Positions 1 through 64,000 of a stretch of 64,000 nucleotides of DNA are shown piece after piece (position 1 is the first letter of the stretch; each line of letters starts with the position of its first letter). The notes below the pieces were generated by a model. The model was not told where the DNA came from, did not search any database, and was given only the letters and a program-made list of their open reading frames with translations. This stretch comes from an uncultured virus (IMG/VR IMGVR_UViG_3300050019_000387). Its lineage: Duplodnaviria > Heunggongvirae > Uroviricota > Caudoviricetes. The stretch lies in the IMG/VR virus record IMGVR_UViG_3300050019_000387; one strand, written 5' to 3'. The position numbers and the translations under genes were made by a program.

Positions 1-981
1 TCACATGCCGCGCCCGCCCGGGCAGACCGCGAAGAACTGGCAGCTGCGCGGGTGGCACAGCCGGTAGCGTCCGGGGTCGGCCAGGTCCCAGGGCTCCTCG
101 GGTGTGTAGGCGCGGCTGTAGAAGTCGAGCCGCCTGGCCGCTTGGGCGACGCGCAACCAGAACGCGTTGAGCTGCTCGGGGGTACGGGTGGTGGGCTGCT
201 CGCGAACCTCCAGTCCTGGCTCGCCGTAGTTGACGGTGTGGAAAGCGAACCGGCTGGCGGGTCTGCCCTCGCGGACCATTGCCGCCAGGTAGCCGGTGGC
301 TTGCAGGTTGCTGTCGGGATCGCTGACCCAGCTGCGCTTGATCTTGTTGTCGATCACCACGATCTCGCCGCGTTCGTCGCGTGCGAGGATGTCGAGCACG
401 AAAACCACTGTCCAGAAAACGTGGTCCGTGACGCGCACGGGCTCGAGTCCGTTTGCTCCGCCCACCCGTTCGCCGGCGACCGTCAATTGGACCGGGTGGT
501 CGTCAGGGAGGACCTTCATCTCCAGCCGGTGCTGTACCGCGATCGGCTCGAAGGTGTTGCCCAGCCCGTCGGGTGCAAGATAGGCCTGCAGGCCGTTGAT
601 CCCGGCGTGAAACAGAGTGTCGTAGTTGGCGCGGTCGGCCTGCTCGCCGAAGCGGATCGGTGCTCCGCGATCGTTGGTCTTGCGTTCGCGGGTCTCCCAC
701 TCGAGCACGTAGGCCTCGCAGGCGTCCTCGGCGCTGAACTGCTGGCCCTGGATCTTGTTGTGCATGTAGAGCTCGACGCCCCGGTCAAAGCAGTTGCCCA
801 GGTGGGCATCGCCGCTGGGTGTGTCGAACTCGCCGAGGATTCGCTCTCGTCGGTAGCGCTCCGGGCAGCCGAGCAGCGTTTCGAGTTGGGTGATAGATAG
901 GTTGCGGATGCGCTGCCCGTCAAAGCGCTCGGGCAGATAGGGCGGGAATGTGACAATGGGAACGGGTGCCGTAAGGATCAT
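1..981 (-). CDS. PD-(D/E)XK nuclease, Cas4/AddB-like with Fe-S-staple cysteines
   Basis: LSITQLETLLGCP start, LDIL...VIDNK, QATGY, C-terminal CHPRSCQFFAVC; ATG at 981 with AGAAAGGAA RBS (track start 1101 overlaps the neighbouring gene). Confidence 0.85.
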   Translation of the reverse strand: MILTAPVPIVTFPPYLPERFDGQRIRNLSITQLETLLGCPERYRRERILGEFDTPSGDAHLGNCFDRGVELYMHNKIQGQQFSAEDACEAYVLEWETRERKTNDRGAPIRFGEQADRANYDTLFHAGINGLQAYLAPDGLGNTFEPIAVQHRLEMKVLPDDHPVQLTVAGERVGGANGLEPVRVTDHVFWTVVFVLDILARDERGEIVVIDNKIKRSWVSDPDSNLQATGYLAAMVREGRPASRFAFHTVNYGEPGLEVREQPTTRTPEQLNAFWLRVAQAARRLDFYSRAYTPEEPWDLADPGRYRLCHPRSCQFFAVCPGGRGM

Positions 982-1000
982 CGGCGGGTTCCTTTCTGGT

Positions 1001-1030
1001 AGGTGGGTGCGCCGGAGGTGGGTGCGCCGG
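1001..1030. repeat. Perfect 15-bp tandem repeat (AGGTGGGTGCGCCGG x2)
   Basis: Read directly at 1001-1015 and 1016-1030. Confidence 0.9.
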
Positions 1031-1036
1031 GAGGGG

Positions 1037-2581
1037 TCAGGCCGCGATGCGTGCGGTCTCGCTGACGCGGGCCTCGGCGCTGGTTGTGAGGTGGTGCTCA
1101 AACGTCGAGTAGCGCCCGGCCGGGGTGTTCTGCTGGGTGCTGTTGTGGGCGCGCATCACCATCTGGCCGAGACGGGCGTTGTCCCATCCGAGCTGCCCGG
1201 CGCATCTGAGCAGCCTGGTGATCTCGCGGATCTTCTCCTCGGGCAGGCTGTCCCACGCGATCTGCCGCTCTGACCCCTGGCCTTGGGAGAGTGCGACCAG
1301 CCGGTGAACGACGTCCTCCCGATACTCGTGGTGTGTGATCGTCTGGGCTAGCTCCTGTAGCGCTGGCATTGGCTCAGTGCTCGGCGGGCCGCCCGGCGTG
1401 TCGTTCGCTGTCCCAGCTGGCGTCGTCGGCGAAAACGTCGCCGTCAGCGGCTGGCCGTTGGGAAATGTTTGTGGCTGCTCTGACGCTGTCGGTGGACTGG
1501 GCTGCTGGTTGGCCGATGGGGGATCCTCGGCGCCGGTCACAGGCGGCGGCGACTGGGCGTCCGCCAAGGCCGCTGCGGCGGCCAGGGCGGTCTGGGCCTT
1601 GGCCTCGATCCAGGCGGCGAACTTAGACCGGGCGGCCTCCCGGCCGGGGGAGCGCTCGAAATAGAAGTCGATCGCGCCCAGCACGTTTTCCTCCGGCACT
1701 TTCAGTGAGGAGAGTGAGGCGATCCATCCCTGCACCATTTGGGCCTGCGGCTGGGTGAGCTCGCCGACCTGGTCTTCGCCGCGGGCGAGTTGAGTCATCT
1801 GGCGCGCCACCGTTTCGCTGAAGCGGGCCGTCTGGGCGGCCTGCGCCACCTCGGGGTTGACGATCATCCCTGGAGAGAGCTCCGTCTGAGCGTGCGCGGC
1901 GCTCCGGGGCTCGGATGCCCGGTTCTCCACGAGTTGGGTATCGGCTGGCGGGGGGTCGAGGATCGCGACCCTGCCCTGCGCGGCCTTGCGATGGTCAAGC
2001 GGCTCGCCGTAGATGCGTTCGATGCGCTCCAGCCGCGCTTCGTACTGCTGGCGGATGTAGCGTTCGCTGTCCTCGTCGAGGTAGGGGCGCTTGTGTGGTT
2101 CATCGTCGTCCTTGGGGATACTCAGCTTCTTGTTGCCGGGCCCGCGCCACATCAGGATCTTTCCGACCGCGTATAGGCAGTGACCGACTTCGAACCACCT
2201 GGCGGCGCGCTTGAAGCTCTGCGCGCGCGCCATGAATTCGGCCATCGCCTTCCCGTCGCAGGTCGCCTCGCCGAGATCCTCGAAAGTGCGTCCGAAGACG
2301 GTCACGTACGCACGAATCTTCACGTAGTGCAGCGTCTTCTCGCCGCTCGTTCTCGTCTGCTCGGCGACCTCTTCAAAGAGGACTTCCCAATGGCGGTCGC
2401 AGACGATGTTCAAGCGGCTCATGACCGTCTCGCTGCTGACATAGAGTGCGATCTCGCAGGGAGCATCGATGTTCTCGGGTGCTGACATCACGCGTCCGTA
2501 AACGAGCTCGGGCGTGTAGGGGGCGCGCAGGTAGGGGAGAGCCTCAGAGAACGAGGCCACAGGAAATCTGGTGTCCGTCAT
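1037..2581 (-). CDS. Rad52/Rad22-like ssDNA annealing protein with long C-terminal helical domains
   Basis: YVSSETVMSRLN...W...SFKRAARWFEVGHCLY fits the Rad52/22 pattern; ATGA overlap with the helicase. Confidence 0.7.
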   Translation of the reverse strand: MTDTRFPVASFSEALPYLRAPYTPELVYGRVMSAPENIDAPCEIALYVSSETVMSRLNIVCDRHWEVLFEEVAEQTRTSGEKTLHYVKIRAYVTVFGRTFEDLGEATCDGKAMAEFMARAQSFKRAARWFEVGHCLYAVGKILMWRGPGNKKLSIPKDDDEPHKRPYLDEDSERYIRQQYEARLERIERIYGEPLDHRKAAQGRVAILDPPPADTQLVENRASEPRSAAHAQTELSPGMIVNPEVAQAAQTARFSETVARQMTQLARGEDQVGELTQPQAQMVQGWIASLSSLKVPEENVLGAIDFYFERSPGREAARSKFAAWIEAKAQTALAAAAALADAQSPPPVTGAEDPPSANQQPSPPTASEQPQTFPNGQPLTATFSPTTPAGTANDTPGGPPSTEPMPALQELAQTITHHEYREDVVHRLVALSQGQGSERQIAWDSLPEEKIREITRLLRCAGQLGWDNARLGQMVMRAHNSTQQNTPAGRYSTFEHHLTTSAEARVSETARIAA

Positions 2582-4701
2582 GGCTTGGTCCTTTCAATGC
2601 GGGTCGATACGGCGCGGGGGCCGAGGGCCTCGGCGATGAACGGGCTCGGCCCGGAGGGACGCCCGTTGCGCGTCAGCGAGTAGGACAGGACGCAGGTGCG
2701 CATGGCTCGCGTGAGCAGCACATGGGCCATGCGGCGCTCCTCCTCCAAGCGCTCGTCGCTGTCGGCGTGGTGGGAGGGCATGATGCGGTCCTCCATCCCT
2801 GCGCCGATCACCGCGGGCCATTCGAGGCCCTTGACGACGTGGATGCTGCCGAGGGTCACCTTGCCGTGGCCCTCCTCGGGATCCACCAGGTCCTCCTGGC
2901 CGGCCAGCGCGGCGTCCTGCAGCCATTGCTGCAGGGTGGGCTGCTCGTGCTGTCGCTCATAGGTCCGCGCGGCCTCGCGCAGCGCCTCAACACGCTCCGT
3001 GCGCTGGTCTTGCTCATCGTTTGTGCGGGCCAGCATGTCCGCCGGTCCGCCCGGCATTCGGATCACTTCTTGGGTGAGCGAGCTCACAGAGCGCGCGTCG
3101 GCTTGGGCGGCGAGGTCGAGCATGTCGCGCCCGAAGCGAAGGACGTTCTCGCGGGCCTCGCGGCTGGGCAGCCCGGTGATCATCTCGGCGCCAGCGGCCG
3201 CCTCGAGCAATGTCAGCCGATGCGTCTCGGAGTGCGCGATGAGCTTGGCGATCGTGCCGTCGGCGACCTTTTGGCGAATCTCGATCGCCCGCGCGAAGGC
3301 GACCTCGTCGCGCGGGTTGATTAGGAGCCGCAGGTGCGCGAGTACGGTCTTTATCTCCGGCCGGGAGAAGAATCCCTGGGTGCCCAGCAGCTGGTAGCTG
3401 ATGCCGGCGGCCGCGAATGCGTGCTCGATGCCTTCGATGACCTTGCCGTAGCGGGCGAGCACGGCGATGTTGCGTCCGGGGATCCCCTTCTCGATCGCAC
3501 GCCGCAGTTGGAAGGCGATCCAGCGCGCTTCGTCCTCGTCGGTGCTCGAGCCGTGAGCCATCACCGCTGGGCCAGCTTCCTCGGGGCGGTGAGGGCGCAG
3601 CGTCTTTGCGCGACGAGCTTGGTTGTGGCCGATCAGCCGGTTCGCAGCGGCCAAGATCTCAGGTGAGCTGCGGTAGTTCTCCTCGAGCTTGATCACCCCC
3701 GCGCCGACGTACTCGCGATCGAAGTCCAAGATCAGCTGAACGTCGGCCTGCCTGAAGGCGTAGATTGCCTGGTCGTCGTCGCCCACTACCGTCAGGTTGC
3801 GATGGCCGTTGCCGGTCGCGACCAGCAGTCGCAACAGTCTCGCCTGGATTGGGTTGGTGTCCTGGTACTCATCGACCAGGACCGCCCGCCACTTCTGCTG
3901 GTAGCCGACCAGCAACTCCTGGTTCTCACTCAGCAGTCCCACCGCGCGGCAGAGCAGGTCATCGAGGTCCAACGCGTCGGCCCGCTGCAGCTCCCCTTCG
4001 TAGTGGCGCCAGGCTCGCGCGACGATGTGGCTGATGTCATCCACCGCGCACGCGTCGTAGCTCTCGACGCTGACGCCCTGGTTCTTGGCGGCCGAGATCT
4101 CCCGCTGCACTTCGCTGACGCTGAGCTTGGCCCGATCGGCGCTGGTCAGCGCGCGCTCGATCACGCGGAGCGCATCGCCGCGGTCATAGATCGAAAACCG
4201 CGCCGAGCGTCGGACCATCTTGGGATGCCCGCGCAGGAGGCGTGCGCAGGTGGCGTGAAAGGTGCCGATATGGATGCGCTCAGCTGCCGGCCCGCACAGC
4301 TTGCGCAAGCGGTGGCTCATCTCGCGGGCGGCCTTGTTGGTGAAGGTGATCGCGAGGATCTCTTCCGGTCGCGCCTGGCCGGTGATCAGAAAGTACGCGA
4401 CCCGGTGAGTGAGCACCCGAGTCTTGCCGGTGCCCGCGCCGGCGATCACCAACAGTGGCTCGGGTGGGTAGGTGACCGCTTCGCGCTGCTGGATGTTCAG
4501 TTCCTCGATGAGCGCCCGCACTCGCTCCTCGGTCGCGGGGGCGTCGGCAAGATCGCTGCCGTCGTGGACGAGGTTGAAGCCGGAGGCGCCGGGAGGATCC
4601 GCGGACACCTGCGGCTGGGGCTGGGTGGGCTTGTTGGAGGCCGGCGGGGAGGCCTGGGGAGGCCGTTCGGGTGCCTCCGTGGATGCCTGATTGCTGGGCA
4701 C
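2578..4701 (-). CDS. UvrD/PcrA/Rep-family SF1 helicase (copy 1)
   Basis: AGAGTGKT, TFTNKAA, TFHA, DEYQD, VGDDDQAIYAFR, ENYRS, KGLEW, EERR..LTRA. Confidence 0.95.
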   Translation of the reverse strand: MPSNQASTEAPERPPQASPPASNKPTQPQPQVSADPPGASGFNLVHDGSDLADAPATEERVRALIEELNIQQREAVTYPPEPLLVIAGAGTGKTRVLTHRVAYFLITGQARPEEILAITFTNKAAREMSHRLRKLCGPAAERIHIGTFHATCARLLRGHPKMVRRSARFSIYDRGDALRVIERALTSADRAKLSVSEVQREISAAKNQGVSVESYDACAVDDISHIVARAWRHYEGELQRADALDLDDLLCRAVGLLSENQELLVGYQQKWRAVLVDEYQDTNPIQARLLRLLVATGNGHRNLTVVGDDDQAIYAFRQADVQLILDFDREYVGAGVIKLEENYRSSPEILAAANRLIGHNQARRAKTLRPHRPEEAGPAVMAHGSSTDEDEARWIAFQLRRAIEKGIPGRNIAVLARYGKVIEGIEHAFAAAGISYQLLGTQGFFSRPEIKTVLAHLRLLINPRDEVAFARAIEIRQKVADGTIAKLIAHSETHRLTLLEAAAGAEMITGLPSREARENVLRFGRDMLDLAAQADARSVSSLTQEVIRMPGGPADMLARTNDEQDQRTERVEALREAARTYERQHEQPTLQQWLQDAALAGQEDLVDPEEGHGKVTLGSIHVVKGLEWPAVIGAGMEDRIMPSHHADSDERLEEERRMAHVLLTRAMRTCVLSYSLTRNGRPSGPSPFIAEALGPRAVSTRIERTKP

Positions 4702-4731
4702 AGGGCACTGCTCCTTTCTGGTGGTGAAATA

Positions 4732-4859
4732 GCGCTGGCGCGGAGTGCGCTAGCGCGCGGGACTGCGTTTGGGCTGTGTTGGCGACAGCCCATGGAGGGC
4801 GCTGGCGCGGGGGTGCGCTAGCGCTCGGGACGGCGTTCGGGCCGTGTCGGCGTCAGCCC
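4732..4859. repeat. Degenerate ~60-bp direct duplication (4732-4791 and 4799-4859)
   Basis: gcgctggcgcgg(a/gg)gtgcgctagcgc(g/t)cgggac(t/g)gcgtt(t/c)gggc(t/c)gtgt(t/c)ggcg(a/t)cagccc occurs twice. Confidence 0.85.
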
Positions 4860-5198
4860 GTCGCGTTGCATGTCCTGGCAGAGCCAGCGCAGCTGGCAGG
4901 CGATGTGGCGGTTGTGAGCGGCCACCTCCTCCAGCCGAGCCAGCATTGGCAGGATCTGACGAGCGGTTGCCGCGTCCTGGGCAACCAGGAGTCGCAGCCG
5001 CTGCTGCTCGCGGCGTGCCCACGCAAGCATCTCGCCGGGTCTCTCGAGCATGACGGCCAGGCCGCCTTGCTCGTTCACTCTTTTAGGGGTAGGGATGGAT
5101 TGCAGCCGCTGATCGCGGCCACGAGTGACGGTACTCGCCAATGGGGGAGCCTTCCTTTCAGGTTTGGTGGGAGCCAACGAGCGGCGCCGGGTGCTCAC
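4818..5198 (-). CDS. Hypothetical helical protein
   Basis: 126-aa ORF, GTGA-coupled to the primase stop. Confidence 0.5.
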   Translation of the reverse strand: MSTRRRSLAPTKPERKAPPLASTVTRGRDQRLQSIPTPKRVNEQGGLAVMLERPGEMLAWARREQQRLRLLVAQDAATARQILPMLARLEEVAAHNRHIACQLRWLCQDMQRDGLTPTRPERRPER

Positions 5199-6379
5199 AC
5201 CCCGTTGGGTGGACTTGGCGCTATTGCCGCGGGCTGGTTGCTGGCTCGATGGTCGGATGCAGGCCGTCGGGCACGGTGTTGCTGTTCGCGCCGGTGACGG
5301 CTCATGCGCTGCTTGTAGGGCTCGAGGTTGAATGCCTGCTCGACATGCGGGCCGACGATCTCGCGCATTACCTGCTTTGTGATCGCAGGCCCCCAGCCCA
5401 CGCCGAGCATCACCCCGGCCAGGTCATAGATAGAGCCCCCGGCACCGCACCCCCAGCAGTGCCAGCCCTCATGCGGGGTGTCGAATACCTCACAGGATGG
5501 AGTACGCTCTTCGCCGCCCTTGTGCGCGGGATTCGGGCACTGGATGAACCTGTACTCGCCGGGATCGCGGCTAGCCAGCACGCGGAAGTAGTCGCGTGGT
5601 GCGATACATCGCGCGGGGTCCTCGTCGTGGAGATGCGCGGCAAACGCGCCGCTGCGACCGGGTGCGCGACGCTTGGCAGGCCTCCCTAGAAACTCCGCTG
5701 GCGGTTCTGGCAGGGGCCTGATCAGCGTCCTGGCGTCATACGGTGGGCGCTGCAGGTCCGCGAACAGGACGTGACACCAGTTGCCGTTCTTGGGGTTGAT
5801 CGACCCTGGGGCTCGCAGCAGACAGTTGCGGTGGCGAACTTGTATGTCTCCGGCGAGTTGGTAGCTCAGGCGTAGGTTTGCCCGCTCGACGTATTCGCGC
5901 TGGGGTGGACGCGCGGGCAGAGCCCTAGCAAGGCGCATGAAGGCGTGAACGCCGCGCCCCGAGGAGACCACGAGGTGGGGCGGGGAGTGCCAAGCCCACA
6001 GACGGTGAAGCTCGCCTGGCTTATCGATGTCCAGCCACACCAGATGGCTGTCGCCGGCTGCCTCGCGAGTGCCCTTGGGAGCGGTGCGCAACACCGCTCC
6101 CAAGTACACCTCCTTGCCTGCTGCGCGCCCGTCGGCCACCAGCGTCACGATGCGCTCGGTGTCGGTGACGTGGGGGTAGAGCTCGGGCTCGGAGCGGCTC
6201 TCGAAGATGGCTCTCTTGCCCGGCTGGCGTCTGGCGTAGGCGACCTCGATGAGTCCGTTGGCGCGATCGCCGTGCAGAACCCGCAGGTAGAGCCTGGTGT
6301 GCTGCTCGGGTGTGAGTTTTTCCTCACGGCGGGTGCCATCCGGGTGGACGATCAACCCGGGGAGAAGAGGGGTGCTCAC
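5195..6379 (-). CDS. AEP-superfamily (RepB-primase-like) primase with C-terminal CHC2-type zinc finger
   Basis: WLDID, SSGRGVH, LLRAPGSINPK; CPNPAH...TPSC...WHCWGCGAGGSIYDL; GTG at 6379 with AAAGGAG RBS. Confidence 0.8.
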   Translation of the reverse strand: MSTPLLPGLIVHPDGTRREEKLTPEQHTRLYLRVLHGDRANGLIEVAYARRQPGKRAIFESRSEPELYPHVTDTERIVTLVADGRAAGKEVYLGAVLRTAPKGTREAAGDSHLVWLDIDKPGELHRLWAWHSPPHLVVSSGRGVHAFMRLARALPARPPQREYVERANLRLSYQLAGDIQVRHRNCLLRAPGSINPKNGNWCHVLFADLQRPPYDARTLIRPLPEPPAEFLGRPAKRRAPGRSGAFAAHLHDEDPARCIAPRDYFRVLASRDPGEYRFIQCPNPAHKGGEERTPSCEVFDTPHEGWHCWGCGAGGSIYDLAGVMLGVGWGPAITKQVMREIVGPHVEQAFNLEPYKQRMSRHRREQQHRARRPASDHRASNQPAAIAPSPPNGV

Positions 6380-6438
6380 GGATGTTCTCCTTTCCGGTTT
6401 AGAAGACAGTCGGGACGTGAGGGCCCCGACTGCGCGGT

Positions 6439-7047
6439 TCACCGTCCGGGCTGCCAGTGGTTCGGCGTGACCCGGCTGGCCATTTCGTTACACAGCCGGC
6501 TTGCGGCGTGGCTGAGTGCGCTCACCTGGGTGTGCTCGCCCGCTAGGCGCGCGCTGGCCAATGCCCGCGCCAAGTCGAAGATCGCATGGGCCTGGGTGTC
6601 CAGGATGCGTTCGCGCTGTTGCTGGGGCTCGCCCGCGAGAACCTGGTCGAGGACGAAGCGGTGACCGTGATCGTCTCGCCAGTACGGGCGCGCGCGGTCA
6701 GGCGGATAGACCAGGAGTCCACTGGTCAGCGGTCCGCTGAGCTGAAAGCTCACCGGCTGCGATCCCATGCGCGCGGGCTGGGCGCTCGGTGGGACTGGGG
6801 TGTCCTCGCTGAGGATCGTTGGCGGGATGGGTCGCGCAGCGATCGTGGTTGCCGAGCGGTCGTCCTCGCCAGTGGTCGGGGCAGATCGCAGGGCGCCATC
6901 GCGCTCAGCAAAGGAGCGGCTCTGCGGGTTGGCTGCCACGGAGGGTGATGCTTGTTGGCGTTGCGGATGCCCCGGCCGTTTACCGATACCTCTACGCTCG
7001 GTAGTCCGAGCGACCTCGACGAGCTCGCTGGGCGGTTTGACTGACAT
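6439..7047 (-). CDS. Hypothetical protein
   Basis: ATG at 7047 with GAAAGGA RBS (MSVKPPSEL...); the upstream part of the track ORF is a shadow of other genes. Confidence 0.6.
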   Translation of the reverse strand: MSVKPPSELVEVARTTERRGIGKRPGHPQRQQASPSVAANPQSRSFAERDGALRSAPTTGEDDRSATTIAARPIPPTILSEDTPVPPSAQPARMGSQPVSFQLSGPLTSGLLVYPPDRARPYWRDDHGHRFVLDQVLAGEPQQQRERILDTQAHAIFDLARALASARLAGEHTQVSALSHAASRLCNEMASRVTPNHWQPGR

Positions 7048-7060
7048 CGCGGCGGTCCTT

Positions 7061-7531
7061 TCAGGTGAGGAGCCGCTTGACCTGGCGTTGGTCGTCGTCG
7101 CCGAGCGGCTCCTCCGGGTCGCGGGCTTGGCGAGCTTCGATCTGCCGCAACAGCACTCGGCCGATCGCAGCTCGCTGCTCGACGACTGCGAGCGCGAGCG
7201 CATCGAGGCTCGCGTACGCCGCGCCGAGTTGCTCCTCGGACAACGCGCCGCTGTCGGGGAGCGGCTCGAGGTCGACGACGGCTGATTCGAGGCTCTCGCC
7301 GTCGAGTTCGTGGAAGTAGATGCTGATCGTCTCCGCGTCGTCCTGCGGCGCGGTGGCCGGGAAGTCATCGGGGCCGTAGCGGCGGCGGTCCTTCCAGTAG
7401 TCGCGGCACCAGGCGGCGATCGCCGTGTTGAGCGCGTGGGGTGTCGCGGCGGTGAACTCGACCGGGTCCTTGCCGTCGAGGATGACGCGGGCGACGTGGA
7501 GCGTCGCCGCGGGCTCGGTTTCGTTGGCCAT
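7061..7531 (-). CDS. Hypothetical acidic protein
   Basis: 156 aa, AAGGAGG RBS, GC3-rich codons. Confidence 0.75.
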   Translation of the reverse strand: MANETEPAATLHVARVILDGKDPVEFTAATPHALNTAIAAWCRDYWKDRRRYGPDDFPATAPQDDAETISIYFHELDGESLESAVVDLEPLPDSGALSEEQLGAAYASLDALALAVVEQRAAIGRVLLRQIEARQARDPEEPLGDDDQRQVKRLLT

Positions 7532-7560
7532 GAAGCCTCCTTAAGGTCTGTTGTCGGGTG

Positions 7561-7601
7561 TCGCCCCCGGTCCGGGCGCGCGGGGTGCCGGCCGGGGGCG
7601 A
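7561..7601. other. Intergenic inverted repeat/hairpin
   Basis: TCGCCCCCGG (7561-7570) pairs with CCGGGGGCGA (7592-7601). Confidence 0.7.
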
Positions 7602-7621
7602 GGTGAGGGCGGGTGCCGCGG

Positions 7622-8773
7622 CTAGCGGAGCTTGCGGCGGTTGATCTCGGCGCGGACGATCTCGAGGTCGCCGTCGGGGTCCTGGGAGTGCTTCTCCATG
7701 CAGCGTTCGTACGCGTCGCCGGAGCGGGTTTCGAGCGAGGTCTCTGCGGCGAGCAGCTTCGTGTCGCCCATTTGCCCGTAGTTGCGCGGGTTGCCGGGCC
7801 CTTTGCTCGGCCCGGTGACGGTCGGCGCTGGCGTCTTCTTGCCTGCCGTCCTGGGGGCGGGTGCCTTGTCTGCGGGGTGACGGACGCCGTGGTAGACGGG
7901 GTGGCGCAGCTTGCCGGAGCGCTCGACGCCGTGGTGGGCGAGCTCCAGCAGTCGCCCGACGTACGCCTCCGGGTGTGTGGTGATGTGCTGGAGGTCGCGG
8001 TCGCTGAGCCCGGATGCGACCTGCCCGGTCGCGCCGCTCTCGAGCTTGAACTCGAGCGAGGTGACGGGGCCGGTGCCGTTCGGGCCGGAGCAGACGACGC
8101 CGGCGCAGAGCCCCTCGGCGGTGTCTTGCGGCTTGTGGCGGTACCAGTCGGTGCGCGCCCCGTGCCGGTAGCGGGAGTCGCGGTGCTTGAGCACGACGCC
8201 CTCCTTGCCGCGATCGAGCGCGTCCGCTGCGAACTCCGGGGTTGACGGGACGTGCTCGAGGAGCACCACGGGCAACGCTTCGTCGGGCTCGACCGTGCCG
8301 AGCACCGGCCCAAGCAGGCTCCCGAGCCGGGTGAGGCGCTCGTGGAGCGGGAGGTCGCGCAGGTCCTCGAAGGCGATGAACAGCACATCGAAGATGGCGA
8401 AGGTGAGCGCGGGGTCCGCGTCGGTCGGGGTGTGCACCCTGGCCGACTCGAGGATCGTTCCGGTGCGGCGCAGCACGCGTGGGCGGGCGCGGTCGACGAG
8501 CTCACCGTCGAACACGGTGCCCTCCGGCACACCATTCCCCGAGAGGTAGCTCGGGATGTAGGGGACCTGGCTGATCAGGTGCCCGTTGCGTGAGCGCAGC
8601 ACGCCGCCGGTTGCCGTCATGGCGCACAGCGCGCGCCAGCCATCTTCCTTCCATGAGGCGAGCAGCGTGGGGTCGTCGGGAACGCTGTCGAGCGATCCGG
8701 GACGACAGAGCATCGGTAGGCCGATCGGCCGATCCGAGATGTCGAACGCGGGCAGTGGGGCGGGATTCGCCAT
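7622..8773 (-). CDS. ATP-dependent DNA ligase (adenylation + OB domains, extra C-terminal tail)
   Basis: KEDGWR (KxDGxR), FDGEL, FAIFDVL, EGVVLK, LRHPVYHGVR. Confidence 0.9.
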   Translation of the reverse strand: MANPAPLPAFDISDRPIGLPMLCRPGSLDSVPDDPTLLASWKEDGWRALCAMTATGGVLRSRNGHLISQVPYIPSYLSGNGVPEGTVFDGELVDRARPRVLRRTGTILESARVHTPTDADPALTFAIFDVLFIAFEDLRDLPLHERLTRLGSLLGPVLGTVEPDEALPVVLLEHVPSTPEFAADALDRGKEGVVLKHRDSRYRHGARTDWYRHKPQDTAEGLCAGVVCSGPNGTGPVTSLEFKLESGATGQVASGLSDRDLQHITTHPEAYVGRLLELAHHGVERSGKLRHPVYHGVRHPADKAPAPRTAGKKTPAPTVTGPSKGPGNPRNYGQMGDTKLLAAETSLETRSGDAYERCMEKHSQDPDGDLEIVRAEINRRKLR

Positions 8774-8880
8774 GAACGTCTCCTTCGTTTGAGTTGGGCG
8801 CGGCCAAGCGGCCCGTGTGGGACGCGGACGCGCATCAGTGGGCAGCTCGGCGCCGGGCTGCCCGTGCGGGCCTGGGGTGT

Positions 8881-9096
8881 TCAGCCGCGGGGAACCGGCA
8901 GCAGCGCGTAGCGGTCTGCCGTGTTGAGCCAGGCGGTCACTTCCGGGTCGCGGGCGATGGTGGCTGCGGCCAGCAGGTCGAGCCTGCTCGGTGCCGGGCC
9001 GGTCGCCTCCTCGACGTGGCGGGCGATGCTCCCGAGCTTGACCAGCAACCCAAGCGTCGGGTGCAGCTCATCGGGGATCTCGCCGGGCGCGCTCAC
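8881..9096 (-). CDS. Small hypothetical protein
   Basis: GTG at 9096 coupled (GTGA) to the upstream stop; MSAPGEIPDELHP... Confidence 0.6.
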   Translation of the reverse strand: MSAPGEIPDELHPTLGLLVKLGSIARHVEEATGPAPSRLDLLAAATIARDPEVTAWLNTADRYALLPVPRG

Positions 9097-9848
9097 GCCG
9101 CAAGCTCCCCGAGCTCCGGGGGATCGCTGACCGAGTCGAACGATCCGGCGGCGCAAACGCGGCGGCCCTCCTCGTCGCAGCCCGCGCACAGATCACGACC
9201 CGGGGTCGGTGGCTCTTCACCACACCAGCGGCAGCGGCCTTCGACTTCGTTGCGGCACTCGCTACAGCACTCGCGCTCACCGCCTTCGAGGCGATCACCG
9301 CAACCCGGGCAGCGCTCCCCGAACGCCGCGTCGTGCTCGCTGGCAGGCCCGCCGGCGGCTGTGGGGTCGTCGGGGCACATCAGCGTACGGGCTCCCCCGG
9401 CGAGCGCGCCGATCGCGGCGCCCAGGCAGTCCGGGGCGTCCTCTTCGAACTCGGTGCTGGACCAGTAGGCGATCTCCTCGCCGTCGGGGGCGCAGATCCG
9501 CACACTGTCGACCTCGTCGGGGGCGGGGTCGAAGCGGATCGTGCGGCCGCTGTCGTAGTCGGCGACCGCGCACTCGTGCCACTCGCTGGGGTCCTGGTCG
9601 GCGGGCTGGCGCAGCTCGCGGTTCTCGCGGCGGCCGGGGATCAGCGCGTCGGCGAGCCGGGTGAGCTCTGCGTTTGGGGCGGCGGCGAGCGCGTCGGCGT
9701 TGGTGCGGTGGATCTCGATGCCGTCGACGACGACCGCTGCCCACGTGCAGTCGTTGGGGTAGGGCGGGCAGGTCAGTGTGCGTCCGTTCTCGAGAACGAC
9801 CGAGAACTGCAAGGGGCACTCGTCGAGCGCCTGGGCGGATGCGGGCAT
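9093..9848 (-). CDS. Hypothetical protein with internal repeat and C-terminal CxxC zinc ribbons; paralog of 9928-10418
   Basis: GRTLTCP...GIEIHR and GRTIRFDP...GEEIAYW repeat units; CPGC, CSEC, CRWC, CAGC. Confidence 0.8.
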   Translation of the reverse strand: MPASAQALDECPLQFSVVLENGRTLTCPPYPNDCTWAAVVVDGIEIHRTNADALAAAPNAELTRLADALIPGRRENRELRQPADQDPSEWHECAVADYDSGRTIRFDPAPDEVDSVRICAPDGEEIAYWSSTEFEEDAPDCLGAAIGALAGGARTLMCPDDPTAAGGPASEHDAAFGERCPGCGDRLEGGERECCSECRNEVEGRCRWCGEEPPTPGRDLCAGCDEEGRRVCAAGSFDSVSDPPELGELAA

Positions 9849-9927
9849 CCGGTTCTCCTTTCTGTAGACGACGGTCGGCGCCAGATCGGCGCGGACCGCT
9901 TCGGTCAGGTGTGGCGGCGCGTAGCGT

Positions 9928-10418
9928 TCAGTCGTCTGCGGGGCTGCCGGGCGCGCGTGACCAGTCGCCCGCGATGAGCGCGTCGATCACATCGCGGAGC
10001 GCGTCGGCCGCGTCGGACTCGAACTCTTCCTCCCAGTAGCCGACTACTGCGCCGTTCGGCTCGCAGACCCGCACGCTCTCGATAGCTTCCGGCGGCGCGT
10101 CGAAGCGGATCGTGTTGCCGTTGGGGCGACTGCGATCGCGCACTCGTGCCACTCCTGTTCTTCGTGTTCTTCGGGTTGTGGCAAGCCGGGCGTCTCCGGC
10201 AGGCCGGGGATCAGCGCCTCGGCGAGCCGCGTCAGCTCCGCTCCCGGGTTGGCTTGCAGCGCGTCGGCGTCGAGGCGGTGGATCTCGACGCCGTCGACGG
10301 CGATCGCGACCCACGTGCACAGTTGCGGCTGGGCGGGACACGTCAGCGTTCGTCCGCCCTCAAAGACGACCGCGAACGGTGGTTGGGACTCGTCGGGCGT
10401 CGCGTCGGATTGGGTCAT
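9928..10418 (-). pseudogene. Frameshifted paralog of 9093-9848 (1 nt missing in a C-run near 10123-10126)
   Basis: Adding one C gives ECAIAVAPNGNTIRFD, collinear with the paralog's ECAVADYDSGRTIRFD. Confidence 0.8.
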
Positions 10419-10478
10419 CCGCTGTCCTCCTCATGTTGGGCCCGCGAGCTCGCGCGCATTGATCGGACTTCCGATGGG

Positions 10479-10924
10479 TCAGGTGCTCGCGCCTTCTGCG
10501 CGCGATCGCGCCCACTCGCGCGCTTCGGTCTTTCGGTCGCGGTACCAGGGCCCGTCGACGCGCTGCCAGCCGCTCGCGCCCAGGCGGGCGGCGATTCGGC
10601 CGGTTGAGCTGCCGGGGTCGATGGGCGCCTCGATCCAGCACGCGAAGCCGAGGCGGTGCAACCGCCTGCGACAGATCGCACAGTCGCTGGTGATCGGGCC
10701 GCCGGGGTCGCGGTGGCGCTCGCCCCGGTGTGCGCGCGCCGCAACAGCTCGGCGAGCCATCCGGCGCCCGCGCCCAGCGCCGCGGCGGCGACGCGGACGC
10801 GTTCAAGCCGGTTCTCGTCGTCGTCGCTGCTGGTGGTGGCGTTTGGGCAGCGGAAGGCGGGTTGCAGGCCGTAGCAGTAGCGGCGCCCGTCCTCTCCCTT
10901 GAAGTAGCGGCCGCGGTTCTTCAT
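10479..10924 (-). pseudogene. Hypothetical Cys/His-containing protein, apparent 2-nt frameshift near 10728-10738
   Basis: MKNRGRYFKGEDGRRYCYG...LLRRAH continues in another frame as RGERHRDPGGPITSDCAICRRR; shift lies in a GC/AC dinucleotide run. Confidence 0.55.
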
Positions 10925-10931
10925 CCGCCGG

Positions 10932-11141
10932 TCACTTCTCGATCGTGGGCCAGCGGTCGCGCTCTGCGCGGACTTCGGTGTCACTGACGCCGGCGTGCAG
11001 AGCGTTGTGCCCGCTCTTGGCGAGCGTCGCCATCGACTCGATCGCCGCTTCCCGCGACACGGGTCGGCCGGCGCGGTCGCGGCCGGTGAGCCAGTCGTAG
11101 AGGCGGTTGACCGCGTTCGCCTCGGTGATGTTCAAAGCCAT
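10932..11141 (-). CDS. Small hypothetical protein
   Basis: ATG at 11141 with AAGGGAG RBS (MALNITEANAVNRLYDWL). Confidence 0.7.
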   Translation of the reverse strand: MALNITEANAVNRLYDWLTGRDRAGRPVSREAAIESMATLAKSGHNALHAGVSDTEVRAERDRWPTIEK

Positions 11142-11236
11142 CTGTTCTCCCTTCCTGGTGAAGCGGCCGTCTCGCGGCCGCGGTCGTGATCGGGCCCCTG
11201 GTATGGGCGCCGTGCGTGCGCGCCGCTGCTCTGCGG

Positions 11237-11779
11237 TCAGCGGAACGCGGCGGCCAGGGTCTGCTTGTCGAGGCCGAGCGCGGCGAGGACGGGGACGATC
11301 GCGGGGTCTGTTTTCGTGTCCAGGCACGTCCGCGCCAGGGCGGTGAGCGCGACGGTGAGCGCGGTCGACCTGTTGGGGTGCGACTCGACGTATTCGCCGA
11401 TCAGCGCGCGCAGCGTCGGGGAGGGTTCGCCGGGCGTGCGGTGGCGGACGGTCGCTTCGAACGCGCCGGTCGGTTCGATGCGCTCGAACCCGATCGCGAG
11501 CACGCGGTACGTGCTGCTGCCCCAGGCGATGAGGTCGCCGCAGCTGAGGCTCGGGAGCCGGTAGTCGAGGTCTTCGAGGCGCCGGGCGTCGGCGTCGTCG
11601 ACGAGCTGGAAGGCGCGGAAGAGCGTCTCGTTGACTGCGTTGGCGTTCGCGCTGGCGGCCGGCGTGTCGTCGGGCAGCTCGATCGGGACATGGCCCTGCC
11701 AGCTGATGCCGTACGGCTCGCCTCCGGCGATGGTCGCCAGCAGGCTGACGATCGAGACGTTCAGGGTCTTTCGGAACAT
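11237..11779 (-). CDS. Protein with YodL-like domain
   Basis: ETLFRAFQ...LPSLSCGDLI...YRVLAIGFERI resembles the YodL SLSVxDxx...YxVxxxGF pattern; ATG at 11779 with RBS. Confidence 0.55.
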   Translation of the reverse strand: MFRKTLNVSIVSLLATIAGGEPYGISWQGHVPIELPDDTPAASANANAVNETLFRAFQLVDDADARRLEDLDYRLPSLSCGDLIAWGSSTYRVLAIGFERIEPTGAFEATVRHRTPGEPSPTLRALIGEYVESHPNRSTALTVALTALARTCLDTKTDPAIVPVLAALGLDKQTLAAAFR

Positions 11780-11853
11780 TGCGTGTCCTTTCTGCTGGCG
11801 TCCAGGCCGGCAAGGGTGAGCGCTGCGTGGATTTGCGGGTGCGCCGCGCGGCG

Positions 11854-12357
11854 TCAGCCGGCGGCGCTGCTGTCCCGCGCAGCGGGGGTGAGCTGCAGGC
11901 CGTGGCGGGCGGCGAGCTCGCGCGCCTGCGCGACCTCGACTTCGGCGCGCTGGCGGCGTGAGCGCTCGAACACCATTTCGCGGTGCTCGGCGACGAGCTG
12001 TGCTAGGCGGTCCCACACCTCGAGGTGGGTCATGCCGTCGCGGTAGACCTTGACTGGCCCGTATCCGGCGTCCGGGGCGAGCCCACGGCCCGTCTCGTGG
12101 CGGGCGTTGAGCAGGTCCGCGGGGTCCTGGTAGAGGTGGCGGAACGTCTGCAGGTCGTAGTGGGCGATGTACCCGGCGTGCATCCGCAGGTAGTCGTAGA
12201 GCGCGGCGGTGATATGGCTAGCACGGCCGCTGGACAGGTACCGTTCGAAGGCGGCAACGACGCGCTGGCCGTGGTAGTTGCTCGCGTAGGCGTCCTTGTC
12301 TTGCCGGTTGAGTTCTTCCATCCGCTGGCGCTGGCGCGCGTTCGCGGTGATGCTCAT
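11854..12357 (-). CDS. Hypothetical protein
   Basis: 167 aa, GAAAGGA RBS; ALYDYL..HAGYIAHYD motif. Confidence 0.75.
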   Translation of the reverse strand: MSITANARQRQRMEELNRQDKDAYASNYHGQRVVAAFERYLSSGRASHITAALYDYLRMHAGYIAHYDLQTFRHLYQDPADLLNARHETGRGLAPDAGYGPVKVYRDGMTHLEVWDRLAQLVAEHREMVFERSRRQRAEVEVAQARELAARHGLQLTPAARDSSAAG

Positions 12358-12415
12358 CTGAGGGTCCTTTCGGTCTTGGCGGCCAACTCGCCGCCGGTTC
12401 GGGCCCTCCCCGCAG

Positions 12416-13252
12416 TTAGACGGGGAGGCGGGTCTGCCAGTGGACGGGGCGCTCGCGGACGCGCTCGATGGCGCGAAGGCCGCGCGGCAGGTTCGCCCTG
12501 CGCCACGTCACCCATCCGGTGCCGTCGACGCTGGTGCAGCCGATCGACATGGCGTACTGGATGCGCTTCTCGCTGTTGACGCGACCCATGTGCGCGTAGA
12601 GGCCGCGTGCACGGGCTTCGCGGACGAGGCGGGCGGCTTCGGGGCCGAGCTTCCACTCATCCGATCCGCCGACGAACACGGCGGTGAGACCGGGCGCGTC
12701 CCAGGGGATCATGCCGGGCTGCTCGCTGCCGTCTTGAAGGACGAACGCGAGCGGCAGATGCGAGATCCATGTGTGCCAGAGCGCGAAGCGCTCCAACGTC
12801 GCCTCAGCGTCACCGCGTGGCCCGCAGCGCTGGCCGCGACGCTCTTTGGGACAGTGCTCCTCGGCGCCGCACGCGCAGCGCACGACGTCGGGGACGGCCA
12901 CCCACAAGAGGTTCGGCGGGACGGCCGGGAGCTGCTCGGTTGGCCGCTCTTGCCAGTAGCGCTCGAGGACGGTGCCGTCGTGCGCGATCACTTCGGTCGG
13001 CATGTCCCACAGGACAGGGCAGGCCTTGTAGAGGCGGGCGAGCTCGGAGGGCAGGGGGAGCAGTTGCGCGAACAGGCGCGCGATCGCTTCGGGGCGATAT
13101 CCGCCGAAACAATCGTTATCTACTGCTACAGGCCACCCGTCCGAAATTGTCTCGTGGAGCCTTGGGAAGTGGCGTGGTGTGAGCAGCCGGCCGAGGTTTG
13201 GGTGCGCGTATTCGCGCATTTGTGGGAGCGCCTGCGTAGCGAGCAGGAGCAT
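12416..13252 (-). CDS. TGT-fold (queuine/archaeosine tRNA-ribosyltransferase-like, DpdA-like) base-exchange enzyme
   Basis: VAVDNDCF, VAVPDVV...GDAEATL, FVLQDG, VFVGGSDEWK, AHMGRVNS, GCTSVDGT in the order of TGT/DpdA-type motifs. Confidence 0.65.
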   Translation of the reverse strand: MLLLATQALPQMREYAHPNLGRLLTPRHFPRLHETISDGWPVAVDNDCFGGYRPEAIARLFAQLLPLPSELARLYKACPVLWDMPTEVIAHDGTVLERYWQERPTEQLPAVPPNLLWVAVPDVVRCACGAEEHCPKERRGQRCGPRGDAEATLERFALWHTWISHLPLAFVLQDGSEQPGMIPWDAPGLTAVFVGGSDEWKLGPEAARLVREARARGLYAHMGRVNSEKRIQYAMSIGCTSVDGTGWVTWRRANLPRGLRAIERVRERPVHWQTRLPV

Positions 13253-13328
13253 GCGGATGCCTCCTTTCGGCGGCGGTTTGGTGCCGCATCAGCAGCCGGG
13301 CGCGCGGCCCGGCTCCGGGTGGTTCGCG

Positions 13329-14963
13329 TCAGGCGGCGGGCTTTGTCAGCGAGAGCGTCACGGTGTGGGTGCTCGTGCCGGACGCCTTGAAGGCCTTGGG
13401 CGGGTTCTCGGTGATCGACCCGCCGTTTCGCTCGATCAGCTCGCGCAGCGCTTGAGTGCGTTTGTCGGTGCGGAACGCGACGCCGGCGGAGGCGATCGCG
13501 GCGAGGCGGCCGCCGGGCGCGAGCAGCTCGTAGGCGCGCGTCACGTGCGCGACGTCCTGCTGTTGCTCGAACGGCGGGTTCATCACGATCCGATCGAAGC
13601 GCTCGGGCAGCTTGGTCGTCGTGAGGAAGTCGTCGCAGATCAGTTGCGGCGGCCGGTAGCCGGCGCGCTCGAGCGCCTGGTGGTGCGTGGGGTCGCGCTC
13701 GCACAGGTAGAGCCGCTCAGCGGGCACCACCTGTGCGAGCAGGTCGGCGATCGCGCCACGGCCGGCGGACGGCTCGAGCACGAGGTGCTCAGCGCGGACG
13801 TCGGCGAGCTCGATCAACTGCTCGGCGAGCGGGCGTGGCGTCGGGAAGTACCCGGTCAGCATGAGCTCGAGCACCTTGCCGTCGACGATCGCGGCGAGTT
13901 CGTCGCTGATCGGCTGGGCGGGCGGGAAGACGTGCCCGCCACGGTGTCGGTTCCACTTGCCGCCGAGCGTGGTGAGGACCTTGTTGACCGCCTCGTACAA
14001 GGGCCGCTCGAGCTGGTCGGGGAGCACGACGAGGCCGTCGGTGACCTCCGTGCGCGCCAGGACCTCGACGACGGCGTCCTCGACTTTCGAGCGGCGCACC
14101 GGCGCGCCGTCGTTCACCGCCGGCGCGGTCTCGTTCACCGGCGCCGCGGCGCCCGGCTCTACCGTGAAAAGCGCCTGCTGCACAGGGAGCGGGGCGGGCC
14201 CGCCGTTCGCGTCGGCGCTGGCGCTTGCTCGGGCCGGGGAGTCTTTGAGTTGCGCAGCGGCGCGGCGCGCCTCGTCACTGTCGCGTGGCGGCTCGACGCT
14301 GCGGCGCCCGTTCCCCCATAAGCGAGTGACGGCGCCGAGCGCGTCGATGCTCGCCTTGATCCCTGGTCCCCGCTCGGCCGGTTCGACCTCGATCACGCCG
14401 TCCTCGAGGCGGCGCACGTATGGGCTGTGCCCGCCTTCGCGGAGCGACTGGCAGGTCTCCTCGACGCGCTCGTCGCGTTGCGCGTAAGGGTAGGGCGGGA
14501 GCGTGTCCGCCTCGACGTAGGCGAGCCAGTGCTCGCCGATGATCTTCCCGTGGCTGGCGATGACGAGCACACGGCCGGTCTGCTCGTGGCCGATGGCCTT
14601 GAAGTGCAGGTGGTCGTCGCGGGTGACGATCCGTGAGCGGAGCACGGTGAGCGTGGCCTTGGTGGGGATCGCGGCGATCGCGCGGTGCGCCGGGCCGCCG
14701 AGTTGGCTGAGGTCGAGCGTGCAGTAAGGGCCGACCTCGTTGCCGGCCAGCAGCCGCCCGGCAGGGGCGCGGCTTGCGCCAGCATCCGGGCGGCGCGCAG
14801 CGGTTCCGTCCACGATGTCCCACTCGCCGAGGTAGTCGATTACCTCGGCGAAGTCGCGGGTCGCGAGCGCCACCGGGCGGGGCATCCCGTCGTGCTCGTC
14901 GGCTTGTGTGGTGGTTGTGTTGGTGTCATGCGTGCCGCGCTCGCGCGGGGTCGCGGTGATCAT
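13329..14963 (-). CDS. SAM-dependent DNA amino-methyltransferase (NPPF) with long N-terminal region
   Basis: YFPTP, VLEPSAGRGAIA, DFL, FDRIVMNPPF, LAPGGRLAAI, FKASGT. Confidence 0.85.
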   Translation of the reverse strand: MITATPRERGTHDTNTTTTQADEHDGMPRPVALATRDFAEVIDYLGEWDIVDGTAARRPDAGASRAPAGRLLAGNEVGPYCTLDLSQLGGPAHRAIAAIPTKATLTVLRSRIVTRDDHLHFKAIGHEQTGRVLVIASHGKIIGEHWLAYVEADTLPPYPYAQRDERVEETCQSLREGGHSPYVRRLEDGVIEVEPAERGPGIKASIDALGAVTRLWGNGRRSVEPPRDSDEARRAAAQLKDSPARASASADANGGPAPLPVQQALFTVEPGAAAPVNETAPAVNDGAPVRRSKVEDAVVEVLARTEVTDGLVVLPDQLERPLYEAVNKVLTTLGGKWNRHRGGHVFPPAQPISDELAAIVDGKVLELMLTGYFPTPRPLAEQLIELADVRAEHLVLEPSAGRGAIADLLAQVVPAERLYLCERDPTHHQALERAGYRPPQLICDDFLTTTKLPERFDRIVMNPPFEQQQDVAHVTRAYELLAPGGRLAAIASAGVAFRTDKRTQALRELIERNGGSITENPPKAFKASGTSTHTVTLSLTKPAA

Positions 14964-15060
14964 GGGTCGTTCCTTTGGTGCATAGCGGTCCCTTTTGGGT
15001 AGGCGGATCGGGCGCCCGCGTGTGGGCGACGCCCCTGGTCTGCTCGCTGCTTGCGGTCGT

Positions 15061-15546
15061 TCAGCCGGGAAGGCAGACGACCGCGGCGTTGACGCGTGCG
15101 TCGCCGGGGTCGACCCCGGCCTCGTGGACGGCAGCGTTTAGCTGCGCGAGGGTGCAGCTTTCGACGCGGCCGCTTCCGCGCAGAGCCGTGACGCGCCGCT
15201 GCTGAGCGAGCTTGCACAGTTCCTTTACGGTCTCCGACGCCTGGTCTGAGAGGTCGCGCTCGAGCCGGGCGGCGAGCTCGTCGAGCTCTTTGGCCAGTTC
15301 GCTGCAGTCGGGGTCGTTGAGGTCTTGGAAGTCGACGACAGCGACGTTCCCGCAGACGACGTCGACGCCGGCGTCGCTGACGGTGACGAGCGCGATGTAC
15401 GGGGTGTCGGGGATCTCCGTGCCGTCGGCGATCGCCTTCAGCGTCTCGTATGCGCTTGCGCGCAGTCCTTCGCGGCGGCCGTCGCTGCCGCGCAGGACGC
15501 ACAGCAGCTCCCCGGCCTCCGCGGGGCTCAGTTGTTTGGCGGGCAC
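15061..15546 (-). CDS. Hypothetical protein
   Basis: 161 aa, GTG with AAAGGAG RBS. Confidence 0.7.
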   Translation of the reverse strand: MPAKQLSPAEAGELLCVLRGSDGRREGLRASAYETLKAIADGTEIPDTPYIALVTVSDAGVDVVCGNVAVVDFQDLNDPDCSELAKELDELAARLERDLSDQASETVKELCKLAQQRRVTALRGSGRVESCTLAQLNAAVHEAGVDPGDARVNAAVVCLPG

Positions 15547-15603
15547 ATGCCCTCCTTTCGATTGGTGACGCCGCGCCTCGGCGCGGCACGATCAGACGCG
15601 GGT

Positions 15604-16845
15604 TCAGCGGCTGGCGCGCATCGCGAACGGGCACTGCGCGGTGCCGGTGGGCCCGTGGTCGCAGTTGCGACAGCGCCAGTCTTCGGTCGCCCAGCCCCAC
15701 GGCTGATTGGGCCCGAAGCGCCGGTAGGCAGCCCACAGCAGGCGCGCGGTCTGCGCGATGCGCATGAACGTGGCGCGCAGTTCGCTCGGGGTTCGCCGGG
15801 TGCGCACGATCGAGTGGCCCATGTTCACCCGGCCGTTGGAGCCGGGCTTGAGGATCTGCGCGAAGCGAAAGTCGAACGCGGGATCACCGGCGAGCCAGCG
15901 CTCCCCGAGGTAGATGCTGGCCTGCATGTCATCGCCGGCGCTTGACTCATACCGTGGGCGGCCCGTGACCTTGAAGTCGGCGATGCCAGCGACTTCGCGG
16001 CGAACCGCCTCAACGGTGAGCTGCGACACCGGCACACTGACATCAGGGAGCGCCTTCGGCGCCTTTGGCGCGTCGCCGTCTTCACCGTGCTCGCGCCAAG
16101 ACGCGAGCTGCTCCTCGTAGTCGGCGGCTTCGCGCTCGTACAGCGCGATCGCCTCCCTTGGTTCGAGCTCGACGCGGCCGCGCTTGACGGTCGGCCGCCA
16201 CGCCGCGGGCGCATCCTCGTAGGGCAGCGCGATCACGGGCTCGGGGTAGCCGTGGTCGCGGATCTCGGGGTGCTCGCTGCCGTCGTCCATCAGGTAGACG
16301 GTCTGTTCGCGGATCGTTTCGAGATCGACGGTGCCGATGATCGACCACTCGAGGCGATCGTCGAGCTTGAACTCGAACGGGCGCTGCACGGCGATCGGGC
16401 GTCCGAGGTGCGGCACGATGTGCTCTATCGCCATCTCGACGGCTTGGATGCCGAGCGCGTGGGTTTGCTCCATGTTGCGCTTTGTGCCGAAGCGGACCGG
16501 GCCGTTCCTTGCGGCCTCGTAGGCGAGTTCGCGCTTCCACAGCTCGTTGTAGAGGTCCTTGACAGCATCGACGTCGAGTGTCGTCCCGGCCATCTGCTGG
16601 CGGAAGTAGCCGGAGATAGCGTCGTCGACGCGGCTGCCGAGGAACATGTCCCCGCTCTTGGGGCCCCAAGCACCGAGGATGTATGAGCGGCGGAAGTCGT
16701 CGGGGCACCCGCGGAACTTGGTGATCCCCGAGTAGCTGAGGTGTCGCAGCGGTTCGCCGCGATGGTTTTCCGGCAGCCACGGCGGTATGCGCAGGCTTGA
16801 GAGTGCTGCGCGCGACGCCGGGGGGGCCAGTGTGAGCGTGCTCAC
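15604..16845 (-). CDS. PD-(D/E)XK nuclease, Cas4/AddB-like (copy 2) with internal insertion
   Basis: HLSYSGITKFRGCP, GTVDL...ADFKV, QASIY, CRNC...QCPF; GTG at 16845 with RBS; paralog of 1-981. Confidence 0.85.
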   Translation of the reverse strand: MSTLTLAPPASRAALSSLRIPPWLPENHRGEPLRHLSYSGITKFRGCPDDFRRSYILGAWGPKSGDMFLGSRVDDAISGYFRQQMAGTTLDVDAVKDLYNELWKRELAYEAARNGPVRFGTKRNMEQTHALGIQAVEMAIEHIVPHLGRPIAVQRPFEFKLDDRLEWSIIGTVDLETIREQTVYLMDDGSEHPEIRDHGYPEPVIALPYEDAPAAWRPTVKRGRVELEPREAIALYEREAADYEEQLASWREHGEDGDAPKAPKALPDVSVPVSQLTVEAVRREVAGIADFKVTGRPRYESSAGDDMQASIYLGERWLAGDPAFDFRFAQILKPGSNGRVNMGHSIVRTRRTPSELRATFMRIAQTARLLWAAYRRFGPNQPWGWATEDWRCRNCDHGPTGTAQCPFAMRASR

Positions 16846-16918
16846 ATCTGCTCCTTTCGTTCGTGCGCCCGGCCGCGAGGTTGCGGGCGGGCGCCGGGGG
16901 ATGTCGAGCACCCTCGGG

Positions 16919-17344
16919 CTAGGCGGCGATGCTGTGCCCGGGGTGCTCGTCGCTGTCGATCTCCTCCGCGGGTTGCGGGGGGATCGGTGGCACGGTCGCC
17001 AGGCGCGGGGCGAGCGGATGCTCGGGGCGCCCGTGGCGCTCCCACTCCGCCGAGGCCGCGGTGAGCAACCCCTTCCACAGCTGCTCACGCCAGTCCTGGG
17101 CGCCTTGCCCGCGAGCCTGGGTGATCGCCGCGGCGATCAGCGGGTCGGAGTCAAGCCCGGCGAGGACGAACACCTCGATCGCGCTGTTGACCTTCGCGAT
17201 TTGCTGTTCGTCCGGTACGTCGGTGTCGGTGAGGGTGGGGTTGTCGGCTTGGGCGATCAGGCGAAGCGTCGGCTTTGTGAGGCGGAAGCGCTCGGCGAGC
17301 CGGGCGAGCGTCTCACGTGGCGTCTCGCCGTCCGCGGGGTTCAT
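16919..17344 (-). CDS. Hypothetical helical protein (weakly resembles the C-terminal domains of 1037-2581)
   Basis: ATGA-coupled to the Rad52-like gene. Confidence 0.7.
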   Translation of the reverse strand: MNPADGETPRETLARLAERFRLTKPTLRLIAQADNPTLTDTDVPDEQQIAKVNSAIEVFVLAGLDSDPLIAAAITQARGQGAQDWREQLWKGLLTAASAEWERHGRPEHPLAPRLATVPPIPPQPAEEIDSDEHPGHSIAA

Positions 17345-18174
17345 GCTGCCCACCGCCTCGGCTTTGGGCCGAGCGCGCTGAAGTCGACCTCGATCAGCTC
17401 GGCTCCGTCGTCGTCGAAGTCGCCGGCGGGGTTGGTGGTGGCTTGGCGGCGTGCGGCGGTGCGTGCTTGGAGCCCGCCGGGGCTGACTGCGACCAGCGCT
17501 TGGATCGCGCTGCGCAGCAGCGGGCGTGGCTCAGACTGACGCTCGGCACGGTCGAGGACGTTGGCGGCGAGCGCGGCGAGGCCGCGTGCGCGACCGAGCG
17601 GCACGACCGTGCGGTTCCACGGCGCCGGGGTGTGCTCGAGCGGCGGGCCGTAGCGGTCCTTGAGCCGCTCGATCTGCGCGGCGTAGTGCTCGCGTGCGCG
17701 ATCTTCGAGCGCGCGCGGGAGGATCAATTGGCCGTTGCTCCCGACGAGCACGTGGCCGGGCTGCTCGCCGATCGGGAAGGTGAGCGGGTCGATCGCGGCG
17801 AGGAAGGCGCCGACGCCGATCAACAGCGCGCAGTGCCTGGTGCCGTTGGCGGCCTGCGCGAGCCGGTCGGTGCCCTGCCCGACCGCGGTCAGGGTGCGGT
17901 CGATGACGGTGAGCGAGCACGACAGGCTGCGCGCGTCGAGCACGCTCGGTGTTCCCGGTGACCAGTTGCCGAGACCGAAGACGTAGGTCAGCCGCGCCTC
18001 GACTTGGCGGACGGGGACGAAGAACACGGCGCGAGCTTGGCCGGGGGCGCGTGGTTCGCGGCGTGCGAACACGCCGATCGTCTGCGCGGTGAACGGCGCC
18101 TCGAGGTAGGGGCGCGCATCGCGCACTTGCACAACGGGCAGCCGCGGACGGCTACCCGCAGGTGGTTCGGGCAT
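17341..18174 (-). CDS. Rad52/Rad22-like annealing protein (copy 2, diverged)
   Basis: ARPYLEAPFT vs ALPYLRAPYT in copy 1; FVPVRQVEARLTYVFGLGNWS; IERLKDRYGPPLEH vs LERIERIYGEPLDH; ATG at 18174 with GAAGGAG. Confidence 0.65.
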   Translation of the reverse strand: MPEPPAGSRPRLPVVQVRDARPYLEAPFTAQTIGVFARREPRAPGQARAVFFVPVRQVEARLTYVFGLGNWSPGTPSVLDARSLSCSLTVIDRTLTAVGQGTDRLAQAANGTRHCALLIGVGAFLAAIDPLTFPIGEQPGHVLVGSNGQLILPRALEDRAREHYAAQIERLKDRYGPPLEHTPAPWNRTVVPLGRARGLAALAANVLDRAERQSEPRPLLRSAIQALVAVSPGGLQARTAARRQATTNPAGDFDDDGAELIEVDFSALGPKPRRWAA

Positions 18175-18262
18175 CGTTGTCTCCTTCAGGTTGGGGTGGC
18201 GCGGCCACAGCGGGCCGCGCTCTTGGGTTGGGAGTGGGTGGCCGCGTGGCGCGGCCAGGGTG

Positions 18263-18591
18263 TCACTCCTCGCGGGCCTTGCGCTCGCCGGAGCGGTAGG
18301 CGTCCTCGTCGTCGTAGACGGCGACGCCGAAGTCCCCTTCGCAGTAGTGCGCGTCAACTGCTGGTAGGCGTCGGTTTCGATCGCGGTCGCGAGCAGCTGG
18401 TCGCGGAGTGTGAGCGCCGCCGGCGGGCCGCTGGGCGCTCCCGGGCCGGGGAGTGTGAGCGTCACGCCGCTCGCGGTGCTCACGGCCGCCGGCGGTGGCG
18501 CCGGCGGCGGCGGGGGCTCTTCACCGCCGGCGGCAAGCTGCGGTTCGCCGGCGGCTGCGCTGAGCGCCGACGGCACGGTCGTGGATGCCAT
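18263..18591 (-). pseudogene. Small Pro-rich hypothetical gene with apparent 1-nt deletion near 18355
   Basis: MASTTVPSAL...AYQQ continues in a GC3-rich frame as DAHYCEGDFGVAVYDDEDAYRSGERKAREE*. Confidence 0.55.
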
Positions 18592-18661
18592 GAAGGCTCC
18601 TCTCTTGGTGAGTAGGTGGTTCTGGGCCCTCACTTGGGAGGGCGCGGCGCGGGACGGCGCG

Positions 18662-19279
18662 TCAGTGGCGGCGCTTGGGCGCAGCCGCGGCGATGTCGTC
18701 GCGGCAGCCGAGCGGGATCTTTCGCTGGCGCTGGCCGAAGAGCTCCTCGACGATGCCCCGCGGCGAGCGGGCTGATTGCTCGGGGGTGTGCGCGCCGGGT
18801 AGCGAGTCGGCGCCGTAGCGCCACTCCTGTTGCCATTTGCCGCCGCTTGTGATGTAGATCGCCTCGGGCGCAAGGTAGCGGGCGCGCAGCAAGATGGCGC
18901 ACACGACCGCGTCGTAGGGGCGGCGTTTGGTCTTGCAAAACGCGGTGTCGAACCCGGTCGTGGCGAGTTGCTGTTTGTGCGCCCGCGCCCAGGCGTGTTG
19001 TCCGCGGTCGCCGGTCTTGTTCGCTTCAGCCCAGCCCCGCCACGGTTCGGGATCGAGGACGAAGCTGTCGCTGGCTTCGTGTGCGGCACGGTTGCCGTTG
19101 AGGCAGATCCCGTCGGTCAGGTCGAGCTTCGGGGCGCCGGTGCCGTCGCCGCCGGCGAGGGTGATGTTGATCGTCGCGGCGTGCGCGACGATCAACTGTG
19201 CGTCCGCGAGGACCTGCGGCCAGTGCTCGCGGAACTGAGGGTCCTTCGGGGCGTATTCCCACAGGTGCGTGTAGCCCAT
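18662..19279 (-). CDS. Conserved hypothetical protein (MGYTHxW...FCKTxRxPYD type)
   Basis: ATG at 19279 with GAAAGGA RBS; motif pattern recalled from phage/plasmid hypotheticals. Confidence 0.75.
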   Translation of the reverse strand: MGYTHLWEYAPKDPQFREHWPQVLADAQLIVAHAATINITLAGGDGTGAPKLDLTDGICLNGNRAAHEASDSFVLDPEPWRGWAEANKTGDRGQHAWARAHKQQLATTGFDTAFCKTKRRPYDAVVCAILLRARYLAPEAIYITSGGKWQQEWRYGADSLPGAHTPEQSARSPRGIVEELFGQRQRKIPLGCRDDIAAAAPKRRH

Positions 19280-19315
19280 TTGTGTGTCCTTTCGCTGGAG
19301 TTGGGTGAGGGCCAT

Positions 19316-21310
19316 TTAGAGACTGGCCTCGTCGATGAAGCGGGAGCGCCCGCGGGTTGCGCGGCCCTTGCGCACGCCGGACCAGGTCATGACGAGCAGG
19401 TCCTCGGCGCGGGTCATGCCGACGTAGAAGGCGCAGCGCTCCTCTTCGATCGCGGTCTCGCGTAGTGCGGCGATCGCGTGCCGCGAGGGGGTGATCTCCT
19501 CCTCGCAGCCGCAGAGGAACACGACCGGCGCCTCCATTCCCTTCGCGCCGTGGATCGAGGAGATGCCGACGCCCTCGTTGACGATCGCCGGTCCGTCGGA
19601 GTGAAGCCCGACGGCACGCTCAACGAACCCGAGCAGCGTCGCCTCCGCCCCGGCTTGCTGCTCGAAGAGCCGCGCCGCGCCGCGCATGCCGGACAGCAGC
19701 ATGAGCGCCGCGTCGGCTTCCTCGCGCGCTTCGGCCTTCTGGGGGTGTTCGCGAACCCACTGGTGGTAGCGCTCGAGACCGCCGCCCATACGAAGGACGC
19801 TGTTGACGGTGTGGCTGATCGGGGCGCCCTGGTCGTGGGCTTCTCGGATCGCGAGCATCTGCTTGGCGAACCGCTCGAGGTTGGAGCGGCCGCGTTTGCG
19901 AAGGCCCGGGATCTGGGCTTGGCGGGCGCACGCTTCGAGCAGGTCGATGTGCTCGCGGCGGGCGTGCGCGATGATCGCCTGGCAGCTCTTCTCGCCGACT
20001 TCGCGGCGCGGGTGCTGGATCGCGCGGCGCAGCGCGATCGCATCGAGCGGGTTTTGGATCAGCTGCAGGTAGGCGAGCGCGGTTTTGGCCTCGCCGCGCT
20101 CGAACAGGCCGAGCGATCCGAGGACGTGGTGTGCGATCCCGGCGCGCTCCAACGCCTTGCGCACCGGGGCGTACGCGAACGCTGAGCGTGCGAGTACGAG
20201 GATCTGCTCTGGCCGTACGCCGTTGCTGATCTGGCGGGCGATCTCTTTGGCGATCCAGCCGGCTTCGGCGTGCTCGTTGTCGCACGCCTTGGCGATGACG
20301 TGCCCGCCCGTGCCGCGGGCGGCGATGAACTCGATCGGCTCGCGGTTGCGGTTGTTTGAGATGACCGCCTCGGCGCGGCGGACGATCTCCTCGTAGGAGC
20401 GGAAGTTGACCGCGAGCGTGACGGTGCGCCTGCTGGGGAACAGCGCGCGGAACGACAACAGGTTGCGTGGCTCGGCTCCTCGAAAGCTGTAGAGCGCCTG
20501 GTCTGCGTCGCCACAGATCGAGAGGTTCCCCGCGGGCTGGGCGAGCAGCCGCAGCAATCCCATTTGCGCGTAGCAGGTGTCTTGGACCTCGTCGACGAGC
20601 AGCCACCGCCACCGTGCGCGGTACTGCGCCTGCAGTTCAGGGTGCTCGCCCAACAAGCGGACGGCGAGGCACAGCAGGTCGTCGAAGGAGGCGGCGTTGC
20701 TGTTCTCTAGCTCCTGGTCGAGCTCCTCCCATACGGCGGCGATCAGGGCGGCGTGTTTGTGGCGGGAGTGGCGGGCGTAGAACTCAGGCGTCCATAGGCG
20801 GTTCTTGGCGAGCGAGATCTCGCCGGTGATGTCTTCGATCGGGCACGGCGCGCGGCCTTCGAGCGCGGCGTGGACAGCGGTGCGTGTTTCGTCTTTGAGG
20901 ATCTCCTCGAGCACGCCGCGCAGCGCGCGCTCGTCGTAGATCGTGAAGCTGGAGGTGCGGTTGATCAGCGGCGCGTGCGAGCGCAAGAGGCGGGCGCACA
21001 GCGCGTGGAAGGTGCAGATCACCATTCCGGCGATCGCGTCGCGCCCGAGCTCCTTCTCGAGCCGCTCCTGGCACTCGCGGGCGGCGTTGTTGGTGAAGGT
21101 GACGAGCACGATCTCGCGCGGGATGGCGCGGCCGGTCGCGAGCAGGTAGCGCACGCGGGCGGTCAGCGTCCTGGTCTTGCCGGCACCGGGGCCGGCGAAG
21201 ATGACCTGCGGTCCGCTGCCGTGGCTGACGGCGGTCGCCTGGTCGCTGGTGAGTCCTTCGAGGAGGTGCTCGAAGGGCGCTGCGGCGAGCAGCGTTGGTG
21301 AGGCGCTCAA
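19316..21310 (-). CDS. UvrD/PcrA/Rep-family SF1 helicase (copy 2)
   Basis: AGPGAGKT, TFTNNAA, TFHA, DEVQD, GDADQALYSFRG, NFRS, SIHGAKGME, FYVGMTRA; TTG start with AAAGGAGG. Confidence 0.95.
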   Translation of the reverse strand: MSASPTLLAAAPFEHLLEGLTSDQATAVSHGSGPQVIFAGPGAGKTRTLTARVRYLLATGRAIPREIVLVTFTNNAARECQERLEKELGRDAIAGMVICTFHALCARLLRSHAPLINRTSSFTIYDERALRGVLEEILKDETRTAVHAALEGRAPCPIEDITGEISLAKNRLWTPEFYARHSRHKHAALIAAVWEELDQELENSNAASFDDLLCLAVRLLGEHPELQAQYRARWRWLLVDEVQDTCYAQMGLLRLLAQPAGNLSICGDADQALYSFRGAEPRNLLSFRALFPSRRTVTLAVNFRSYEEIVRRAEAVISNNRNREPIEFIAARGTGGHVIAKACDNEHAEAGWIAKEIARQISNGVRPEQILVLARSAFAYAPVRKALERAGIAHHVLGSLGLFERGEAKTALAYLQLIQNPLDAIALRRAIQHPRREVGEKSCQAIIAHARREHIDLLEACARQAQIPGLRKRGRSNLERFAKQMLAIREAHDQGAPISHTVNSVLRMGGGLERYHQWVREHPQKAEAREEADAALMLLSGMRGAARLFEQQAGAEATLLGFVERAVGLHSDGPAIVNEGVGISSIHGAKGMEAPVVFLCGCEEEITPSRHAIAALRETAIEEERCAFYVGMTRAEDLLVMTWSGVRKGRATRGRSRFIDEASL

Positions 21311-21456
21311 CGCGTCCTCCTTTCATAAAGGGGGTGGCGAGATGGGCCGCGCCTCGCGGCGCGCCTCGCGGCGCGCTCAGACGGGGCTTTGCGGCGGGTC
21401 GCCGCGCGGCGGGCGGACGGGCGCGCGTGGCGGGCGTCCGCGGGTGCGGGGCGGGC

Positions 21457-21864
21457 TCATACGTCGCACGCGAGCTGGCCGGCGAGGACCGTGGCGCGCT
21501 CGTAGATCTCGTCGAGGTCGACGGTCGCGGTCTCGCCGCGATCGTTGACGGCGCTGGCTCGGGCGCCGATGTAGCTTGCTTTCTCTGAGCTTGCCTCCTT
21601 GAGCACGGCGGCCTCGCCGGGCTTGAGGTGTTCGGCGATCAGCGCGAGCAGGTCGACCTCGACGCCTTCCCGGCTGTCGTCGTCGAAGCGCTCGCTCGGC
21701 CAGCAGCCCTTGTCCTGCTCGCTGACGAGGTAGACGTGGTTTGGGTCGCCGTCGCCGGTTGCCGGGTAGACGATGATCGCCAGCCCGTCGAGCGCCGTGC
21801 GCAGCGCGCGGGCGTCACGAACATGGAAGGTGCTCGATGCGGCCTTCGCGTAGAACTCGGACAT
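21457..21864 (-). CDS. Hypothetical protein, paralog of 24981-25370
   Basis: ASSTFHVRD...LIAEHLKPGEAAVLKE...TVDLDEI; TGATG coupling. Confidence 0.75.
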   Translation of the reverse strand: MSEFYAKAASSTFHVRDARALRTALDGLAIIVYPATGDGDPNHVYLVSEQDKGCWPSERFDDDSREGVEVDLLALIAEHLKPGEAAVLKEASSEKASYIGARASAVNDRGETATVDLDEIYERATVLAGQLACDV

Positions 21865-22379
21865 CACGCCGCTCCGTTCGTGGCCGCGGCTGCGCTCGGT
21901 GCGGGTTGCGCCCACCTGGAGGTGAACGGTTCGATCAGCGGCTGCTCGTCGTCCAGGTGGAGCAGGATCCGATCAGTGGGCACGAGGTCGAAGTTGAAGC
22001 GGTCGCGGCGTTCGATCACGCCGATACGTTCGTGGCCGCCGGGCCAGACGGCGCGTACGCGAGCGCCCTCAAGCCCCGCGAGCTGCGCTTTGCGCTCCTG
22101 GATCAGCGCCTGGCGCTGCCCCCTTTCGAGCGGCGTAGCGGCGTGCGTCTTGTCGGGCAGTGGCGAGCGGGGTTCGGCGGGGCGTGAGGTTCCTGTGCTG
22201 CCGTCGGCGCTGGTGCTCTCGATCCGCAGGACGTCGTCGTAGCGGGCGAACGTGATGTTCTCGGGGAGGTACCCTTCGTCGAGCAGCCGCATGTAGCAGT
22301 CGACCGCTGCGGGGCGATGGCTCGGCGGGATCTCCTCGAAGCGCAGAGTGACTTTCCGCGCGGGTTTGTAGGCGGGCAT
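21864..22379 (-). CDS. Hypothetical protein
   Basis: 171 aa, AAAGGAG RBS. Confidence 0.7.
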   Translation of the reverse strand: MPAYKPARKVTLRFEEIPPSHRPAAVDCYMRLLDEGYLPENITFARYDDVLRIESTSADGSTGTSRPAEPRSPLPDKTHAATPLERGQRQALIQERKAQLAGLEGARVRAVWPGGHERIGVIERRDRFNFDLVPTDRILLHLDDEQPLIEPFTSRWAQPAPSAAAATNGAA

Positions 22380-22436
22380 GGTGCTCCTTTCATCAGGACG
22401 AGTTGTTGTCGTGTCAACCAGGCCGGCCGGAGTGGG

Positions 22437-23285
22437 TTAGGCGGCTTGGTCGAAGAGGGTCGGGGTGATGTCGTGCTCGGCCGCGACGCGGCGCCAGACG
22501 ATCTCGAGCGTCGCTCGCCGCCCGACGCGGGCGGTGCGCACGTGATGGGGGATCACCGTCTTGGTGAACCCGTGGTCTTCGAGCACCCGGTAGGAGGGGT
22601 GCTCGTAGCCGGAGAGCAGCACGGACGCCTCGAGTGTGAGGACCGTGGCGATCAGCTGCTCGTGGTCGTCGATGGTGAGCTCGAAGCGGTAGCCGTGGTT
22701 GCGCCCGATCCGTGACCTGGTCTCGGGGTGGTACGGGGGGTCGAGGTAGATGCACGCGCCGGGTGAGTCGTAGCGGTCGAGCAGCGCCCGCCAGTCGAGG
22801 TGCTCGATCTGCACGCCTCGCAGGCGTGATGCGAATCGCTCGAGCTCGTCGATCGTCGCGGCGAACGAGGCGGCGCGGGTGCCGCCGGAGAGCGCGCCGT
22901 TCAGTTCATGCCCCCAGCTCTTGGATGCGCTGCAGCCGAACGCTTGGCGCATCCGCACATACCAGCGGCGCGCCCGCTCGAGTTCGTTCTCGGTGTCCTC
23001 CCAGGTGTCGAGGCAGAGCGTGAACTCCTCGCGCGCGTAGGGGGTGAACCGCAGCAGCCTCGCCAGCTGCTCGGGTTGGTCCCGCAGGCAGCGGAAGAAC
23101 GTGACGAGGCCGGAGTCGATGTCGTTGTAGACCTCCAAGGTGGCGCGGGGCTTGGCGAACAACACCGATGCTGCGCCGCCGAACGCCTCGACGTAGGTGT
23201 GGTGACGCGGCAACATGCCGGCGATCCGCTCGGCGAGGTGGGCCTTGCCGCCGTACCAGCTGATCGGCGCCTTCGGCGCGCTCAC
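22437..23285 (-). CDS. Dam-like (D12-class) DNA adenine methyltransferase
   Basis: WYGGK, YVEAFGGAASVL, YNDID, IYLDPPY, LSGY. Confidence 0.92.
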   Translation of the reverse strand: MSAPKAPISWYGGKAHLAERIAGMLPRHHTYVEAFGGAASVLFAKPRATLEVYNDIDSGLVTFFRCLRDQPEQLARLLRFTPYAREEFTLCLDTWEDTENELERARRWYVRMRQAFGCSASKSWGHELNGALSGGTRAASFAATIDELERFASRLRGVQIEHLDWRALLDRYDSPGACIYLDPPYHPETRSRIGRNHGYRFELTIDDHEQLIATVLTLEASVLLSGYEHPSYRVLEDHGFTKTVIPHHVRTARVGRRATLEIVWRRVAAEHDITPTLFDQAA

Positions 23286-23301
23286 CGGCGCACGACCTCT
23301 C

Positions 23302-23940
23302 TCATCGGGCCTGCTCGATCAACTGGCGGGCGACAACGATGTTGTTGGTCGCGACGAGGTGGCGGATCTGCGCCTCGTGACCTTCGTTGTTGATCTGCGA
23401 CGCGTCGCCTGACTGGCTGTCGTGGACGGCTTCGTCGAGCGCGTATTCGTCGAGCTCGAGGCGATCGGCGAGCGCGATCAACTCGCGGACGTCGGCCTCA
23501 AGGCGTTGCGCGTCCTCGATGTGCGCCCGGGCCTGATCGGCACCGACGCTGCCGTGGAGCGCCTCGACAACCTCGACGTCGCTGTCCGTGTGTGGAGCTC
23601 GGGCTGCGAGCGCGAGCGCGCCCGGGAGCACGGGCGCGCTGCGCAGCAGCTCGAACAGCTCGATGAGCTCGCGCGCGGGCGGGCTGTCGGGCTTGTAGGT
23701 GACGGTGAGCTCGCTCTGGTGCTCGATGCGCTGTTCGCGCAGATAGCGGCGCAGCCGCTCCGCGTAGTTGCCGTCGGGGGGCTCGATCGACACGTACTGC
23801 TGGTCCGGCTCATACGTCGGTGCGGTGATGCCGACGGCCTCGTAGCAGCCGGCATGCTGCTCCGCCGTCAGGGGTGTTTCGACGATGATCTCCTCGCCGT
23901 CGTAGGCGTAGGGGCGACCGTAGGGGTCGGTGACGTGCAT
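23302..23940 (-). CDS. Hypothetical protein
   Basis: ATG at 23940 with GAAAGGA RBS. Confidence 0.75.
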   Translation of the reverse strand: MHVTDPYGRPYAYDGEEIIVETPLTAEQHAGCYEAVGITAPTYEPDQQYVSIEPPDGNYAERLRRYLREQRIEHQSELTVTYKPDSPPARELIELFELLRSAPVLPGALALAARAPHTDSDVEVVEALHGSVGADQARAHIEDAQRLEADVRELIALADRLELDEYALDEAVHDSQSGDASQINNEGHEAQIRHLVATNNIVVARQLIEQAR

Positions 23941-24022
23941 GCAAATGTCCTTTCGTGCAGGGGGCGACAGGCGCGCGCGGCGGGCGCGGGCCTGGGGGTC
24001 CTGGTGAGCTGCGGGTGCGCGG

Positions 24023-24499
24023 TTACGCGGTCCTGGTGGCGTCTTGCCACTCGCTGCTGATCGCGCGGGCGCGCTGTTCGAGGCGGTCGCGGTGAAGCGT
24101 TGCCGGCTCGCCGGGGTTGACGTCGAAGACGCGTGCGGCGAGCGCAAAGCCGGCGCCAGCGAGGAGGTTGTCGAGCTCCCATTCAGCGTCGAGCTCTTGC
24201 TGGTGATCCTCGGGTGCGTCGGGGTTCATCGTGACGGTGCCGTGCAGCTCGTAGACGGGCTGGTCGGGATCGGCTTCCGCGTAGCCGCGCTCGGTGGTGT
24301 AGCCGATCGCGGCGACGGCGGTGTGTTCGAGGATCATCAGCGCCAGGCGGATGACGAGGTCGAGCTGCGCGTACTTGCGCACCTCCTCCTCGGCTGCCGC
24401 GACGCTCTGTTGGGCCTCCGCGGCGCGCGGTGCGGCAGCGCCGAGTACGCGTTGTAGCGCGTCGCTCTGCGACTCGCTGTCGGGTATCGGTTCGGGCAT
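24023..24499 (-). CDS. Hypothetical protein
   Basis: ATG at 24499 (MPEPIPD) follows GGAGG; the track start at 24514 is in the same frame. Confidence 0.7.
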   Translation of the reverse strand: MPEPIPDSESQSDALQRVLGAAAPRAAEAQQSVAAAEEEVRKYAQLDLVIRLALMILEHTAVAAIGYTTERGYAEADPDQPVYELHGTVTMNPDAPEDHQQELDAEWELDNLLAGAGFALAARVFDVNPGEPATLHRDRLEQRARAISSEWQDATRTA

Positions 24500-24560
24500 T
24501 CGGATGGCCTCCATGTTGGGTTGTGTGGGGCGGTTGGCGGGGATGCGGGTGATCAGCGCC

Positions 24561-24965
24561 TCACGAGGTCGCCGCGACGGATGCCCAGTGCTCGCCCATC
24601 GCGTGCGCCGCGTCGGAGAGGCGGGTGCCGAGATCGCCTAGCCCGCGATCCCAGAAGCCCGTTCCGTGACGGTTGCGGGTGTAGGCGAAGTCATGTCCTG
24701 CGCACTCCATCGCCGTGTACGTCGTGCGCCCGTGACTGTCCGGCCCTCCGTGCCAGTCGCCGACCTCCTCGGAGTAGGTCGTCAGATCGTCGGCGTGAGC
24801 GTCCAGGAAAGCGGCACAGTCGCGCTCGGCTTCCGCCCGGAAGTCTGCGGGTAGCTCGCCGGTAGCGACCTGATCGGGCGCGGCGTCCGTGACGACGTTG
24901 CAAAACGCTGCGCAGTCGAGGTAGCCGCGCAGGAAGTCCCGGCGCTCGGTGTCGGGGTTCTCCAT
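24561..24965 (-). CDS. Conserved phage/plasmid-type hypothetical protein
   Basis: AGHDFAYTRNRHGTGFWDRG motif; GAAGGAG RBS. Confidence 0.8.
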   Translation of the reverse strand: MENPDTERRDFLRGYLDCAAFCNVVTDAAPDQVATGELPADFRAEAERDCAAFLDAHADDLTTYSEEVGDWHGGPDSHGRTTYTAMECAGHDFAYTRNRHGTGFWDRGLGDLGTRLSDAAHAMGEHWASVAATS

Positions 24966-24980
24966 GAGTTCTCCTTCCGG

Positions 24981-25370
24981 TTAGAGGGGTGCGGGGCTGC
25001 GGGTGAGCTCGGCGGCGAGGAAGGTGATCTCCTCGAGGTCGACGGTGACGGTGGCTCCGCGGTGGTCGAACGCGAGTGCGGTCCCGCCGACGTCGCGGGC
25101 GGTGGTGCGGATCTCCTTCAGCACCACGATCTCTCCCGCTTCGAGCTGGGAGGCGATCAGCGCCGGCAGATCGAGCGTGATCTGCCGGCCGCTGTGGGGG
25201 TCGCGGGACTCGAACGGCAGCCCGTTCTCCAACGCGAGCCGTACCCGCCGCCGTGCGGTGAGGGTGACGCGCACGCCGTGCGGCTCCAGCAGCGCGCGCA
25301 ATGCGGCCGGGTCGCGGACCCGGAAGGTGTTGCTCGCCGCGGCAGCAGCGAGCGATGGCCGACCGGCCAT
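24981..25370 (-). CDS. Hypothetical protein, paralog of 21457-21864
   Basis: ASNTFRVRD...LIASQLEAGEIVVLKE...TVDLEEI. Confidence 0.75.
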   Translation of the reverse strand: MAGRPSLAAAAASNTFRVRDPAALRALLEPHGVRVTLTARRRVRLALENGLPFESRDPHSGRQITLDLPALIASQLEAGEIVVLKEIRTTARDVGGTALAFDHRGATVTVDLEEITFLAAELTRSPAPL

Positions 25371-25403
25371 TTGGGGCCTCCTTTCTGAGGCTTGGCTGTC
25401 GGG

Positions 25404-25709
25404 TTACAGCTCGACGTCGGCTGCGGTGAGCGAGATCGCGGCGGCGATCTGTGCGAGCACGTCAACGTCGATCCAGCGGCGCGGCGCGCCGTGCCCGTCG
25501 CCGGCGAGGCCGACCCTGCGGGCAACCCATGAGCTTTCGCCCTTCGCGCTGCCGTTGGCCGCGATCTCCACGCGGCCGCAGCGCGCCGCGATCTCGGCGA
25601 GCGAGGCACTGCGCCCACATGCCCGCGAGCCACGCCGCGTGGGCTTCTCGACCGGCTCATGCCAGTCGGGAGACTCGGGGGCCTCCTCGGCTGTTGTGGT
25701 GGTGTTCAT
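25404..25709 (-). CDS. Hypothetical protein
   Basis: 101 aa, GAAAGGA RBS. Confidence 0.55.
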   Translation of the reverse strand: MNTTTTAEEAPESPDWHEPVEKPTRRGSRACGRSASLAEIAARCGRVEIAANGSAKGESSWVARRVGLAGDGHGAPRRWIDVDVLAQIAAAISLTAADVEL

Positions 25710-25723
25710 CTGGTTTGGTCCTT

Positions 25724-26221
25724 TCAGGTTGTGGGCTGGTTGAGGGCGGGGCTGTTGATGACGCGGCAGAGCGCCTCGAGCATCAGCGCCTCGGTCGTGC
25801 CGTCGGCCTCCGCGAGACCGGCGAGCAGCGCGATCGCAGCGGCCTGCGTCGCGTTGGCGCCTTCGCCGACGGCGCGGCCAGCGAGGGCCCGCAGGCGTGT
25901 CGCGAGAACACGCGGATCCTGCGGGCCGCCGATCACGCTGAGCTCGCCGGCGACGTGCAGCGCGTCGGTCTCGGTGAGCGACTCGATGAGCTGGTGTTCG
26001 AGGCCCTTGCGTGTGCCGCGGTCACTGACCATCCAGTTCGGGAACTTCTGGAGCAGGTCAGTGACGACGGCGCTCGCTGCCTCCTGCGCGGTGCGGCGGC
26101 CGCTGGTGTGGGAGTGGATGCCGTGGCTGTCGACGGCGGCTTCCGCGCCGTAGCCGGCTGGAGTGTCGGTGAAGATGGTGAGGCTGATTCGTAGCGTGCT
26201 TACCGGAGTGGTGGGTGCCAT
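25724..26221 (-). CDS. Hypothetical protein
   Basis: 165 aa, GAAAGGA RBS. Confidence 0.7.
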   Translation of the reverse strand: MAPTTPVSTLRISLTIFTDTPAGYGAEAAVDSHGIHSHTSGRRTAQEAASAVVTDLLQKFPNWMVSDRGTRKGLEHQLIESLTETDALHVAGELSVIGGPQDPRVLATRLRALAGRAVGEGANATQAAAIALLAGLAEADGTTEALMLEALCRVINSPALNQPTT

Positions 26222-26257
26222 GTCGTACGGGTCCTTTCGTTGTCGGGCTGGGGCGGG

Positions 26258-26959
26258 TCAGGCGGCCCAGGAGGGAGCGATCCAGCTGAGGTGCTCGAAG
26301 ACCTTGCGGCTCGTCGGGTGCACTTCGCCTGCGGCTGGTGCGCCGTCCGCCGCCTCGGTCTCAATGCGGTCGAGGGCCTCTTCGATCGATGGAGCACCCT
26401 CGGCCAGCGGGACGGCGAGCAGCGTGCGGCGGACCTCGGCGCTGGTGGCGACGGGGACACAGGTGCAGTAGCTCGCGTCGGCGACCGCAACCCACTCTCC
26501 GCGGACGAGCGCGTAGAAGTCGAAGCGCAGCAACTCGACGTCATCGGGGTCGCTGGGGTCGAAGTCGCCGTCGGAGCCCTCGCCGAGCTCGCTCCATTCG
26601 ACCTTGACGCGGCCGGCGACGAGTAGCCGCCCGCGCGGGTCGCTCTCAGGCGAAACCGTGGTGATCTGCCACCACAGCGATTTGTTGGTCTGCGTGCCGG
26701 TCGGCGCCGCGGTGCCGGGGTGGCCGGCGAGCGGGAAGTCGTCGTGGTCGTAGACGCGGCAGCGCTCGGAAACGCCGAGATCGATCGAGTTGGCGAGTAC
26801 GCGCTTGGTCTCGCCGCAGTCGGCGTCGGGCGGCAGGAAGGCGATGCGGTAGTCGGTGATGTTTCCTGCGGGGTCGACCGCGACGTGGTCGAGGTAGAGC
26901 GGCACCGTGGCCTGCAGGCCGGTGCGGGCCGTCGTGAACGGGTCTGGTTGTCTTGGCAT
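26258..26959 (-). CDS. Hypothetical protein; N-terminal domain shared with 62018-62815
   Basis: ARTGLQATVPLYLD...ITDYRIAFLP...LAGHPGT. Confidence 0.8.
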   Translation of the reverse strand: MPRQPDPFTTARTGLQATVPLYLDHVAVDPAGNITDYRIAFLPPDADCGETKRVLANSIDLGVSERCRVYDHDDFPLAGHPGTAAPTGTQTNKSLWWQITTVSPESDPRGRLLVAGRVKVEWSELGEGSDGDFDPSDPDDVELLRFDFYALVRGEWVAVADASYCTCVPVATSAEVRRTLLAVPLAEGAPSIEEALDRIETEAADGAPAAGEVHPTSRKVFEHLSWIAPSWAA

Positions 26960-27013
26960 GTGGTCCTTTCGTAAGTGGTCAGCGCGCCTCCGCGACGTGG
27001 GCGCTTGGTTGGG

Positions 27014-28147
27014 TCAGGCGGCTCGTGCGAACAGCTCGGGCGCTTTGTGAGCGGGCCAGAGCTGCTCGCGCAGGAGCCGTGCGGCGATGAACTGGACGCT
27101 GTGCGGGTTGAGGTCACCGGCGGTGATCCGGCGGCCGAGGAGCTGGCAGGCGTTGACGATCTCGCCGCCGCCGGCCATTGGGTCGCACACGTACTCAGCC
27201 GGGTTGGTGAACGTCGACACCATCCGCCGCGTGAGTCTCGGCGGCAGCATCGTCGCGTAGCGCACGAGGCCCGGACGGTCCGCACGGCCGTTGTCGACCC
27301 ACACATCCAGCGGGTACTCCCCGCCCGCTTTTGAGCGTCGCTGGTCAGCCGGCGGGTGGAAGACGCGGCGCGGGTGGCGGCGCGAACCACGGCACATGAC
27401 GGTGATCGTCCAATGGGCGGGTGCCGGGTACTTCGTGCACCTCGCGACGAATTCACGTTCTGCGACGATCGATGCGATCCACGTGAGGCCCTGCTCCTCG
27501 GCGGCAATCTGCACGTGCGCGGCCGACTGTGGTCCGGTGACGATGACGAGCTGTCCCCCCGGGCGCAGCGAGTCCGCCGCGGCCGAGATCCAGCTGCGTG
27601 AGAACTCGAGGTAGGAGCGGGCGGGGACGTCGATGTAGCCGCCGACGATCTTCGAGCGATCGCGCGCGTACTGCGATTCGCGGAACTCTGGCTCATCCCA
27701 GCACAGGCCCCATGGCGGGTCTGTGATGACCGCGTCCACCTCCTCGTCGAGGTCTTCGAGCAGAGCGACGGCGTCGCGGACCTGTAGCTCGACCTCTTCG
27801 AGGCGTCCGTCGGGGCCGATCAGAACGAAGGTGCAGGGCTGGCCGCCGTCGCGGTCGATCGCCCATACGGCGCGCTCGACGGGGCAGGCGTTCCCGGAGC
27901 GCTGCTGGTTGGCAAGCCAGCAGCGGACGCGGTGGCGCCACTTCGGGTCACGGGGATGCGCTGGGGTCGAGGGCTCAAGTCCTTTGTTGCGCGCGATCTC
28001 TCCGCCGAGCGTGCGCTCGACGTGGTCGTAGAGGTTGGGGAGCGGGTAGGTGCCGTCGTCGAGTGTGCGCAGCACGTCGCCGATGCTGCGAAGCGGCCCG
28101 ATTTCCGGCTCGCGGGTGGGGACCGTGGGTGCGCGAGCGCTCTGCAT
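27014..28147 (-). CDS. N4/N6 DNA methyltransferase (beta-class motif order) with N-terminal winged-helix-like domain
   Basis: ITDPPW, LRPGG, VCDPMAGGGE...GDLN; N-terminal KWRHRVR...VERAVWAI resembles Mrr_N; ATG at 28147 with AAGGAG. Confidence 0.8.
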   Translation of the reverse strand: MQSARAPTVPTREPEIGPLRSIGDVLRTLDDGTYPLPNLYDHVERTLGGEIARNKGLEPSTPAHPRDPKWRHRVRCWLANQQRSGNACPVERAVWAIDRDGGQPCTFVLIGPDGRLEEVELQVRDAVALLEDLDEEVDAVITDPPWGLCWDEPEFRESQYARDRSKIVGGYIDVPARSYLEFSRSWISAAADSLRPGGQLVIVTGPQSAAHVQIAAEEQGLTWIASIVAEREFVARCTKYPAPAHWTITVMCRGSRRHPRRVFHPPADQRRSKAGGEYPLDVWVDNGRADRPGLVRYATMLPPRLTRRMVSTFTNPAEYVCDPMAGGGEIVNACQLLGRRITAGDLNPHSVQFIAARLLREQLWPAHKAPELFARAA

Positions 28148-28263
28148 GAATGGCTCCTTGTCGGTGTAGGGGTCGCCACGCAACGCGGCGGCCCGGGTTA
28201 GCGGTCTGACTTCTGCGCTTGGAGGAGACGCGCGAGGTTCTCTCGCGCGCCTCCGGCAGATCG

Positions 28264-30252
28264 TCAGAAGTCGATCTCCTCCGAGGCATCGATCACGCAG
28301 CTCTCGGTGCCGTCCGGCACGGGCCCGACCGTCCCACCGGCTGAGGCGATCGCCACCGGGTGATCAACGGACGCCGCCTCGCCGCTCGACGCATCGGTGC
28401 CGGCTGCCTCCGTTGGGGGCTCGGCGCTCGACCCACTCACGTTGTCTAGCTCGTCCGCGCCTGCCGCTAGAGGGACGTCGAGCGCCAGCTCGCACTCAAG
28501 GGTTGGTGCGGGCTCGTCGCTGGCGTCGGGTCCGTCCTGGTCGAGGGCGGAGGGCGCTTCGACTGGCGGATGTTCAGCCTCGCTGGTGTCTTCCCGTTGT
28601 TTGATGATCCTGCTGCGGTCGGCGTCGTACTCTTCCTTGGCCTTCGCGATTGCCCGCTCAAGCGCCTTGAGCGTCGGGGAAATGTGCGGGCCGGCGAGTT
28701 TCTCCAGAGCCTTGACGGCGGTTTCCTTGTGGGAGTACCAGCGCAGCGGCTGGTGCTGCTGACTTGCTGGCAGCACCAGCCGGGAGGCGTAGTGCTCGGC
28801 AGCGATGACGACGAGTGCACGCCCGTAGAGCTCCCCAGCGGTCCTGGCACCATCGAGGTACTTCCACAACCAGTGCGCCTGCTCGTGGTGGTCGCGCCCG
28901 TCCCCGTAGGCAATGCGCAGAGCACCCGGGCTGCCATCCTGCTTGGTCTTGGTGACGTCCTCGCGGAAGTCGCCGATCACCAGCCGGATGCCGCGCAGCG
29001 CGATCGCCGATACCGGATTGTCGAGGTTGTAGCTGTTGCTCGTGTCGGCTCCGAGCAGGGCGTAAACGAAGAACCGCGCGACCTTGATCTCGGAGGGGTC
29101 GACGACCGCCAGCCCGCCGCGCAGCGAGTCTCCGAGGGCAGGGTTGGCAGCGTGCGCGCTGGCGGCAAAGGTCCGCATCGCGCCGCGGTGCTTGCGCTCG
29201 AGCTCGCTGAGCTCGTCCGGTTGCGGCGGCTGTTGGGTGCCGGCCGGCGCGTCGGGCTGCTCGTCGCTAAGAGCGGCCGTTTCCTGCTCTCGTTCTGAGA
29301 TTCGCTCCCGGAGGGCCTGGACCCCGTGAGTGATCGCCGTGGCGCAGAGCTCCTGGTAGAGGGCGAAGTCCGCTACCAGCGGCGTCTCATCGCCGTACTC
29401 GAGCAGCACGCCGGTAGCCCTGGCACGGTCAACCTCGGCCTCGCCGAAGCGAAACTGCGCCGGGAACGACATGCCGAGGAGCTGGTGATTGAGCTTTGTC
29501 GCCTCGTCGACGAGGGTGAGGGTCTGCTCGTCGAGCTGCAACCAGTCGACTCGCACGGGCACCTCGGTGAGCGGGGCGAGGAACACGTCGTCGCGCTCAC
29601 AGTTCTCGACGGCGCAGACAAGCAGGTCCAACGGGCGGCTTGCGAGATCGTCCGGTTCGAGCTCGTCGGCGTTCTCGAGCACGAAATCGAGCGCTACCTC
29701 GAGCAGCGCGGGGTTCACGTGGGCGATGGCGCGCATTCCCTCGACGGCCGACAGCGTGATCGTCCCGTCACCGACGAGTTGCTGCGCGCGCTCAGGCAAC
29801 TCGAGCAACTTCACGCGCGCGGTGACCCGCCGCTGATCCCAGCTCAAAAGCTCAGCGACACCGGCCACGGTCTTTCCGCGGCTGAGCATCGCGCTGACCG
29901 CCTTGGCCTCCTGGTAGGGGTTCAGGCGCTTCTTCATGATGTTCTCGAGCGCGCGATCGGTGTCTTCTTCCTCGGGATCGCCGTAGAACCCGGGGATCAC
30001 CTCAAGGCCCTCGAGCCGGGCCGCCCTCTCCCGGTGAAAGCCGGCGATCAGGACGTAGTCGAAGGCGTCGCCGTGCACTGAGGGATCAGGGGCGCTGACC
30101 GCGACGGGTTCGAGAACCCTGCCGCGCGCGCGAATTGAGCGACGCAGCGCTTCGACCCACTCATCGTCGATCTCACGGACGTTGGTGTCGGGAACGAACA
30201 GCCGGTCCAAGCGGATTTGCAGCGTGCCGGTGTCCGGTGTGGCTACAGGCAT
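28264..30252 (-). CDS. ParB/Srx-family protein (ParB N-domain + HTH + long C-terminal region)
   Basis: NVRE...LRRSIRARGRVLEPVAV, LIAGFHRERAA, ENIMKKRLNPYQEAKA, HTH; ATG at 30252 with RBS. Confidence 0.88.
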   Translation of the reverse strand: MPVATPDTGTLQIRLDRLFVPDTNVREIDDEWVEALRRSIRARGRVLEPVAVSAPDPSVHGDAFDYVLIAGFHRERAARLEGLEVIPGFYGDPEEEDTDRALENIMKKRLNPYQEAKAVSAMLSRGKTVAGVAELLSWDQRRVTARVKLLELPERAQQLVGDGTITLSAVEGMRAIAHVNPALLEVALDFVLENADELEPDDLASRPLDLLVCAVENCERDDVFLAPLTEVPVRVDWLQLDEQTLTLVDEATKLNHQLLGMSFPAQFRFGEAEVDRARATGVLLEYGDETPLVADFALYQELCATAITHGVQALRERISEREQETAALSDEQPDAPAGTQQPPQPDELSELERKHRGAMRTFAASAHAANPALGDSLRGGLAVVDPSEIKVARFFVYALLGADTSNSYNLDNPVSAIALRGIRLVIGDFREDVTKTKQDGSPGALRIAYGDGRDHHEQAHWLWKYLDGARTAGELYGRALVVIAAEHYASRLVLPASQQHQPLRWYSHKETAVKALEKLAGPHISPTLKALERAIAKAKEEYDADRSRIIKQREDTSEAEHPPVEAPSALDQDGPDASDEPAPTLECELALDVPLAAGADELDNVSGSSAEPPTEAAGTDASSGEAASVDHPVAIASAGGTVGPVPDGTESCVIDASEEIDF

Positions 30253-30379
30253 GTGTGTCCTTTCGTCGGGGGTGAATGTCGCGCGCATCGGCCCCTGGCG
30301 GGGGCCGCGGCGCCTGAGCGCAAGCGCACGCCACACACGGGTGGCGTGCGCGCTGCGCTCGTTGGGTTTTGGATGGGCG

Positions 30380-33300
30380 CTAGGCGGCGAGGTCGAGTGA
30401 GGCGAGCGCGCCATCGGGGTCTGCGGTCGCCTCGTCCGCGTCCGCCGAGCCGGCGGGAGAGGCTGCGAGCTCTTGGGCGTGAGCTTTCTTGGCGAGCTCA
30501 GCCTCGATCGCCGCGAGCTTCGCGCGTGCCTGCTCCAAGGCGTCGGCGTGCTTGAACGGGGCGCCGATCGCGCCTTGGGCGCGCTGGCGCTCCGTCTGAG
30601 CGCCGGCCTTTGCGGCTACGGTCTTCGCACGCAACGTCTCAAGGCCGTTCAGGCGAGCCTCAAGCTGGCGGATGAGCGTCAGTGGTTCGTGCTGCACGAC
30701 ATCGAGCGTGCCGTGCGCGGGGGGGCACGGGAGCCCGTCGAAGCCGGCGAGGACATCGCGGGAACCGCTGAGGCTCCCGGCGCTGACCCGTAGCGAGATA
30801 TCGAGCCCGCCGAGGCGCCCGACCTTTCGGGCTTCCTGCCCACGGTGCAGTTCGCTGATGAGCTCCGCGAGCGCGGTTGCTGCCTGGGCGCGCTTGGTGT
30901 ACCTGCTGCCGTCGACTGTCATCGAGAACTTCTCGCCGCGCGTGTCGGTCGCTCGCGCGATCGCGCCGTCGATCGCGTCGATTTCACGCTCGAGCCGCTC
31001 CAGTCCTGCGGTGAGATGGCTCACGTTGACCTTCAGAGCGGACTGGTTGTTGCGATGCGCGCGCTGCAGGCGCTGCAGCCGGGTGAGGTCAGCGCTCACC
31101 GTTGCCTGCTCAAGGATCAGCGTGTCGCCAGCGGCGAGCGCCTTGACCTCGGCGAAGGACAGCGTGTTGTCGCCGATGTCCTCGATCGAGCGAAGGTCGA
31201 GGCGGCCCTGCATCACCTGACCGATGAACCGCGCCTTGCGCTCAACGGTCTGCCAGGAGTAGGCGTCAAAGCTGCCCTCAACGACGTAGCGGTAGATCCG
31301 CACGCCCGAGTTCTGGTTGCCCTGCCGCAGGATCCGCCCCTCCCGTTGCTGGATGTCGGCGGGCCGCCAGGGGCAGTCGATGTGATGCAGTGCGATCGCC
31401 CGCGCCTGGATGTTGGTCCCGACGCCCATCTTCTCGGTCGAGCCGAGCAGGACAGCCACTTGGCCTGAGCGGCACGCCTCGAAGAGCCGTGCCTTCTCGG
31501 TGTCGTTCTTGGCTTCGTGAGCGAAGCGCACCCGCTCGCCGGGCACGCCGCGCTCGATGAGCAATCGGCGCAGCTCGTGGTAGGCATTCCAGCGCCGCGG
31601 GTTCGGTGTCGACAGATCGCAAAAGACGATCTGCAGCGACCCGAGCGTCGGATGGCGCACGTCGGTTCCGGTGATCCGGTACGCGACGTTGCGGGTGATC
31701 CCGTAGATCCGCGCGATGTTGTCGGCAACAACATCGAGCTTGCACACGCCGTCGACGGGGACTCCTGCGCCGACCAGTCGCATGTCCAACGCGGCCTTGC
31801 GGCCGTCGGTGGAGATCAGGAGCATGTTGTCGTCCTCGGGTGGCACCCCGCCTGCTCTGATCTTCTCGGCCCGCTCAGCGAGCTCGTGCAGGTAGGCGGT
31901 GACCTCCGCCGGGGCAGGGATCACGACGGGTTCGGGGAGCGGCTCGCCGTCGGGGCGAGGCTTGATCGGCGGTGCCGGCAGCTGGAGGTCCTCGGCGGTC
32001 TTGACGTCCGCTGCGAGGTGCCAGACGCGCAGCATCTCCGGCACGTTCTGAAAGCGAGCGAAGCGTGTCTTGAGCCGGTAGGTGCCGCCGGCGGTGACGG
32101 CCATCTCCATTTGGGTGACCGTTTCGCCAAAGGTGGCCGCCCACGCGTCGAAGTGCTCAACGCCCGCGGCCTCGAGCAGGTCGGGGCGCAGGAAGCGGCA
32201 CACGACATGCGCCTCGGTGATGCTGTTGGCGATCGGTGTCGCTGTCGCGAAGGTCGTGACCCGCTCGCCGCGAGCGCGGCGCAGATAGTCGATCTTCATG
32301 TGCAGGTCAGTCGCGCGCTTTGACCCGCCGATCGCCGCGCCCGGGATGTTGCTGATCGTCGCGAGGTTCTTGTAGGCGTGCGCCTCGTCGAGGAACATGT
32401 AGTCGATCGTCGTCTCCTCGAAGGTGAGCCCGACGTCAACGATGCTGTCCAACCGTCGCTCCAGCGTCGCCTCGGCCCGGGCGACCATCCGCTCCAGTTT
32501 CTTGACGGTCAGCTTCGCGCCGCGGTTGCTCTGCTCGTCGAGTTGGGCGCGGACCGCATCGAGCTCGCGCTGGAGGTAGATGCGCTGAACGGGGGCGCTG
32601 ACACCCAACCGCTCGAACGCGCTGCGCGTCATGATGATCCCGTCCCAGTCGTTGGCGACGGCTCGGGCGATGAACCTGCGGCGGTTGTCTTTCGCCAAAT
32701 CGTCCGTGCTTGCGGCGAGCACCCTGGCGAGCGGGTACAGCTGAAGCCACTCGCGCGCGAACTGCTCGAGCATGTGGTTGGGGACAACCACCACCGGCTT
32801 GTTCACCAGGCCCAGCCGGCGCATCTCGTGGGCGGCGATGACCATCGCCGCCGTCTTGCCGGCGCCAACTTCGTGAAAGAGCCCGACCGCCGGCTCGCTG
32901 ATGATGCGCGCCACGGCCGTACGCTGGTGGGCGCTTGGGAGAAACGACTCCGTCAGCCCGGGCAGGGTCAGCGCCTCGCCGAGCACGGAGTAGTCGCGCA
33001 ACACGAGGCTGTTGAAGCGAGTGTTGTACTCCGCGAGCAGCGCGCTGGCGCGCTCGGGGTCCTCCCAGCACCACTCGCCAAAGCGCTGCTGCATCGCTGC
33101 TGCCTTCTCCTGGGCGGCCGCGGTCTCGTCGGGGTTGACGATGTAGCGGTCGTCAGGGAGGCGATCCTTCACGACGATCGGCTTCTGCTGCAGCAGCGCC
33201 GACGCGATCTCGGGGGCGGGCATCCGCTGTGTCCCCCACTCCGAGAGCACGAGGGTGCCGTAGTTGCGTGCCTGCACGGCCCAGACGTTGCCGCCGCCGT

Positions 33301-35395
33301 ACTCGACGATGGCGTTGGGGTCCTCCAGCAGTTCGGAGAGGAACTGCTGATGAACGGTGTCCGAGATCCAGACTGCACCCATTTTTGCGTCCACCTCGTC
33401 CGCGCCGAGCGGGAGCGGGAGGACCGCCTCGAGGGCCGCGGCGTTGACGTCGAAGCGCGGGGGGTCGACGGCCGCGGCCTGGCGCGCGCGGGCGAGCTTG
33501 ATGGCGACGTTGCCCGACAGGTACTCGGCGGCCGCGACGAGTTCCTCGGTGTCAGGGTCTTCGTAAACGAGCTCGGCGAGCTCGCAGCGGGCGTCCTCGG
33601 CGGTGAGCCCGAGCAGCCGCGCGACGGTGTCTACATCGACCCGTCCGAGCTGGTCGTAGCAGACGGCCAGCGCATCCTCGGGGGTCGTCACCGACCTGAC
33701 CGCCGGGCGATCGCGCAGGACACGCCGGCGCAGAAGGTCCGCCTCCGCGGCGGTCTGGGTGTCGTCATCGAAGACCTCGATGCTGAGCACCAGCGGTCCG
33801 AGCGGGTCGCGCATCAGCAGGCGCACCGTGCGGGGATAGCTCCGGCGGACGATCGGCTCGCCTGTGTCGGGGTCGATCCGGCCGGTGGGATGTGTCGTGT
33901 AGCGGTTGATGGGGCCGTGGGTGCGCCGGTAACGCTCATAGCTCTCGCGCAGTTGCGCCCGCAGCTGGTCGAGGTGTGCAGGATCGGCGACGTGCGCTGC
34001 TTCCTCGGACAACAGGGCGCTGGCCTGATCGCGGAGCGTCAACAGCACGCGCATCTCGCGCGCAGCGCTCTTGGGGACAGCGAGCGGCCCCGCGCTACCG
34101 TCGATCACCTCGGCGAACCCCCCGCCTGTGAGCGCGAGGATGTGCCCATCCCACTGCTCGCAGACGTCCACGACGACCGGATCGCTCACGGCCCCCGACT
34201 CGGGCGCTGTGCCTTGGCTGTCCACGGGCGGCCTCGCAGCGTCGTGAAGATCGGGCGTGGCGTGCTCGGGCGGCACGTTCTCCTCTGCGAGGGCCGTGAT
34301 CGCGGCGTAGAGCGCCTCGGGTGAGCTGTCGCCGGCGACGTCGAGGTCTGGGCCGTAGGCGCTGGATGTCACGGCGAGCGCTCCCGCGATGTGCTCGGGA
34401 TGCTCGACGAAGTAGCGGTTGATCGGCAGCTCCTCACCATCGATCACCGTTGCGGCAGTGTCGGCCCAGGACGCCGAAGCTGGTGGCTGGTCAATGGCGC
34501 GGCGGCGCAGGACAACGAGATCGGTGATCACGTCGGTGCCGGCAACGCGGCGGTGGGCCCGGCTTGGCAGGCGCACGGCGGCGATGAGGTCGGCCATCGC
34601 CTGCATCTCCCGCCGCGCCTCGGTGCGCTGCGAGTCCAGCGTGTAGCGGCTGGTGAGCGCCACGAGCAGTCCGCCTGGTGCGAGGAGCGCGAGGCTCTTG
34701 AGGAGGAAGTGGTTGTGGATCGAGTGGCGGCCCTTGTTGTGGACGGGGTCGTAGAGCGCGAAGTCGCCGAAGGGGACGTTGCCGATCACCAGGTCGAAGC
34801 TCCCATGCGGCAGGGTGACGTCGGCGAATGAGGCGGTGTGGATGGTCGCGTTGGGGTGAAGCGTCCGTGCGACGGCGGTGGTGGTTGGGTCAAGCTCGAC
34901 GCCGACGACACTCACGTTCTCTGGCGCTCGGGCGATGAACACTCCGGCACCGCAGCCCGGCTCGAGCACGCGCCCGCCGGGGAACGACAGTCGCCGTGCG
35001 AGCTCCCACATTGCGTCGGCGATCAGCGGGTGGGTGTAGTGCGCGTTGAGTGTCGAGCGTCGCGCCGCGGCGTAGCCTTCCTCGTCGAGCAGTGCGAGCA
35101 GTTGCTCGCGCTGTGGTGTGTAACGGGCGTCGTTGTTGTCGAAGACCTCGGGGACCGCTCCCCAGCCCGCCCAGCGCGACAGCACCGCGCGCTCCTGCGC
35201 GCTCGCCGCGCGGTCCTCGCGGTCCATCTCCTCGAGCAGGCCAATGACCTTGAGGTTGTGCTTGACGCGTGCGGCGGGTGAGGCGGGCGGCAGCGGGGGT
35301 TCGCTGCCGTTCACCTCCATCGGCGAACGTGTTGGTCGTGGTGGGCTCGGGGCGACGGAGTCGCCGACGAGCGAGAACAGGCTCTGTTGAGGCAA
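30380..35395 (-). CDS. Large N6-methyltransferase + SNF2-family helicase fusion (N12-class/DarB-like)
   Basis: WAGWG, NAHYT, LEPGCGAG, IGNVPF; HEVGAGKT, DEAHAYKN, TATPIANS, QIVFCD, GVGTNIQ, WRPADIQQREGRILRQGN; TTG at 35395 follows AAAGGAG. Confidence 0.92.
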   Translation of the reverse strand: MPQQSLFSLVGDSVAPSPPRPTRSPMEVNGSEPPLPPASPAARVKHNLKVIGLLEEMDREDRAASAQERAVLSRWAGWGAVPEVFDNNDARYTPQREQLLALLDEEGYAAARRSTLNAHYTHPLIADAMWELARRLSFPGGRVLEPGCGAGVFIARAPENVSVVGVELDPTTTAVARTLHPNATIHTASFADVTLPHGSFDLVIGNVPFGDFALYDPVHNKGRHSIHNHFLLKSLALLAPGGLLVALTSRYTLDSQRTEARREMQAMADLIAAVRLPSRAHRRVAGTDVITDLVVLRRRAIDQPPASASWADTAATVIDGEELPINRYFVEHPEHIAGALAVTSSAYGPDLDVAGDSSPEALYAAITALAEENVPPEHATPDLHDAARPPVDSQGTAPESGAVSDPVVVDVCEQWDGHILALTGGGFAEVIDGSAGPLAVPKSAAREMRVLLTLRDQASALLSEEAAHVADPAHLDQLRAQLRESYERYRRTHGPINRYTTHPTGRIDPDTGEPIVRRSYPRTVRLLMRDPLGPLVLSIEVFDDDTQTAAEADLLRRRVLRDRPAVRSVTTPEDALAVCYDQLGRVDVDTVARLLGLTAEDARCELAELVYEDPDTEELVAAAEYLSGNVAIKLARARQAAAVDPPRFDVNAAALEAVLPLPLGADEVDAKMGAVWISDTVHQQFLSELLEDPNAIVEYGGGNVWAVQARNYGTLVLSEWGTQRMPAPEIASALLQQKPIVVKDRLPDDRYIVNPDETAAAQEKAAAMQQRFGEWCWEDPERASALLAEYNTRFNSLVLRDYSVLGEALTLPGLTESFLPSAHQRTAVARIISEPAVGLFHEVGAGKTAAMVIAAHEMRRLGLVNKPVVVVPNHMLEQFAREWLQLYPLARVLAASTDDLAKDNRRRFIARAVANDWDGIIMTRSAFERLGVSAPVQRIYLQRELDAVRAQLDEQSNRGAKLTVKKLERMVARAEATLERRLDSIVDVGLTFEETTIDYMFLDEAHAYKNLATISNIPGAAIGGSKRATDLHMKIDYLRRARGERVTTFATATPIANSITEAHVVCRFLRPDLLEAAGVEHFDAWAATFGETVTQMEMAVTAGGTYRLKTRFARFQNVPEMLRVWHLAADVKTAEDLQLPAPPIKPRPDGEPLPEPVVIPAPAEVTAYLHELAERAEKIRAGGVPPEDDNMLLISTDGRKAALDMRLVGAGVPVDGVCKLDVVADNIARIYGITRNVAYRITGTDVRHPTLGSLQIVFCDLSTPNPRRWNAYHELRRLLIERGVPGERVRFAHEAKNDTEKARLFEACRSGQVAVLLGSTEKMGVGTNIQARAIALHHIDCPWRPADIQQREGRILRQGNQNSGVRIYRYVVEGSFDAYSWQTVERKARFIGQVMQGRLDLRSIEDIGDNTLSFAEVKALAAGDTLILEQATVSADLTRLQRLQRAHRNNQSALKVNVSHLTAGLERLEREIDAIDGAIARATDTRGEKFSMTVDGSRYTKRAQAATALAELISELHRGQEARKVGRLGGLDISLRVSAGSLSGSRDVLAGFDGLPCPPAHGTLDVVQHEPLTLIRQLEARLNGLETLRAKTVAAKAGAQTERQRAQGAIGAPFKHADALEQARAKLAAIEAELAKKAHAQELAASPAGSADADEATADPDGALASLDLAA

Positions 35396-36177
35396 GTGTG
35401 GCTCCTTTGTGACGTAGGCCAAAGACCCGCGCGCGAGGGATGACCGGGGTCACCTCCGAGGCGTGCGCTGGGTCGGGCCCGTGCCCGCCGGGGGGCGGCA
35501 CGCGCCGGTGCTGCGGGAAGCCGCGGGCGCGGCTTAGGTGTGGGCGGGGTGCAGGGAGCGTTATGCGGACATCGGCATAACGAGCGCCAGATGAGTACGG
35601 GGCGCGTGTGGTTCATCGGGCGGCGTGAGCGCTGGTGGCGGTCGGTGCTTTCGATGAGTCCTTGTGACCGCGCGCGCGTGAACGCGTTCCCGACGAGCCG
35701 CGACTCGCGCGGCGGATGCTCCATGTGCTCCCACAGGTCGTCGGAGGTGATCTCCGCCTGGTGCTCGGCGAGCCAGGCGATCTTCTCTACGGCGGCCTGC
35801 AGCCAGATCCGGTCGGCGTCGCGCGCGGCGCGCGTGACCTCCTTGGGATCGACGTACGCGCTCGCGCGCCCGGCAGGGATCGTCAGCGCCTCGCACACAA
35901 GCCCGGTCGGGGTACGCCAGACTTCTTCGCTGTCCAGCTCGGCGAGCAGCGCTCCGTCAGGGGCGAGTAGCTGGCGGCCTGCGAGCGCGACGAGTGTTTG
36001 GTTGATGGCGCCGGGCTCGGCTTCGACGATCGTGGACGCCGGGGCGGCGCCGGCGGCGGGCTCAGCGATCCCCGGGAACGCAGCCGCCGCGGGTGCGGGT
36101 GGCGCGGGTGCGGGTGGCGCGGGCCTCGGCGCAAGCGCCGCTGGCGTCAGGGCGTTGGTCCTGCTCGCGGCGGTCAT
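35311..36177 (-). CDS. Putative winged-helix protein, paralog of 45843-46334; 3' end doubtful (homology ends near 35580)
   Basis: ITSDDLWEHMEHPPRE...GLIEST...PVLIWRSL; ATGA coupling; the tail is low-complexity and overlaps the next gene. Confidence 0.65.
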   Translation of the reverse strand: MTAASRTNALTPAALAPRPAPPAPAPPAPAAAAFPGIAEPAAGAAPASTIVEAEPGAINQTLVALAGRQLLAPDGALLAELDSEEVWRTPTGLVCEALTIPAGRASAYVDPKEVTRAARDADRIWLQAAVEKIAWLAEHQAEITSDDLWEHMEHPPRESRLVGNAFTRARSQGLIESTDRHQRSRRPMNHTRPVLIWRSLCRCPHNAPCTPPTPKPRPRLPAAPARAAPRRARARPSARLGGDPGHPSRAGLWPTSQRSHTCLNRACSRSSATPSPRAHHDQHVRRWR

Positions 36178-36992
36178 GCCGCGCGCCTCGCGAGGTGCGC
36201 CACGCGGGGTCGGGCGCGCCGCTCGGCGAGCTCGTCGCGTTCACGGCGCCGACGGGCGAGAACCTCCTTGAGGTTCGGCGGCCGGTGGCCTGTGAGAAAG
36301 TACGCCCACAGGCCGTCGGGGTGGCTCCCGGTCCGCGAGCCGTTCTGCCAGGTGCCGCCGCCGCCCCACGGCTTGCAGTCGCGGAGGCGGACCCATCCGT
36401 CGGTGCGGTAGATGTGCCCTTGCGAGCCGGGAAGCTGGTAGGCGACGAGCGCGATCTTGGTGGTGTCGGGGTAGTACGGCCAGTACGCGGTGGCGAGGAA
36501 CTCGCGCCAGAGGCGCAACATCACGCGCAGTGACCCGGCGGCAGCGGGATCGTCGGAGCGGCAAAGGCGGGTGAGCTCGATGACGTTGTGACGGTGAAGG
36601 CCGAGCTCTTGGTCGACACTTGCTGAAACGGTGCTGCCGGCGGTCGCAAGCGCGATCGGTTCGCCTTTGACGAACAGCGCGAACGCGTGGTAACCGAACG
36701 GGCGCGTCTCGGCACCAAGCGGGCTCCAGAGGTCACACAGCGGGTTGGATCCGCGGCGGGTGAGCCGGCGGATCTCGATCGCCGGTGGCGCGCCGGCGCG
36801 AGCGCGACGCTCGCTCGCCGCCCACAAGTTCGGCTCGGGCCAGAGCACGCCGGGGATCTGTGTCTGCGCGCCGTTGGGGAGCGTGACATTGATCGTCGGG
36901 TTCGTAATTGCCTTCAGCGGCGGGATCGCGTTGAGGTCAACGGCCGGTGGTGGCGCGCCGGTTCTCGGCGCGAGCAGGGTGAGTGTGCCCAT
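36174..36992 (-). CDS. Mom/XF1762-like GNAT-fold putative DNA-modifying protein
   Basis: IELTRLC...LVAYQLPGSQGHIYRTDGW matches the ELxRL...Y...GxxYxAxGW pattern. Confidence 0.6.
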   Translation of the reverse strand: MGTLTLLAPRTGAPPPAVDLNAIPPLKAITNPTINVTLPNGAQTQIPGVLWPEPNLWAASERRARAGAPPAIEIRRLTRRGSNPLCDLWSPLGAETRPFGYHAFALFVKGEPIALATAGSTVSASVDQELGLHRHNVIELTRLCRSDDPAAAGSLRVMLRLWREFLATAYWPYYPDTTKIALVAYQLPGSQGHIYRTDGWVRLRDCKPWGGGGTWQNGSRTGSHPDGLWAYFLTGHRPPNLKEVLARRRRERDELAERRARPRVAHLARRAA

Positions 36993-37153
36993 GAAAAGGC
37001 TCCCTTTCGGTTGAGATGAGCGCAGCGCGAAGCGCCCGCCCGACGGGGCGGGGGCGCTGCGGCTTGGATGCAGTCCCGGCCGGGCGGCCCGGGACTGGCG
37101 GGAGGCGTGAGCGGCGGTTCAGCCACAGCCGCGTCGCGCGATGCGGCCTTCGG

Positions 37154-37809
37154 TTAAAGACTGTGGTCTGCGAGGAGCGCTGCGAGCGTTGGGCCGGGGC
37201 CCGCGATGCGTCCGGGGTTGACCGAGTGGACGTAGGGCAGCTCTTCCAACCGCTCGCAGCAAGCGTCCTTGAGCGCCTCGGGAGGGTCGAATGGGCACGC
37301 GCCCCAGGCGGGCAGGTCGGGCATGGTGATGTCGGGCTCGTTGAGGTCGACCTGGCGGACCTCAACGCCGCCGCACAGCGGGGTCCGACCGGCGAGCGGG
37401 GCGAAGGCGTGCGCGGCGATCCCCTCGCGGGTCATCGCGCGCTCGCCGACCGCCTTGGCGTAGCGGGCGAGCGCCCCGCCGCGCCTGCTGGTTCTGGTCG
37501 CGGCCTGGACACGTTGGAGCTCGCGCTGGATCAGCACGAGCGCACCGGCACACTCGCGCGTGCGCTCACGAGTAGCGGTCTTCTCGTAGCCGGCGAACTC
37601 GGCCATCTCGGGGTCGGTCGGGTGGCAGGCCATGCGCTCGCCGTCGCGCAGCCCGTCCCAGAGGCGGCGCAGGTTCTCGAGGCTGTAGAAGCCGTGGCGA
37701 TCGCGGCGGGTTGATTTCGGGTGCGCCACGGGCACTGCGCGCACGGGCGCGGTGCGGCGGTGACGATCGCGCGCCTGGTGGTGCGTGGCGCACTGTCGGT
37801 GTTGGCCAT
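37154..37809 (-). pseudogene. Cys/His metal-binding protein (PCxxCPWR...ACH...CAG; DUF6283-like), frameshift near 37708-37711
   Basis: MANTDS...PCAQCPWRTRNQ then RRDRHGFYSLENLRRLW...MACHPTD...ECAGAL in the other frame; RBS AAAGGAGG. Confidence 0.65.
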
Positions 37810-37872
37810 CAGTGGCCTCCTTTCGATATCGCGAACGCGGCGGACGCGTTGCGTCGGGGCGCGGCCCCCGGG

Positions 37873-38547
37873 CTACGGGACGAGGCGGCGTGTGCCGTGC
37901 TCGCTGAGTTCGGGGTGGTGGTAGACGACGGTCACGCTGTAGAGACCGTCGCTTTCGCATACCGCGGCGAGCACGACGACATCCCAGTCACCGCCGGCGG
38001 GAAGCGTGTCGACGATCATCTGCCGCGCGACGCTCCCGGCCTGCTCGGGGTTTTGGGATGCGATCCCGCCGACCTCGAGGCGACTCGACGGTCGGCGGAC
38101 ATACTCGGCGGCGGGGAAGGTGCGCCGCAGCTCCGTCCACGCGGTGCCGGTGACCTCGTCACGGTCGATGCGCCGGTCGCCCTGGACCAGGCCGCAGAGC
38201 ATCCGGTAGCCCTCCTCGGTGAGCGTCACCTGAACGTCGCCCGGAAGCTCGGGGTCACGCAGCGCGCGGTCGGTGCCGATGCGAATGAGCGGCATGAACG
38301 GCTCGTCGCTGCCGGGTTCGCGGACACGGTGGGCGAGCCCGTCGGCGCGAAGTGCGTGCACGGCGGCGGTGTCGAGCGGGTGAAACGGGTCGGGTTCCCA
38401 GACAACGGTGTCCGTCTCGCCGTGACGCTCCCCGGGGTAGGGGGGCGTGACGGGCTCGCCGGCGAGGAGCGCTTCAAGGTCGTCCTCGCCAGCGTGGACG
38501 GTCGGTGCCGGGCATGGCTCGGCGAGGTGTGGTGCGTGATCTGTCAT
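37873..38547 (-). CDS. Hypothetical protein
   Basis: 224 aa, GAAAGGA RBS, ATGA coupling. Confidence 0.7.
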   Translation of the reverse strand: MTDHAPHLAEPCPAPTVHAGEDDLEALLAGEPVTPPYPGERHGETDTVVWEPDPFHPLDTAAVHALRADGLAHRVREPGSDEPFMPLIRIGTDRALRDPELPGDVQVTLTEEGYRMLCGLVQGDRRIDRDEVTGTAWTELRRTFPAAEYVRRPSSRLEVGGIASQNPEQAGSVARQMIVDTLPAGGDWDVVVLAAVCESDGLYSVTVVYHHPELSEHGTRRLVP

Positions 38548-39092
38548 TGGTTCCTTTCAGTGGTCGTGTGTGCTCTCACAGCACCGGGGGTGCTGGCGGC
38601 ACTCGGGCGCGGGATCAGTGAGCGCAGGACGACTTCGCTAGCGGTCAGGCGGGCGAGCAGCGAAATGGGGTCGGTGTGCAGTTGCGCGCGCGCGATCTCG
38701 GCGCGGTAGTGCTTGACGATGCGCGGCAACAGTTCGAGCTCTTTGGTGTCGTAGGCGCGGTGGCAGAGCCAGCACGCCGGAAGCACGCACAGCGGGTCGT
38801 CGCAGCCGCCTTTGCCTCGCGGCCACAGGTGCATCGGTGTCGTCGCGGGGGCGCCGCAAACGACGCACGGCCTGCCCTTGATCTTCTCGCGCTGCGCGGG
38901 GCTCGCCGGGCTGATCGCCGAGCGCTTCGGGGCGGTCTTTCGTGCCAACGGAGCGGTTCGCTGCGGGCCACCGGTTCGCTCAAGCGGCGCGCGCCGCCCA
39001 AGCCCGGTCGTTCGTTTCATCTCGGTGGTGCGCTGCATCGGTGCGCCGCGGCGCAGCGCGGCGCTTTGCTGCGGTGTTGGCTTCTCGGGCAC
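38544..39092 (-). CDS. HNH-like zinc-binding protein with basic N-terminal repeats
   Basis: PCVVCG...MHLWPRGKGG...PACWLCHRAYD; repeated (M/L)xRT/RxAPL units. Confidence 0.65.
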   Translation of the reverse strand: MPEKPTPQQSAALRRGAPMQRTTEMKRTTGLGRRAPLERTGGPQRTAPLARKTAPKRSAISPASPAQREKIKGRPCVVCGAPATTPMHLWPRGKGGCDDPLCVLPACWLCHRAYDTKELELLPRIVKHYRAEIARAQLHTDPISLLARLTASEVVLRSLIPRPSAASTPGAVRAHTTTERNQ

Positions 39093-39113
39093 CGAAGCCT
39101 CCTTTCGCGAGGG

Positions 39114-39677
39114 TTAGTCGTCGTAGGTGCCGAGCGGGGAGCCGTCCTCGTCGAGATCGAAGAAACCGGGGTCGCTGCGAGCCTCGGTCGCGAGCCGCGC
39201 GAGCGCTGGACCGTCGAGCGGCTCGACGACCGTCGCCTTCACATCGCAGAGGAGGTCCTCGGAACTCGCTCGCTCCAGCAGGTCAGCGACGTCCATCCTG
39301 TCGGTGCTGAGCGCGTCCTTGTGGCCGAGGAACTCGACGAGGATCGTGCGCCGTTCGCCGACAATCTCAGCGTCCGGCTTCGGTGCAGCCGCGATGACGG
39401 CGACGGCGCCGCTCAGCGGCATCGTCGTCTGGTCGGCGTCGAGTCCGGGCTCGTAGCCGTGGGCGGTATAGAGCACGGTGATGCCCTCGCCCGCCTCGGC
39501 GTCGCCTTCCTGGCAGCGGGCTTTGATGGCGGCGTCGATATCGTCGCCCTCGAGCTCGTCTGAGATCGCGATGATCTTCGAGCCCTTCAGCGGTTCCCAT
39601 GTCTCGCCGTCGCTGAGGACCATGTAGCGGTCGGGGAGATCGCGGTCGGGTGTGCTGTCGGGTGTTGTGTCGGCCAT
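39114..39677 (-). CDS. Hypothetical acidic protein
   Basis: ATG at 39677 with GGAGG RBS. Confidence 0.75.
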   Translation of the reverse strand: MADTTPDSTPDRDLPDRYMVLSDGETWEPLKGSKIIAISDELEGDDIDAAIKARCQEGDAEAGEGITVLYTAHGYEPGLDADQTTMPLSGAVAVIAAAPKPDAEIVGERRTILVEFLGHKDALSTDRMDVADLLERASSEDLLCDVKATVVEPLDGPALARLATEARSDPGFFDLDEDGSPLGTYDD

Positions 39678-39909
39678 AGCGGGCCTCCGTTGGTCGTGTG
39701 GTTTCGGTTTTGCGCCGAGGCGAACCGCCGCCCGGCGCGTACTGCGTGGTGCCGGGGGGACGCGGGCTCTGTCTGGCGAGTGCTTCTCGCCAGGTGGGCC
39801 GAGCGGCCCCCCGCCCAATTCGGTCGTGGCGTGCTTGAGAGCGCGCGGTGCGTTGGGTGGGGGCGTCGCGAGGCTGCCGGCGACGCGCTCCGTGCGGTCT
39901 GGCGCGCGA

Positions 39910-40329
39910 TCAGGACGCGGGTGGCGGCGCGCTGCAGGTGTAGAGCGCGAACGGGGCCTGGAAATGGACGCCGTTGTCGGCTTGTGGCCAGTCGTGGTGG
40001 AAGATCCAGGCGCTACCGTGTTTCTGCTGCCCGGTGGCTGTGAGTGAGGCGATCGGGACGGAGCGGTACAGCGAGCCTGAGAAGCTGCAGGCGCCGTTCT
40101 CGCAGAGGTGGTAGCTCCCGCCGTCGCTGGTCTGCACCCCTCCGCCCTGGCTCTCGTGCCACACGTGGCTCACTCGGCGCAGCGGCCCTTCCCTGAACTG
40201 CACGAAGTCGCCGACCTGCGGGCCCGGGCGCGCGTCGCGCGCCGCCAAACACCGGGCGACGAACGCGTGGTCTCGCTCGTCGAGACCATCGACGGCGCTG
40301 CGGGTGGGTTCTGTCAGATGGGTGCTCAC
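39910..40329 (-). CDS. Hypothetical protein
   Basis: GPQVGDFV...GGSYHL...SFSGSL...WIFHHD; GTGA coupling. Confidence 0.75.
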   Translation of the reverse strand: MSTHLTEPTRSAVDGLDERDHAFVARCLAARDARPGPQVGDFVQFREGPLRRVSHVWHESQGGGVQTSDGGSYHLCENGACSFSGSLYRSVPIASLTATGQQKHGSAWIFHHDWPQADNGVHFQAPFALYTCSAPPPAS

Positions 40330-41114
40330 GAGTCTTGCGGGGCGACGAGGATGTGCGTTCGCTCAACCCAACCGATCAGCCAGTCGCGCTGAACGGCGGC
40401 CAGCTTGCGGTTGATCCGCGCGAGCACGACCCAACCGCGGGGGTATCCCTCGCGGTAGCGCGGCTCGCCGGTAGCGATCAGCGCGAGCCGCCCGCCGCCG
40501 GTGCCGACCAGGTCCATCCGCGTCGATGGAGTGGTTCGAAAGCGCCTGTGGTGCTCGGCGGGCGCGACGTCGCTGTAGGAGGCGATCGTCGCCGCGGTCG
40601 CCGTCTCGATCACCGCAAAGCAGGGCGTTCCGAGTGCCGAGTCCTCGACCACGCGGAACGGCCAGTGCTCCGGGTCGCTGTGCGTCCAGTGCCCCGCTCG
40701 CGGCGGATTGGCGGCCAGGTAGGCGCGGACGTCCTCGTTGGTCGGCGGCTCGATCATGGCGTTGAGCTTGCCCTCAGAGCCGTCGACGGTGACCTCAAGG
40801 CGACAGGTCCCGTACCCGCAGACGTGGAAGCCGTCGAGGTTGTTGTCGGCGAAGTAGCGGCGGACTCGCTCGACGCCGGCCAGTGCGCGGGCGTGATCAT
40901 CGGGGAATGGGCCGAGCGCAAGGCAGTAGCGGCGCCCCCGCATGACGCTCACGTAGTAGTTGCCTGGCCGGGTGTCGGGCAGGGGTGTGATGTAGCGAGA
41001 GTCCCGGGCACGAGTGCCTGGGCACCGGGCGAGGCGGCCGCGACGGATCGCGGCGGCGGCGTGGCTGCGCTCCGGTTCGCTCGGGAGCGGTGCACTTCTC
41101 GGAGTTTTGGTCAT
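40326..41114 (-). CDS. Hypothetical protein
   Basis: 262 aa; GNYYVSVMRGRRYCLALGPF. Confidence 0.7.
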   Translation of the reverse strand: MTKTPRSAPLPSEPERSHAAAAIRRGRLARCPGTRARDSRYITPLPDTRPGNYYVSVMRGRRYCLALGPFPDDHARALAGVERVRRYFADNNLDGFHVCGYGTCRLEVTVDGSEGKLNAMIEPPTNEDVRAYLAANPPRAGHWTHSDPEHWPFRVVEDSALGTPCFAVIETATAATIASYSDVAPAEHHRRFRTTPSTRMDLVGTGGGRLALIATGEPRYREGYPRGWVVLARINRKLAAVQRDWLIGWVERTHILVAPQDS

Positions 41115-41216
41115 GGGGCTTCTCCGTCGTTGCTGGTCATAGGGGACGGGCTTTGTGGCCGCGCGCGAGCGCTGGCGGTCGTCTCGCCAGCCCGGCGAGC
41201 GGCGGGGCGGCCGCCG

Positions 41217-41868
41217 TCAGCACGCGCCGGCGGCGTGGGCGGCAAGCAGCAGGCCGATCGCCTGCTCGCGAGTGGACTGACCGGTCGTTGGCGTCTGGCC
41301 CAACTCGATTCCTGCCGGGTCGCTGACGCGGTTGACGAAGCGCTCGCCGAGCGTCAGCGCATACCAGTAGGAGGCGCCCGCCAGGCCACCTGCGCTGGGT
41401 TGTGGCGCGTGGTAGCAGGCCTGGCCGAGCGCTTGGCCCAGCAGATGCACCTCGACGCCGATTCGGCCGCGCTGTGCCCGGCGCGCCGAATGGAACGAGT
41501 CGAACGCCCTCCTGGGCGTCGCGCTGGAAGCGCTCGGCGTCGGCCTCAGCGGGGGTTTGGGTGCTTGCGGGGATCGCGGGTTCCTCGAGTGGGCGGACAT
41601 GCTTGTAGAACGCGCGCACAGCGCTGGGTTGCGCGACCGGCTGGCCAATTGCGTCGTAGTCGTCCTCGGGACTGAAGACGAGCTCGTTGTTCCACGGCTC
41701 AGCGTCGTCCAGGTAGCGGTCGAGGTGGAGTCCGATTAGGTCCGGCTGGGCTTCGACGAGCGTGCCTGTCGCTGCGATGGGCGCGTTGAAATGGGGGTAG
41801 CGCTCGACTGGCGCGGTGAGCGTGAAGCGAGCGCCGAACGGCGGGGGCGGCGGGGTTTGTGAAGTCAT
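41217..41868 (-). pseudogene. Hypothetical gene with apparent extra G near 41507-41509
   Basis: FQRDAQE continues as AFDSFHSARRAQRGRIGVEVHLLGQ...AAGAC* after removing one G. Confidence 0.6.
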
Positions 41869-41941
41869 CAGGCCTCCTTGAGGTGGCAGTGGGGCCGCGC
41901 GGTCTGGCGCGCGGCGAGTGTGGGTGGCTGCGCTCAGGCGG

Positions 41942-43820
41942 TCAGGCGAGGGCGTTGCGCAGCTGCGTGACGAGCCAGGTCATCACGGGTGGGGTGACGG
42001 CGTTGCCGTACTGGTTGACCTGCTGGCGGCGGGTGCCGTGGACGATGTACGGCTTGCCGTGCGCGTTGAGGTGCATGACCATGCCGCGGCCGACCTCGCT
42101 TGGCTCGAACATGCGAAAACTGCATTGCTCCACCGCGACCGGCTGCGGGACGCCGACGAGCGTGTGTTGCTCGACGGTCGCACAGGTCGGCATCGGCTCG
42201 CCGGCGGCGTGGCGCACCTGCCCCTCGCCGCGGAGGGTCACGACGGCGTGGCTGTCAGCTGTGGTGATCGAGCCGAGCGTTCGCTCGTCCGCGCAGCGAA
42301 GCCAGCCCTGCTTGCTCGCCGGGCCGTCCGGGGAGCCGTAGTTCGCCGTGATCAAGCGAAGCTGGCCGTCGGGGTGATTGAGCACGTAGTGCTGGTTGCC
42401 TACGGCGGTGATCGTGTGCAGTTGGTCTTGGTCGCCACGCGCGATCCTCGTGTTCGCCCGGTAGGGCACGACGAGCGGCGAGCCGAACTCGACAACCTCA
42501 GCGGCTTGCGTGGCTTCGAGGGTGTTGAGCAATTCGTCCGGGCTGCGCGCCGTGGTGACGGGGCCCGGCTCGGGCACGATTTCCGCGCGGACGATCTCGT
42601 CGTGGTCCTTGCCCTCGATGAGGTCGCCGACGGGATGCTGGGCGACGAGCGCGCGATCGATCGTGGTGCTGATCGTCCGCAGCTGCTCTCTGACCGGCCA
42701 CGCCTTCATCGCGCTGTCGCGCTCGATCGTCCCGTCCTTGTGCAGGCGGTCGAGGTTGCCGGCGACCTGGACGACGAGCGCGGAGCGGTGCTGCCCGGTG
42801 ATCGTGGCGAGCGGGTCGACCACGTCGCGCGCGCTGCGCGAAGCCGGCTGTGTGAGGTAGTCAAGCGGCACGACGAGTGGGCGCTCGGGGAGCCGGGCGA
42901 GGCCTCGCTTGATTCGAGCGATCGTCCCGGAGCGTAGCGGCGGCATCCCGTGCTGCTCACGCTCGCCGATCGGGACCGCCTCGCGCCACCACTCGATCGC
43001 GTACGCGGCCGGGGTGATCGCAGGGTTGGCGCGCTTGGCGCACTCGGCGCAGGCGTAGTAATACTGCTCGCCGTAGCGGCCCCACACGGTGTCGTGCGGG
43101 CCCCAGGCCAGGCGCACCGCGTCGGGCTTTTGCAGGTGCGCCTTGGGGGTCTGCACGCCGGGCACGACGCGCCCGCAGCTTTCACACCAGCACGGCGGGA
43201 AGTAGTCGAGCGCCGGTGTGCGTTGGCCGCGGCGCCAGAAGACGATGTAGATGCGGTCGCGCGACTGCGGGACAGGGCGGGAAGAAGCCGGAGTTGAGGT
43301 AGACCTTGCGGTGTTGGTAGCCGAGGTTGGTCATGTCGCGAAGCCAGCCGCGGAACGTCACGCCACAGCGGCACTTCCGGCGGTGCCCTGAGCGGCGCGG
43401 CTCACACCAGTGCACGATCTGGGGGACGTTCTCGACGATGACGGCCTGGTAGCGCTTGATCTCCGCCCAGCGCGGAACCTCGTCCATCGTTGAGCGCGAG
43501 CGCTCAGCGGTTTGGTCGCCGACGGGATCGAAGAGCGAGGGGTCGTCCTTCGCTCGGCCCTTGGCGTAGGAGTGCTCGCGGCACTCCGGGCTTGTGATGA
43601 GGACGTCGGCCGGCGGGGAATGGCGCCGCGGGTCGAGCGTTGGGATGTCGCCGAGGGTGTGCTCGACTTCCGGGTAGTTCGTTGAGTGCGTCGCGATCGC
43701 GACGTGGCTGTGGTTGGCGGCGTGGACGACTTCGACGCCTTCCACGCCCTTCGCACCGGTGGTGTTGCCGCCGGCGCCGCAGAAGTGGTCTTCGATGCGT
43801 AGCAGGGTGTCGGCGTTCAT
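41942..43820 (-). pseudogene. C5-cytosine DNA methyltransferase, split by an apparent +1 frameshift near 43268-43272
   Basis: DHFCGAGG, SPECREHS, VIVENV, [fs] PQSRDRIYIV, RMFEPSEV, QYGNAVTPPV. Confidence 0.88.
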
Positions 43821-43960
43821 CGCCACCACCCCGTGCTGCGAGGGTCGATGTGCATGTACTCCTCCAGTTCGTGGAAGGGATGTGTGGGCGCGCGCTGCTT
43901 TGGTGCGCCCACGCAGGGGACGACTGACGGGGCCGGCGCGATCTGCGCGGGTCCTGCCTA

Positions 43961-44791
43961 TCAGTGCACGGCGACGAGGTCGCGAGCTCGGGTGAGCAGC
44001 TCGGAGAGCTCAGCGGTGCCGGGCGCGTCCGGGGTAGCGGCGATCGCGGCGGTGATGTGTCCGCCGACGGTCGTCGGCCACGGCGTTGGCTGGTCTTGGA
44101 AGAGGTGGTCGGGAAGTGCGGCGGATGCGGCGTGGCGTGTGGCGTTTTTCATCGCGCGAGCGCTCTTGGCCGTGACTTTCTCGCCGGCGGCGAGCCGCTC
44201 GGCGAGTTCCCGCTGTGCGTCTTCGGGCAGTCGGGCGGCGACCTCCGCGGTGCTCTGGCTGATCGCGCCGCGCTCGACTGCTGCTCGCAGTTCGGCGATC
44301 AGGTTGCGCAGGCGAAGCCGGCGCGTGATCGCGGGGTGCTGCATTGTGGTCTGCTTGACGATCTGCGCAAGGAGCTCATGCTCGGGGACCTCCGGGTTGC
44401 CGTCGAATATCTGCTCGAGTAGGCGCATCTCGGTGGCGATTGACTCTGCGCGCGTGGCGTGCAGTGCGAGCGTGATCGCCGCCATCTTCTCGGGGTGCGC
44501 GGCCTCGGGGCCGACGTAGGTCGCGCACTCGACCAGCGGCTCACCGGGCCACTGGCCGGTTTCGATCAGGATCAGCACCGCCTTGGTGCGGCGGCGGCCC
44601 TCGACGAGGGTGAACAGCTCGCCGTCAATGGATGCTGCGAACGGGAGCTGCAGTAGGCCGAGATCGCGGACGAGCCCGATGAGATCCGAACGTGGGTGAG
44701 AGTGCTCGTGGCCGCTGAGCTGGTCGGGGCGCAGGAGGCTGCGCTCGACCTTCAGCTGCGCGGCGGGGAGCAGCGCGAGTTGGAGGCTCAC
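43961..44791 (-). CDS. ParB/Srx-like protein (short, copy 2)
   Basis: LGLLQLP...LVEGRRRTKA, HTH-like ITRRLRLRNL...GAISQSTA; GTGA coupling at 44791. Confidence 0.7.
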   Translation of the reverse strand: MSLQLALLPAAQLKVERSLLRPDQLSGHEHSHPRSDLIGLVRDLGLLQLPFAASIDGELFTLVEGRRRTKAVLILIETGQWPGEPLVECATYVGPEAAHPEKMAAITLALHATRAESIATEMRLLEQIFDGNPEVPEHELLAQIVKQTTMQHPAITRRLRLRNLIAELRAAVERGAISQSTAEVAARLPEDAQRELAERLAAGEKVTAKSARAMKNATRHAASAALPDHLFQDQPTPWPTTVGGHITAAIAATPDAPGTAELSELLTRARDLVAVH

Positions 44792-45453
44792 TGCGCCACC
44801 TCGACGACCGGGATGCCGGCAGCATTGGCGGCCTTCATCGTCTTCGTGTGCGTGCCCGCGTCGGGGTCGTGGACGACCTCGATCTGACACGCGGGGAAGC
44901 TCGCGAAAATCGCGAGGCGGTGGCGCGCGGCTTCGAGCGGCTCGTCCTCCCAAAGCCGGGCACACATGTCGCTGTAGTCGGGCTCGCGGTGCTCCGGGAT
45001 GTGGCACGGGCACGCGCGGTCGGTCGGGAACTCGGCCGCGTTCGCGATGTCGGCGTGCGCGTGCAGCAACAGCAGCCGACTCTCACGGGTGATTTTCGCG
45101 AAGTCGGTGTTGGCGGCGATGCGACGCGAGATGCCCATGCGGCGCCCCTCGTCGATGAACTCGGCAACGGTCGGGTAGTGCTCTCGGCCGACGATGTCGT
45201 AGACGTGGGTGATCTCGCTTCCGTCGCCGCCCGGGTGCGCGAGCAGGCTCACGCCGATCGCGCTGATCCCGAGCTCGTCGGGGTCGACGACGACGGGAGG
45301 GTCGATGAGGAACTCCTCGATCGGTGCGCCGTCGGGGACGAGCGGGATCGCGAGGTACGCGGCGCCCTTCTGTCGGGTGCCGCAGCCGCGTTCACCGCCG
45401 CTGGTCGTTGCGGGCTCGGTTGTTGCGAGCGCGCTTGATTCGTTCTCGCTCAT
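44788..45453 (-). CDS. Conserved hypothetical protein
   Basis: ERGCGTRQKGAAYL...IVGREHYPTVAEFIDEGRRMGISRRI; CPC..H..C. Confidence 0.8.
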   Translation of the reverse strand: MSENESSALATTEPATTSGGERGCGTRQKGAAYLAIPLVPDGAPIEEFLIDPPVVVDPDELGISAIGVSLLAHPGGDGSEITHVYDIVGREHYPTVAEFIDEGRRMGISRRIAANTDFAKITRESRLLLLHAHADIANAAEFPTDRACPCHIPEHREPDYSDMCARLWEDEPLEAARHRLAIFASFPACQIEVVHDPDAGTHTKTMKAANAAGIPVVEVAQ

Positions 45454-45504
45454 GGTGTTCCTTTCTGAGGTTGGGGTGGGTTGGCGCCCTGGCGGGCTGT
45501 GTAC

Positions 45505-45835
45505 TCACCGATCAGCGCCGGGCTCATAGATCAGTGATCGCCAGACGCGCACCGGGCGGCGGATTCGCCGTGAGGGCCGCGTGTTCTCGGTGCGGCTCAT
45601 CAGACCCCGTCGCTCGCCTGCGGCCATCAATGCGGCCATCTGGGCGCGCGCGTCGTGCGGCTCGAGTTCGATCCCTGGTCGGCAGGCCCTCAGCGGTGAT
45701 CCAGCCCTCCGTGGTGTGGCGGGCGATCTCGACTCCGTCGGCGCGACGCAGCACGAGGTCGTCGAGGTGGATGTCCACCGTCGCCGGCGCCGCGAGCTCG
45801 CCGAACAGCGCGAGCGGTTCAGCCGGCGTGCTCAT
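45505..45835 (-). pseudogene. Internally deleted, frameshifted paralog of 45843-46334
   Basis: GWITAEGLPT joins out of frame near 45675 to IELEPHDARAQMAALM...GLM...PVRVWRSLIYEPGADR*; roughly 55 middle codons absent. Confidence 0.75.
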
Positions 45836-45842
45836 CGCCTGC

Positions 45843-46334
45843 TCACCCGTCGTGGATGAGCGAGCGCCAGACGCGGACGTGGCGCCCTCCTTTGTTGCGG
45901 GCGCAGGGGACGGTTTCGCCGGTGAGCTCGATCAGCCCTTCGCGCTGGCCTGAGCGCATCAGGCGACTCATCTGGTTGCGCGGGTCGCGCGGGGGCATCT
46001 CGATCAGCTCCCACACGTCGTCGACGGTGAGGCACGCGCACTGTTCGGCGAGCGTGCGCAGCTGGCGGTGTGCCTGCTCGAGCCAGGCGTGGTCTTCTTG
46101 GCGTCGTCGGCGGGTCAGCGCGACCGGGTCGATCACGGCGCGCGGCGTCCCGATCGGGACGCGGACCCGCTCGGTCGGGAGACCGTCGGGGCTGATCCAT
46201 CCAGCCGCGGTGAGTGTCGCGATCTCCTCGCCGGCGCTGTCGCGGATCGTCATGCCGTCGAGGATCAGCTCGACGTCACGACCGGGTTGGGTGGGCGCGG
46301 CGAGCGCGAGCTGCTCGTGTTCGGTGGCGCTCAT
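45843..46334 (-). CDS. Putative winged-helix protein
   Basis: LTVDDVWELIEMPPRD...GLIELTGE...VRVWRSLI. Confidence 0.75.
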   Translation of the reverse strand: MSATEHEQLALAAPTQPGRDVELILDGMTIRDSAGEEIATLTAAGWISPDGLPTERVRVPIGTPRAVIDPVALTRRRRQEDHAWLEQAHRQLRTLAEQCACLTVDDVWELIEMPPRDPRNQMSRLMRSGQREGLIELTGETVPCARNKGGRHVRVWRSLIHDG

Positions 46335-46511
46335 CGCCGCGACCGCCCGCGTCGGGCGCAGGTGGTTCTCGTGCGCATGGCACGCTCCTTTGGTTAGGCG
46401 GGGCCCGCCGTGCGGGCAGCGCTGGTGTGTGAGACGTCCGAGGCGCCGAAGGGCGCCGGCGCCTCGGCGTCGGTCAGGGTGTGAGTCGGCGCCGCGGCTG
46501 GCCCTTGCGCG

Positions 46512-47462
46512 TCAGGTGCCGGGGGCCAGTGGCGGGATCGCTGTGGCCGGCGCACTGTCGCCGTCGTCGATCAGGACGCCGTGGCGGTAGGTGAAGATCA
46601 CGACGCCGTCGCGGTGTCGTCGGGCGACGTAGACGTTGGCTTCGCTTTCGTTCTGCACCCGTGTTTGGCGGGTGCAGGCGACGTCCATCATCTGCTGCGT
46701 GTTCTTGTACGCGGTCTCTGGGTAGAGGCGGCTCGCGACGTCGATCTTGCCGCCTGCGCGTAGCGTGATCAGCCGCGCGCCGGGCTCCTCAAGCTCGGTG
46801 CGGGCGAAGTTCAGCAGCCGCAGCCGCCAGTCTTTGCGGGCGATGTAGGCGCGGGTGCCGCAGATCGCGCGCAGCGCGGCGCCGGTGGCGAGCTCGATGC
46901 CGCCTTCGACACCGGCGTCGAAGGCTTCGACGGAGCCGAGCGCTTCGAGGTTCGGGAGCATCCCGTCGGCGTTCGCGTAGTCGAGGTCGTCGCGCGAGGG
47001 GTGCTGCTGTTCCTCCTCAGCGAGCTGTTGGCGCTCGCGGGCGAGGCGGACGCGAAGCGCGTCGGGGTCGGGCCGCTCGAAGGGCTCGCCGGCGAGCGAC
47101 TGCCCGCTCGCGTCGCAGTCGGCGCACTCGAACGCGATCGGGTGGTAGTCCTCGCCGAAGCGCGTGTCACCGTCGGCGCAGAACGTGGTGCCGTCGGTGT
47201 CGACCGATATCTCGCCGCGTGAGCGGTAGTCGACGTAGCCGATCTCGGCGAACTGATCGCTGCCGCAGTGCGGGCATGCGAGCGGCTTGGGGTCGGTCGG
47301 GTCGGCGCGCCTAGTGAGCGGCTTCCACTCGTTGACGGTGCCGCCGTGCTGCTCTTCGAGGTAGCCCGCGACGTCGTCGTTATCGAGCTCGTCGGGGACC
47401 TCAAGCTCGGGGCGCAGCGCGGCTTCATCGCCGCTCTGCTGCCATGTGACATGAACGAGCAT
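46512..47462 (-). CDS. Zinc-ribbon-containing hypothetical protein, paralog of 62870-63826
   Basis: CPHC...CADC; ATG at 47462 with AAAGGAG. Confidence 0.85.
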   Translation of the reverse strand: MLVHVTWQQSGDEAALRPELEVPDELDNDDVAGYLEEQHGGTVNEWKPLTRRADPTDPKPLACPHCGSDQFAEIGYVDYRSRGEISVDTDGTTFCADGDTRFGEDYHPIAFECADCDASGQSLAGEPFERPDPDALRVRLARERQQLAEEEQQHPSRDDLDYANADGMLPNLEALGSVEAFDAGVEGGIELATGAALRAICGTRAYIARKDWRLRLLNFARTELEEPGARLITLRAGGKIDVASRLYPETAYKNTQQMMDVACTRQTRVQNESEANVYVARRHRDGVVIFTYRHGVLIDDGDSAPATAIPPLAPGT

Positions 47463-47703
47463 GTCGCTCCTTTCTCGGGATGACAGGGGGTGTCCGCACA
47501 GCGCGAGGACCGTTGAGTCCATGCACGCGCGTGATGGCTCGGCGCGGCAAAGCGCCGCGCCGAGGTCTGACCGACCGCCCGGGCACGGGCGTGGCAGGCA
47601 CTCTCAGTGCGGCGGGTGCCGCGAGCGCGAGCGCGTCAGTCGGCCGCTCCCAGCGGCTACTCCGGGACGCGGGGTGTTGGGGTGTTCGACCGCAGGCGGA
47701 TGA

Positions 47704-47725
47704 GTGTCACGGCACGCCGTGACAC
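47704..47725. promoter_or_regulatory. Perfect palindrome GTGTCACGGC-AC-GCCGTGACAC (operator- or hairpin-like)
   Basis: 10-bp arms read directly; function inferred only. Confidence 0.4.
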
Positions 47726-47737
47726 GCAGCTCCTGGG

Positions 47738-48100
47738 CTAGGTGCTTCGCAGGTAGGCGTCGGTGGCGGCGATCGCGGCGTCGATTTCCTCCAAGCTGGG
47801 GCCATCGGGTTCGGGTGGGCCGGTGGCCTCCGCGGCACGGCGTAGGTTGGCCTCGAGGGTGTTCCACACGCTGCGCGCAGCAAGTGAGGCAACGCGGTCG
47901 GTGGTGGTGGTGCCGTAGCTCTCGGGGAGCTCGCCGTCAGGGTCGCTTGCGGCGAGCGCGAGGACCTCGGCGATCAGATCGCAGGCGACGGTGTGGAGGG
48001 GTTCGCCATCGTGTTCGCCGGTGCTGTGCGCGTACTCGCCGAGCAGGCGTTGTGCGCGCGCGGCCTCTTGGGGGTCGGGGGTCACGTCATCAGTTGCCAT
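47738..48100 (-). CDS. Hypothetical protein
   Basis: 120 aa, GAAAGGA RBS. Confidence 0.75.
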   Translation of the reverse strand: MATDDVTPDPQEAARAQRLLGEYAHSTGEHDGEPLHTVACDLIAEVLALAASDPDGELPESYGTTTTDRVASLAARSVWNTLEANLRRAAEATGPPEPDGPSLEEIDAAIAATDAYLRST

Positions 48101-48204
48101 CGGTGTCCTTTCACTAGAGGTTTTTCGGCATGCAAGCGGTTCCGGCGAGCTGCTGCATTGAGGTGGCGGCCTGCTCGGCCCGGCACGCGGGCGGAGCCCG
48201 TAAC

Positions 48205-49902
48205 TCAGGCGGCGAGCGCCGCCTGCACTTCCGGCGCGGGTGCCGGTGGCGCGAGCGCTACGACGGTCGCTGGCGTGGTGTCGTAGAGGTCGCTGAAGCG
48301 CGGCACGAGGAGGTTGGGGTCGTTCTTGAGCGCGGCGGCGAGCGAGCGCTCGATCAGCCCACGGGTGAGCTTCCCCGGCGTGTTCTTCGTGCCGCCTGTG
48401 CGAAGGATCTGGCTGAGCAGGTCCGCTTTGATCCCGACGATCTCGCTCGCCGCCCGCTGTGTCCCGTACTGGCGGACCCGGCCCTGGAGCCAGGCGACGA
48501 ACGGTGTGGAGTCAACGAGCTCCGCCCGCATCACTTCATGGCCGCGTGCGAGCGCCGCCTCCCGCTCTGTGCGGGTGCGCTCGGAGTGCGCGAAGCACTT
48601 GCGCTCGCCGCGCATCGCGTAGTTCCCGCACGGGCGGCCGGTCGTCTTGCACGTCGCGTCGCAGAGCGGCTGCGTTCCTTTGCTCTTGCGGTAGCGGTGG
48701 CGCTCGTAGCGCAGGTCGCCGCGGTGAGCGGTCATGCCGTGACGCCAGTTCGTCGCCCGGGTCGCCTCGCGTTGTGAGCGGGCGGGCCACCCGTTCGTCT
48801 TGAAGACGCGGTGCAGCGTCAAGCCGAGCGACTTCGCGCTGGTGTTCTCGATCCGCGGGAACACCTCGAACAGGCGCCTTGCGGTGCGGTTGAAGCCCCA
48901 GCCGTCGAGGTAGTAGCGGTAGGCGGCCTCCCACACGAGCTCCGCCGGCAGTTTGCCTTGGTAGGCGTAGCCGGGGTCGCGGGTCTCAAGGTACGCCTCG
49001 ATCCGCTCGCGTTGGCGCTCCAGTAGTTGCGGGTTGTGCTTCAGCGTGCGCCCGTCGATGTCGAGCAGCACGCCGCGGCGATCGAGGCAGCCGCGGAGCC
49101 CTTCGCTGAGCGTGGACGGGCTCGCCCAGCGGCCGGGGTGGCGCTCGTGGAGGATACGCGCCGCGTCGAGCAGCACGAGATCGCAGTAGAGGTACAGGCG
49201 CATGGCCTCGCGCACGAACGTCTCGGGCAGCCCTTTGCGGCGCGCGTCGACGCCGGGCGGCTCGACCGGCTCGCCGGTGAGGCTGTCGAGGTCGGGCCGC
49301 TTGGACGGCGTGAGCCCCTTGAGCGCGACGCTCTTGCGCCGGCGGCGCCGTGTGTGCTTGCGCGGCGTGCCGGCGGGTTTGCGCGGCGGGCGGCCGGTCG
49401 CCTGTGTTCTGGGGCGCGAGATCGCGGTCTCACACCAGCCGCAGCGTCCGTCGAAGACGGGCACCTCGTCAGAGCAGGTGGGGCAGAACAGCTCCTGGGC
49501 GTCGGGGTCGGCTTCGCCGGCTTCGGGGTAGATCTCCCACACCGCGACGCCGGCGTGCTCGAGTGCGGCTTCGATCATCTCGGCGCTCGCCATGAACAGT
49601 CCGGTGCGCTCGTCGAGGGTGGCGCCGCGGCCGGGTTGGCGACGCCGCCAGCAGTACAGGCGCTTGCGCGGCCCATCAGCGGTCCAGGCGATGTCGCGCA
49701 GCAGGATCTCGAGTGCCCCGGTGTCTTTCGGCGGCTCAATGCCGCGTTCGCGGGCCTGGCGGCGAAGTTCCGTGTCGGTGGTGGTGATGCGCTGCTCCAC
49801 CCATGCGATGAACGGCGCGGCGTCGCGCATCTCCGGCCCAGCTTGCTTCTCCGGGTCGGGTGGTTGACGCTCGTCGGGGACGAGCGTCAGCGTTGAAGGC
49901 AC
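48205..49902 (-). CDS. Multi-domain putative DNA-binding protein (zinc fingers + several HTH-like units)
   Basis: CPTC...CGWC; CDATCKTTGRPC...CFAH; GTQRAASEIVGIKADLLSQIL (XRE-like); GTG with AAAGGAGG. Confidence 0.7.
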   Translation of the reverse strand: MPSTLTLVPDERQPPDPEKQAGPEMRDAAPFIAWVEQRITTTDTELRRQARERGIEPPKDTGALEILLRDIAWTADGPRKRLYCWRRRQPGRGATLDERTGLFMASAEMIEAALEHAGVAVWEIYPEAGEADPDAQELFCPTCSDEVPVFDGRCGWCETAISRPRTQATGRPPRKPAGTPRKHTRRRRRKSVALKGLTPSKRPDLDSLTGEPVEPPGVDARRKGLPETFVREAMRLYLYCDLVLLDAARILHERHPGRWASPSTLSEGLRGCLDRRGVLLDIDGRTLKHNPQLLERQRERIEAYLETRDPGYAYQGKLPAELVWEAAYRYYLDGWGFNRTARRLFEVFPRIENTSAKSLGLTLHRVFKTNGWPARSQREATRATNWRHGMTAHRGDLRYERHRYRKSKGTQPLCDATCKTTGRPCGNYAMRGERKCFAHSERTRTEREAALARGHEVMRAELVDSTPFVAWLQGRVRQYGTQRAASEIVGIKADLLSQILRTGGTKNTPGKLTRGLIERSLAAALKNDPNLLVPRFSDLYDTTPATVVALAPPAPAPEVQAALAA

Positions 49903-49987
49903 GGTGGGCCTCCTTTCAGTTGGGGTGCCGGGGAAGGCGTGGGCATCGGCGGCCTATCGCCGTGCCCACGCCTCTGCCCCCGGGCGA

Positions 49988-50782
49988 CTACAGGAGTGGC
50001 ATTTGCTCGCCGACGGCGAGGCCGGCGTGCTCGTCAATGCCGTCGACGTCGGCCTCGGTTGGCCAGCGCGGGAGCGGGCACGGCAGCCGCCGCTCCGCTC
50101 GGGCGGCGACGCGCATCGTGATGTCACCGTTGGGGTCGGCGTTGCCCCAGTGCTCGTGTGGCTCCCACGCCAGGTGAAACTCGCCGAGCCCGGGGGCCTG
50201 GACGGTGTGGCTGGTGTTGTGGGTGTCGTAGGAGCCGGTGTAGACGCAAGCGCCCTGGTGGACTCGTTCTCCGCCGTCGGCGGTGGAGTCGTAGATCGAG
50301 GCGGTCGCGATCACGAGCTCGCCGGTGTGCGGCCAGCCGCGGCCGCAGCACAGTGCGTCGCGGGTTTCGAAAAGGGCGGTGCGCTGCTCGTTTGCCGTTG
50401 AGCGGATCGCCTCGCGCGCCTCGCCGCCGCGGGTGACGCGCAGCGCCGCGGTCGACGCGAGGTCGCCTTCGACCTGCAGGCGCATCAGCGCGTGGCATTC
50501 GCGCTCGGCGCGGTCCATGTCGAGCGCGCAGTGCTCGCGCAACCGCTCAACCGCGGCGTTGACGTCGGCGAGCCGTTCGTGCTCGAGCTCGACGACATCG
50601 CTCGGCAGCTCGCGCGGGCGCCGTGAGCGCTGGTTGTCGATCACAGCGCACCACGCCGGGAAGTGCCGGGCTTCGGCTTCACGGACCTGCTGGCAGAGCG
50701 TGAGCGTGTCCGTTCGTACGCCGGCCGCTGGGGCGGTGACCGCCGCGACCGCTCGGGGTTCGCCGGTCAGCGCTGCGTCCAC
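49988..50782 (-). CDS. Hypothetical protein (start uncertain)
   Basis: GC3-rich frame ending GEQMPLL; nearest GTG at 50782. Confidence 0.55.
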   Translation of the reverse strand: MDAALTGEPRAVAAVTAPAAGVRTDTLTLCQQVREAEARHFPAWCAVIDNQRSRRPRELPSDVVELEHERLADVNAAVERLREHCALDMDRAERECHALMRLQVEGDLASTAALRVTRGGEAREAIRSTANEQRTALFETRDALCCGRGWPHTGELVIATASIYDSTADGGERVHQGACVYTGSYDTHNTSHTVQAPGLGEFHLAWEPHEHWGNADPNGDITMRVAARAERRLPCPLPRWPTEADVDGIDEHAGLAVGEQMPLL

Positions 50783-51021
50783 TCGAGGACATCCCCGGGC
50801 TCCCGCTGGTAGCAGGCGCGGATCATGTCGTCGAGGGTGGTGGTCGGGTCGCGCAGGTACTCGGCGGTCGCGTTGATCTGCAGGTTCAGTAGATCCCGCT
50901 GGCCCTCGTCGCCGGCCTTGACCCTGGTCAGGATGTCCTCGGCGGCATGGTTGGCAGCCACCTCGATTTCCGTCCCGGTGAAGCGGCGCTCGCTGCGGCC
51001 GGGCTGTGCGGGGGCGCTCAC
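50767..51021 (-). CDS. Small hypothetical protein
   Basis: GTGA-coupled to csrA. Confidence 0.65.
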   Translation of the reverse strand: MSAPAQPGRSERRFTGTEIEVAANHAAEDILTRVKAGDEGQRDLLNLQINATAEYLRDPTTTLDDMIRACYQREPGDVLEWTQR

Positions 51022-51209
51022 GCCGCGCACGGGAGCGTGTCGGCGTCAGCCTGTGGGGGTGGCGGGGCGAGCTCACCGCGCAGGATCCGCGTTGTCCGTG
51101 GGGCGTCGATACCGAGCCTCACCTGTCCGCCGTCGACGCGGCAGACTGTGATGCGAACGTCGTTTCCGATCTCGATCGTTTCGTTGGTGCGGCGGGTCAG
51201 AACGAGCAT
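51018..51209 (-). CDS. csrA: Carbon storage regulator CsrA/RsmA-family RNA-binding protein
   Basis: MLVLTRRTNETIEIGNDVRITVCRVDGGQVRLGIDAPRTTRILRGEL is the canonical CsrA pattern. Confidence 0.93.
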   Translation of the reverse strand: MLVLTRRTNETIEIGNDVRITVCRVDGGQVRLGIDAPRTTRILRGELAPPPPQADADTLPCAA

Positions 51210-51305
51210 CTCGTTCACCCTTCCTTTCTCACCTTGCGGCGTCTGTGGGTTGGTCGCGGCGCGCACCCGCGGGTTGGCCGGTGCGCGCCGCAGCATTGGT
51301 TCAGG

Positions 51306-51617
51306 TCAGTCCTCGCCGAGCAGGTCGTCCTCCTCGTCGCCGAGCTCGCGATCGTCGTCGTCGTCGACTTCGTCGTCGGGGTCCTCGTCGTCGTGCTCGT
51401 TGATCGCGAACGCGGCGTCGCCGACGACCTCCGAGAGGCTGGTGTGCTCGAGGTTCTCGCGCAGCTGCACGAGGTCGGTGTCCTCCTCTGCGTAGCGGCG
51501 CACAAGCGTGCCGAGCGCGAGGACCTCGGCCGGGTCATCGCCGTCCTCGAGGATGTCGCGGACGGTGATGCGGAGCTTTTTGAGCGCGTCGCTGACGTGC
51601 GGGTCGTTGGCTTCCAT
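51306..51617 (-). CDS. Small, highly acidic hypothetical protein
   Basis: 103 aa, D/E-rich tail, GAAGGAG RBS. Confidence 0.75.
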   Translation of the reverse strand: MEANDPHVSDALKKLRITVRDILEDGDDPAEVLALGTLVRRYAEEDTDLVQLRENLEHTSLSEVVGDAAFAINEHDDEDPDDEVDDDDDRELGDEEDDLLGED

Positions 51618-52215
51618 AAGGGGTCTCCTTCAGCACCCCGCCGCAGCGAGGGTCGAGTCGGGTCAGGTCGGGGGTGGCGGTCAGCCCCCACGGGCTTGTG
51701 GTCAGGCGGCCGATGTCCTCGAGGAAGCACACCTGCACCGGCGGGAGGTCGGGGTTGGCGGCCCAGGCGCTGTGCAGGTCGGCGGCGTAGGCGCGAGCCA
51801 TTTCCTCGCCGAGTTCGCGGTCGCTGTCGCCGAGAAAATCCTCGAGGTCGTTGCGCTCGTCCTGCGCGAGCGGGACAAGGCGCGCTTCGAGGTGCACGAT
51901 CTCGCCAGCGCCGCGGTCGATCAGCCGCTCGAGCACGACGGCGCCGCGCGCGTAGCGGCTGGTGTACGCGGCGAGCTCGTCGTTGAGCATGACCCGCTCG
52001 CTGTCGTCGAGCTCGCCGGGGACCAGCCAGCCGACGCCGCGCGGGCTGTCGGTCAGCTCGACGGACTGGCTTATGGCGAGGATGTCCACCTCGCCGTCGA
52101 CGCGGTCCTGGGTGATGGTCGTCGCCAATGCGACGACGCTGCCCGGCGAGGATGCGTCGCGCTGGGCGGCCGGGGTCGGGGCGTGTGTCGGGTTGGGGAT
52201 GGTCAGGGTGTTCAT
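51535..52215 (-). CDS. Hypothetical protein (3' end overlaps the next gene, uncertain)
   Basis: GGAGG RBS; GC3-rich to about 51700. Confidence 0.6.
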   Translation of the reverse strand: MNTLTIPNPTHAPTPAAQRDASSPGSVVALATTITQDRVDGEVDILAISQSVELTDSPRGVGWLVPGELDDSERVMLNDELAAYTSRYARGAVVLERLIDRGAGEIVHLEARLVPLAQDERNDLEDFLGDSDRELGEEMARAYAADLHSAWAANPDLPPVQVCFLEDIGRLTTSPWGLTATPDLTRLDPRCGGVLKETPYGSQRPARQRRAQKAPHHRPRHPRGRR

Positions 52216-52279
52216 TTGGAACCTCCGTGTTGTTGGTGGCGCCTTGTTGGCGCGGAATTGGATGTGCTGCGTGGCGCGA

Positions 52280-52780
52280 TCAGGCGCCGGTGCGCAGCGC
52301 GCGGGCGAGCAGCCGCTCGCCGCTCTGGATCGCTTCGCGGACCTCGCGGTTTCCTTCCTGGTGCTCCTCGGCGACGTCGAGGAGCAGGCGCAGCGCGCCC
52401 CGCTCGCCGGGCCCCAGCGCGACGGGCTGCAAAGTGCCCTCGTCGGGGAGGTCCGGCGCGAAGGTGATCACGACCGTGTTGGTGGCCTCGTGGCGGGTGT
52501 TGGTGTCGAGGTCGATGATCGCTTCGGGGCGTTCGCGGATCTCGCTGGAGGCGAGCTCGCTGAGCGTCGCGAGCAGCTCGCGGGGGCTGTCGTCGCAGAA
52601 CAGCGTGCGTTCGTCGGCGTGCTCGGTGATCGCGACGTATCGCGGGCACTCGATCGCTTCGGGGTCGTTGGTCGGCTGCTCGAGGAGTTCCTCGATGTCA
52701 CCGCGGCCGTAGCTCTGTGTCGTGTGGGTCTCGGCGAGCTGGCGCAGGCGCGCGAGCCGCTGCTGGTAGTTGGTGGGCAT
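52280..52780 (-). CDS. Hypothetical protein
   Basis: ATG at 52780 with AAGGAGG. Confidence 0.75.
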   Translation of the reverse strand: MPTNYQQRLARLRQLAETHTTQSYGRGDIEELLEQPTNDPEAIECPRYVAITEHADERTLFCDDSPRELLATLSELASSEIRERPEAIIDLDTNTRHEATNTVVITFAPDLPDEGTLQPVALGPGERGALRLLLDVAEEHQEGNREVREAIQSGERLLARALRTGA

Positions 52781-52920
52781 GTCGTCCTCCTTGGAGTTGG
52801 GTGCACCTGGGGTGCAAGTCAGGGCTGCTTGTTGAGCAGGCGCTACGACTGCGACAGCGGCGGGCTGCCACCCGGCGGCTCGCCCGCGGCGTGTGTTCTC
52901 AGCCGGACGGCGCTGTGGGC

Positions 52921-53322
52921 TCAGAAGACAGCGAGGCCGCCGTCCTCGGCGGCGCGCAGCGCGAGGACCGCGATAGTCGCGGCGAAATCGAGGCCAGGCG
53001 CGGGGTCGATCCCGTCGATCGGGAGGTAGCAGGCGACTATGTCCTCTGCGGTGGCCGACCGTAGTGCGCGGGCGACCGTGGCGCATTGGTCGGGCGCGAG
53101 GTCTCCGGGCCCGGGTGGCGGCGCGACGCCCTGACTGAAGATGTGCTTGGGCAGATGCGGTGCGAGCCGCTCGAGCAGCGCGTCAAGGAACCACGCGTCT
53201 ACATTCCCGCCGCGCCAGGCTCGGCCGTCGGCCGTCGCTGTGCGGTAGCGCTCGAGGCGGTCGGGGTCTTTCTTGTCGTGTAGCGCGTCGCGGATGGTGA
53301 CGGTGGTGACACTGATGCCCAT
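52921..53322 (-). CDS. Hypothetical protein
   Basis: ATG at 53322 with GAGGAG; alternative in-frame TTG at 53406 has its own RBS. Confidence 0.7.
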   Translation of the reverse strand: MGISVTTVTIRDALHDKKDPDRLERYRTATADGRAWRGGNVDAWFLDALLERLAPHLPKHIFSQGVAPPPGPGDLAPDQCATVARALRSATAEDIVACYLPIDGIDPAPGLDFAATIAVLALRAAEDGGLAVF

Positions 53323-53441
53323 GATGGGTCTCCTCTCAGGTTGTGTCGGCGCAGCCGCGGCATTGCGCTGATGGCTGGTTGAAGCGGTCGTCGCGGTGAA
53401 GGACAACTTGAACCTCCTTTCTGTGATCGTCGGCTGGGGGC

Positions 53442-53672
53442 TTACTCCTTGTTTGTTTGCTTGTCGTGGGTGGCGGCCTCTTGCTGGCTGCGCTCGCAGC
53501 GCCCGCATGCCTCGTCGGGGTAGTTCGTCCACGGGTGGTCGTGCTCGGGCTTGGGCTGGCAGGTCCAGCGCAACCCTGCTCGCTCAGCGAGGGTGTTGAG
53601 GATCGCCAGCTCGTCGTCTTTGGCGACTTCGTACATCTGCGCGACTTGGTCGCGGTCGAGTACCAGGGTCAT
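53442..53672 (-). CDS. Small Cys/His-containing hypothetical protein
   Basis: ATG at 53672 with AAAGGAG; WTC...H...CGRC. Confidence 0.7.
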   Translation of the reverse strand: MTLVLDRDQVAQMYEVAKDDELAILNTLAERAGLRWTCQPKPEHDHPWTNYPDEACGRCERSQQEAATHDKQTNKE

Positions 53673-54061
53673 ATTCTGCTGCTCCTTTTCGCACGCGTGC
53701 GTGGCGTGTCGCGTTGCTGGTTGGTGGTGTTCAGTGGACTGGCGTGAGGTACGGTGCTCGCGGCGTAGCGTTGCTCGGCCCACGCGAGCAGTTCGGTTGC
53801 GTCCTTTGCATCAGCGGCGGTCGGGTACACGAGCGAGTTCGCGGCGACGGTGAAGCACGCGAGCGGGAGCTGTTGCTCGCCTACTGCCGCACGCCACGTC
53901 TCGGCGAGGGTGATTGCGGCGCGGGCTGCGTCGCGCGGATCGTCGTGGCTTTCGATGGGATCGCTGAGCGCTCCGGGACTCATGAAGTCAAGCTCGGTGG
54001 CGATCTCGACGGCGAACGCGCCGTCGTCGTAGATGTAGCTTTGGCGGGAGACGTAGAACAC
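53669..54061 (-). CDS. Hypothetical protein
   Basis: GTG at 54061 with AAAGGAG. Confidence 0.7.
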   Translation of the reverse strand: MFYVSRQSYIYDDGAFAVEIATELDFMSPGALSDPIESHDDPRDAARAAITLAETWRAAVGEQQLPLACFTVAANSLVYPTAADAKDATELLAWAEQRYAASTVPHASPLNTTNQQRDTPRTRAKRSSRI

Positions 54062-54254
54062 GCCCGCTCCTTTCGCTGTCAGGGATCTTCGGGCCCGGCG
54101 CGCCGTGGTTAGGGGCGCCTGTCGGTCTGTCCGGTTCTGGGTTGTTGCGCTGGCTGGCCGCAGGACGCTTGCAGCTAGCGCGCGTCGTGCCGGGGCTGGC
54201 GCCGCAGCAACTGAGCCGGTCTCGCGCACAGCGCGAGGTTGGTGGTCTCGCTGC

Positions 54255-55184
54255 TCAGCTGGCGAGAGCGCGCAGCTCGGCGAGCAGCCCGCCGAGCGTG
54301 TCCTGGTTGCTCTGCTCGTCGGCGGTGAGGGTCTGCTCGAGCAGTTCGATCGCGCGCCGGATTCTGGCGCGGTCAACGATCAGCGGAGTGTCGATCGGGT
54401 CGGCCGCCCACTCCTTGGGCAGTCGGTTGAGCTCGGCGAAATGCCAGTGCTCGCGGTGCAGCTCACGGCAGTCCAGAGCGACTTCCTCGATGTCGAGCAG
54501 CGGGCCGTAGGCGTGTGTGCCCTCGGCGCCCTCACCGACGAGCAGCATGAGGGCGCCGCGTTCTGTGCCGCTCGGGTTGCCGGGTGTGCTCGGCGCTCTC
54601 GGCTGTGCGGCGAGCGCCGGGTTTCTTGTGGTCCTGCAGTCCATGTGTGTATCCGCCATGGGGTGGCTCCTTTCTTTGTTGCAGAGGTATTTGCGGCTCG
54701 CCGCGGCGGGTGCCCCGATCGAGATTTCACTCAACGGCGGGATCGGGTTCTGTTTCAACTCGTCCGGCAGTTTTTGCACCCACGCCACGCCCTCATCGGT
54801 CTGCAACCCGTGGCTGATCGTCATCTCCGGCTCGTAGTCGTGGGCGTACCGGAGCAGCTTTGTCGCGACACCTCGCCCTCGAGCGTCCGGGTTGACTTCG
54901 ACGTGCGCGATCACAGCGTCCTTGCCCGTAGTGTTGAGCGATAGGAGTCCTAGCCGTTCACCAGTCTGGGGATCCTCTGCGCTGAAGGTGTAGTTGTAGC
55001 CGCCGGGTACAGTGTCGCCGCCAGTGCTGAAGTGCAGCCCGTATCGGGCATCTTCCTCGGCCGGGGTCCACTGCCACGCGGGGTTGATCTTTGGCGTCGT
55101 CGCCGCTACGGGGGCTGTGTCGTGCTCGGCGAGCGCGTTGAGCGGCTCGCGCGTGCGCTTGGCCGCGAGGTCATCGGGAAGCAT
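54255..55184 (-). CDS. GNAT-family acetyltransferase, in frame with a second domain that has its own RBS and ATG at 54659
   Basis: IAHVEVNPDARGRGVATKLL (acetyl-CoA motif A), TDEGVAW. Confidence 0.7.
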   Translation of the reverse strand: MLPDDLAAKRTREPLNALAEHDTAPVAATTPKINPAWQWTPAEEDARYGLHFSTGGDTVPGGYNYTFSAEDPQTGERLGLLSLNTTGKDAVIAHVEVNPDARGRGVATKLLRYAHDYEPEMTISHGLQTDEGVAWVQKLPDELKQNPIPPLSEISIGAPAAASRKYLCNKERSHPMADTHMDCRTTRNPALAAQPRAPSTPGNPSGTERGALMLLVGEGAEGTHAYGPLLDIEEVALDCRELHREHWHFAELNRLPKEWAADPIDTPLIVDRARIRRAIELLEQTLTADEQSNQDTLGGLLAELRALAS

Positions 55185-55221
55185 CGGTGTCCTTTCCGTG
55201 TAGGAGGTGTGTCGGGGGCGG

Positions 55222-56127
55222 TTAGATGCCGAGGGCGAGCTGGACGTCGCGGGCCGGGGGGTGGCGTGCCTGCTCAGCGGCAAGCAGGTCGCGCTCGCGC
55301 CGATGGGCGGCGAGGAGTCCCTCAAGGTCAGCGACTTGCCAGTCGCGCTCGCGGACTCGGGTTCGGATCTCCTCGGCGAGCCGGTCGGCGCTGCCGGCGG
55401 CCTTGACTGCCCACATGAACTCGCGCTCGTGATCGGCGACCCTCAGCAGCCCGGCGTCGTGTAGGGCGGTGAGGGCCTGGTAGTCGGGGTTGGTGTGCGC
55501 GAGCAACCAGGGCGTTCCGACCCCACTTTCGCTGGCGGATGTCGGCTTCGGCCACGCGCGGCGCAGCGCGTCGGGGAGGTCTTTGAGCGTTCGCTGCCTG
55601 CTGCCGGCGGGCCTCCAGGCGGGGCCAGCGACGGGGATCTGCAACAGCTCGCCGGTGTGTACGTCGAGAACTTCCCGCTCCTCGCAGCTGCCGCCGAGGT
55701 AGCAGACGAGGCGCTCACCGTGGTCTCTGTGCTCAAGGCGCCAGATGCTGTAGAGCGAGCCAGGCCCGCTGTCGGGCCACGGCAGGTAGCGATCTCCCCA
55801 ACGGCGAGTCCACATCGGCGCTGCCCCGCACGCGGGCCGTGGGATTTCGCACTCCTGACGCTTGCCTTCCCCGTCCCCGTATTCCCACGGGGTGAAGCTC
55901 ATGCCGCGAAGCCCGTCTCCGGGGCGGTGGCGCTGCTTGCAGGTACCGCATGCGTACAGGCCCTGCTCGTCGGTCAAGGGCACCGGGCAGCGGCCGGGGT
56001 CCTCGACATCGATGAACGTGCCGCCCAGACCCCACGCCGGTGTGACCTGGCCGTTGGTGTGCTCGCGCCAGTAGTGGCCGTGGGGGCAGCGGTGCTCGAG
56101 CGTGTCGTTGCTAAAAACGTCGCTCAT
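55222..56127 (-). CDS. Hypothetical Cys/His/Trp-rich protein
   Basis: 301 aa; CPHGH, CGTCKQRH; TGATG coupling. Confidence 0.75.
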   Translation of the reverse strand: MSDVFSNDTLEHRCPHGHYWREHTNGQVTPAWGLGGTFIDVEDPGRCPVPLTDEQGLYACGTCKQRHRPGDGLRGMSFTPWEYGDGEGKRQECEIPRPACGAAPMWTRRWGDRYLPWPDSGPGSLYSIWRLEHRDHGERLVCYLGGSCEEREVLDVHTGELLQIPVAGPAWRPAGSRQRTLKDLPDALRRAWPKPTSASESGVGTPWLLAHTNPDYQALTALHDAGLLRVADHEREFMWAVKAAGSADRLAEEIRTRVRERDWQVADLEGLLAAHRRERDLLAAEQARHPPARDVQLALGI

Positions 56128-56849
56128 CAGGTGTGCTCGATCAGCCGGCGGACGAGCGTGTCAAGGTCGCTTGCTGCGAGCGCGCCGATGAATGCTTGGC
56201 GTGTGATGGGGTCTAGCCCGTGGCGCTCGGCGGCTTCGAGCAGCAGCTCGCCGACGCGCGTAGCGGCGATGGTGAGGGAGTCGCTGACGGCGGTTGCGGT
56301 GCGTGTGCCGTCGACGGCGAGCGACAGCCACCCATCGAGGGTCTCGGCGAGCTCGTAGAGGGCGTCGTGCTCGGCGTCGTTGCTCTCGCCGTCCAGTGCG
56401 CGTTGGGCGCTCGCGAGCGCGGCAGCGATCTCAGCGGCGCCGATCAGTAGCGAGGGGGTGCCGTCGAGTGGCGTCACGGCCAGTGCGACGGCGGAGGCGA
56501 TCATGTCGAGCATCCCCTGGATGTGCGCGTCTTCGTCGTAGCGCAGCACGCCAAAGAGGAGCTGCGGGGTCGGCAACTCGTGATCGATCGCGACTGTCTC
56601 GACGCGGTATGAGGGGCCGCGCTCACCGGGGATGGGTGGTGCGGCACGCTCGAAGACCTCGCCACAGAGCCTGATCGAGCAGTGGCGCGGCTGGAAGTTG
56701 CAGGCGATCGCGAAGAGCGTCGTGTGGTCGGAGCCACGACGGACGTAGACCGTGTGGTGTGTGATGAGGCACTCGACGTTCTCGGCTCCGGGGCCGGCGG
56801 TCGCGGCACGCTCGATTCGGTCGAGCAGCTGCGATTCAAAACTCTCCAT
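56127..56849 (-). CDS. Hypothetical protein
   Basis: 240 aa, GAAAGGA RBS. Confidence 0.75.
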   Translation of the reverse strand: MESFESQLLDRIERAATAGPGAENVECLITHHTVYVRRGSDHTTLFAIACNFQPRHCSIRLCGEVFERAAPPIPGERGPSYRVETVAIDHELPTPQLLFGVLRYDEDAHIQGMLDMIASAVALAVTPLDGTPSLLIGAAEIAAALASAQRALDGESNDAEHDALYELAETLDGWLSLAVDGTRTATAVSDSLTIAATRVGELLLEAAERHGLDPITRQAFIGALAASDLDTLVRRLIEHT

Positions 56850-56898
56850 GTGATTCCTTTCGCTAGGGCGTCGGCGGGTGCGCCGACATGGAGCGGTT

Positions 56899-56930
56899 CG
56901 GCGTGCCGAGGCACGGTGCCCGGCACGCCG
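56899..56930. other. Intergenic hairpin (possible terminator or ssDNA structure)
   Basis: CGGCGTGCCG...CGGCACGCCG arms enclosing GGCAC-G-GTGCC. Confidence 0.6.
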
Positions 56931-56935
56931 TGGTG

Positions 56936-57364
56936 TCAGCGTCTGGCGGCGGCAAAGCGCTCGGCGACTACCTCGGACGCTGGTCGCTCTTCGGACGCGA
57001 GGACGGCTTCGAGCGCGACTTCGACGCCGCCGAGCGTGTCGTGGTCGTCGGGGCAGATCTTGCTGACCGCAGCCCTAAGCAACAGGTCGATGAGCCTGTG
57101 GCTGTCGGCCACTGTTGGGCGTGGGTACTCGCCGGGCGTGAGGGCGCCCGGGGGTGCGCTCACGGCGTCAAGCGCGATTTGGAAGCCCCTGCGCCTCGCG
57201 CGGTCGCTCGGCTCGAGTTCTGAGTCGGGGAGCTCGCGAGGCTCACTGGTCTCTGGGTCGACGATCTCGCGGGGCTCGACCGATCCGTCGGCTCCTATCA
57301 GCATCAGCACGATCAGCTCTTGCGGGTCCTCGCTGGCGAGCCGCAGGCGGGGGAACTCAGGCAT
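56936..57364 (-). CDS. Hypothetical protein
   Basis: 142 aa, GAAGGA RBS. Confidence 0.7.
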   Translation of the reverse strand: MPEFPRLRLASEDPQELIVLMLIGADGSVEPREIVDPETSEPRELPDSELEPSDRARRRGFQIALDAVSAPPGALTPGEYPRPTVADSHRLIDLLLRAAVSKICPDDHDTLGGVEVALEAVLASEERPASEVVAERFAAARR

Positions 57365-57652
57365 GTGTTTTCCTTCCCTTGGGGACGAGGTGTTTGGCGG
57401 CCGTCATCGGCGCGCTGGGTTGAAGTGCGGCTGGTAGTCGGGGCCGCGGCGTTCGCGGCTCAGTCGGCCGCGCGGGTTCTCTCATCAGCACCGCCGGGTC
57501 CGCGCAGGCGCGGGTTTGACCTATACGGCGGCGGCTACGGCTCGAAGATCGGCGGCGTGTCGGAGATTTCAAACCCGCCCACACGGGCGATCTGCGCCAG
57601 CTGCTGGCGTGGGTGTGGTGCGCGCGCTACTTCGGCGCATCGTTTCGCGGGC

Positions 57653-58216
57653 TCAGTTCGCGTGGGGGTCCTCCGCGGTGGCGCGCAGCCCGGCGCCTGC
57701 GACATGGCCCTCGTCGCCCGCGAACTGGGGGTGGTTGTTGGTGACCCACAGTGCGAGCGTCTGCAGTGCGATCCGTTCGAGCGGGTGGGTCTGACCGGGG
57801 GCCATGTCGCCGGGGATTCCCGGCAGCAGCGTGGCGACGCGCTCCCAGAAAGCGTCGAGCGCGCTCTCGGTGATCTGGCTCACCACCTTGATCGACATCT
57901 CCGAACTGAGGAGGAACTCGCCGACCTCGCCGAAGTAGATCGGCTGGTTGACGTCCCCGTGGCCGATCGAGCCGTCCTCGCGGAGCGCGAACACCTCTCC
58001 GTGCGGGTAATGGTGAGCGCCGTCCTCGACGACCGCGAAATACTCGCCGTACCCGTCGAGGGCCACGTGCAGCGTACTGGTGGGCGGCAGGTGCTCAGTG
58101 AGCGTGGTGAGCGTGGCCATGAGCCGACTCGGCGGTGTCCCGGCGAGCCGGGCCCCGTCTCCGAGGTACTTCTCGGCCTCGGCAACGTCGGCGATGACTG
58201 AGATGCGTGCAGGCAT
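57653..58216 (-). CDS. Hypothetical protein
   Basis: 187 aa, GAAAGGA RBS. Confidence 0.75.
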   Translation of the reverse strand: MPARISVIADVAEAEKYLGDGARLAGTPPSRLMATLTTLTEHLPPTSTLHVALDGYGEYFAVVEDGAHHYPHGEVFALREDGSIGHGDVNQPIYFGEVGEFLLSSEMSIKVVSQITESALDAFWERVATLLPGIPGDMAPGQTHPLERIALQTLALWVTNNHPQFAGDEGHVAGAGLRATAEDPHAN

Positions 58217-58309
58217 CGGTTGGTCCTTTCATCAGGGTTGGACTACAAACGGCGCCGCGGGACACGCCGCGCGTCAGGGCGCATTCGGGTTGCTCGCGGC
58301 GGACGTGGG

Positions 58310-58615
58310 TTAGTCGAGGTCCTCGAGAAGCACCCTGGCCGTCCACGGCAGGACGTCATCGAGGGCGCGCTGCCAGCGCGACCAGTCATCCGGCCAGGCG
58401 CCGTTGAATGGTGGGGCCGCCCAGGCGCGCACGGCGTCGCGGCAGGCGAGGATCACCCGCTCGGGGTCCTTGCTTTTGACGGCGCGGGTCAGTGCCGCCT
58501 TCTGCCGGGCAAACAGCGGTCGGCAGGCTTGGTAGTCGGGTTTGGGCGCGGCGGTGGCGCGCTGATCGCCGCGCTCTCGCGCTCGGTCGAGGATCGTTTG
58601 TACCTCGCTGGACAT
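58310..58615 (-). CDS. Small conserved-looking hypothetical protein
   Basis: QKAALTRAVK...WPDDWSRWQRALDD; GAAGGAG RBS. Confidence 0.75.
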   Translation of the reverse strand: MSSEVQTILDRARERGDQRATAAPKPDYQACRPLFARQKAALTRAVKSKDPERVILACRDAVRAWAAPPFNGAWPDDWSRWQRALDDVLPWTARVLLEDLD

Positions 58616-58633
58616 GCTGTGTCTCCTTCTGTC

Positions 58634-59383
58634 TCAGACGTTGTGGAGCCACTGGCGCAGGCTTCTCAGCAGCGCCCGTGTTGTGCGCGTCGTCGTGGTT
58701 GTGGGACTGGCGGTTGGCGGAGGTGTTGGCGTCTCTGCCGGCTCGCGAATGACCCATCCGCCGCCGATCGTCGGCTCGTCAGCGACGAACCCCGCTGTCC
58801 ACACGATCGTGTGACCGGCGGCGCGCAGACGGGTGAGCGCGGCCTGCCAGCGCTTCTCGTCCCAGTTGTAGATGCACGCGGCGAAGCGGCCGCTGCGGGT
58901 GCGCCCACGGATGTGTCCCAAGGCGCGCGCGTCGTCAGCCTGCTCGCGCTCGCGGCGACTGGCCGCGTCATTGCCTTCGGCGTGTTGCAGCAGGCGCAGC
59001 ATCGGAACGAGCTGGTCGGCGCGAGCGAGCACCGCCTCGATCGCTTCAAAACACGCCGTGTCGGTCGTTGCGCCATCGGAGAGGCGATCGGCCTCGATCG
59101 GGTAGGTCGCGATCTGGCGCTTGTACGCCGGTCCCAACGGGTCGACGTGGTCCTCGCGCACAGCGATCAGCAGTGATTCGTCGCGGTCGTAGGTCACCAG
59201 TTCGACGTTGTCGGGACCGCTGATCGCGCCGCTGTCGTGCGCGTCCCGCACGCGGTCGTGAATCGCACGGGCGAGCCGGCGCGATTCGCTGAGGTGGAGC
59301 CGCGGGTCGGTTTCGTACTCGTTGGTGATGTAGCTGCGAAGCTGCTCGCGGTCGAGCCGGAACGCTTCGTCGCGTCTGCTCAT
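58634..59383 (-). CDS. Hypothetical protein, tandem paralog of 59453-59863 with extra C-terminal domain
   Basis: EAFRLDR...RVRDA..SGAISGPDN...RQIAT...EAIEAVL. Confidence 0.8.
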   Translation of the reverse strand: MSRRDEAFRLDREQLRSYITNEYETDPRLHLSESRRLARAIHDRVRDAHDSGAISGPDNVELVTYDRDESLLIAVREDHVDPLGPAYKRQIATYPIEADRLSDGATTDTACFEAIEAVLARADQLVPMLRLLQHAEGNDAASRREREQADDARALGHIRGRTRSGRFAACIYNWDEKRWQAALTRLRAAGHTIVWTAGFVADEPTIGGGWVIREPAETPTPPPTASPTTTTTRTTRALLRSLRQWLHNV

Positions 59384-59452
59384 GTGACGTGTCCTTTCGT
59401 CGTTGATGGGTCGGACGCCGGTGCGACAGCACGCGCGCCGCGGGGAAGTCGC

Positions 59453-59863
59453 CTACAGGCCGGTGGCCTGCAGAGCGCGCAGCAGCGGCAGCAGTTTGGT
59501 CGCGTGTTCGAGGACCGCCTCGACGGCCTCCCGGGATGCCCGGTAGCTCCCGTCGTCGAGGATCAGTTCGCGGGTCTCGAGTGAGAACGTGGCGACCTGG
59601 CGCTGCTGGGTGCAGAGCGGTTTGGTTTCCTCGCGCACGCAGACGATGAGCGAGTCGCCGACCGCGTAGGTCTGGACCGCGGTGTTCTCGGGGCCGCTGA
59701 CCGCTCCGCATTCGACAGCGTCGCGGACGCGCCGATCAAGCGCGCTGGCGAGCCCTTCTTCCTCGTAATGGTTGATGCCTTCGGCGCTGCCGTAGTCGGC
59801 GCGTACCTCGGACAGCAGTGTGCTTCGGTTGAGGCGGAACGCCTCGCGTGCTGCTCGAGCCAT
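59453..59863 (-). CDS. Hypothetical protein, tandem paralog of 58634-59383
   Basis: EAFRLNR...RVRDA..CGAVSGPEN...RQVAT...EAVEAVL. Confidence 0.8.
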   Translation of the reverse strand: MARAAREAFRLNRSTLLSEVRADYGSAEGINHYEEEGLASALDRRVRDAVECGAVSGPENTAVQTYAVGDSLIVCVREETKPLCTQQRQVATFSLETRELILDDGSYRASREAVEAVLEHATKLLPLLRALQATGL

Positions 59864-59875
59864 CTGGCTCTCCTT

Positions 59876-60460
59876 TCATTGTGAGATGTCGATGCCGCCG
59901 GCCGCGTGCGCCGGGACTGCGCTGTCGGAGAGGTTCAGCGCGCGGTTGAGTTGGTCGGCGCAGAAGCCGAGCGCCGCCTCGACGCTCGCCCCGGAAAGGT
60001 TCTCGACTTCATGCCAGCCGTAGGTCGCGCCGTGCCGCTCACCGCCTGGGCTGATGACGAGCATGAACAACCCGCCGATATTGTCGTCATCGGCGAAGCA
60101 GTCGATCTCCAGGCCCGCGGGCGTGGTGAGTGCGCCCGCCGCCACGGCTTCGTCGACGAGCGACGTGGCAGCCTGACCGCACTCGATGTCACCCGCGTCG
60201 GGCACGAGCATGTCCTCGGTGATCTTCTCCGGGTCCACGCGAACCGGGTCGCCGTCGTAGCTGATGCGAAGCGTGGGCGCTTGGCGCTCTGCTGCGGCGA
60301 GCGCACGGATCTGTGCTGCCGCTTGCGTGTGGGTCTGTTGTGCGCCGTCTGAGTCCGGCTCGTCGGCGGCGTGCGCGAGTGTATTGGCAGCGCGCTCGAG
60401 CTCGCTGTGGGTGAGCGAGCGGGCGAGCGCGCGCAGCGCGAGGTTGGTGCTGTCAATCAT
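59876..60460 (-). CDS. Hypothetical protein
   Basis: ATG at 60460 with GAGAGGAA. Confidence 0.7.
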   Translation of the reverse strand: MIDSTNLALRALARSLTHSELERAANTLAHAADEPDSDGAQQTHTQAAAQIRALAAAERQAPTLRISYDGDPVRVDPEKITEDMLVPDAGDIECGQAATSLVDEAVAAGALTTPAGLEIDCFADDDNIGGLFMLVISPGGERHGATYGWHEVENLSGASVEAALGFCADQLNRALNLSDSAVPAHAAGGIDISQ

Positions 60461-60540
60461 CTGGTTCCTCTCACTTCGAAGGGTGGTCAAAGGGCGCGGG
60501 TTCGGGCGAGAGGTCCGGTCGGGCGCCGGCCGGTGTGGCG

Positions 60541-60833
60541 CTAGACGAGCGCGAGTTGCTCGTTTTCGATTGCCGCCCACCAGCCGTCGAAGCCGGGCAG
60601 CGCCTTCTCCTGGGCGCTGGCGGGCCTGCGACGACGAAACGTCTCGCGCGTGGGCAACTCGCTCCTGCGGCGTAGCCTGTAGACGCGCTCGATCCCGTCG
60701 TGGGTGTCGATGAGGCCGAGCGAGCCGACGCGCTGCTCGCATTGGGCTCGGGTGCCGTGCGCGAGGACGCGCAGGTCGCGGTTTGCGATGTGGCGAGGCG
60801 GGGCCAAGCGGCGTTCGGCGGAGCGGCGCTCAC
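60541..60833 (-). pseudogene. Small hypothetical gene, probable 1-nt deletion near 60792
   Basis: GTGA-coupled start MSAAPPNAAWPRL joins HIANRDLRVLAHG...NEQLALV* if one C is added; alternatively an intact TTG-start ORF 60541-60807. Confidence 0.45.
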
Positions 60834-61813
60834 GCGGCGACCGCGAGCGGTGTTCTCTGGCTGGGGTCGGAGTCGACGGGGCGGGCTGCAGGTCGCTGGG
60901 CGCCGAGGATGAAGTCGCTCGCGCGTTGCGCTTGGCCGGCGGCGCTGATCAGCAGCTTGGGGTCATCGCGCAGTTTGCTCATCCATGAGGCGATGTACGC
61001 GGCAGTGTTGGTCTGCAGTGCCGGCACGTCGATGTCGGCGATCGCGCACATAAACGCGGCACCCATCTCCGCGACGAGCTCCTCCCGCGAGTACCCCAAG
61101 CCAGCGAACTCACCGATCTCCATGACCTCCTTGCGCGCGAGGCGCCGACGGTGGCCGGTGGAGTGGACGTGCTCGTGAAAGGAGACCGCGTAGTAGGCCT
61201 CGCGGGTCTCGAAGGACTCTGGCTGGGGCAGCCCGACGGTGTCCAACGCGGGCCGGTAATAGGCGTGCGAGCCGCCGTGGATAACGCGCGGCGGATCAGG
61301 CATCTTCGCGAGTAGCGAGCGCGCGGCCTCGATCGGCTCAAACGACGCGCGCTCTGGCAGCGGCGGGATCCGCTCGGTGAGCTCGTCGCACTGCTCGATG
61401 TTGAAGACGTTGTAGTGGCGAAGCAGCGGGATCCGCCTCGGCTTCTCCGCGCCATCCTCCTCGGCTTGGATCACAAGCTGCTTCCAAAACACGATCATCG
61501 TGCTCTGCTCACCGCGGCGCACAGCACCACCCAAGGTGATCGCCTGACGGAATGTCACCCAATAGGGCGAGGTGTAACCGGCGGTGGCGGCGGTGAGGTC
61601 GAGGAGCAGCGTGTTCACGCCCCGGTAGGGCTTGCGGGAGGCGAGGTTGACGTGGGTGTAGCGGTCGCTGTCGGCATGGCGATCAACCCGCCACGGCCGT
61701 CGCCAGGGGACGACGCCGTCCTCAAGCGAGGTCAGGACGCGCCCGGTCACCTCGGCATAGATGTCGCGAGGCGGCCCGCTGGGACGGCGGTTCTTCGCGC
61801 GAGTGGGGCTCAT
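60830..61813 (-). CDS. ardC: ArdC-family antirestriction/ssDNA-binding protein with zincin-like domain
   Basis: LEDGVVPWRRPW, YRGVN, WVTFRQA..LGGAVRRGE, AYYRP..D, FHEHVHSTGH, YSREELVAE, AAYIASW; ATG at 61813 with AAGGAG. Confidence 0.93.
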   Translation of the reverse strand: MSPTRAKNRRPSGPPRDIYAEVTGRVLTSLEDGVVPWRRPWRVDRHADSDRYTHVNLASRKPYRGVNTLLLDLTAATAGYTSPYWVTFRQAITLGGAVRRGEQSTMIVFWKQLVIQAEEDGAEKPRRIPLLRHYNVFNIEQCDELTERIPPLPERASFEPIEAARSLLAKMPDPPRVIHGGSHAYYRPALDTVGLPQPESFETREAYYAVSFHEHVHSTGHRRRLARKEVMEIGEFAGLGYSREELVAEMGAAFMCAIADIDVPALQTNTAAYIASWMSKLRDDPKLLISAAGQAQRASDFILGAQRPAARPVDSDPSQRTPLAVAA

Positions 61814-62017
61814 GTGGTTCTCCTTGCTAGGTCTGTGCTCGCCGAACCGCACGGCTAGCGAGCGGACGGTGCGCTTCGGGGCGAGCGAGGGTTCGGGCGC
61901 GTGGCGGCGTCACGTGGCGCTTCGGCTTCTCAGCGCTGGGCGCTGCTTCGAGCGCACGTGCTCGGCGCCGCGGTGTCGTTGCCGGCGACCTCTCGGTCGT
62001 CGGCCTTTACTGGCCAG

Positions 62018-62815
62018 TTACAGGGCTCCGGTTGCCGTGTCGGCGGGCGCGTAGATCTCAACGCGCGGCGGGTCGGTCTGGGTCCAACGCCAGGCGCGCC
62101 CTGTTCCACTGAGGCGGCGCGTCAACTCGACCTCCTCGTCGTCGTAGCCGAAGTCCGCCGCGCGGTTCATCCGCGCGACAAGGAGCCCTGTCGAGAGGTG
62201 CGCGAAGCGCGGCAACTGTTCGCTGGCCTCGTGGTTGTGTTGGGGCATTGCGGGTCGTTTCGTCGATTCTTGGTCTTGCACGTCGTCGTCGCTAATCGCG
62301 TACTGCCGGCAGACCTCCATCAGAAAGTCGCTTGCTGAGAGGTCGCCGGGGCTGCGGCTGGCGCGGCGCATGAGCGCGATCAACTCGCCGCGCAGTTCGC
62401 TGTTGTCAGACAGTGGGCAGGGGCGTGGCGGCCATTGCGATGCCCCGTCAGCACGGTCGCTGCGCGTGTCGCGGTCCGCGTCGGCGTTGAGTGTCTTGCG
62501 CTGGCGCACGGCTCGCCGGCGGCGCCGCCAGGCCGACACGGCGCTGATTGGCTGGCGCCGCCGCGGTGTTCCGGGGTGTCCTGCGAGCCAGCGATCGTCC
62601 TCGTCGTAGACTTCGCAATGTTCGGGCTTATCGAGGCTGATTGCCTCGCGGAGGATCGCCTTGATATCGCCGGGGTCGACGAAGTCGGGCAGGAATGCGA
62701 TTCGGTAGTCGGTGATGAAGCCGTCGGCGTTGACAGTGACCTGGTCGAGGTACAGCGGCACGGTCGCTTGGAGGCCGCTTCGCGCGACTGTGTAGGGCGG
62801 CGGTTGGTTCCGCAT
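62018..62815 (-). CDS. Hypothetical protein; N-terminal domain paralogous to 26258-26959, possibly two fused genes
   Basis: ARSGLQATVPLYLD...ITDYRIAFLP...LAGHPGT, then a low-complexity linker and an unrelated C-terminus. Confidence 0.65.
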   Translation of the reverse strand: MRNQPPPYTVARSGLQATVPLYLDQVTVNADGFITDYRIAFLPDFVDPGDIKAILREAISLDKPEHCEVYDEDDRWLAGHPGTPRRRQPISAVSAWRRRRRAVRQRKTLNADADRDTRSDRADGASQWPPRPCPLSDNSELRGELIALMRRASRSPGDLSASDFLMEVCRQYAISDDDVQDQESTKRPAMPQHNHEASEQLPRFAHLSTGLLVARMNRAADFGYDDEEVELTRRLSGTGRAWRWTQTDPPRVEIYAPADTATGAL

Positions 62816-62869
62816 GGATGGGTCCTTTCGGTTGCAGATTGGGTGCGATCGGCTCGCCCGGTTGGGCGT

Positions 62870-63826
62870 TCAGGCGGTGGCCGTCTCGCTCTGTGGTGGG
62901 GCGTCGGCGGGCTCGTAGGGGATCTCGATGAGCAACGTGTGCGGGCCGGTGTAGACCTCCACGCCCGCCGGGTAGTCACGGCCGGCTGGGTAGCGCCGCG
63001 CGACGTACACGTTGCCTTCGCTTTCGTTTTGTACGCGTGTCTGGCGGGCGTGCGCGACTTGCATCATTTGCTGTGTCGTCTTGTACGCGCCGGCGGGGTA
63101 GATTCGGCTGGCGACGTCGGGCCCGCTGTGTGGGCGCAGGATGATCAGGCGCGCTCCATCCTCGCTGAACGTGCTGGCGGCGAAGCGTGCGAGGCTGAGT
63201 CGCCAGTCGTTGCGCGCGAGGTACGCTCGGTTGCCGCAGCTCGCGCGCAATGCGGCGCCTGTGGCGAGCTCGATTCCGGCTTCGACGCCGGCGTCGTAGG
63301 CTTCGACACTGCCGAGTGCTTCGATGTTGGGCTGCATGCCGGCGTCGTTTTCCCACTCGAGCGCGCGACGGCCGAGGTGCTCGTGTTCTTCCTCGGCCAG
63401 CTGCTGGCGCTCGCGGTCAATGCGGGCGCGCAGCACGTCCGGGTCGGGTGTCGCGAGCGGGTCGCTGCCGAGCTGTCGTATGACGTTCAGGCAAGCGAAG
63501 CAGCGGATCTCCATTTCCAAGTAGTCGTCGCCGGTGCGCAACGTCCCGTCCGGTTCGAACTCGGTGCCGTCGCTGCTGACGGTCATCTCGCCGCGCACGA
63601 AGTACGCGCTGTAGCCGGTCTCCTCGAATTTCTGGTCGCCGCAGTACGGGCAGCTGAAGGGTTGTGGTGTCGAGGGGTCGGCGCGGCGGCTGAGCGGCGT
63701 CCATTTCTTTACGCGCGCGCCGTGTTGCTCTTCGAGGTAGTCGGTGACCGCATCGTTGTCGATCTCGTCAGGAACGTCGATGTTGCTTGTGAGCGCACCG
63801 TCGTGCCAGGTGATTCCTACGAGCAT
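62870..63826 (-). CDS. Zinc-ribbon-containing hypothetical protein, paralog of 46512-47462
   Basis: CPYC...CFAC; ATG at 63826 with AAAGGAG. Confidence 0.85.
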   Translation of the reverse strand: MLVGITWHDGALTSNIDVPDEIDNDAVTDYLEEQHGARVKKWTPLSRRADPSTPQPFSCPYCGDQKFEETGYSAYFVRGEMTVSSDGTEFEPDGTLRTGDDYLEMEIRCFACLNVIRQLGSDPLATPDPDVLRARIDRERQQLAEEEHEHLGRRALEWENDAGMQPNIEALGSVEAYDAGVEAGIELATGAALRASCGNRAYLARNDWRLSLARFAASTFSEDGARLIILRPHSGPDVASRIYPAGAYKTTQQMMQVAHARQTRVQNESEGNVYVARRYPAGRDYPAGVEVYTGPHTLLIEIPYEPADAPPQSETATA

Positions 63827-64000
63827 GTTGGGCTCCTTTCGCGGGTTTGCCGGGGTTGTGCGCGTGCGTGCGGACACCCGCAGTTTGTTTGGGGTGCCGC
63901 ACACGTTGCGGGGATGGGTGCTGTAGGCGCGGTTGCGGTCGCTACGCGGCCGCGACAAGCAGCCGCTCGGTGGGAGCGACGGGGGCGGCCGGTAGGTCGA

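Follow-up and report, generated by a model that had tools for sequence, protein, structure and literature searches.

Putative gene-encoded ssrA-like degrons on proteins of a large, probably integrated mobile element

Introduction

Why should many unrelated proteins of a single mobile element end in the same two amino acids? An initial annotation of the DNA considered here (the window, comprising the first 64 kb of a 72,007-bp IMG/VR record) listed 14 proteins with Ala-Ala C-termini and interpreted these ends as degradation signals on early proteins that are potentially toxic and are produced in a burst. This proposal bears on how an incoming element shuts off its anti-defence and host-manipulating proteins, a process that has been explained in print only at the transcriptional level. 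The transient expression of the leading region of the F plasmid, for example, is explained by single-strand promoters (excerpts of PMC9849209).

If the proposal is true, a two-residue tag would provide shut-off through proteolysis by a host enzyme, and a terminal Ala-Ala would mark out, among the many genes with no assigned function, those whose products are likely to be short-lived or harmful. Our literature search, which mostly covered sources outside subscription journals, found no report of Ala-Ala degrons used across an element or a leading region, and nothing usable on the host tmRNA tag, on C-terminal bias statistics or on clamp motifs in methyltransferases (MTases). Clp is not mentioned in main-text excerpts of PMC13370423, PMC9849209, PMC13478746 and PMC7736820, nor is ClpX in those of PMC11288057. 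We therefore appear to be dealing with a known degron type in an unreported, element-wide use whose function is predicted.

Results and discussion

Gene content and likely host of the element

The record has a GC content of 69% and is labelled by IMG/VR as a provirus that is 33% complete. With our own codon-model gene caller, the 72,007-bp contig has 86 genes, and every one lies on the minus strand. Comparison with Pfam and PHROGs reveals a cargo of DNA-acting proteins that includes ArdC, four amino-MTases, a C5 MTase, two UvrD helicases and two PD-(D/E)XK nucleases, as well as ligase, ParB-like, Rad52-like and Mom-like proteins; CsrA is also encoded. The genes for ArdC, the four amino-MTases and the ParB-like and Rad52-like proteins share one orientation, as in a conjugative leading region.

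Several hallmarks were sought on this fragment. No relaxase is present among the 77 window proteins scanned with Pfam, and TrwC has no match across the 72 kb, in a record that is only 33% complete. Genes for virion proteins, terminase and integrase are likewise absent among 73 proteins compared with PHROGs and 77 compared with Pfam, where roughly two thirds of the record may be missing. No type IV secretion system (T4SS) genes were recognised among the contig proteins scanned with Pfam or PHROGs, the contig carries no tmRNA, a scan of positions 60-72 kb yielded no sigma-70 promoters, and protein P0260 has no phage match.

A JGI contig of 115 kb also carries proteins of the element, and homologs are encoded on three others that are 232 kb, 1.1 Mb and 2.2 Mb long. 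Because homologs reside on the 1.1- and 2.2-Mb contigs, the element is probably integrated. Of the 107 loci scanned in genome, viral and metagenome collections, none has more than two genes in common with the contig. Among the matches listed, the related contigs look like rearranged copies of the element. The most fitting description of the contig is a fragment of a large mobile element that is probably integrated and to which the genes read do not assign a class. One MTase homolog cluster, with a 59%-identical representative, contains a protein from a Solirubrobacteraceae metagenome-assembled genome (MGO9763077.1), and homolog names make Solirubrobacteraceae (Thermoleophilia) the likely host. 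Among named sequencing runs, a peat metagenome matches best and may be where the DNA comes from.

Terminal Ala-Ala recurs far more often than expected by chance

All 14 Ala-Ala ends listed in the initial annotation are indeed encoded, each on the minus strand (Table 1), and their claimed excess over chance holds. The count itself was one short, since a fifteenth end within the window (VAAA at 63942, with its stop codon in the last 60 bases) had been missed. Across the 72-kb contig, 17 of 86 genes terminate in Ala-Ala, each with its own stop codon, and the three ends beyond the earlier count are 63942 (VAAA), 65702 (REAA) and 66441 (AIAA). Alanine constitutes 13.2% of residues, and Ala-Ala makes up 1.9% of internal dipeptides and 2.5% of those in residues -32 to -3. 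The binomial probability is 5e-11 for the whole contig (17/86) and 5e-9 for genes with a low coordinate below 63,900 (14/74). The remaining genes, which the first count did not include (3/12, p=0.003), are an out-of-sample replication. A positional profile is equally sharp, with Ala-Ala at offset -1 in 17 genes and in 0 to 6 genes at every other offset to -30. Our caller probably missed ~4 small genes, and adding these (14/78) still gives p=1e-8.

As a baseline, we applied the same caller to six 50-kb stretches (300 kb in total) from three large actinomycete records of PLSDB (Nonomuraea, Nocardia and Arthrobacter), which are listed there as plasmids and, from their size, would be chromosomes or a chromid. 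Against this baseline, which derives from Actinomycetes and hence from another class than the likely host, the difference is 17/83 (caller re-run) versus 6/242 (Fisher p=5.7e-7). Two paralog pairs (1037/17341 and 48205/66441) reduce the set to 15 independent ends, for which p=7e-6 versus baseline. These data confirm that the enrichment is a real feature, and that it is stronger than first noted.

Table 1. Genes of the element whose products end in Ala-Ala (window positions unless marked as contig positions).
Product	Coordinates	Strand	C-terminus and remarks
Rad52/Rad22-like annealing protein	1037..2581	-	RIAA, as in one close relative; PF04098, E 1e-4
Fusion with C-terminal zinc ribbon	9093..9848	-	ELAA; stop overlaps next start
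Amino-methyltransferase (MTS/N6_Mtase-like)	13329..14963	-	KPAA; Pfam, PHROG
Protein without family	16919..17344	-	SIAA
Second Rad52-like protein	17341..18591	-	RWAA; ATGA overlap; paralog of 1037 (E 3e-6)
Protein of unassigned function	21864..22379	-	NGAA; TGATG overlap
Dam-like D12 adenine MTase	22437..23285	-	PTLFDQAA
Protein of unassigned function	26258..26959	-	SWAA; N-terminus shared with untagged 62018 protein
N6/N4 DNA MTase	27014..28147	-	PELFARAA
MTase-SNF2 helicase fusion, 1646 aa	30380..35320	-	DLAA
Mom-like protein (weak)	36174..36992	-	RRAA; ATGA overlap; phrog_1384, E 8e-5
Multi-HTH / zinc-ribbon predicted DNA-binding protein	48205..49902	-	ALAA
CsrA homolog, 63 aa from likely true start	51018..51209	-	PCAA
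ArdC antirestriction protein	60830..61813	-	AVAA
3' end of 204-aa protein without assigned function (contig 63942-64556)	63942..64000	-	VAAA
Tagged gene beyond the window	contig 65702		REAA
Paralog of 48205	contig 66441-67835	-	AIAA

Most of the protein identities proposed earlier are borne out. Pfam agrees for the MTases at 13329, 22437, 27014 and 30380, for ArdC, for CsrA and for the first Rad52-like protein, and the second Rad52-like protein is supported by its paralogy to the first. The Mom-like assignment finds a PHROG match, but a weak one. The fusion at 30380 is presumably DarB-like. The true start of the 17341 protein probably lies further in. Six of the 17 tagged proteins belong to no family; an ESM Atlas search with the 26258 protein returned nothing, and one with the 48205 protein returned HTH leads only, all below 0.9.

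The signal persists when DNA-level causes are removed

Codons of the form GCN GCN before a stop might in principle arise from a DNA- or RNA-level cause, such as translational coupling (ATGA/GTGA overlaps that embed a ribosome-binding site) or a GC-rich stop context. Some observations fit this idea. Six of the 14 genes first listed overlap the next start, Ala-Ala is found in 4/12 overlapped genes compared with 13/71 non-overlapped ones, and the pair GCC GCC is the commonest (8/17). However, gene gaps confirm the earlier statement that the other eight of the 14 lack such an overlap, and enrichment survives when all overlapped genes are dropped (13/71 versus 4/204 in the baseline, p=9e-6) or when all genes with ATGA/GTGA at the stop are dropped (10/60 versus 3/177, p=9e-5). 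The earlier argument that coupling is not the explanation is therefore upheld. Moreover, only 2/38 overlapped genes in the baseline end in Ala-Ala, and in the element the two alanines are encoded by six codon pairs and followed by any of the three stops, with a variable third codon position and the first two positions (GC) fixed. Of the stop triplets that do not end a called gene, 9/752 on the minus strand and 19/1390 on the plus strand follow GCN GCN. Stop/start overlap may add to the number of Ala-Ala ends but is not its cause, and a DNA- or RNA-level origin, which is largely refuted for the non-overlapped genes, strikes us as very improbable overall.

A shared DNA repeat at these ends was also considered and was rejected, as none of the 20 largest direct-repeat families is located there.

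Retention of the terminal dipeptide in homologs

Homologs of the 27014 MTase provide a graded comparison. Ala-Ala ends are found in 19 of 48, and these are concentrated among the closest, with 16/19 at 49-91% identity versus 3/29 at ranks 20-48. The three exceptions among the closest 19 end in AV, end in VA or are a 227-aa partial sequence. Position -3 in the closest Ala-Ala-ending proteins is occupied by R, Q, P, H, L, T or F. One further homolog search recovered only distant MTases.

The family of the 48205 protein is more variable in architecture. Its 150 representatives span 105-595 aa, share 27-70% identity over matched parts and end after different domains, yet 95 (63%) terminate in Ala-Ala, a dipeptide that makes up 1.6% of their internal positions. 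This preference is evident at every length (22/30 below 200 aa, 36/65 at 200-350 aa and 37/55 at 350 aa or more). The nearest homologs conserve the end worst, with two of the top six and four of the top ten. One of the two Ala-Ala-ending proteins in that top six probably represents the contig's own paralog.

Smaller families follow similar patterns. ArdC homologs end in Ala-Ala in four of the five closest cases and in 17/119 overall, and one close homolog ends LAA although its tail is shorter by ~20 aa. Among CsrA proteins, two of four relatives from the element clade carry the end (the others have CTA and CPA), versus 0/30 other CsrA proteins. All four close relatives of the 36174 protein end RRAA, and both close relatives of the 63942 protein are identical at the C-terminus. 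In relatives of the 9093 fusion, the protein is split in two, and it is the 95-aa zinc-ribbon protein that bears the ELAA end; the 155-aa partner lacks Ala-Ala (4/4). Both members of each paralog pair, 1037/17341 and 48205/66441, present Ala-Ala behind unrelated tails. A further contig pair, 50767 (untagged) and 65702 (REAA), differs in this feature. Retention, which the initial annotation had suggested checking, thus holds for close relatives of the MTase, ArdC and in part CsrA and for the 48205 family, and is infrequent among distant ArdC proteins and MTases.

Might the element simply mirror a lineage-wide habit, such that proteins of a Thermoleophilia host often end in Ala-Ala anyway? The baseline comes from a different class, and high-GC viral loci reach 26/515 (5%), above the 2.5% of the baseline. 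However, such a bias would not keep Ala-Ala in 16/19 orthologs down to 49% identity, nor would it keep it in 63% of a family that varies so widely in length while 80% of the element's genes do without it. The CsrA proteins lacking Ala-Ala (hosts not identified) also argue against it, and we judge a lineage-wide bias to be improbable. Selection on a free C-terminal dipeptide, on the other hand, predicts a terminal Ala-Ala that outlasts changes in length and in the residues before it. Judged by these sequence comparisons, a selected, protein-level signal consisting of a free C-terminal Ala-Ala is strongly supported.

Ala-Ala ends as probable Clp degrons

The best-precedented reader of such a signal is the Clp system. 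The Streptomyces regulator sigma-AntA ends in Ala-Ala in 67/71 orthologues; ClpXP degrades it, and a change of Ala-Ala to Asp-Asp stabilises it (excerpts of PMC7142297). In E. coli, Ala-Ala is present in 91% of the top 100 C-terminal degrons, the strongest of which are all ClpXP-dependent (10.1101/2024.01.29.576913, in part). Because of this E. coli degron core and the Streptomyces precedent, we adopt the interpretation that the Ala-Ala ends are gene-encoded, ssrA-like Clp degrons, which we consider probable by analogy.

The dipeptide is not sufficient in E. coli, where 39% of 5-mers ending in Ala-Ala are weak. The same preprint reports that Pro or Gly at -3 is disfavoured, that hydrophobic residues or Leu at this position are favourable, and that the consensus is [LFYW][LAR]LAA (10.1101/2024.01.29.576913). 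In the 17 tails examined here, the -3 residue is hydrophobic in 11 (Leu in three), and Pro (KPAA) and Gly (NGAA) occur once each. In a structural model of the 27014 MTase, residues 368-377 of the tail have pLDDT values below 50, yet so do 162 of all 377 residues, and the N-terminal 103 are also of low confidence. Disorder propensity computed from composition does not differ significantly between the tails of Ala-Ala genes and other tails (p=0.065).

In the mechanism that we propose, the free Ala-Ala carboxyl terminus on a flexible tail would be engaged by host ClpX, as precedent suggests, and the tagged protein would be handed to a host Clp protease, most likely ClpXP, making it short-lived. 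The least certain step is the benefit to the element, which may be that its self-methylases and its anti-restriction, annealing, DNA-binding and CsrA-type host-regulating proteins are cleared soon after transcription stops. Clearance might follow entry or induction, with the tmRNA quality-control pathway of the host borrowed in place of an encoded timer. That clearance is timed to follow entry is weakly inferred.

The earlier interpretation therefore stands in part, in that terminal Ala-Ala appears to be selected and an ssrA-like degron is its best-precedented function. A simple rule that toxic proteins are tagged is counted against by the untagged ends of both PD-(D/E)XK nucleases, both UvrD helicases, the ligase, the C5 MTase and two ParB-like proteins. 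Nothing observed here speaks directly for a burst of toxic early proteins.

A protein-level signal could alternatively have a reader other than Clp, acting as a secretion or translocation signal on proteins that pass through a conjugation channel into the recipient, or as a docking tail for a partner encoded by the element. The conservation data would fit any terminal motif. In addition, an F-type T4SS translocates ParB2 and PsiA of pED208 (PMC8406263), whose F orthologs end in Ala-Ala, and some T4SS signals are C-terminal (excerpts of PMC11288057). However, SSB and PsiB are translocated as well (PMC8406263) and lack an Ala-Ala end in F. The T4SS signals described are charged or hydrophobic stretches, and the word 'alanine' is absent from the main text of PMC11288057. 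The element itself has no T4SS gene recognised among the scanned contig proteins, and its tagged set includes a 1646-aa MTase-helicase. We consider a non-Clp reader to be unlikely.

A different issue is when degrons would act. Rather than following a one-off burst after transfer, they could impose steady low-level or damage-limiting control for as long as the element resides in the host, or following induction of the prophage type. Such control would fall within the degron explanation and differ only in timing. The provirus label, given to a record that is 33% complete, the probable integration suggested by homologs on megabase-scale contigs, and the lack of a TrwC match are consistent with steady control. 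Against it, the one-strand set of ArdC, several MTases, ParB-like and Rad52-like genes is reminiscent of plasmid leading regions, which in F show transient gene expression (excerpts of PMC9849209), and no phage hallmark was found among the 73 proteins compared with PHROGs. We regard steady control as a doubtful alternative, though one deserving serious attention. Under either schedule, the Ala-Ala ends would be Clp degrons.

Leading regions of plasmids and the generality of the Ala-Ala end

Leading regions offer a comparison outside the element. In the 49 kb of F compared, Ala-Ala ends 3/17 leading-region proteins versus 0/39 others (p=0.025), namely an MTase (PEAA), HerB/YfjB (LADAA) and PsiA (LREAA), the last being read from DNA because psiA is missing from the PLSDB table. 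R64 has 2/23 in its leading region versus 1/78 elsewhere (p=0.13), and both are orthologs of F genes and thus not independent; the end is kept in the MTase and HerB/YfjB orthologs but not in PsiA.

Elsewhere the feature is sparse. Ala-Ala ends amount to 1/48 on a Pimelobacter plasmid, 2/20 in a stretch of a Leifsonia plasmid, 15/629 in ArdC neighbourhoods of other taxa, and 50/1455 and 1/185 in viral loci around MTases. These locus counts, like that for high-GC viral loci, exclude loci below 9 kb and are rough, because our caller was applied to short loci. The strong form is a property of certain elements and families, and not of all mobile DNA.

We tentatively raise, as a conjecture rather than an expectation, that elements across phyla, including this one and the F leading region, hard-wire degrons of the host ssrA type onto establishment and anti-defence proteins as a timer. 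In that case, HerB/YfjB, PsiA and the MTase of F would be ClpXP substrates that have gone unrecognised, with lifetimes overestimated by C-terminal GFP fusions. HerB has been tracked as a C-terminal sfGFP fusion that remains visible for ~seven hours (excerpts of PMC13370423). Such a fusion masks the native LADAA end, which bears on the published lifetime.

Comparison with known systems

Like the leading regions of F and R64 (PMC9849209 and PMC11541004), the element has genes for anti-restriction, MTase, ParB-like and recombination proteins arrayed on a single strand. Unlike them, it extends over at least 72 kb and has a higher share of Ala-Ala ends, and no relaxase, oriT or T4SS is seen in the fragment. 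With the ssrA tag and sigma-AntA it has in common a free terminal Ala-Ala, conserved among orthologs and here preceded by a hydrophobic residue in 11 of the 17 tails, and sigma-AntA supplies an actinobacterial precedent. In contrast to those systems, the dipeptide here is encoded by the genes rather than added by tmRNA, and it occurs on 17 proteins from ~15 unrelated families of one element. Whereas sigma-AntA is a single regulator, the putative degron in this element is not confined to one and follows residues that are not YALAA-like.

Methyltransferase ends resembling a clamp-binding motif

The C-termini of two methyltransferases (MTases) encoded in the window, the Dam-like adenine MTase at 22437 and the N6/N4 DNA MTase at 27014, carry a PxLF sequence just ahead of the two terminal alanines (AA end). 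Homologs carry QPALF, QPQLPL, QLSLL or QLTL, and other proteins of the element end in QMPLL, QLALGI or QLALV; all these sequences, PxLF included, resemble the sliding-clamp-binding motif. These termini suggest that both enzymes may be clamp-riding MTases with a putative degron a little way behind the clamp-type motif. A C5 cytosine MTase (window 41942-43820) appears split into two adjoining ORFs separated by 16 nt, and the AA end is absent from both.

Table. Coordinates of terminal motifs and related ORFs
Feature	Location	Strand	Remark
PTLFDQAA end, MTase 22437	window 22437-22460	minus	PxLF four residues before end
PELFARAA end, MTase 27014	window 27014-27040	minus	PxLF four residues before end
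Further sites of the motif-like set	ends of 49988, 55222, 60541; starts of 43961, 45843
C5 MTase, N-terminal part	window 43182-43820
C5 MTase, C-terminal part	window 41942-43165		PHROG MTase match
AA-ending ORFs (MTase, YfjB/HerB, PsiA)	F plasmid 4166-4849, 9538-11496, ORF from 11982
DinI-like protein	R64 24935-25183		umuDC-like operon of plasmid; AA end, WLPAA

Gene families and rearrangements

The predicted DNA-binding protein at 48205-49902 and its paralog (contig 66441-67835) belong to an undescribed multi-HTH/zinc-ribbon family of at least 174 representatives (50% clustering), with AA ends in 95 of 150 members; Pfam holds no family for the 48205 copy. Modules of window 47500-64000 recur in another order and with deletions on related contigs (two runs from another study; joints 53636-60538 and 63769-47500), and the gene array is therefore modular. 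Window 9093-10418 contains a tandem duplication of ~570 bp, whose second copy looks degraded. Two genes that relatives carry separately are joined in frame in the ORF at 9093-9848.

AA ends in other elements

Some high-GC viral loci contain three to five AA-ending genes among 16-32 called genes (L127, L129, L138, L149 and L161). The AA-ending proteins in the leading region of the F plasmid are an MTase, YfjB/HerB and PsiA. A DinI-like protein of R64 has an AA end as well. Published HerB imaging (PMC13370423) employed a C-terminal sfGFP fusion, which masks the native AA end.
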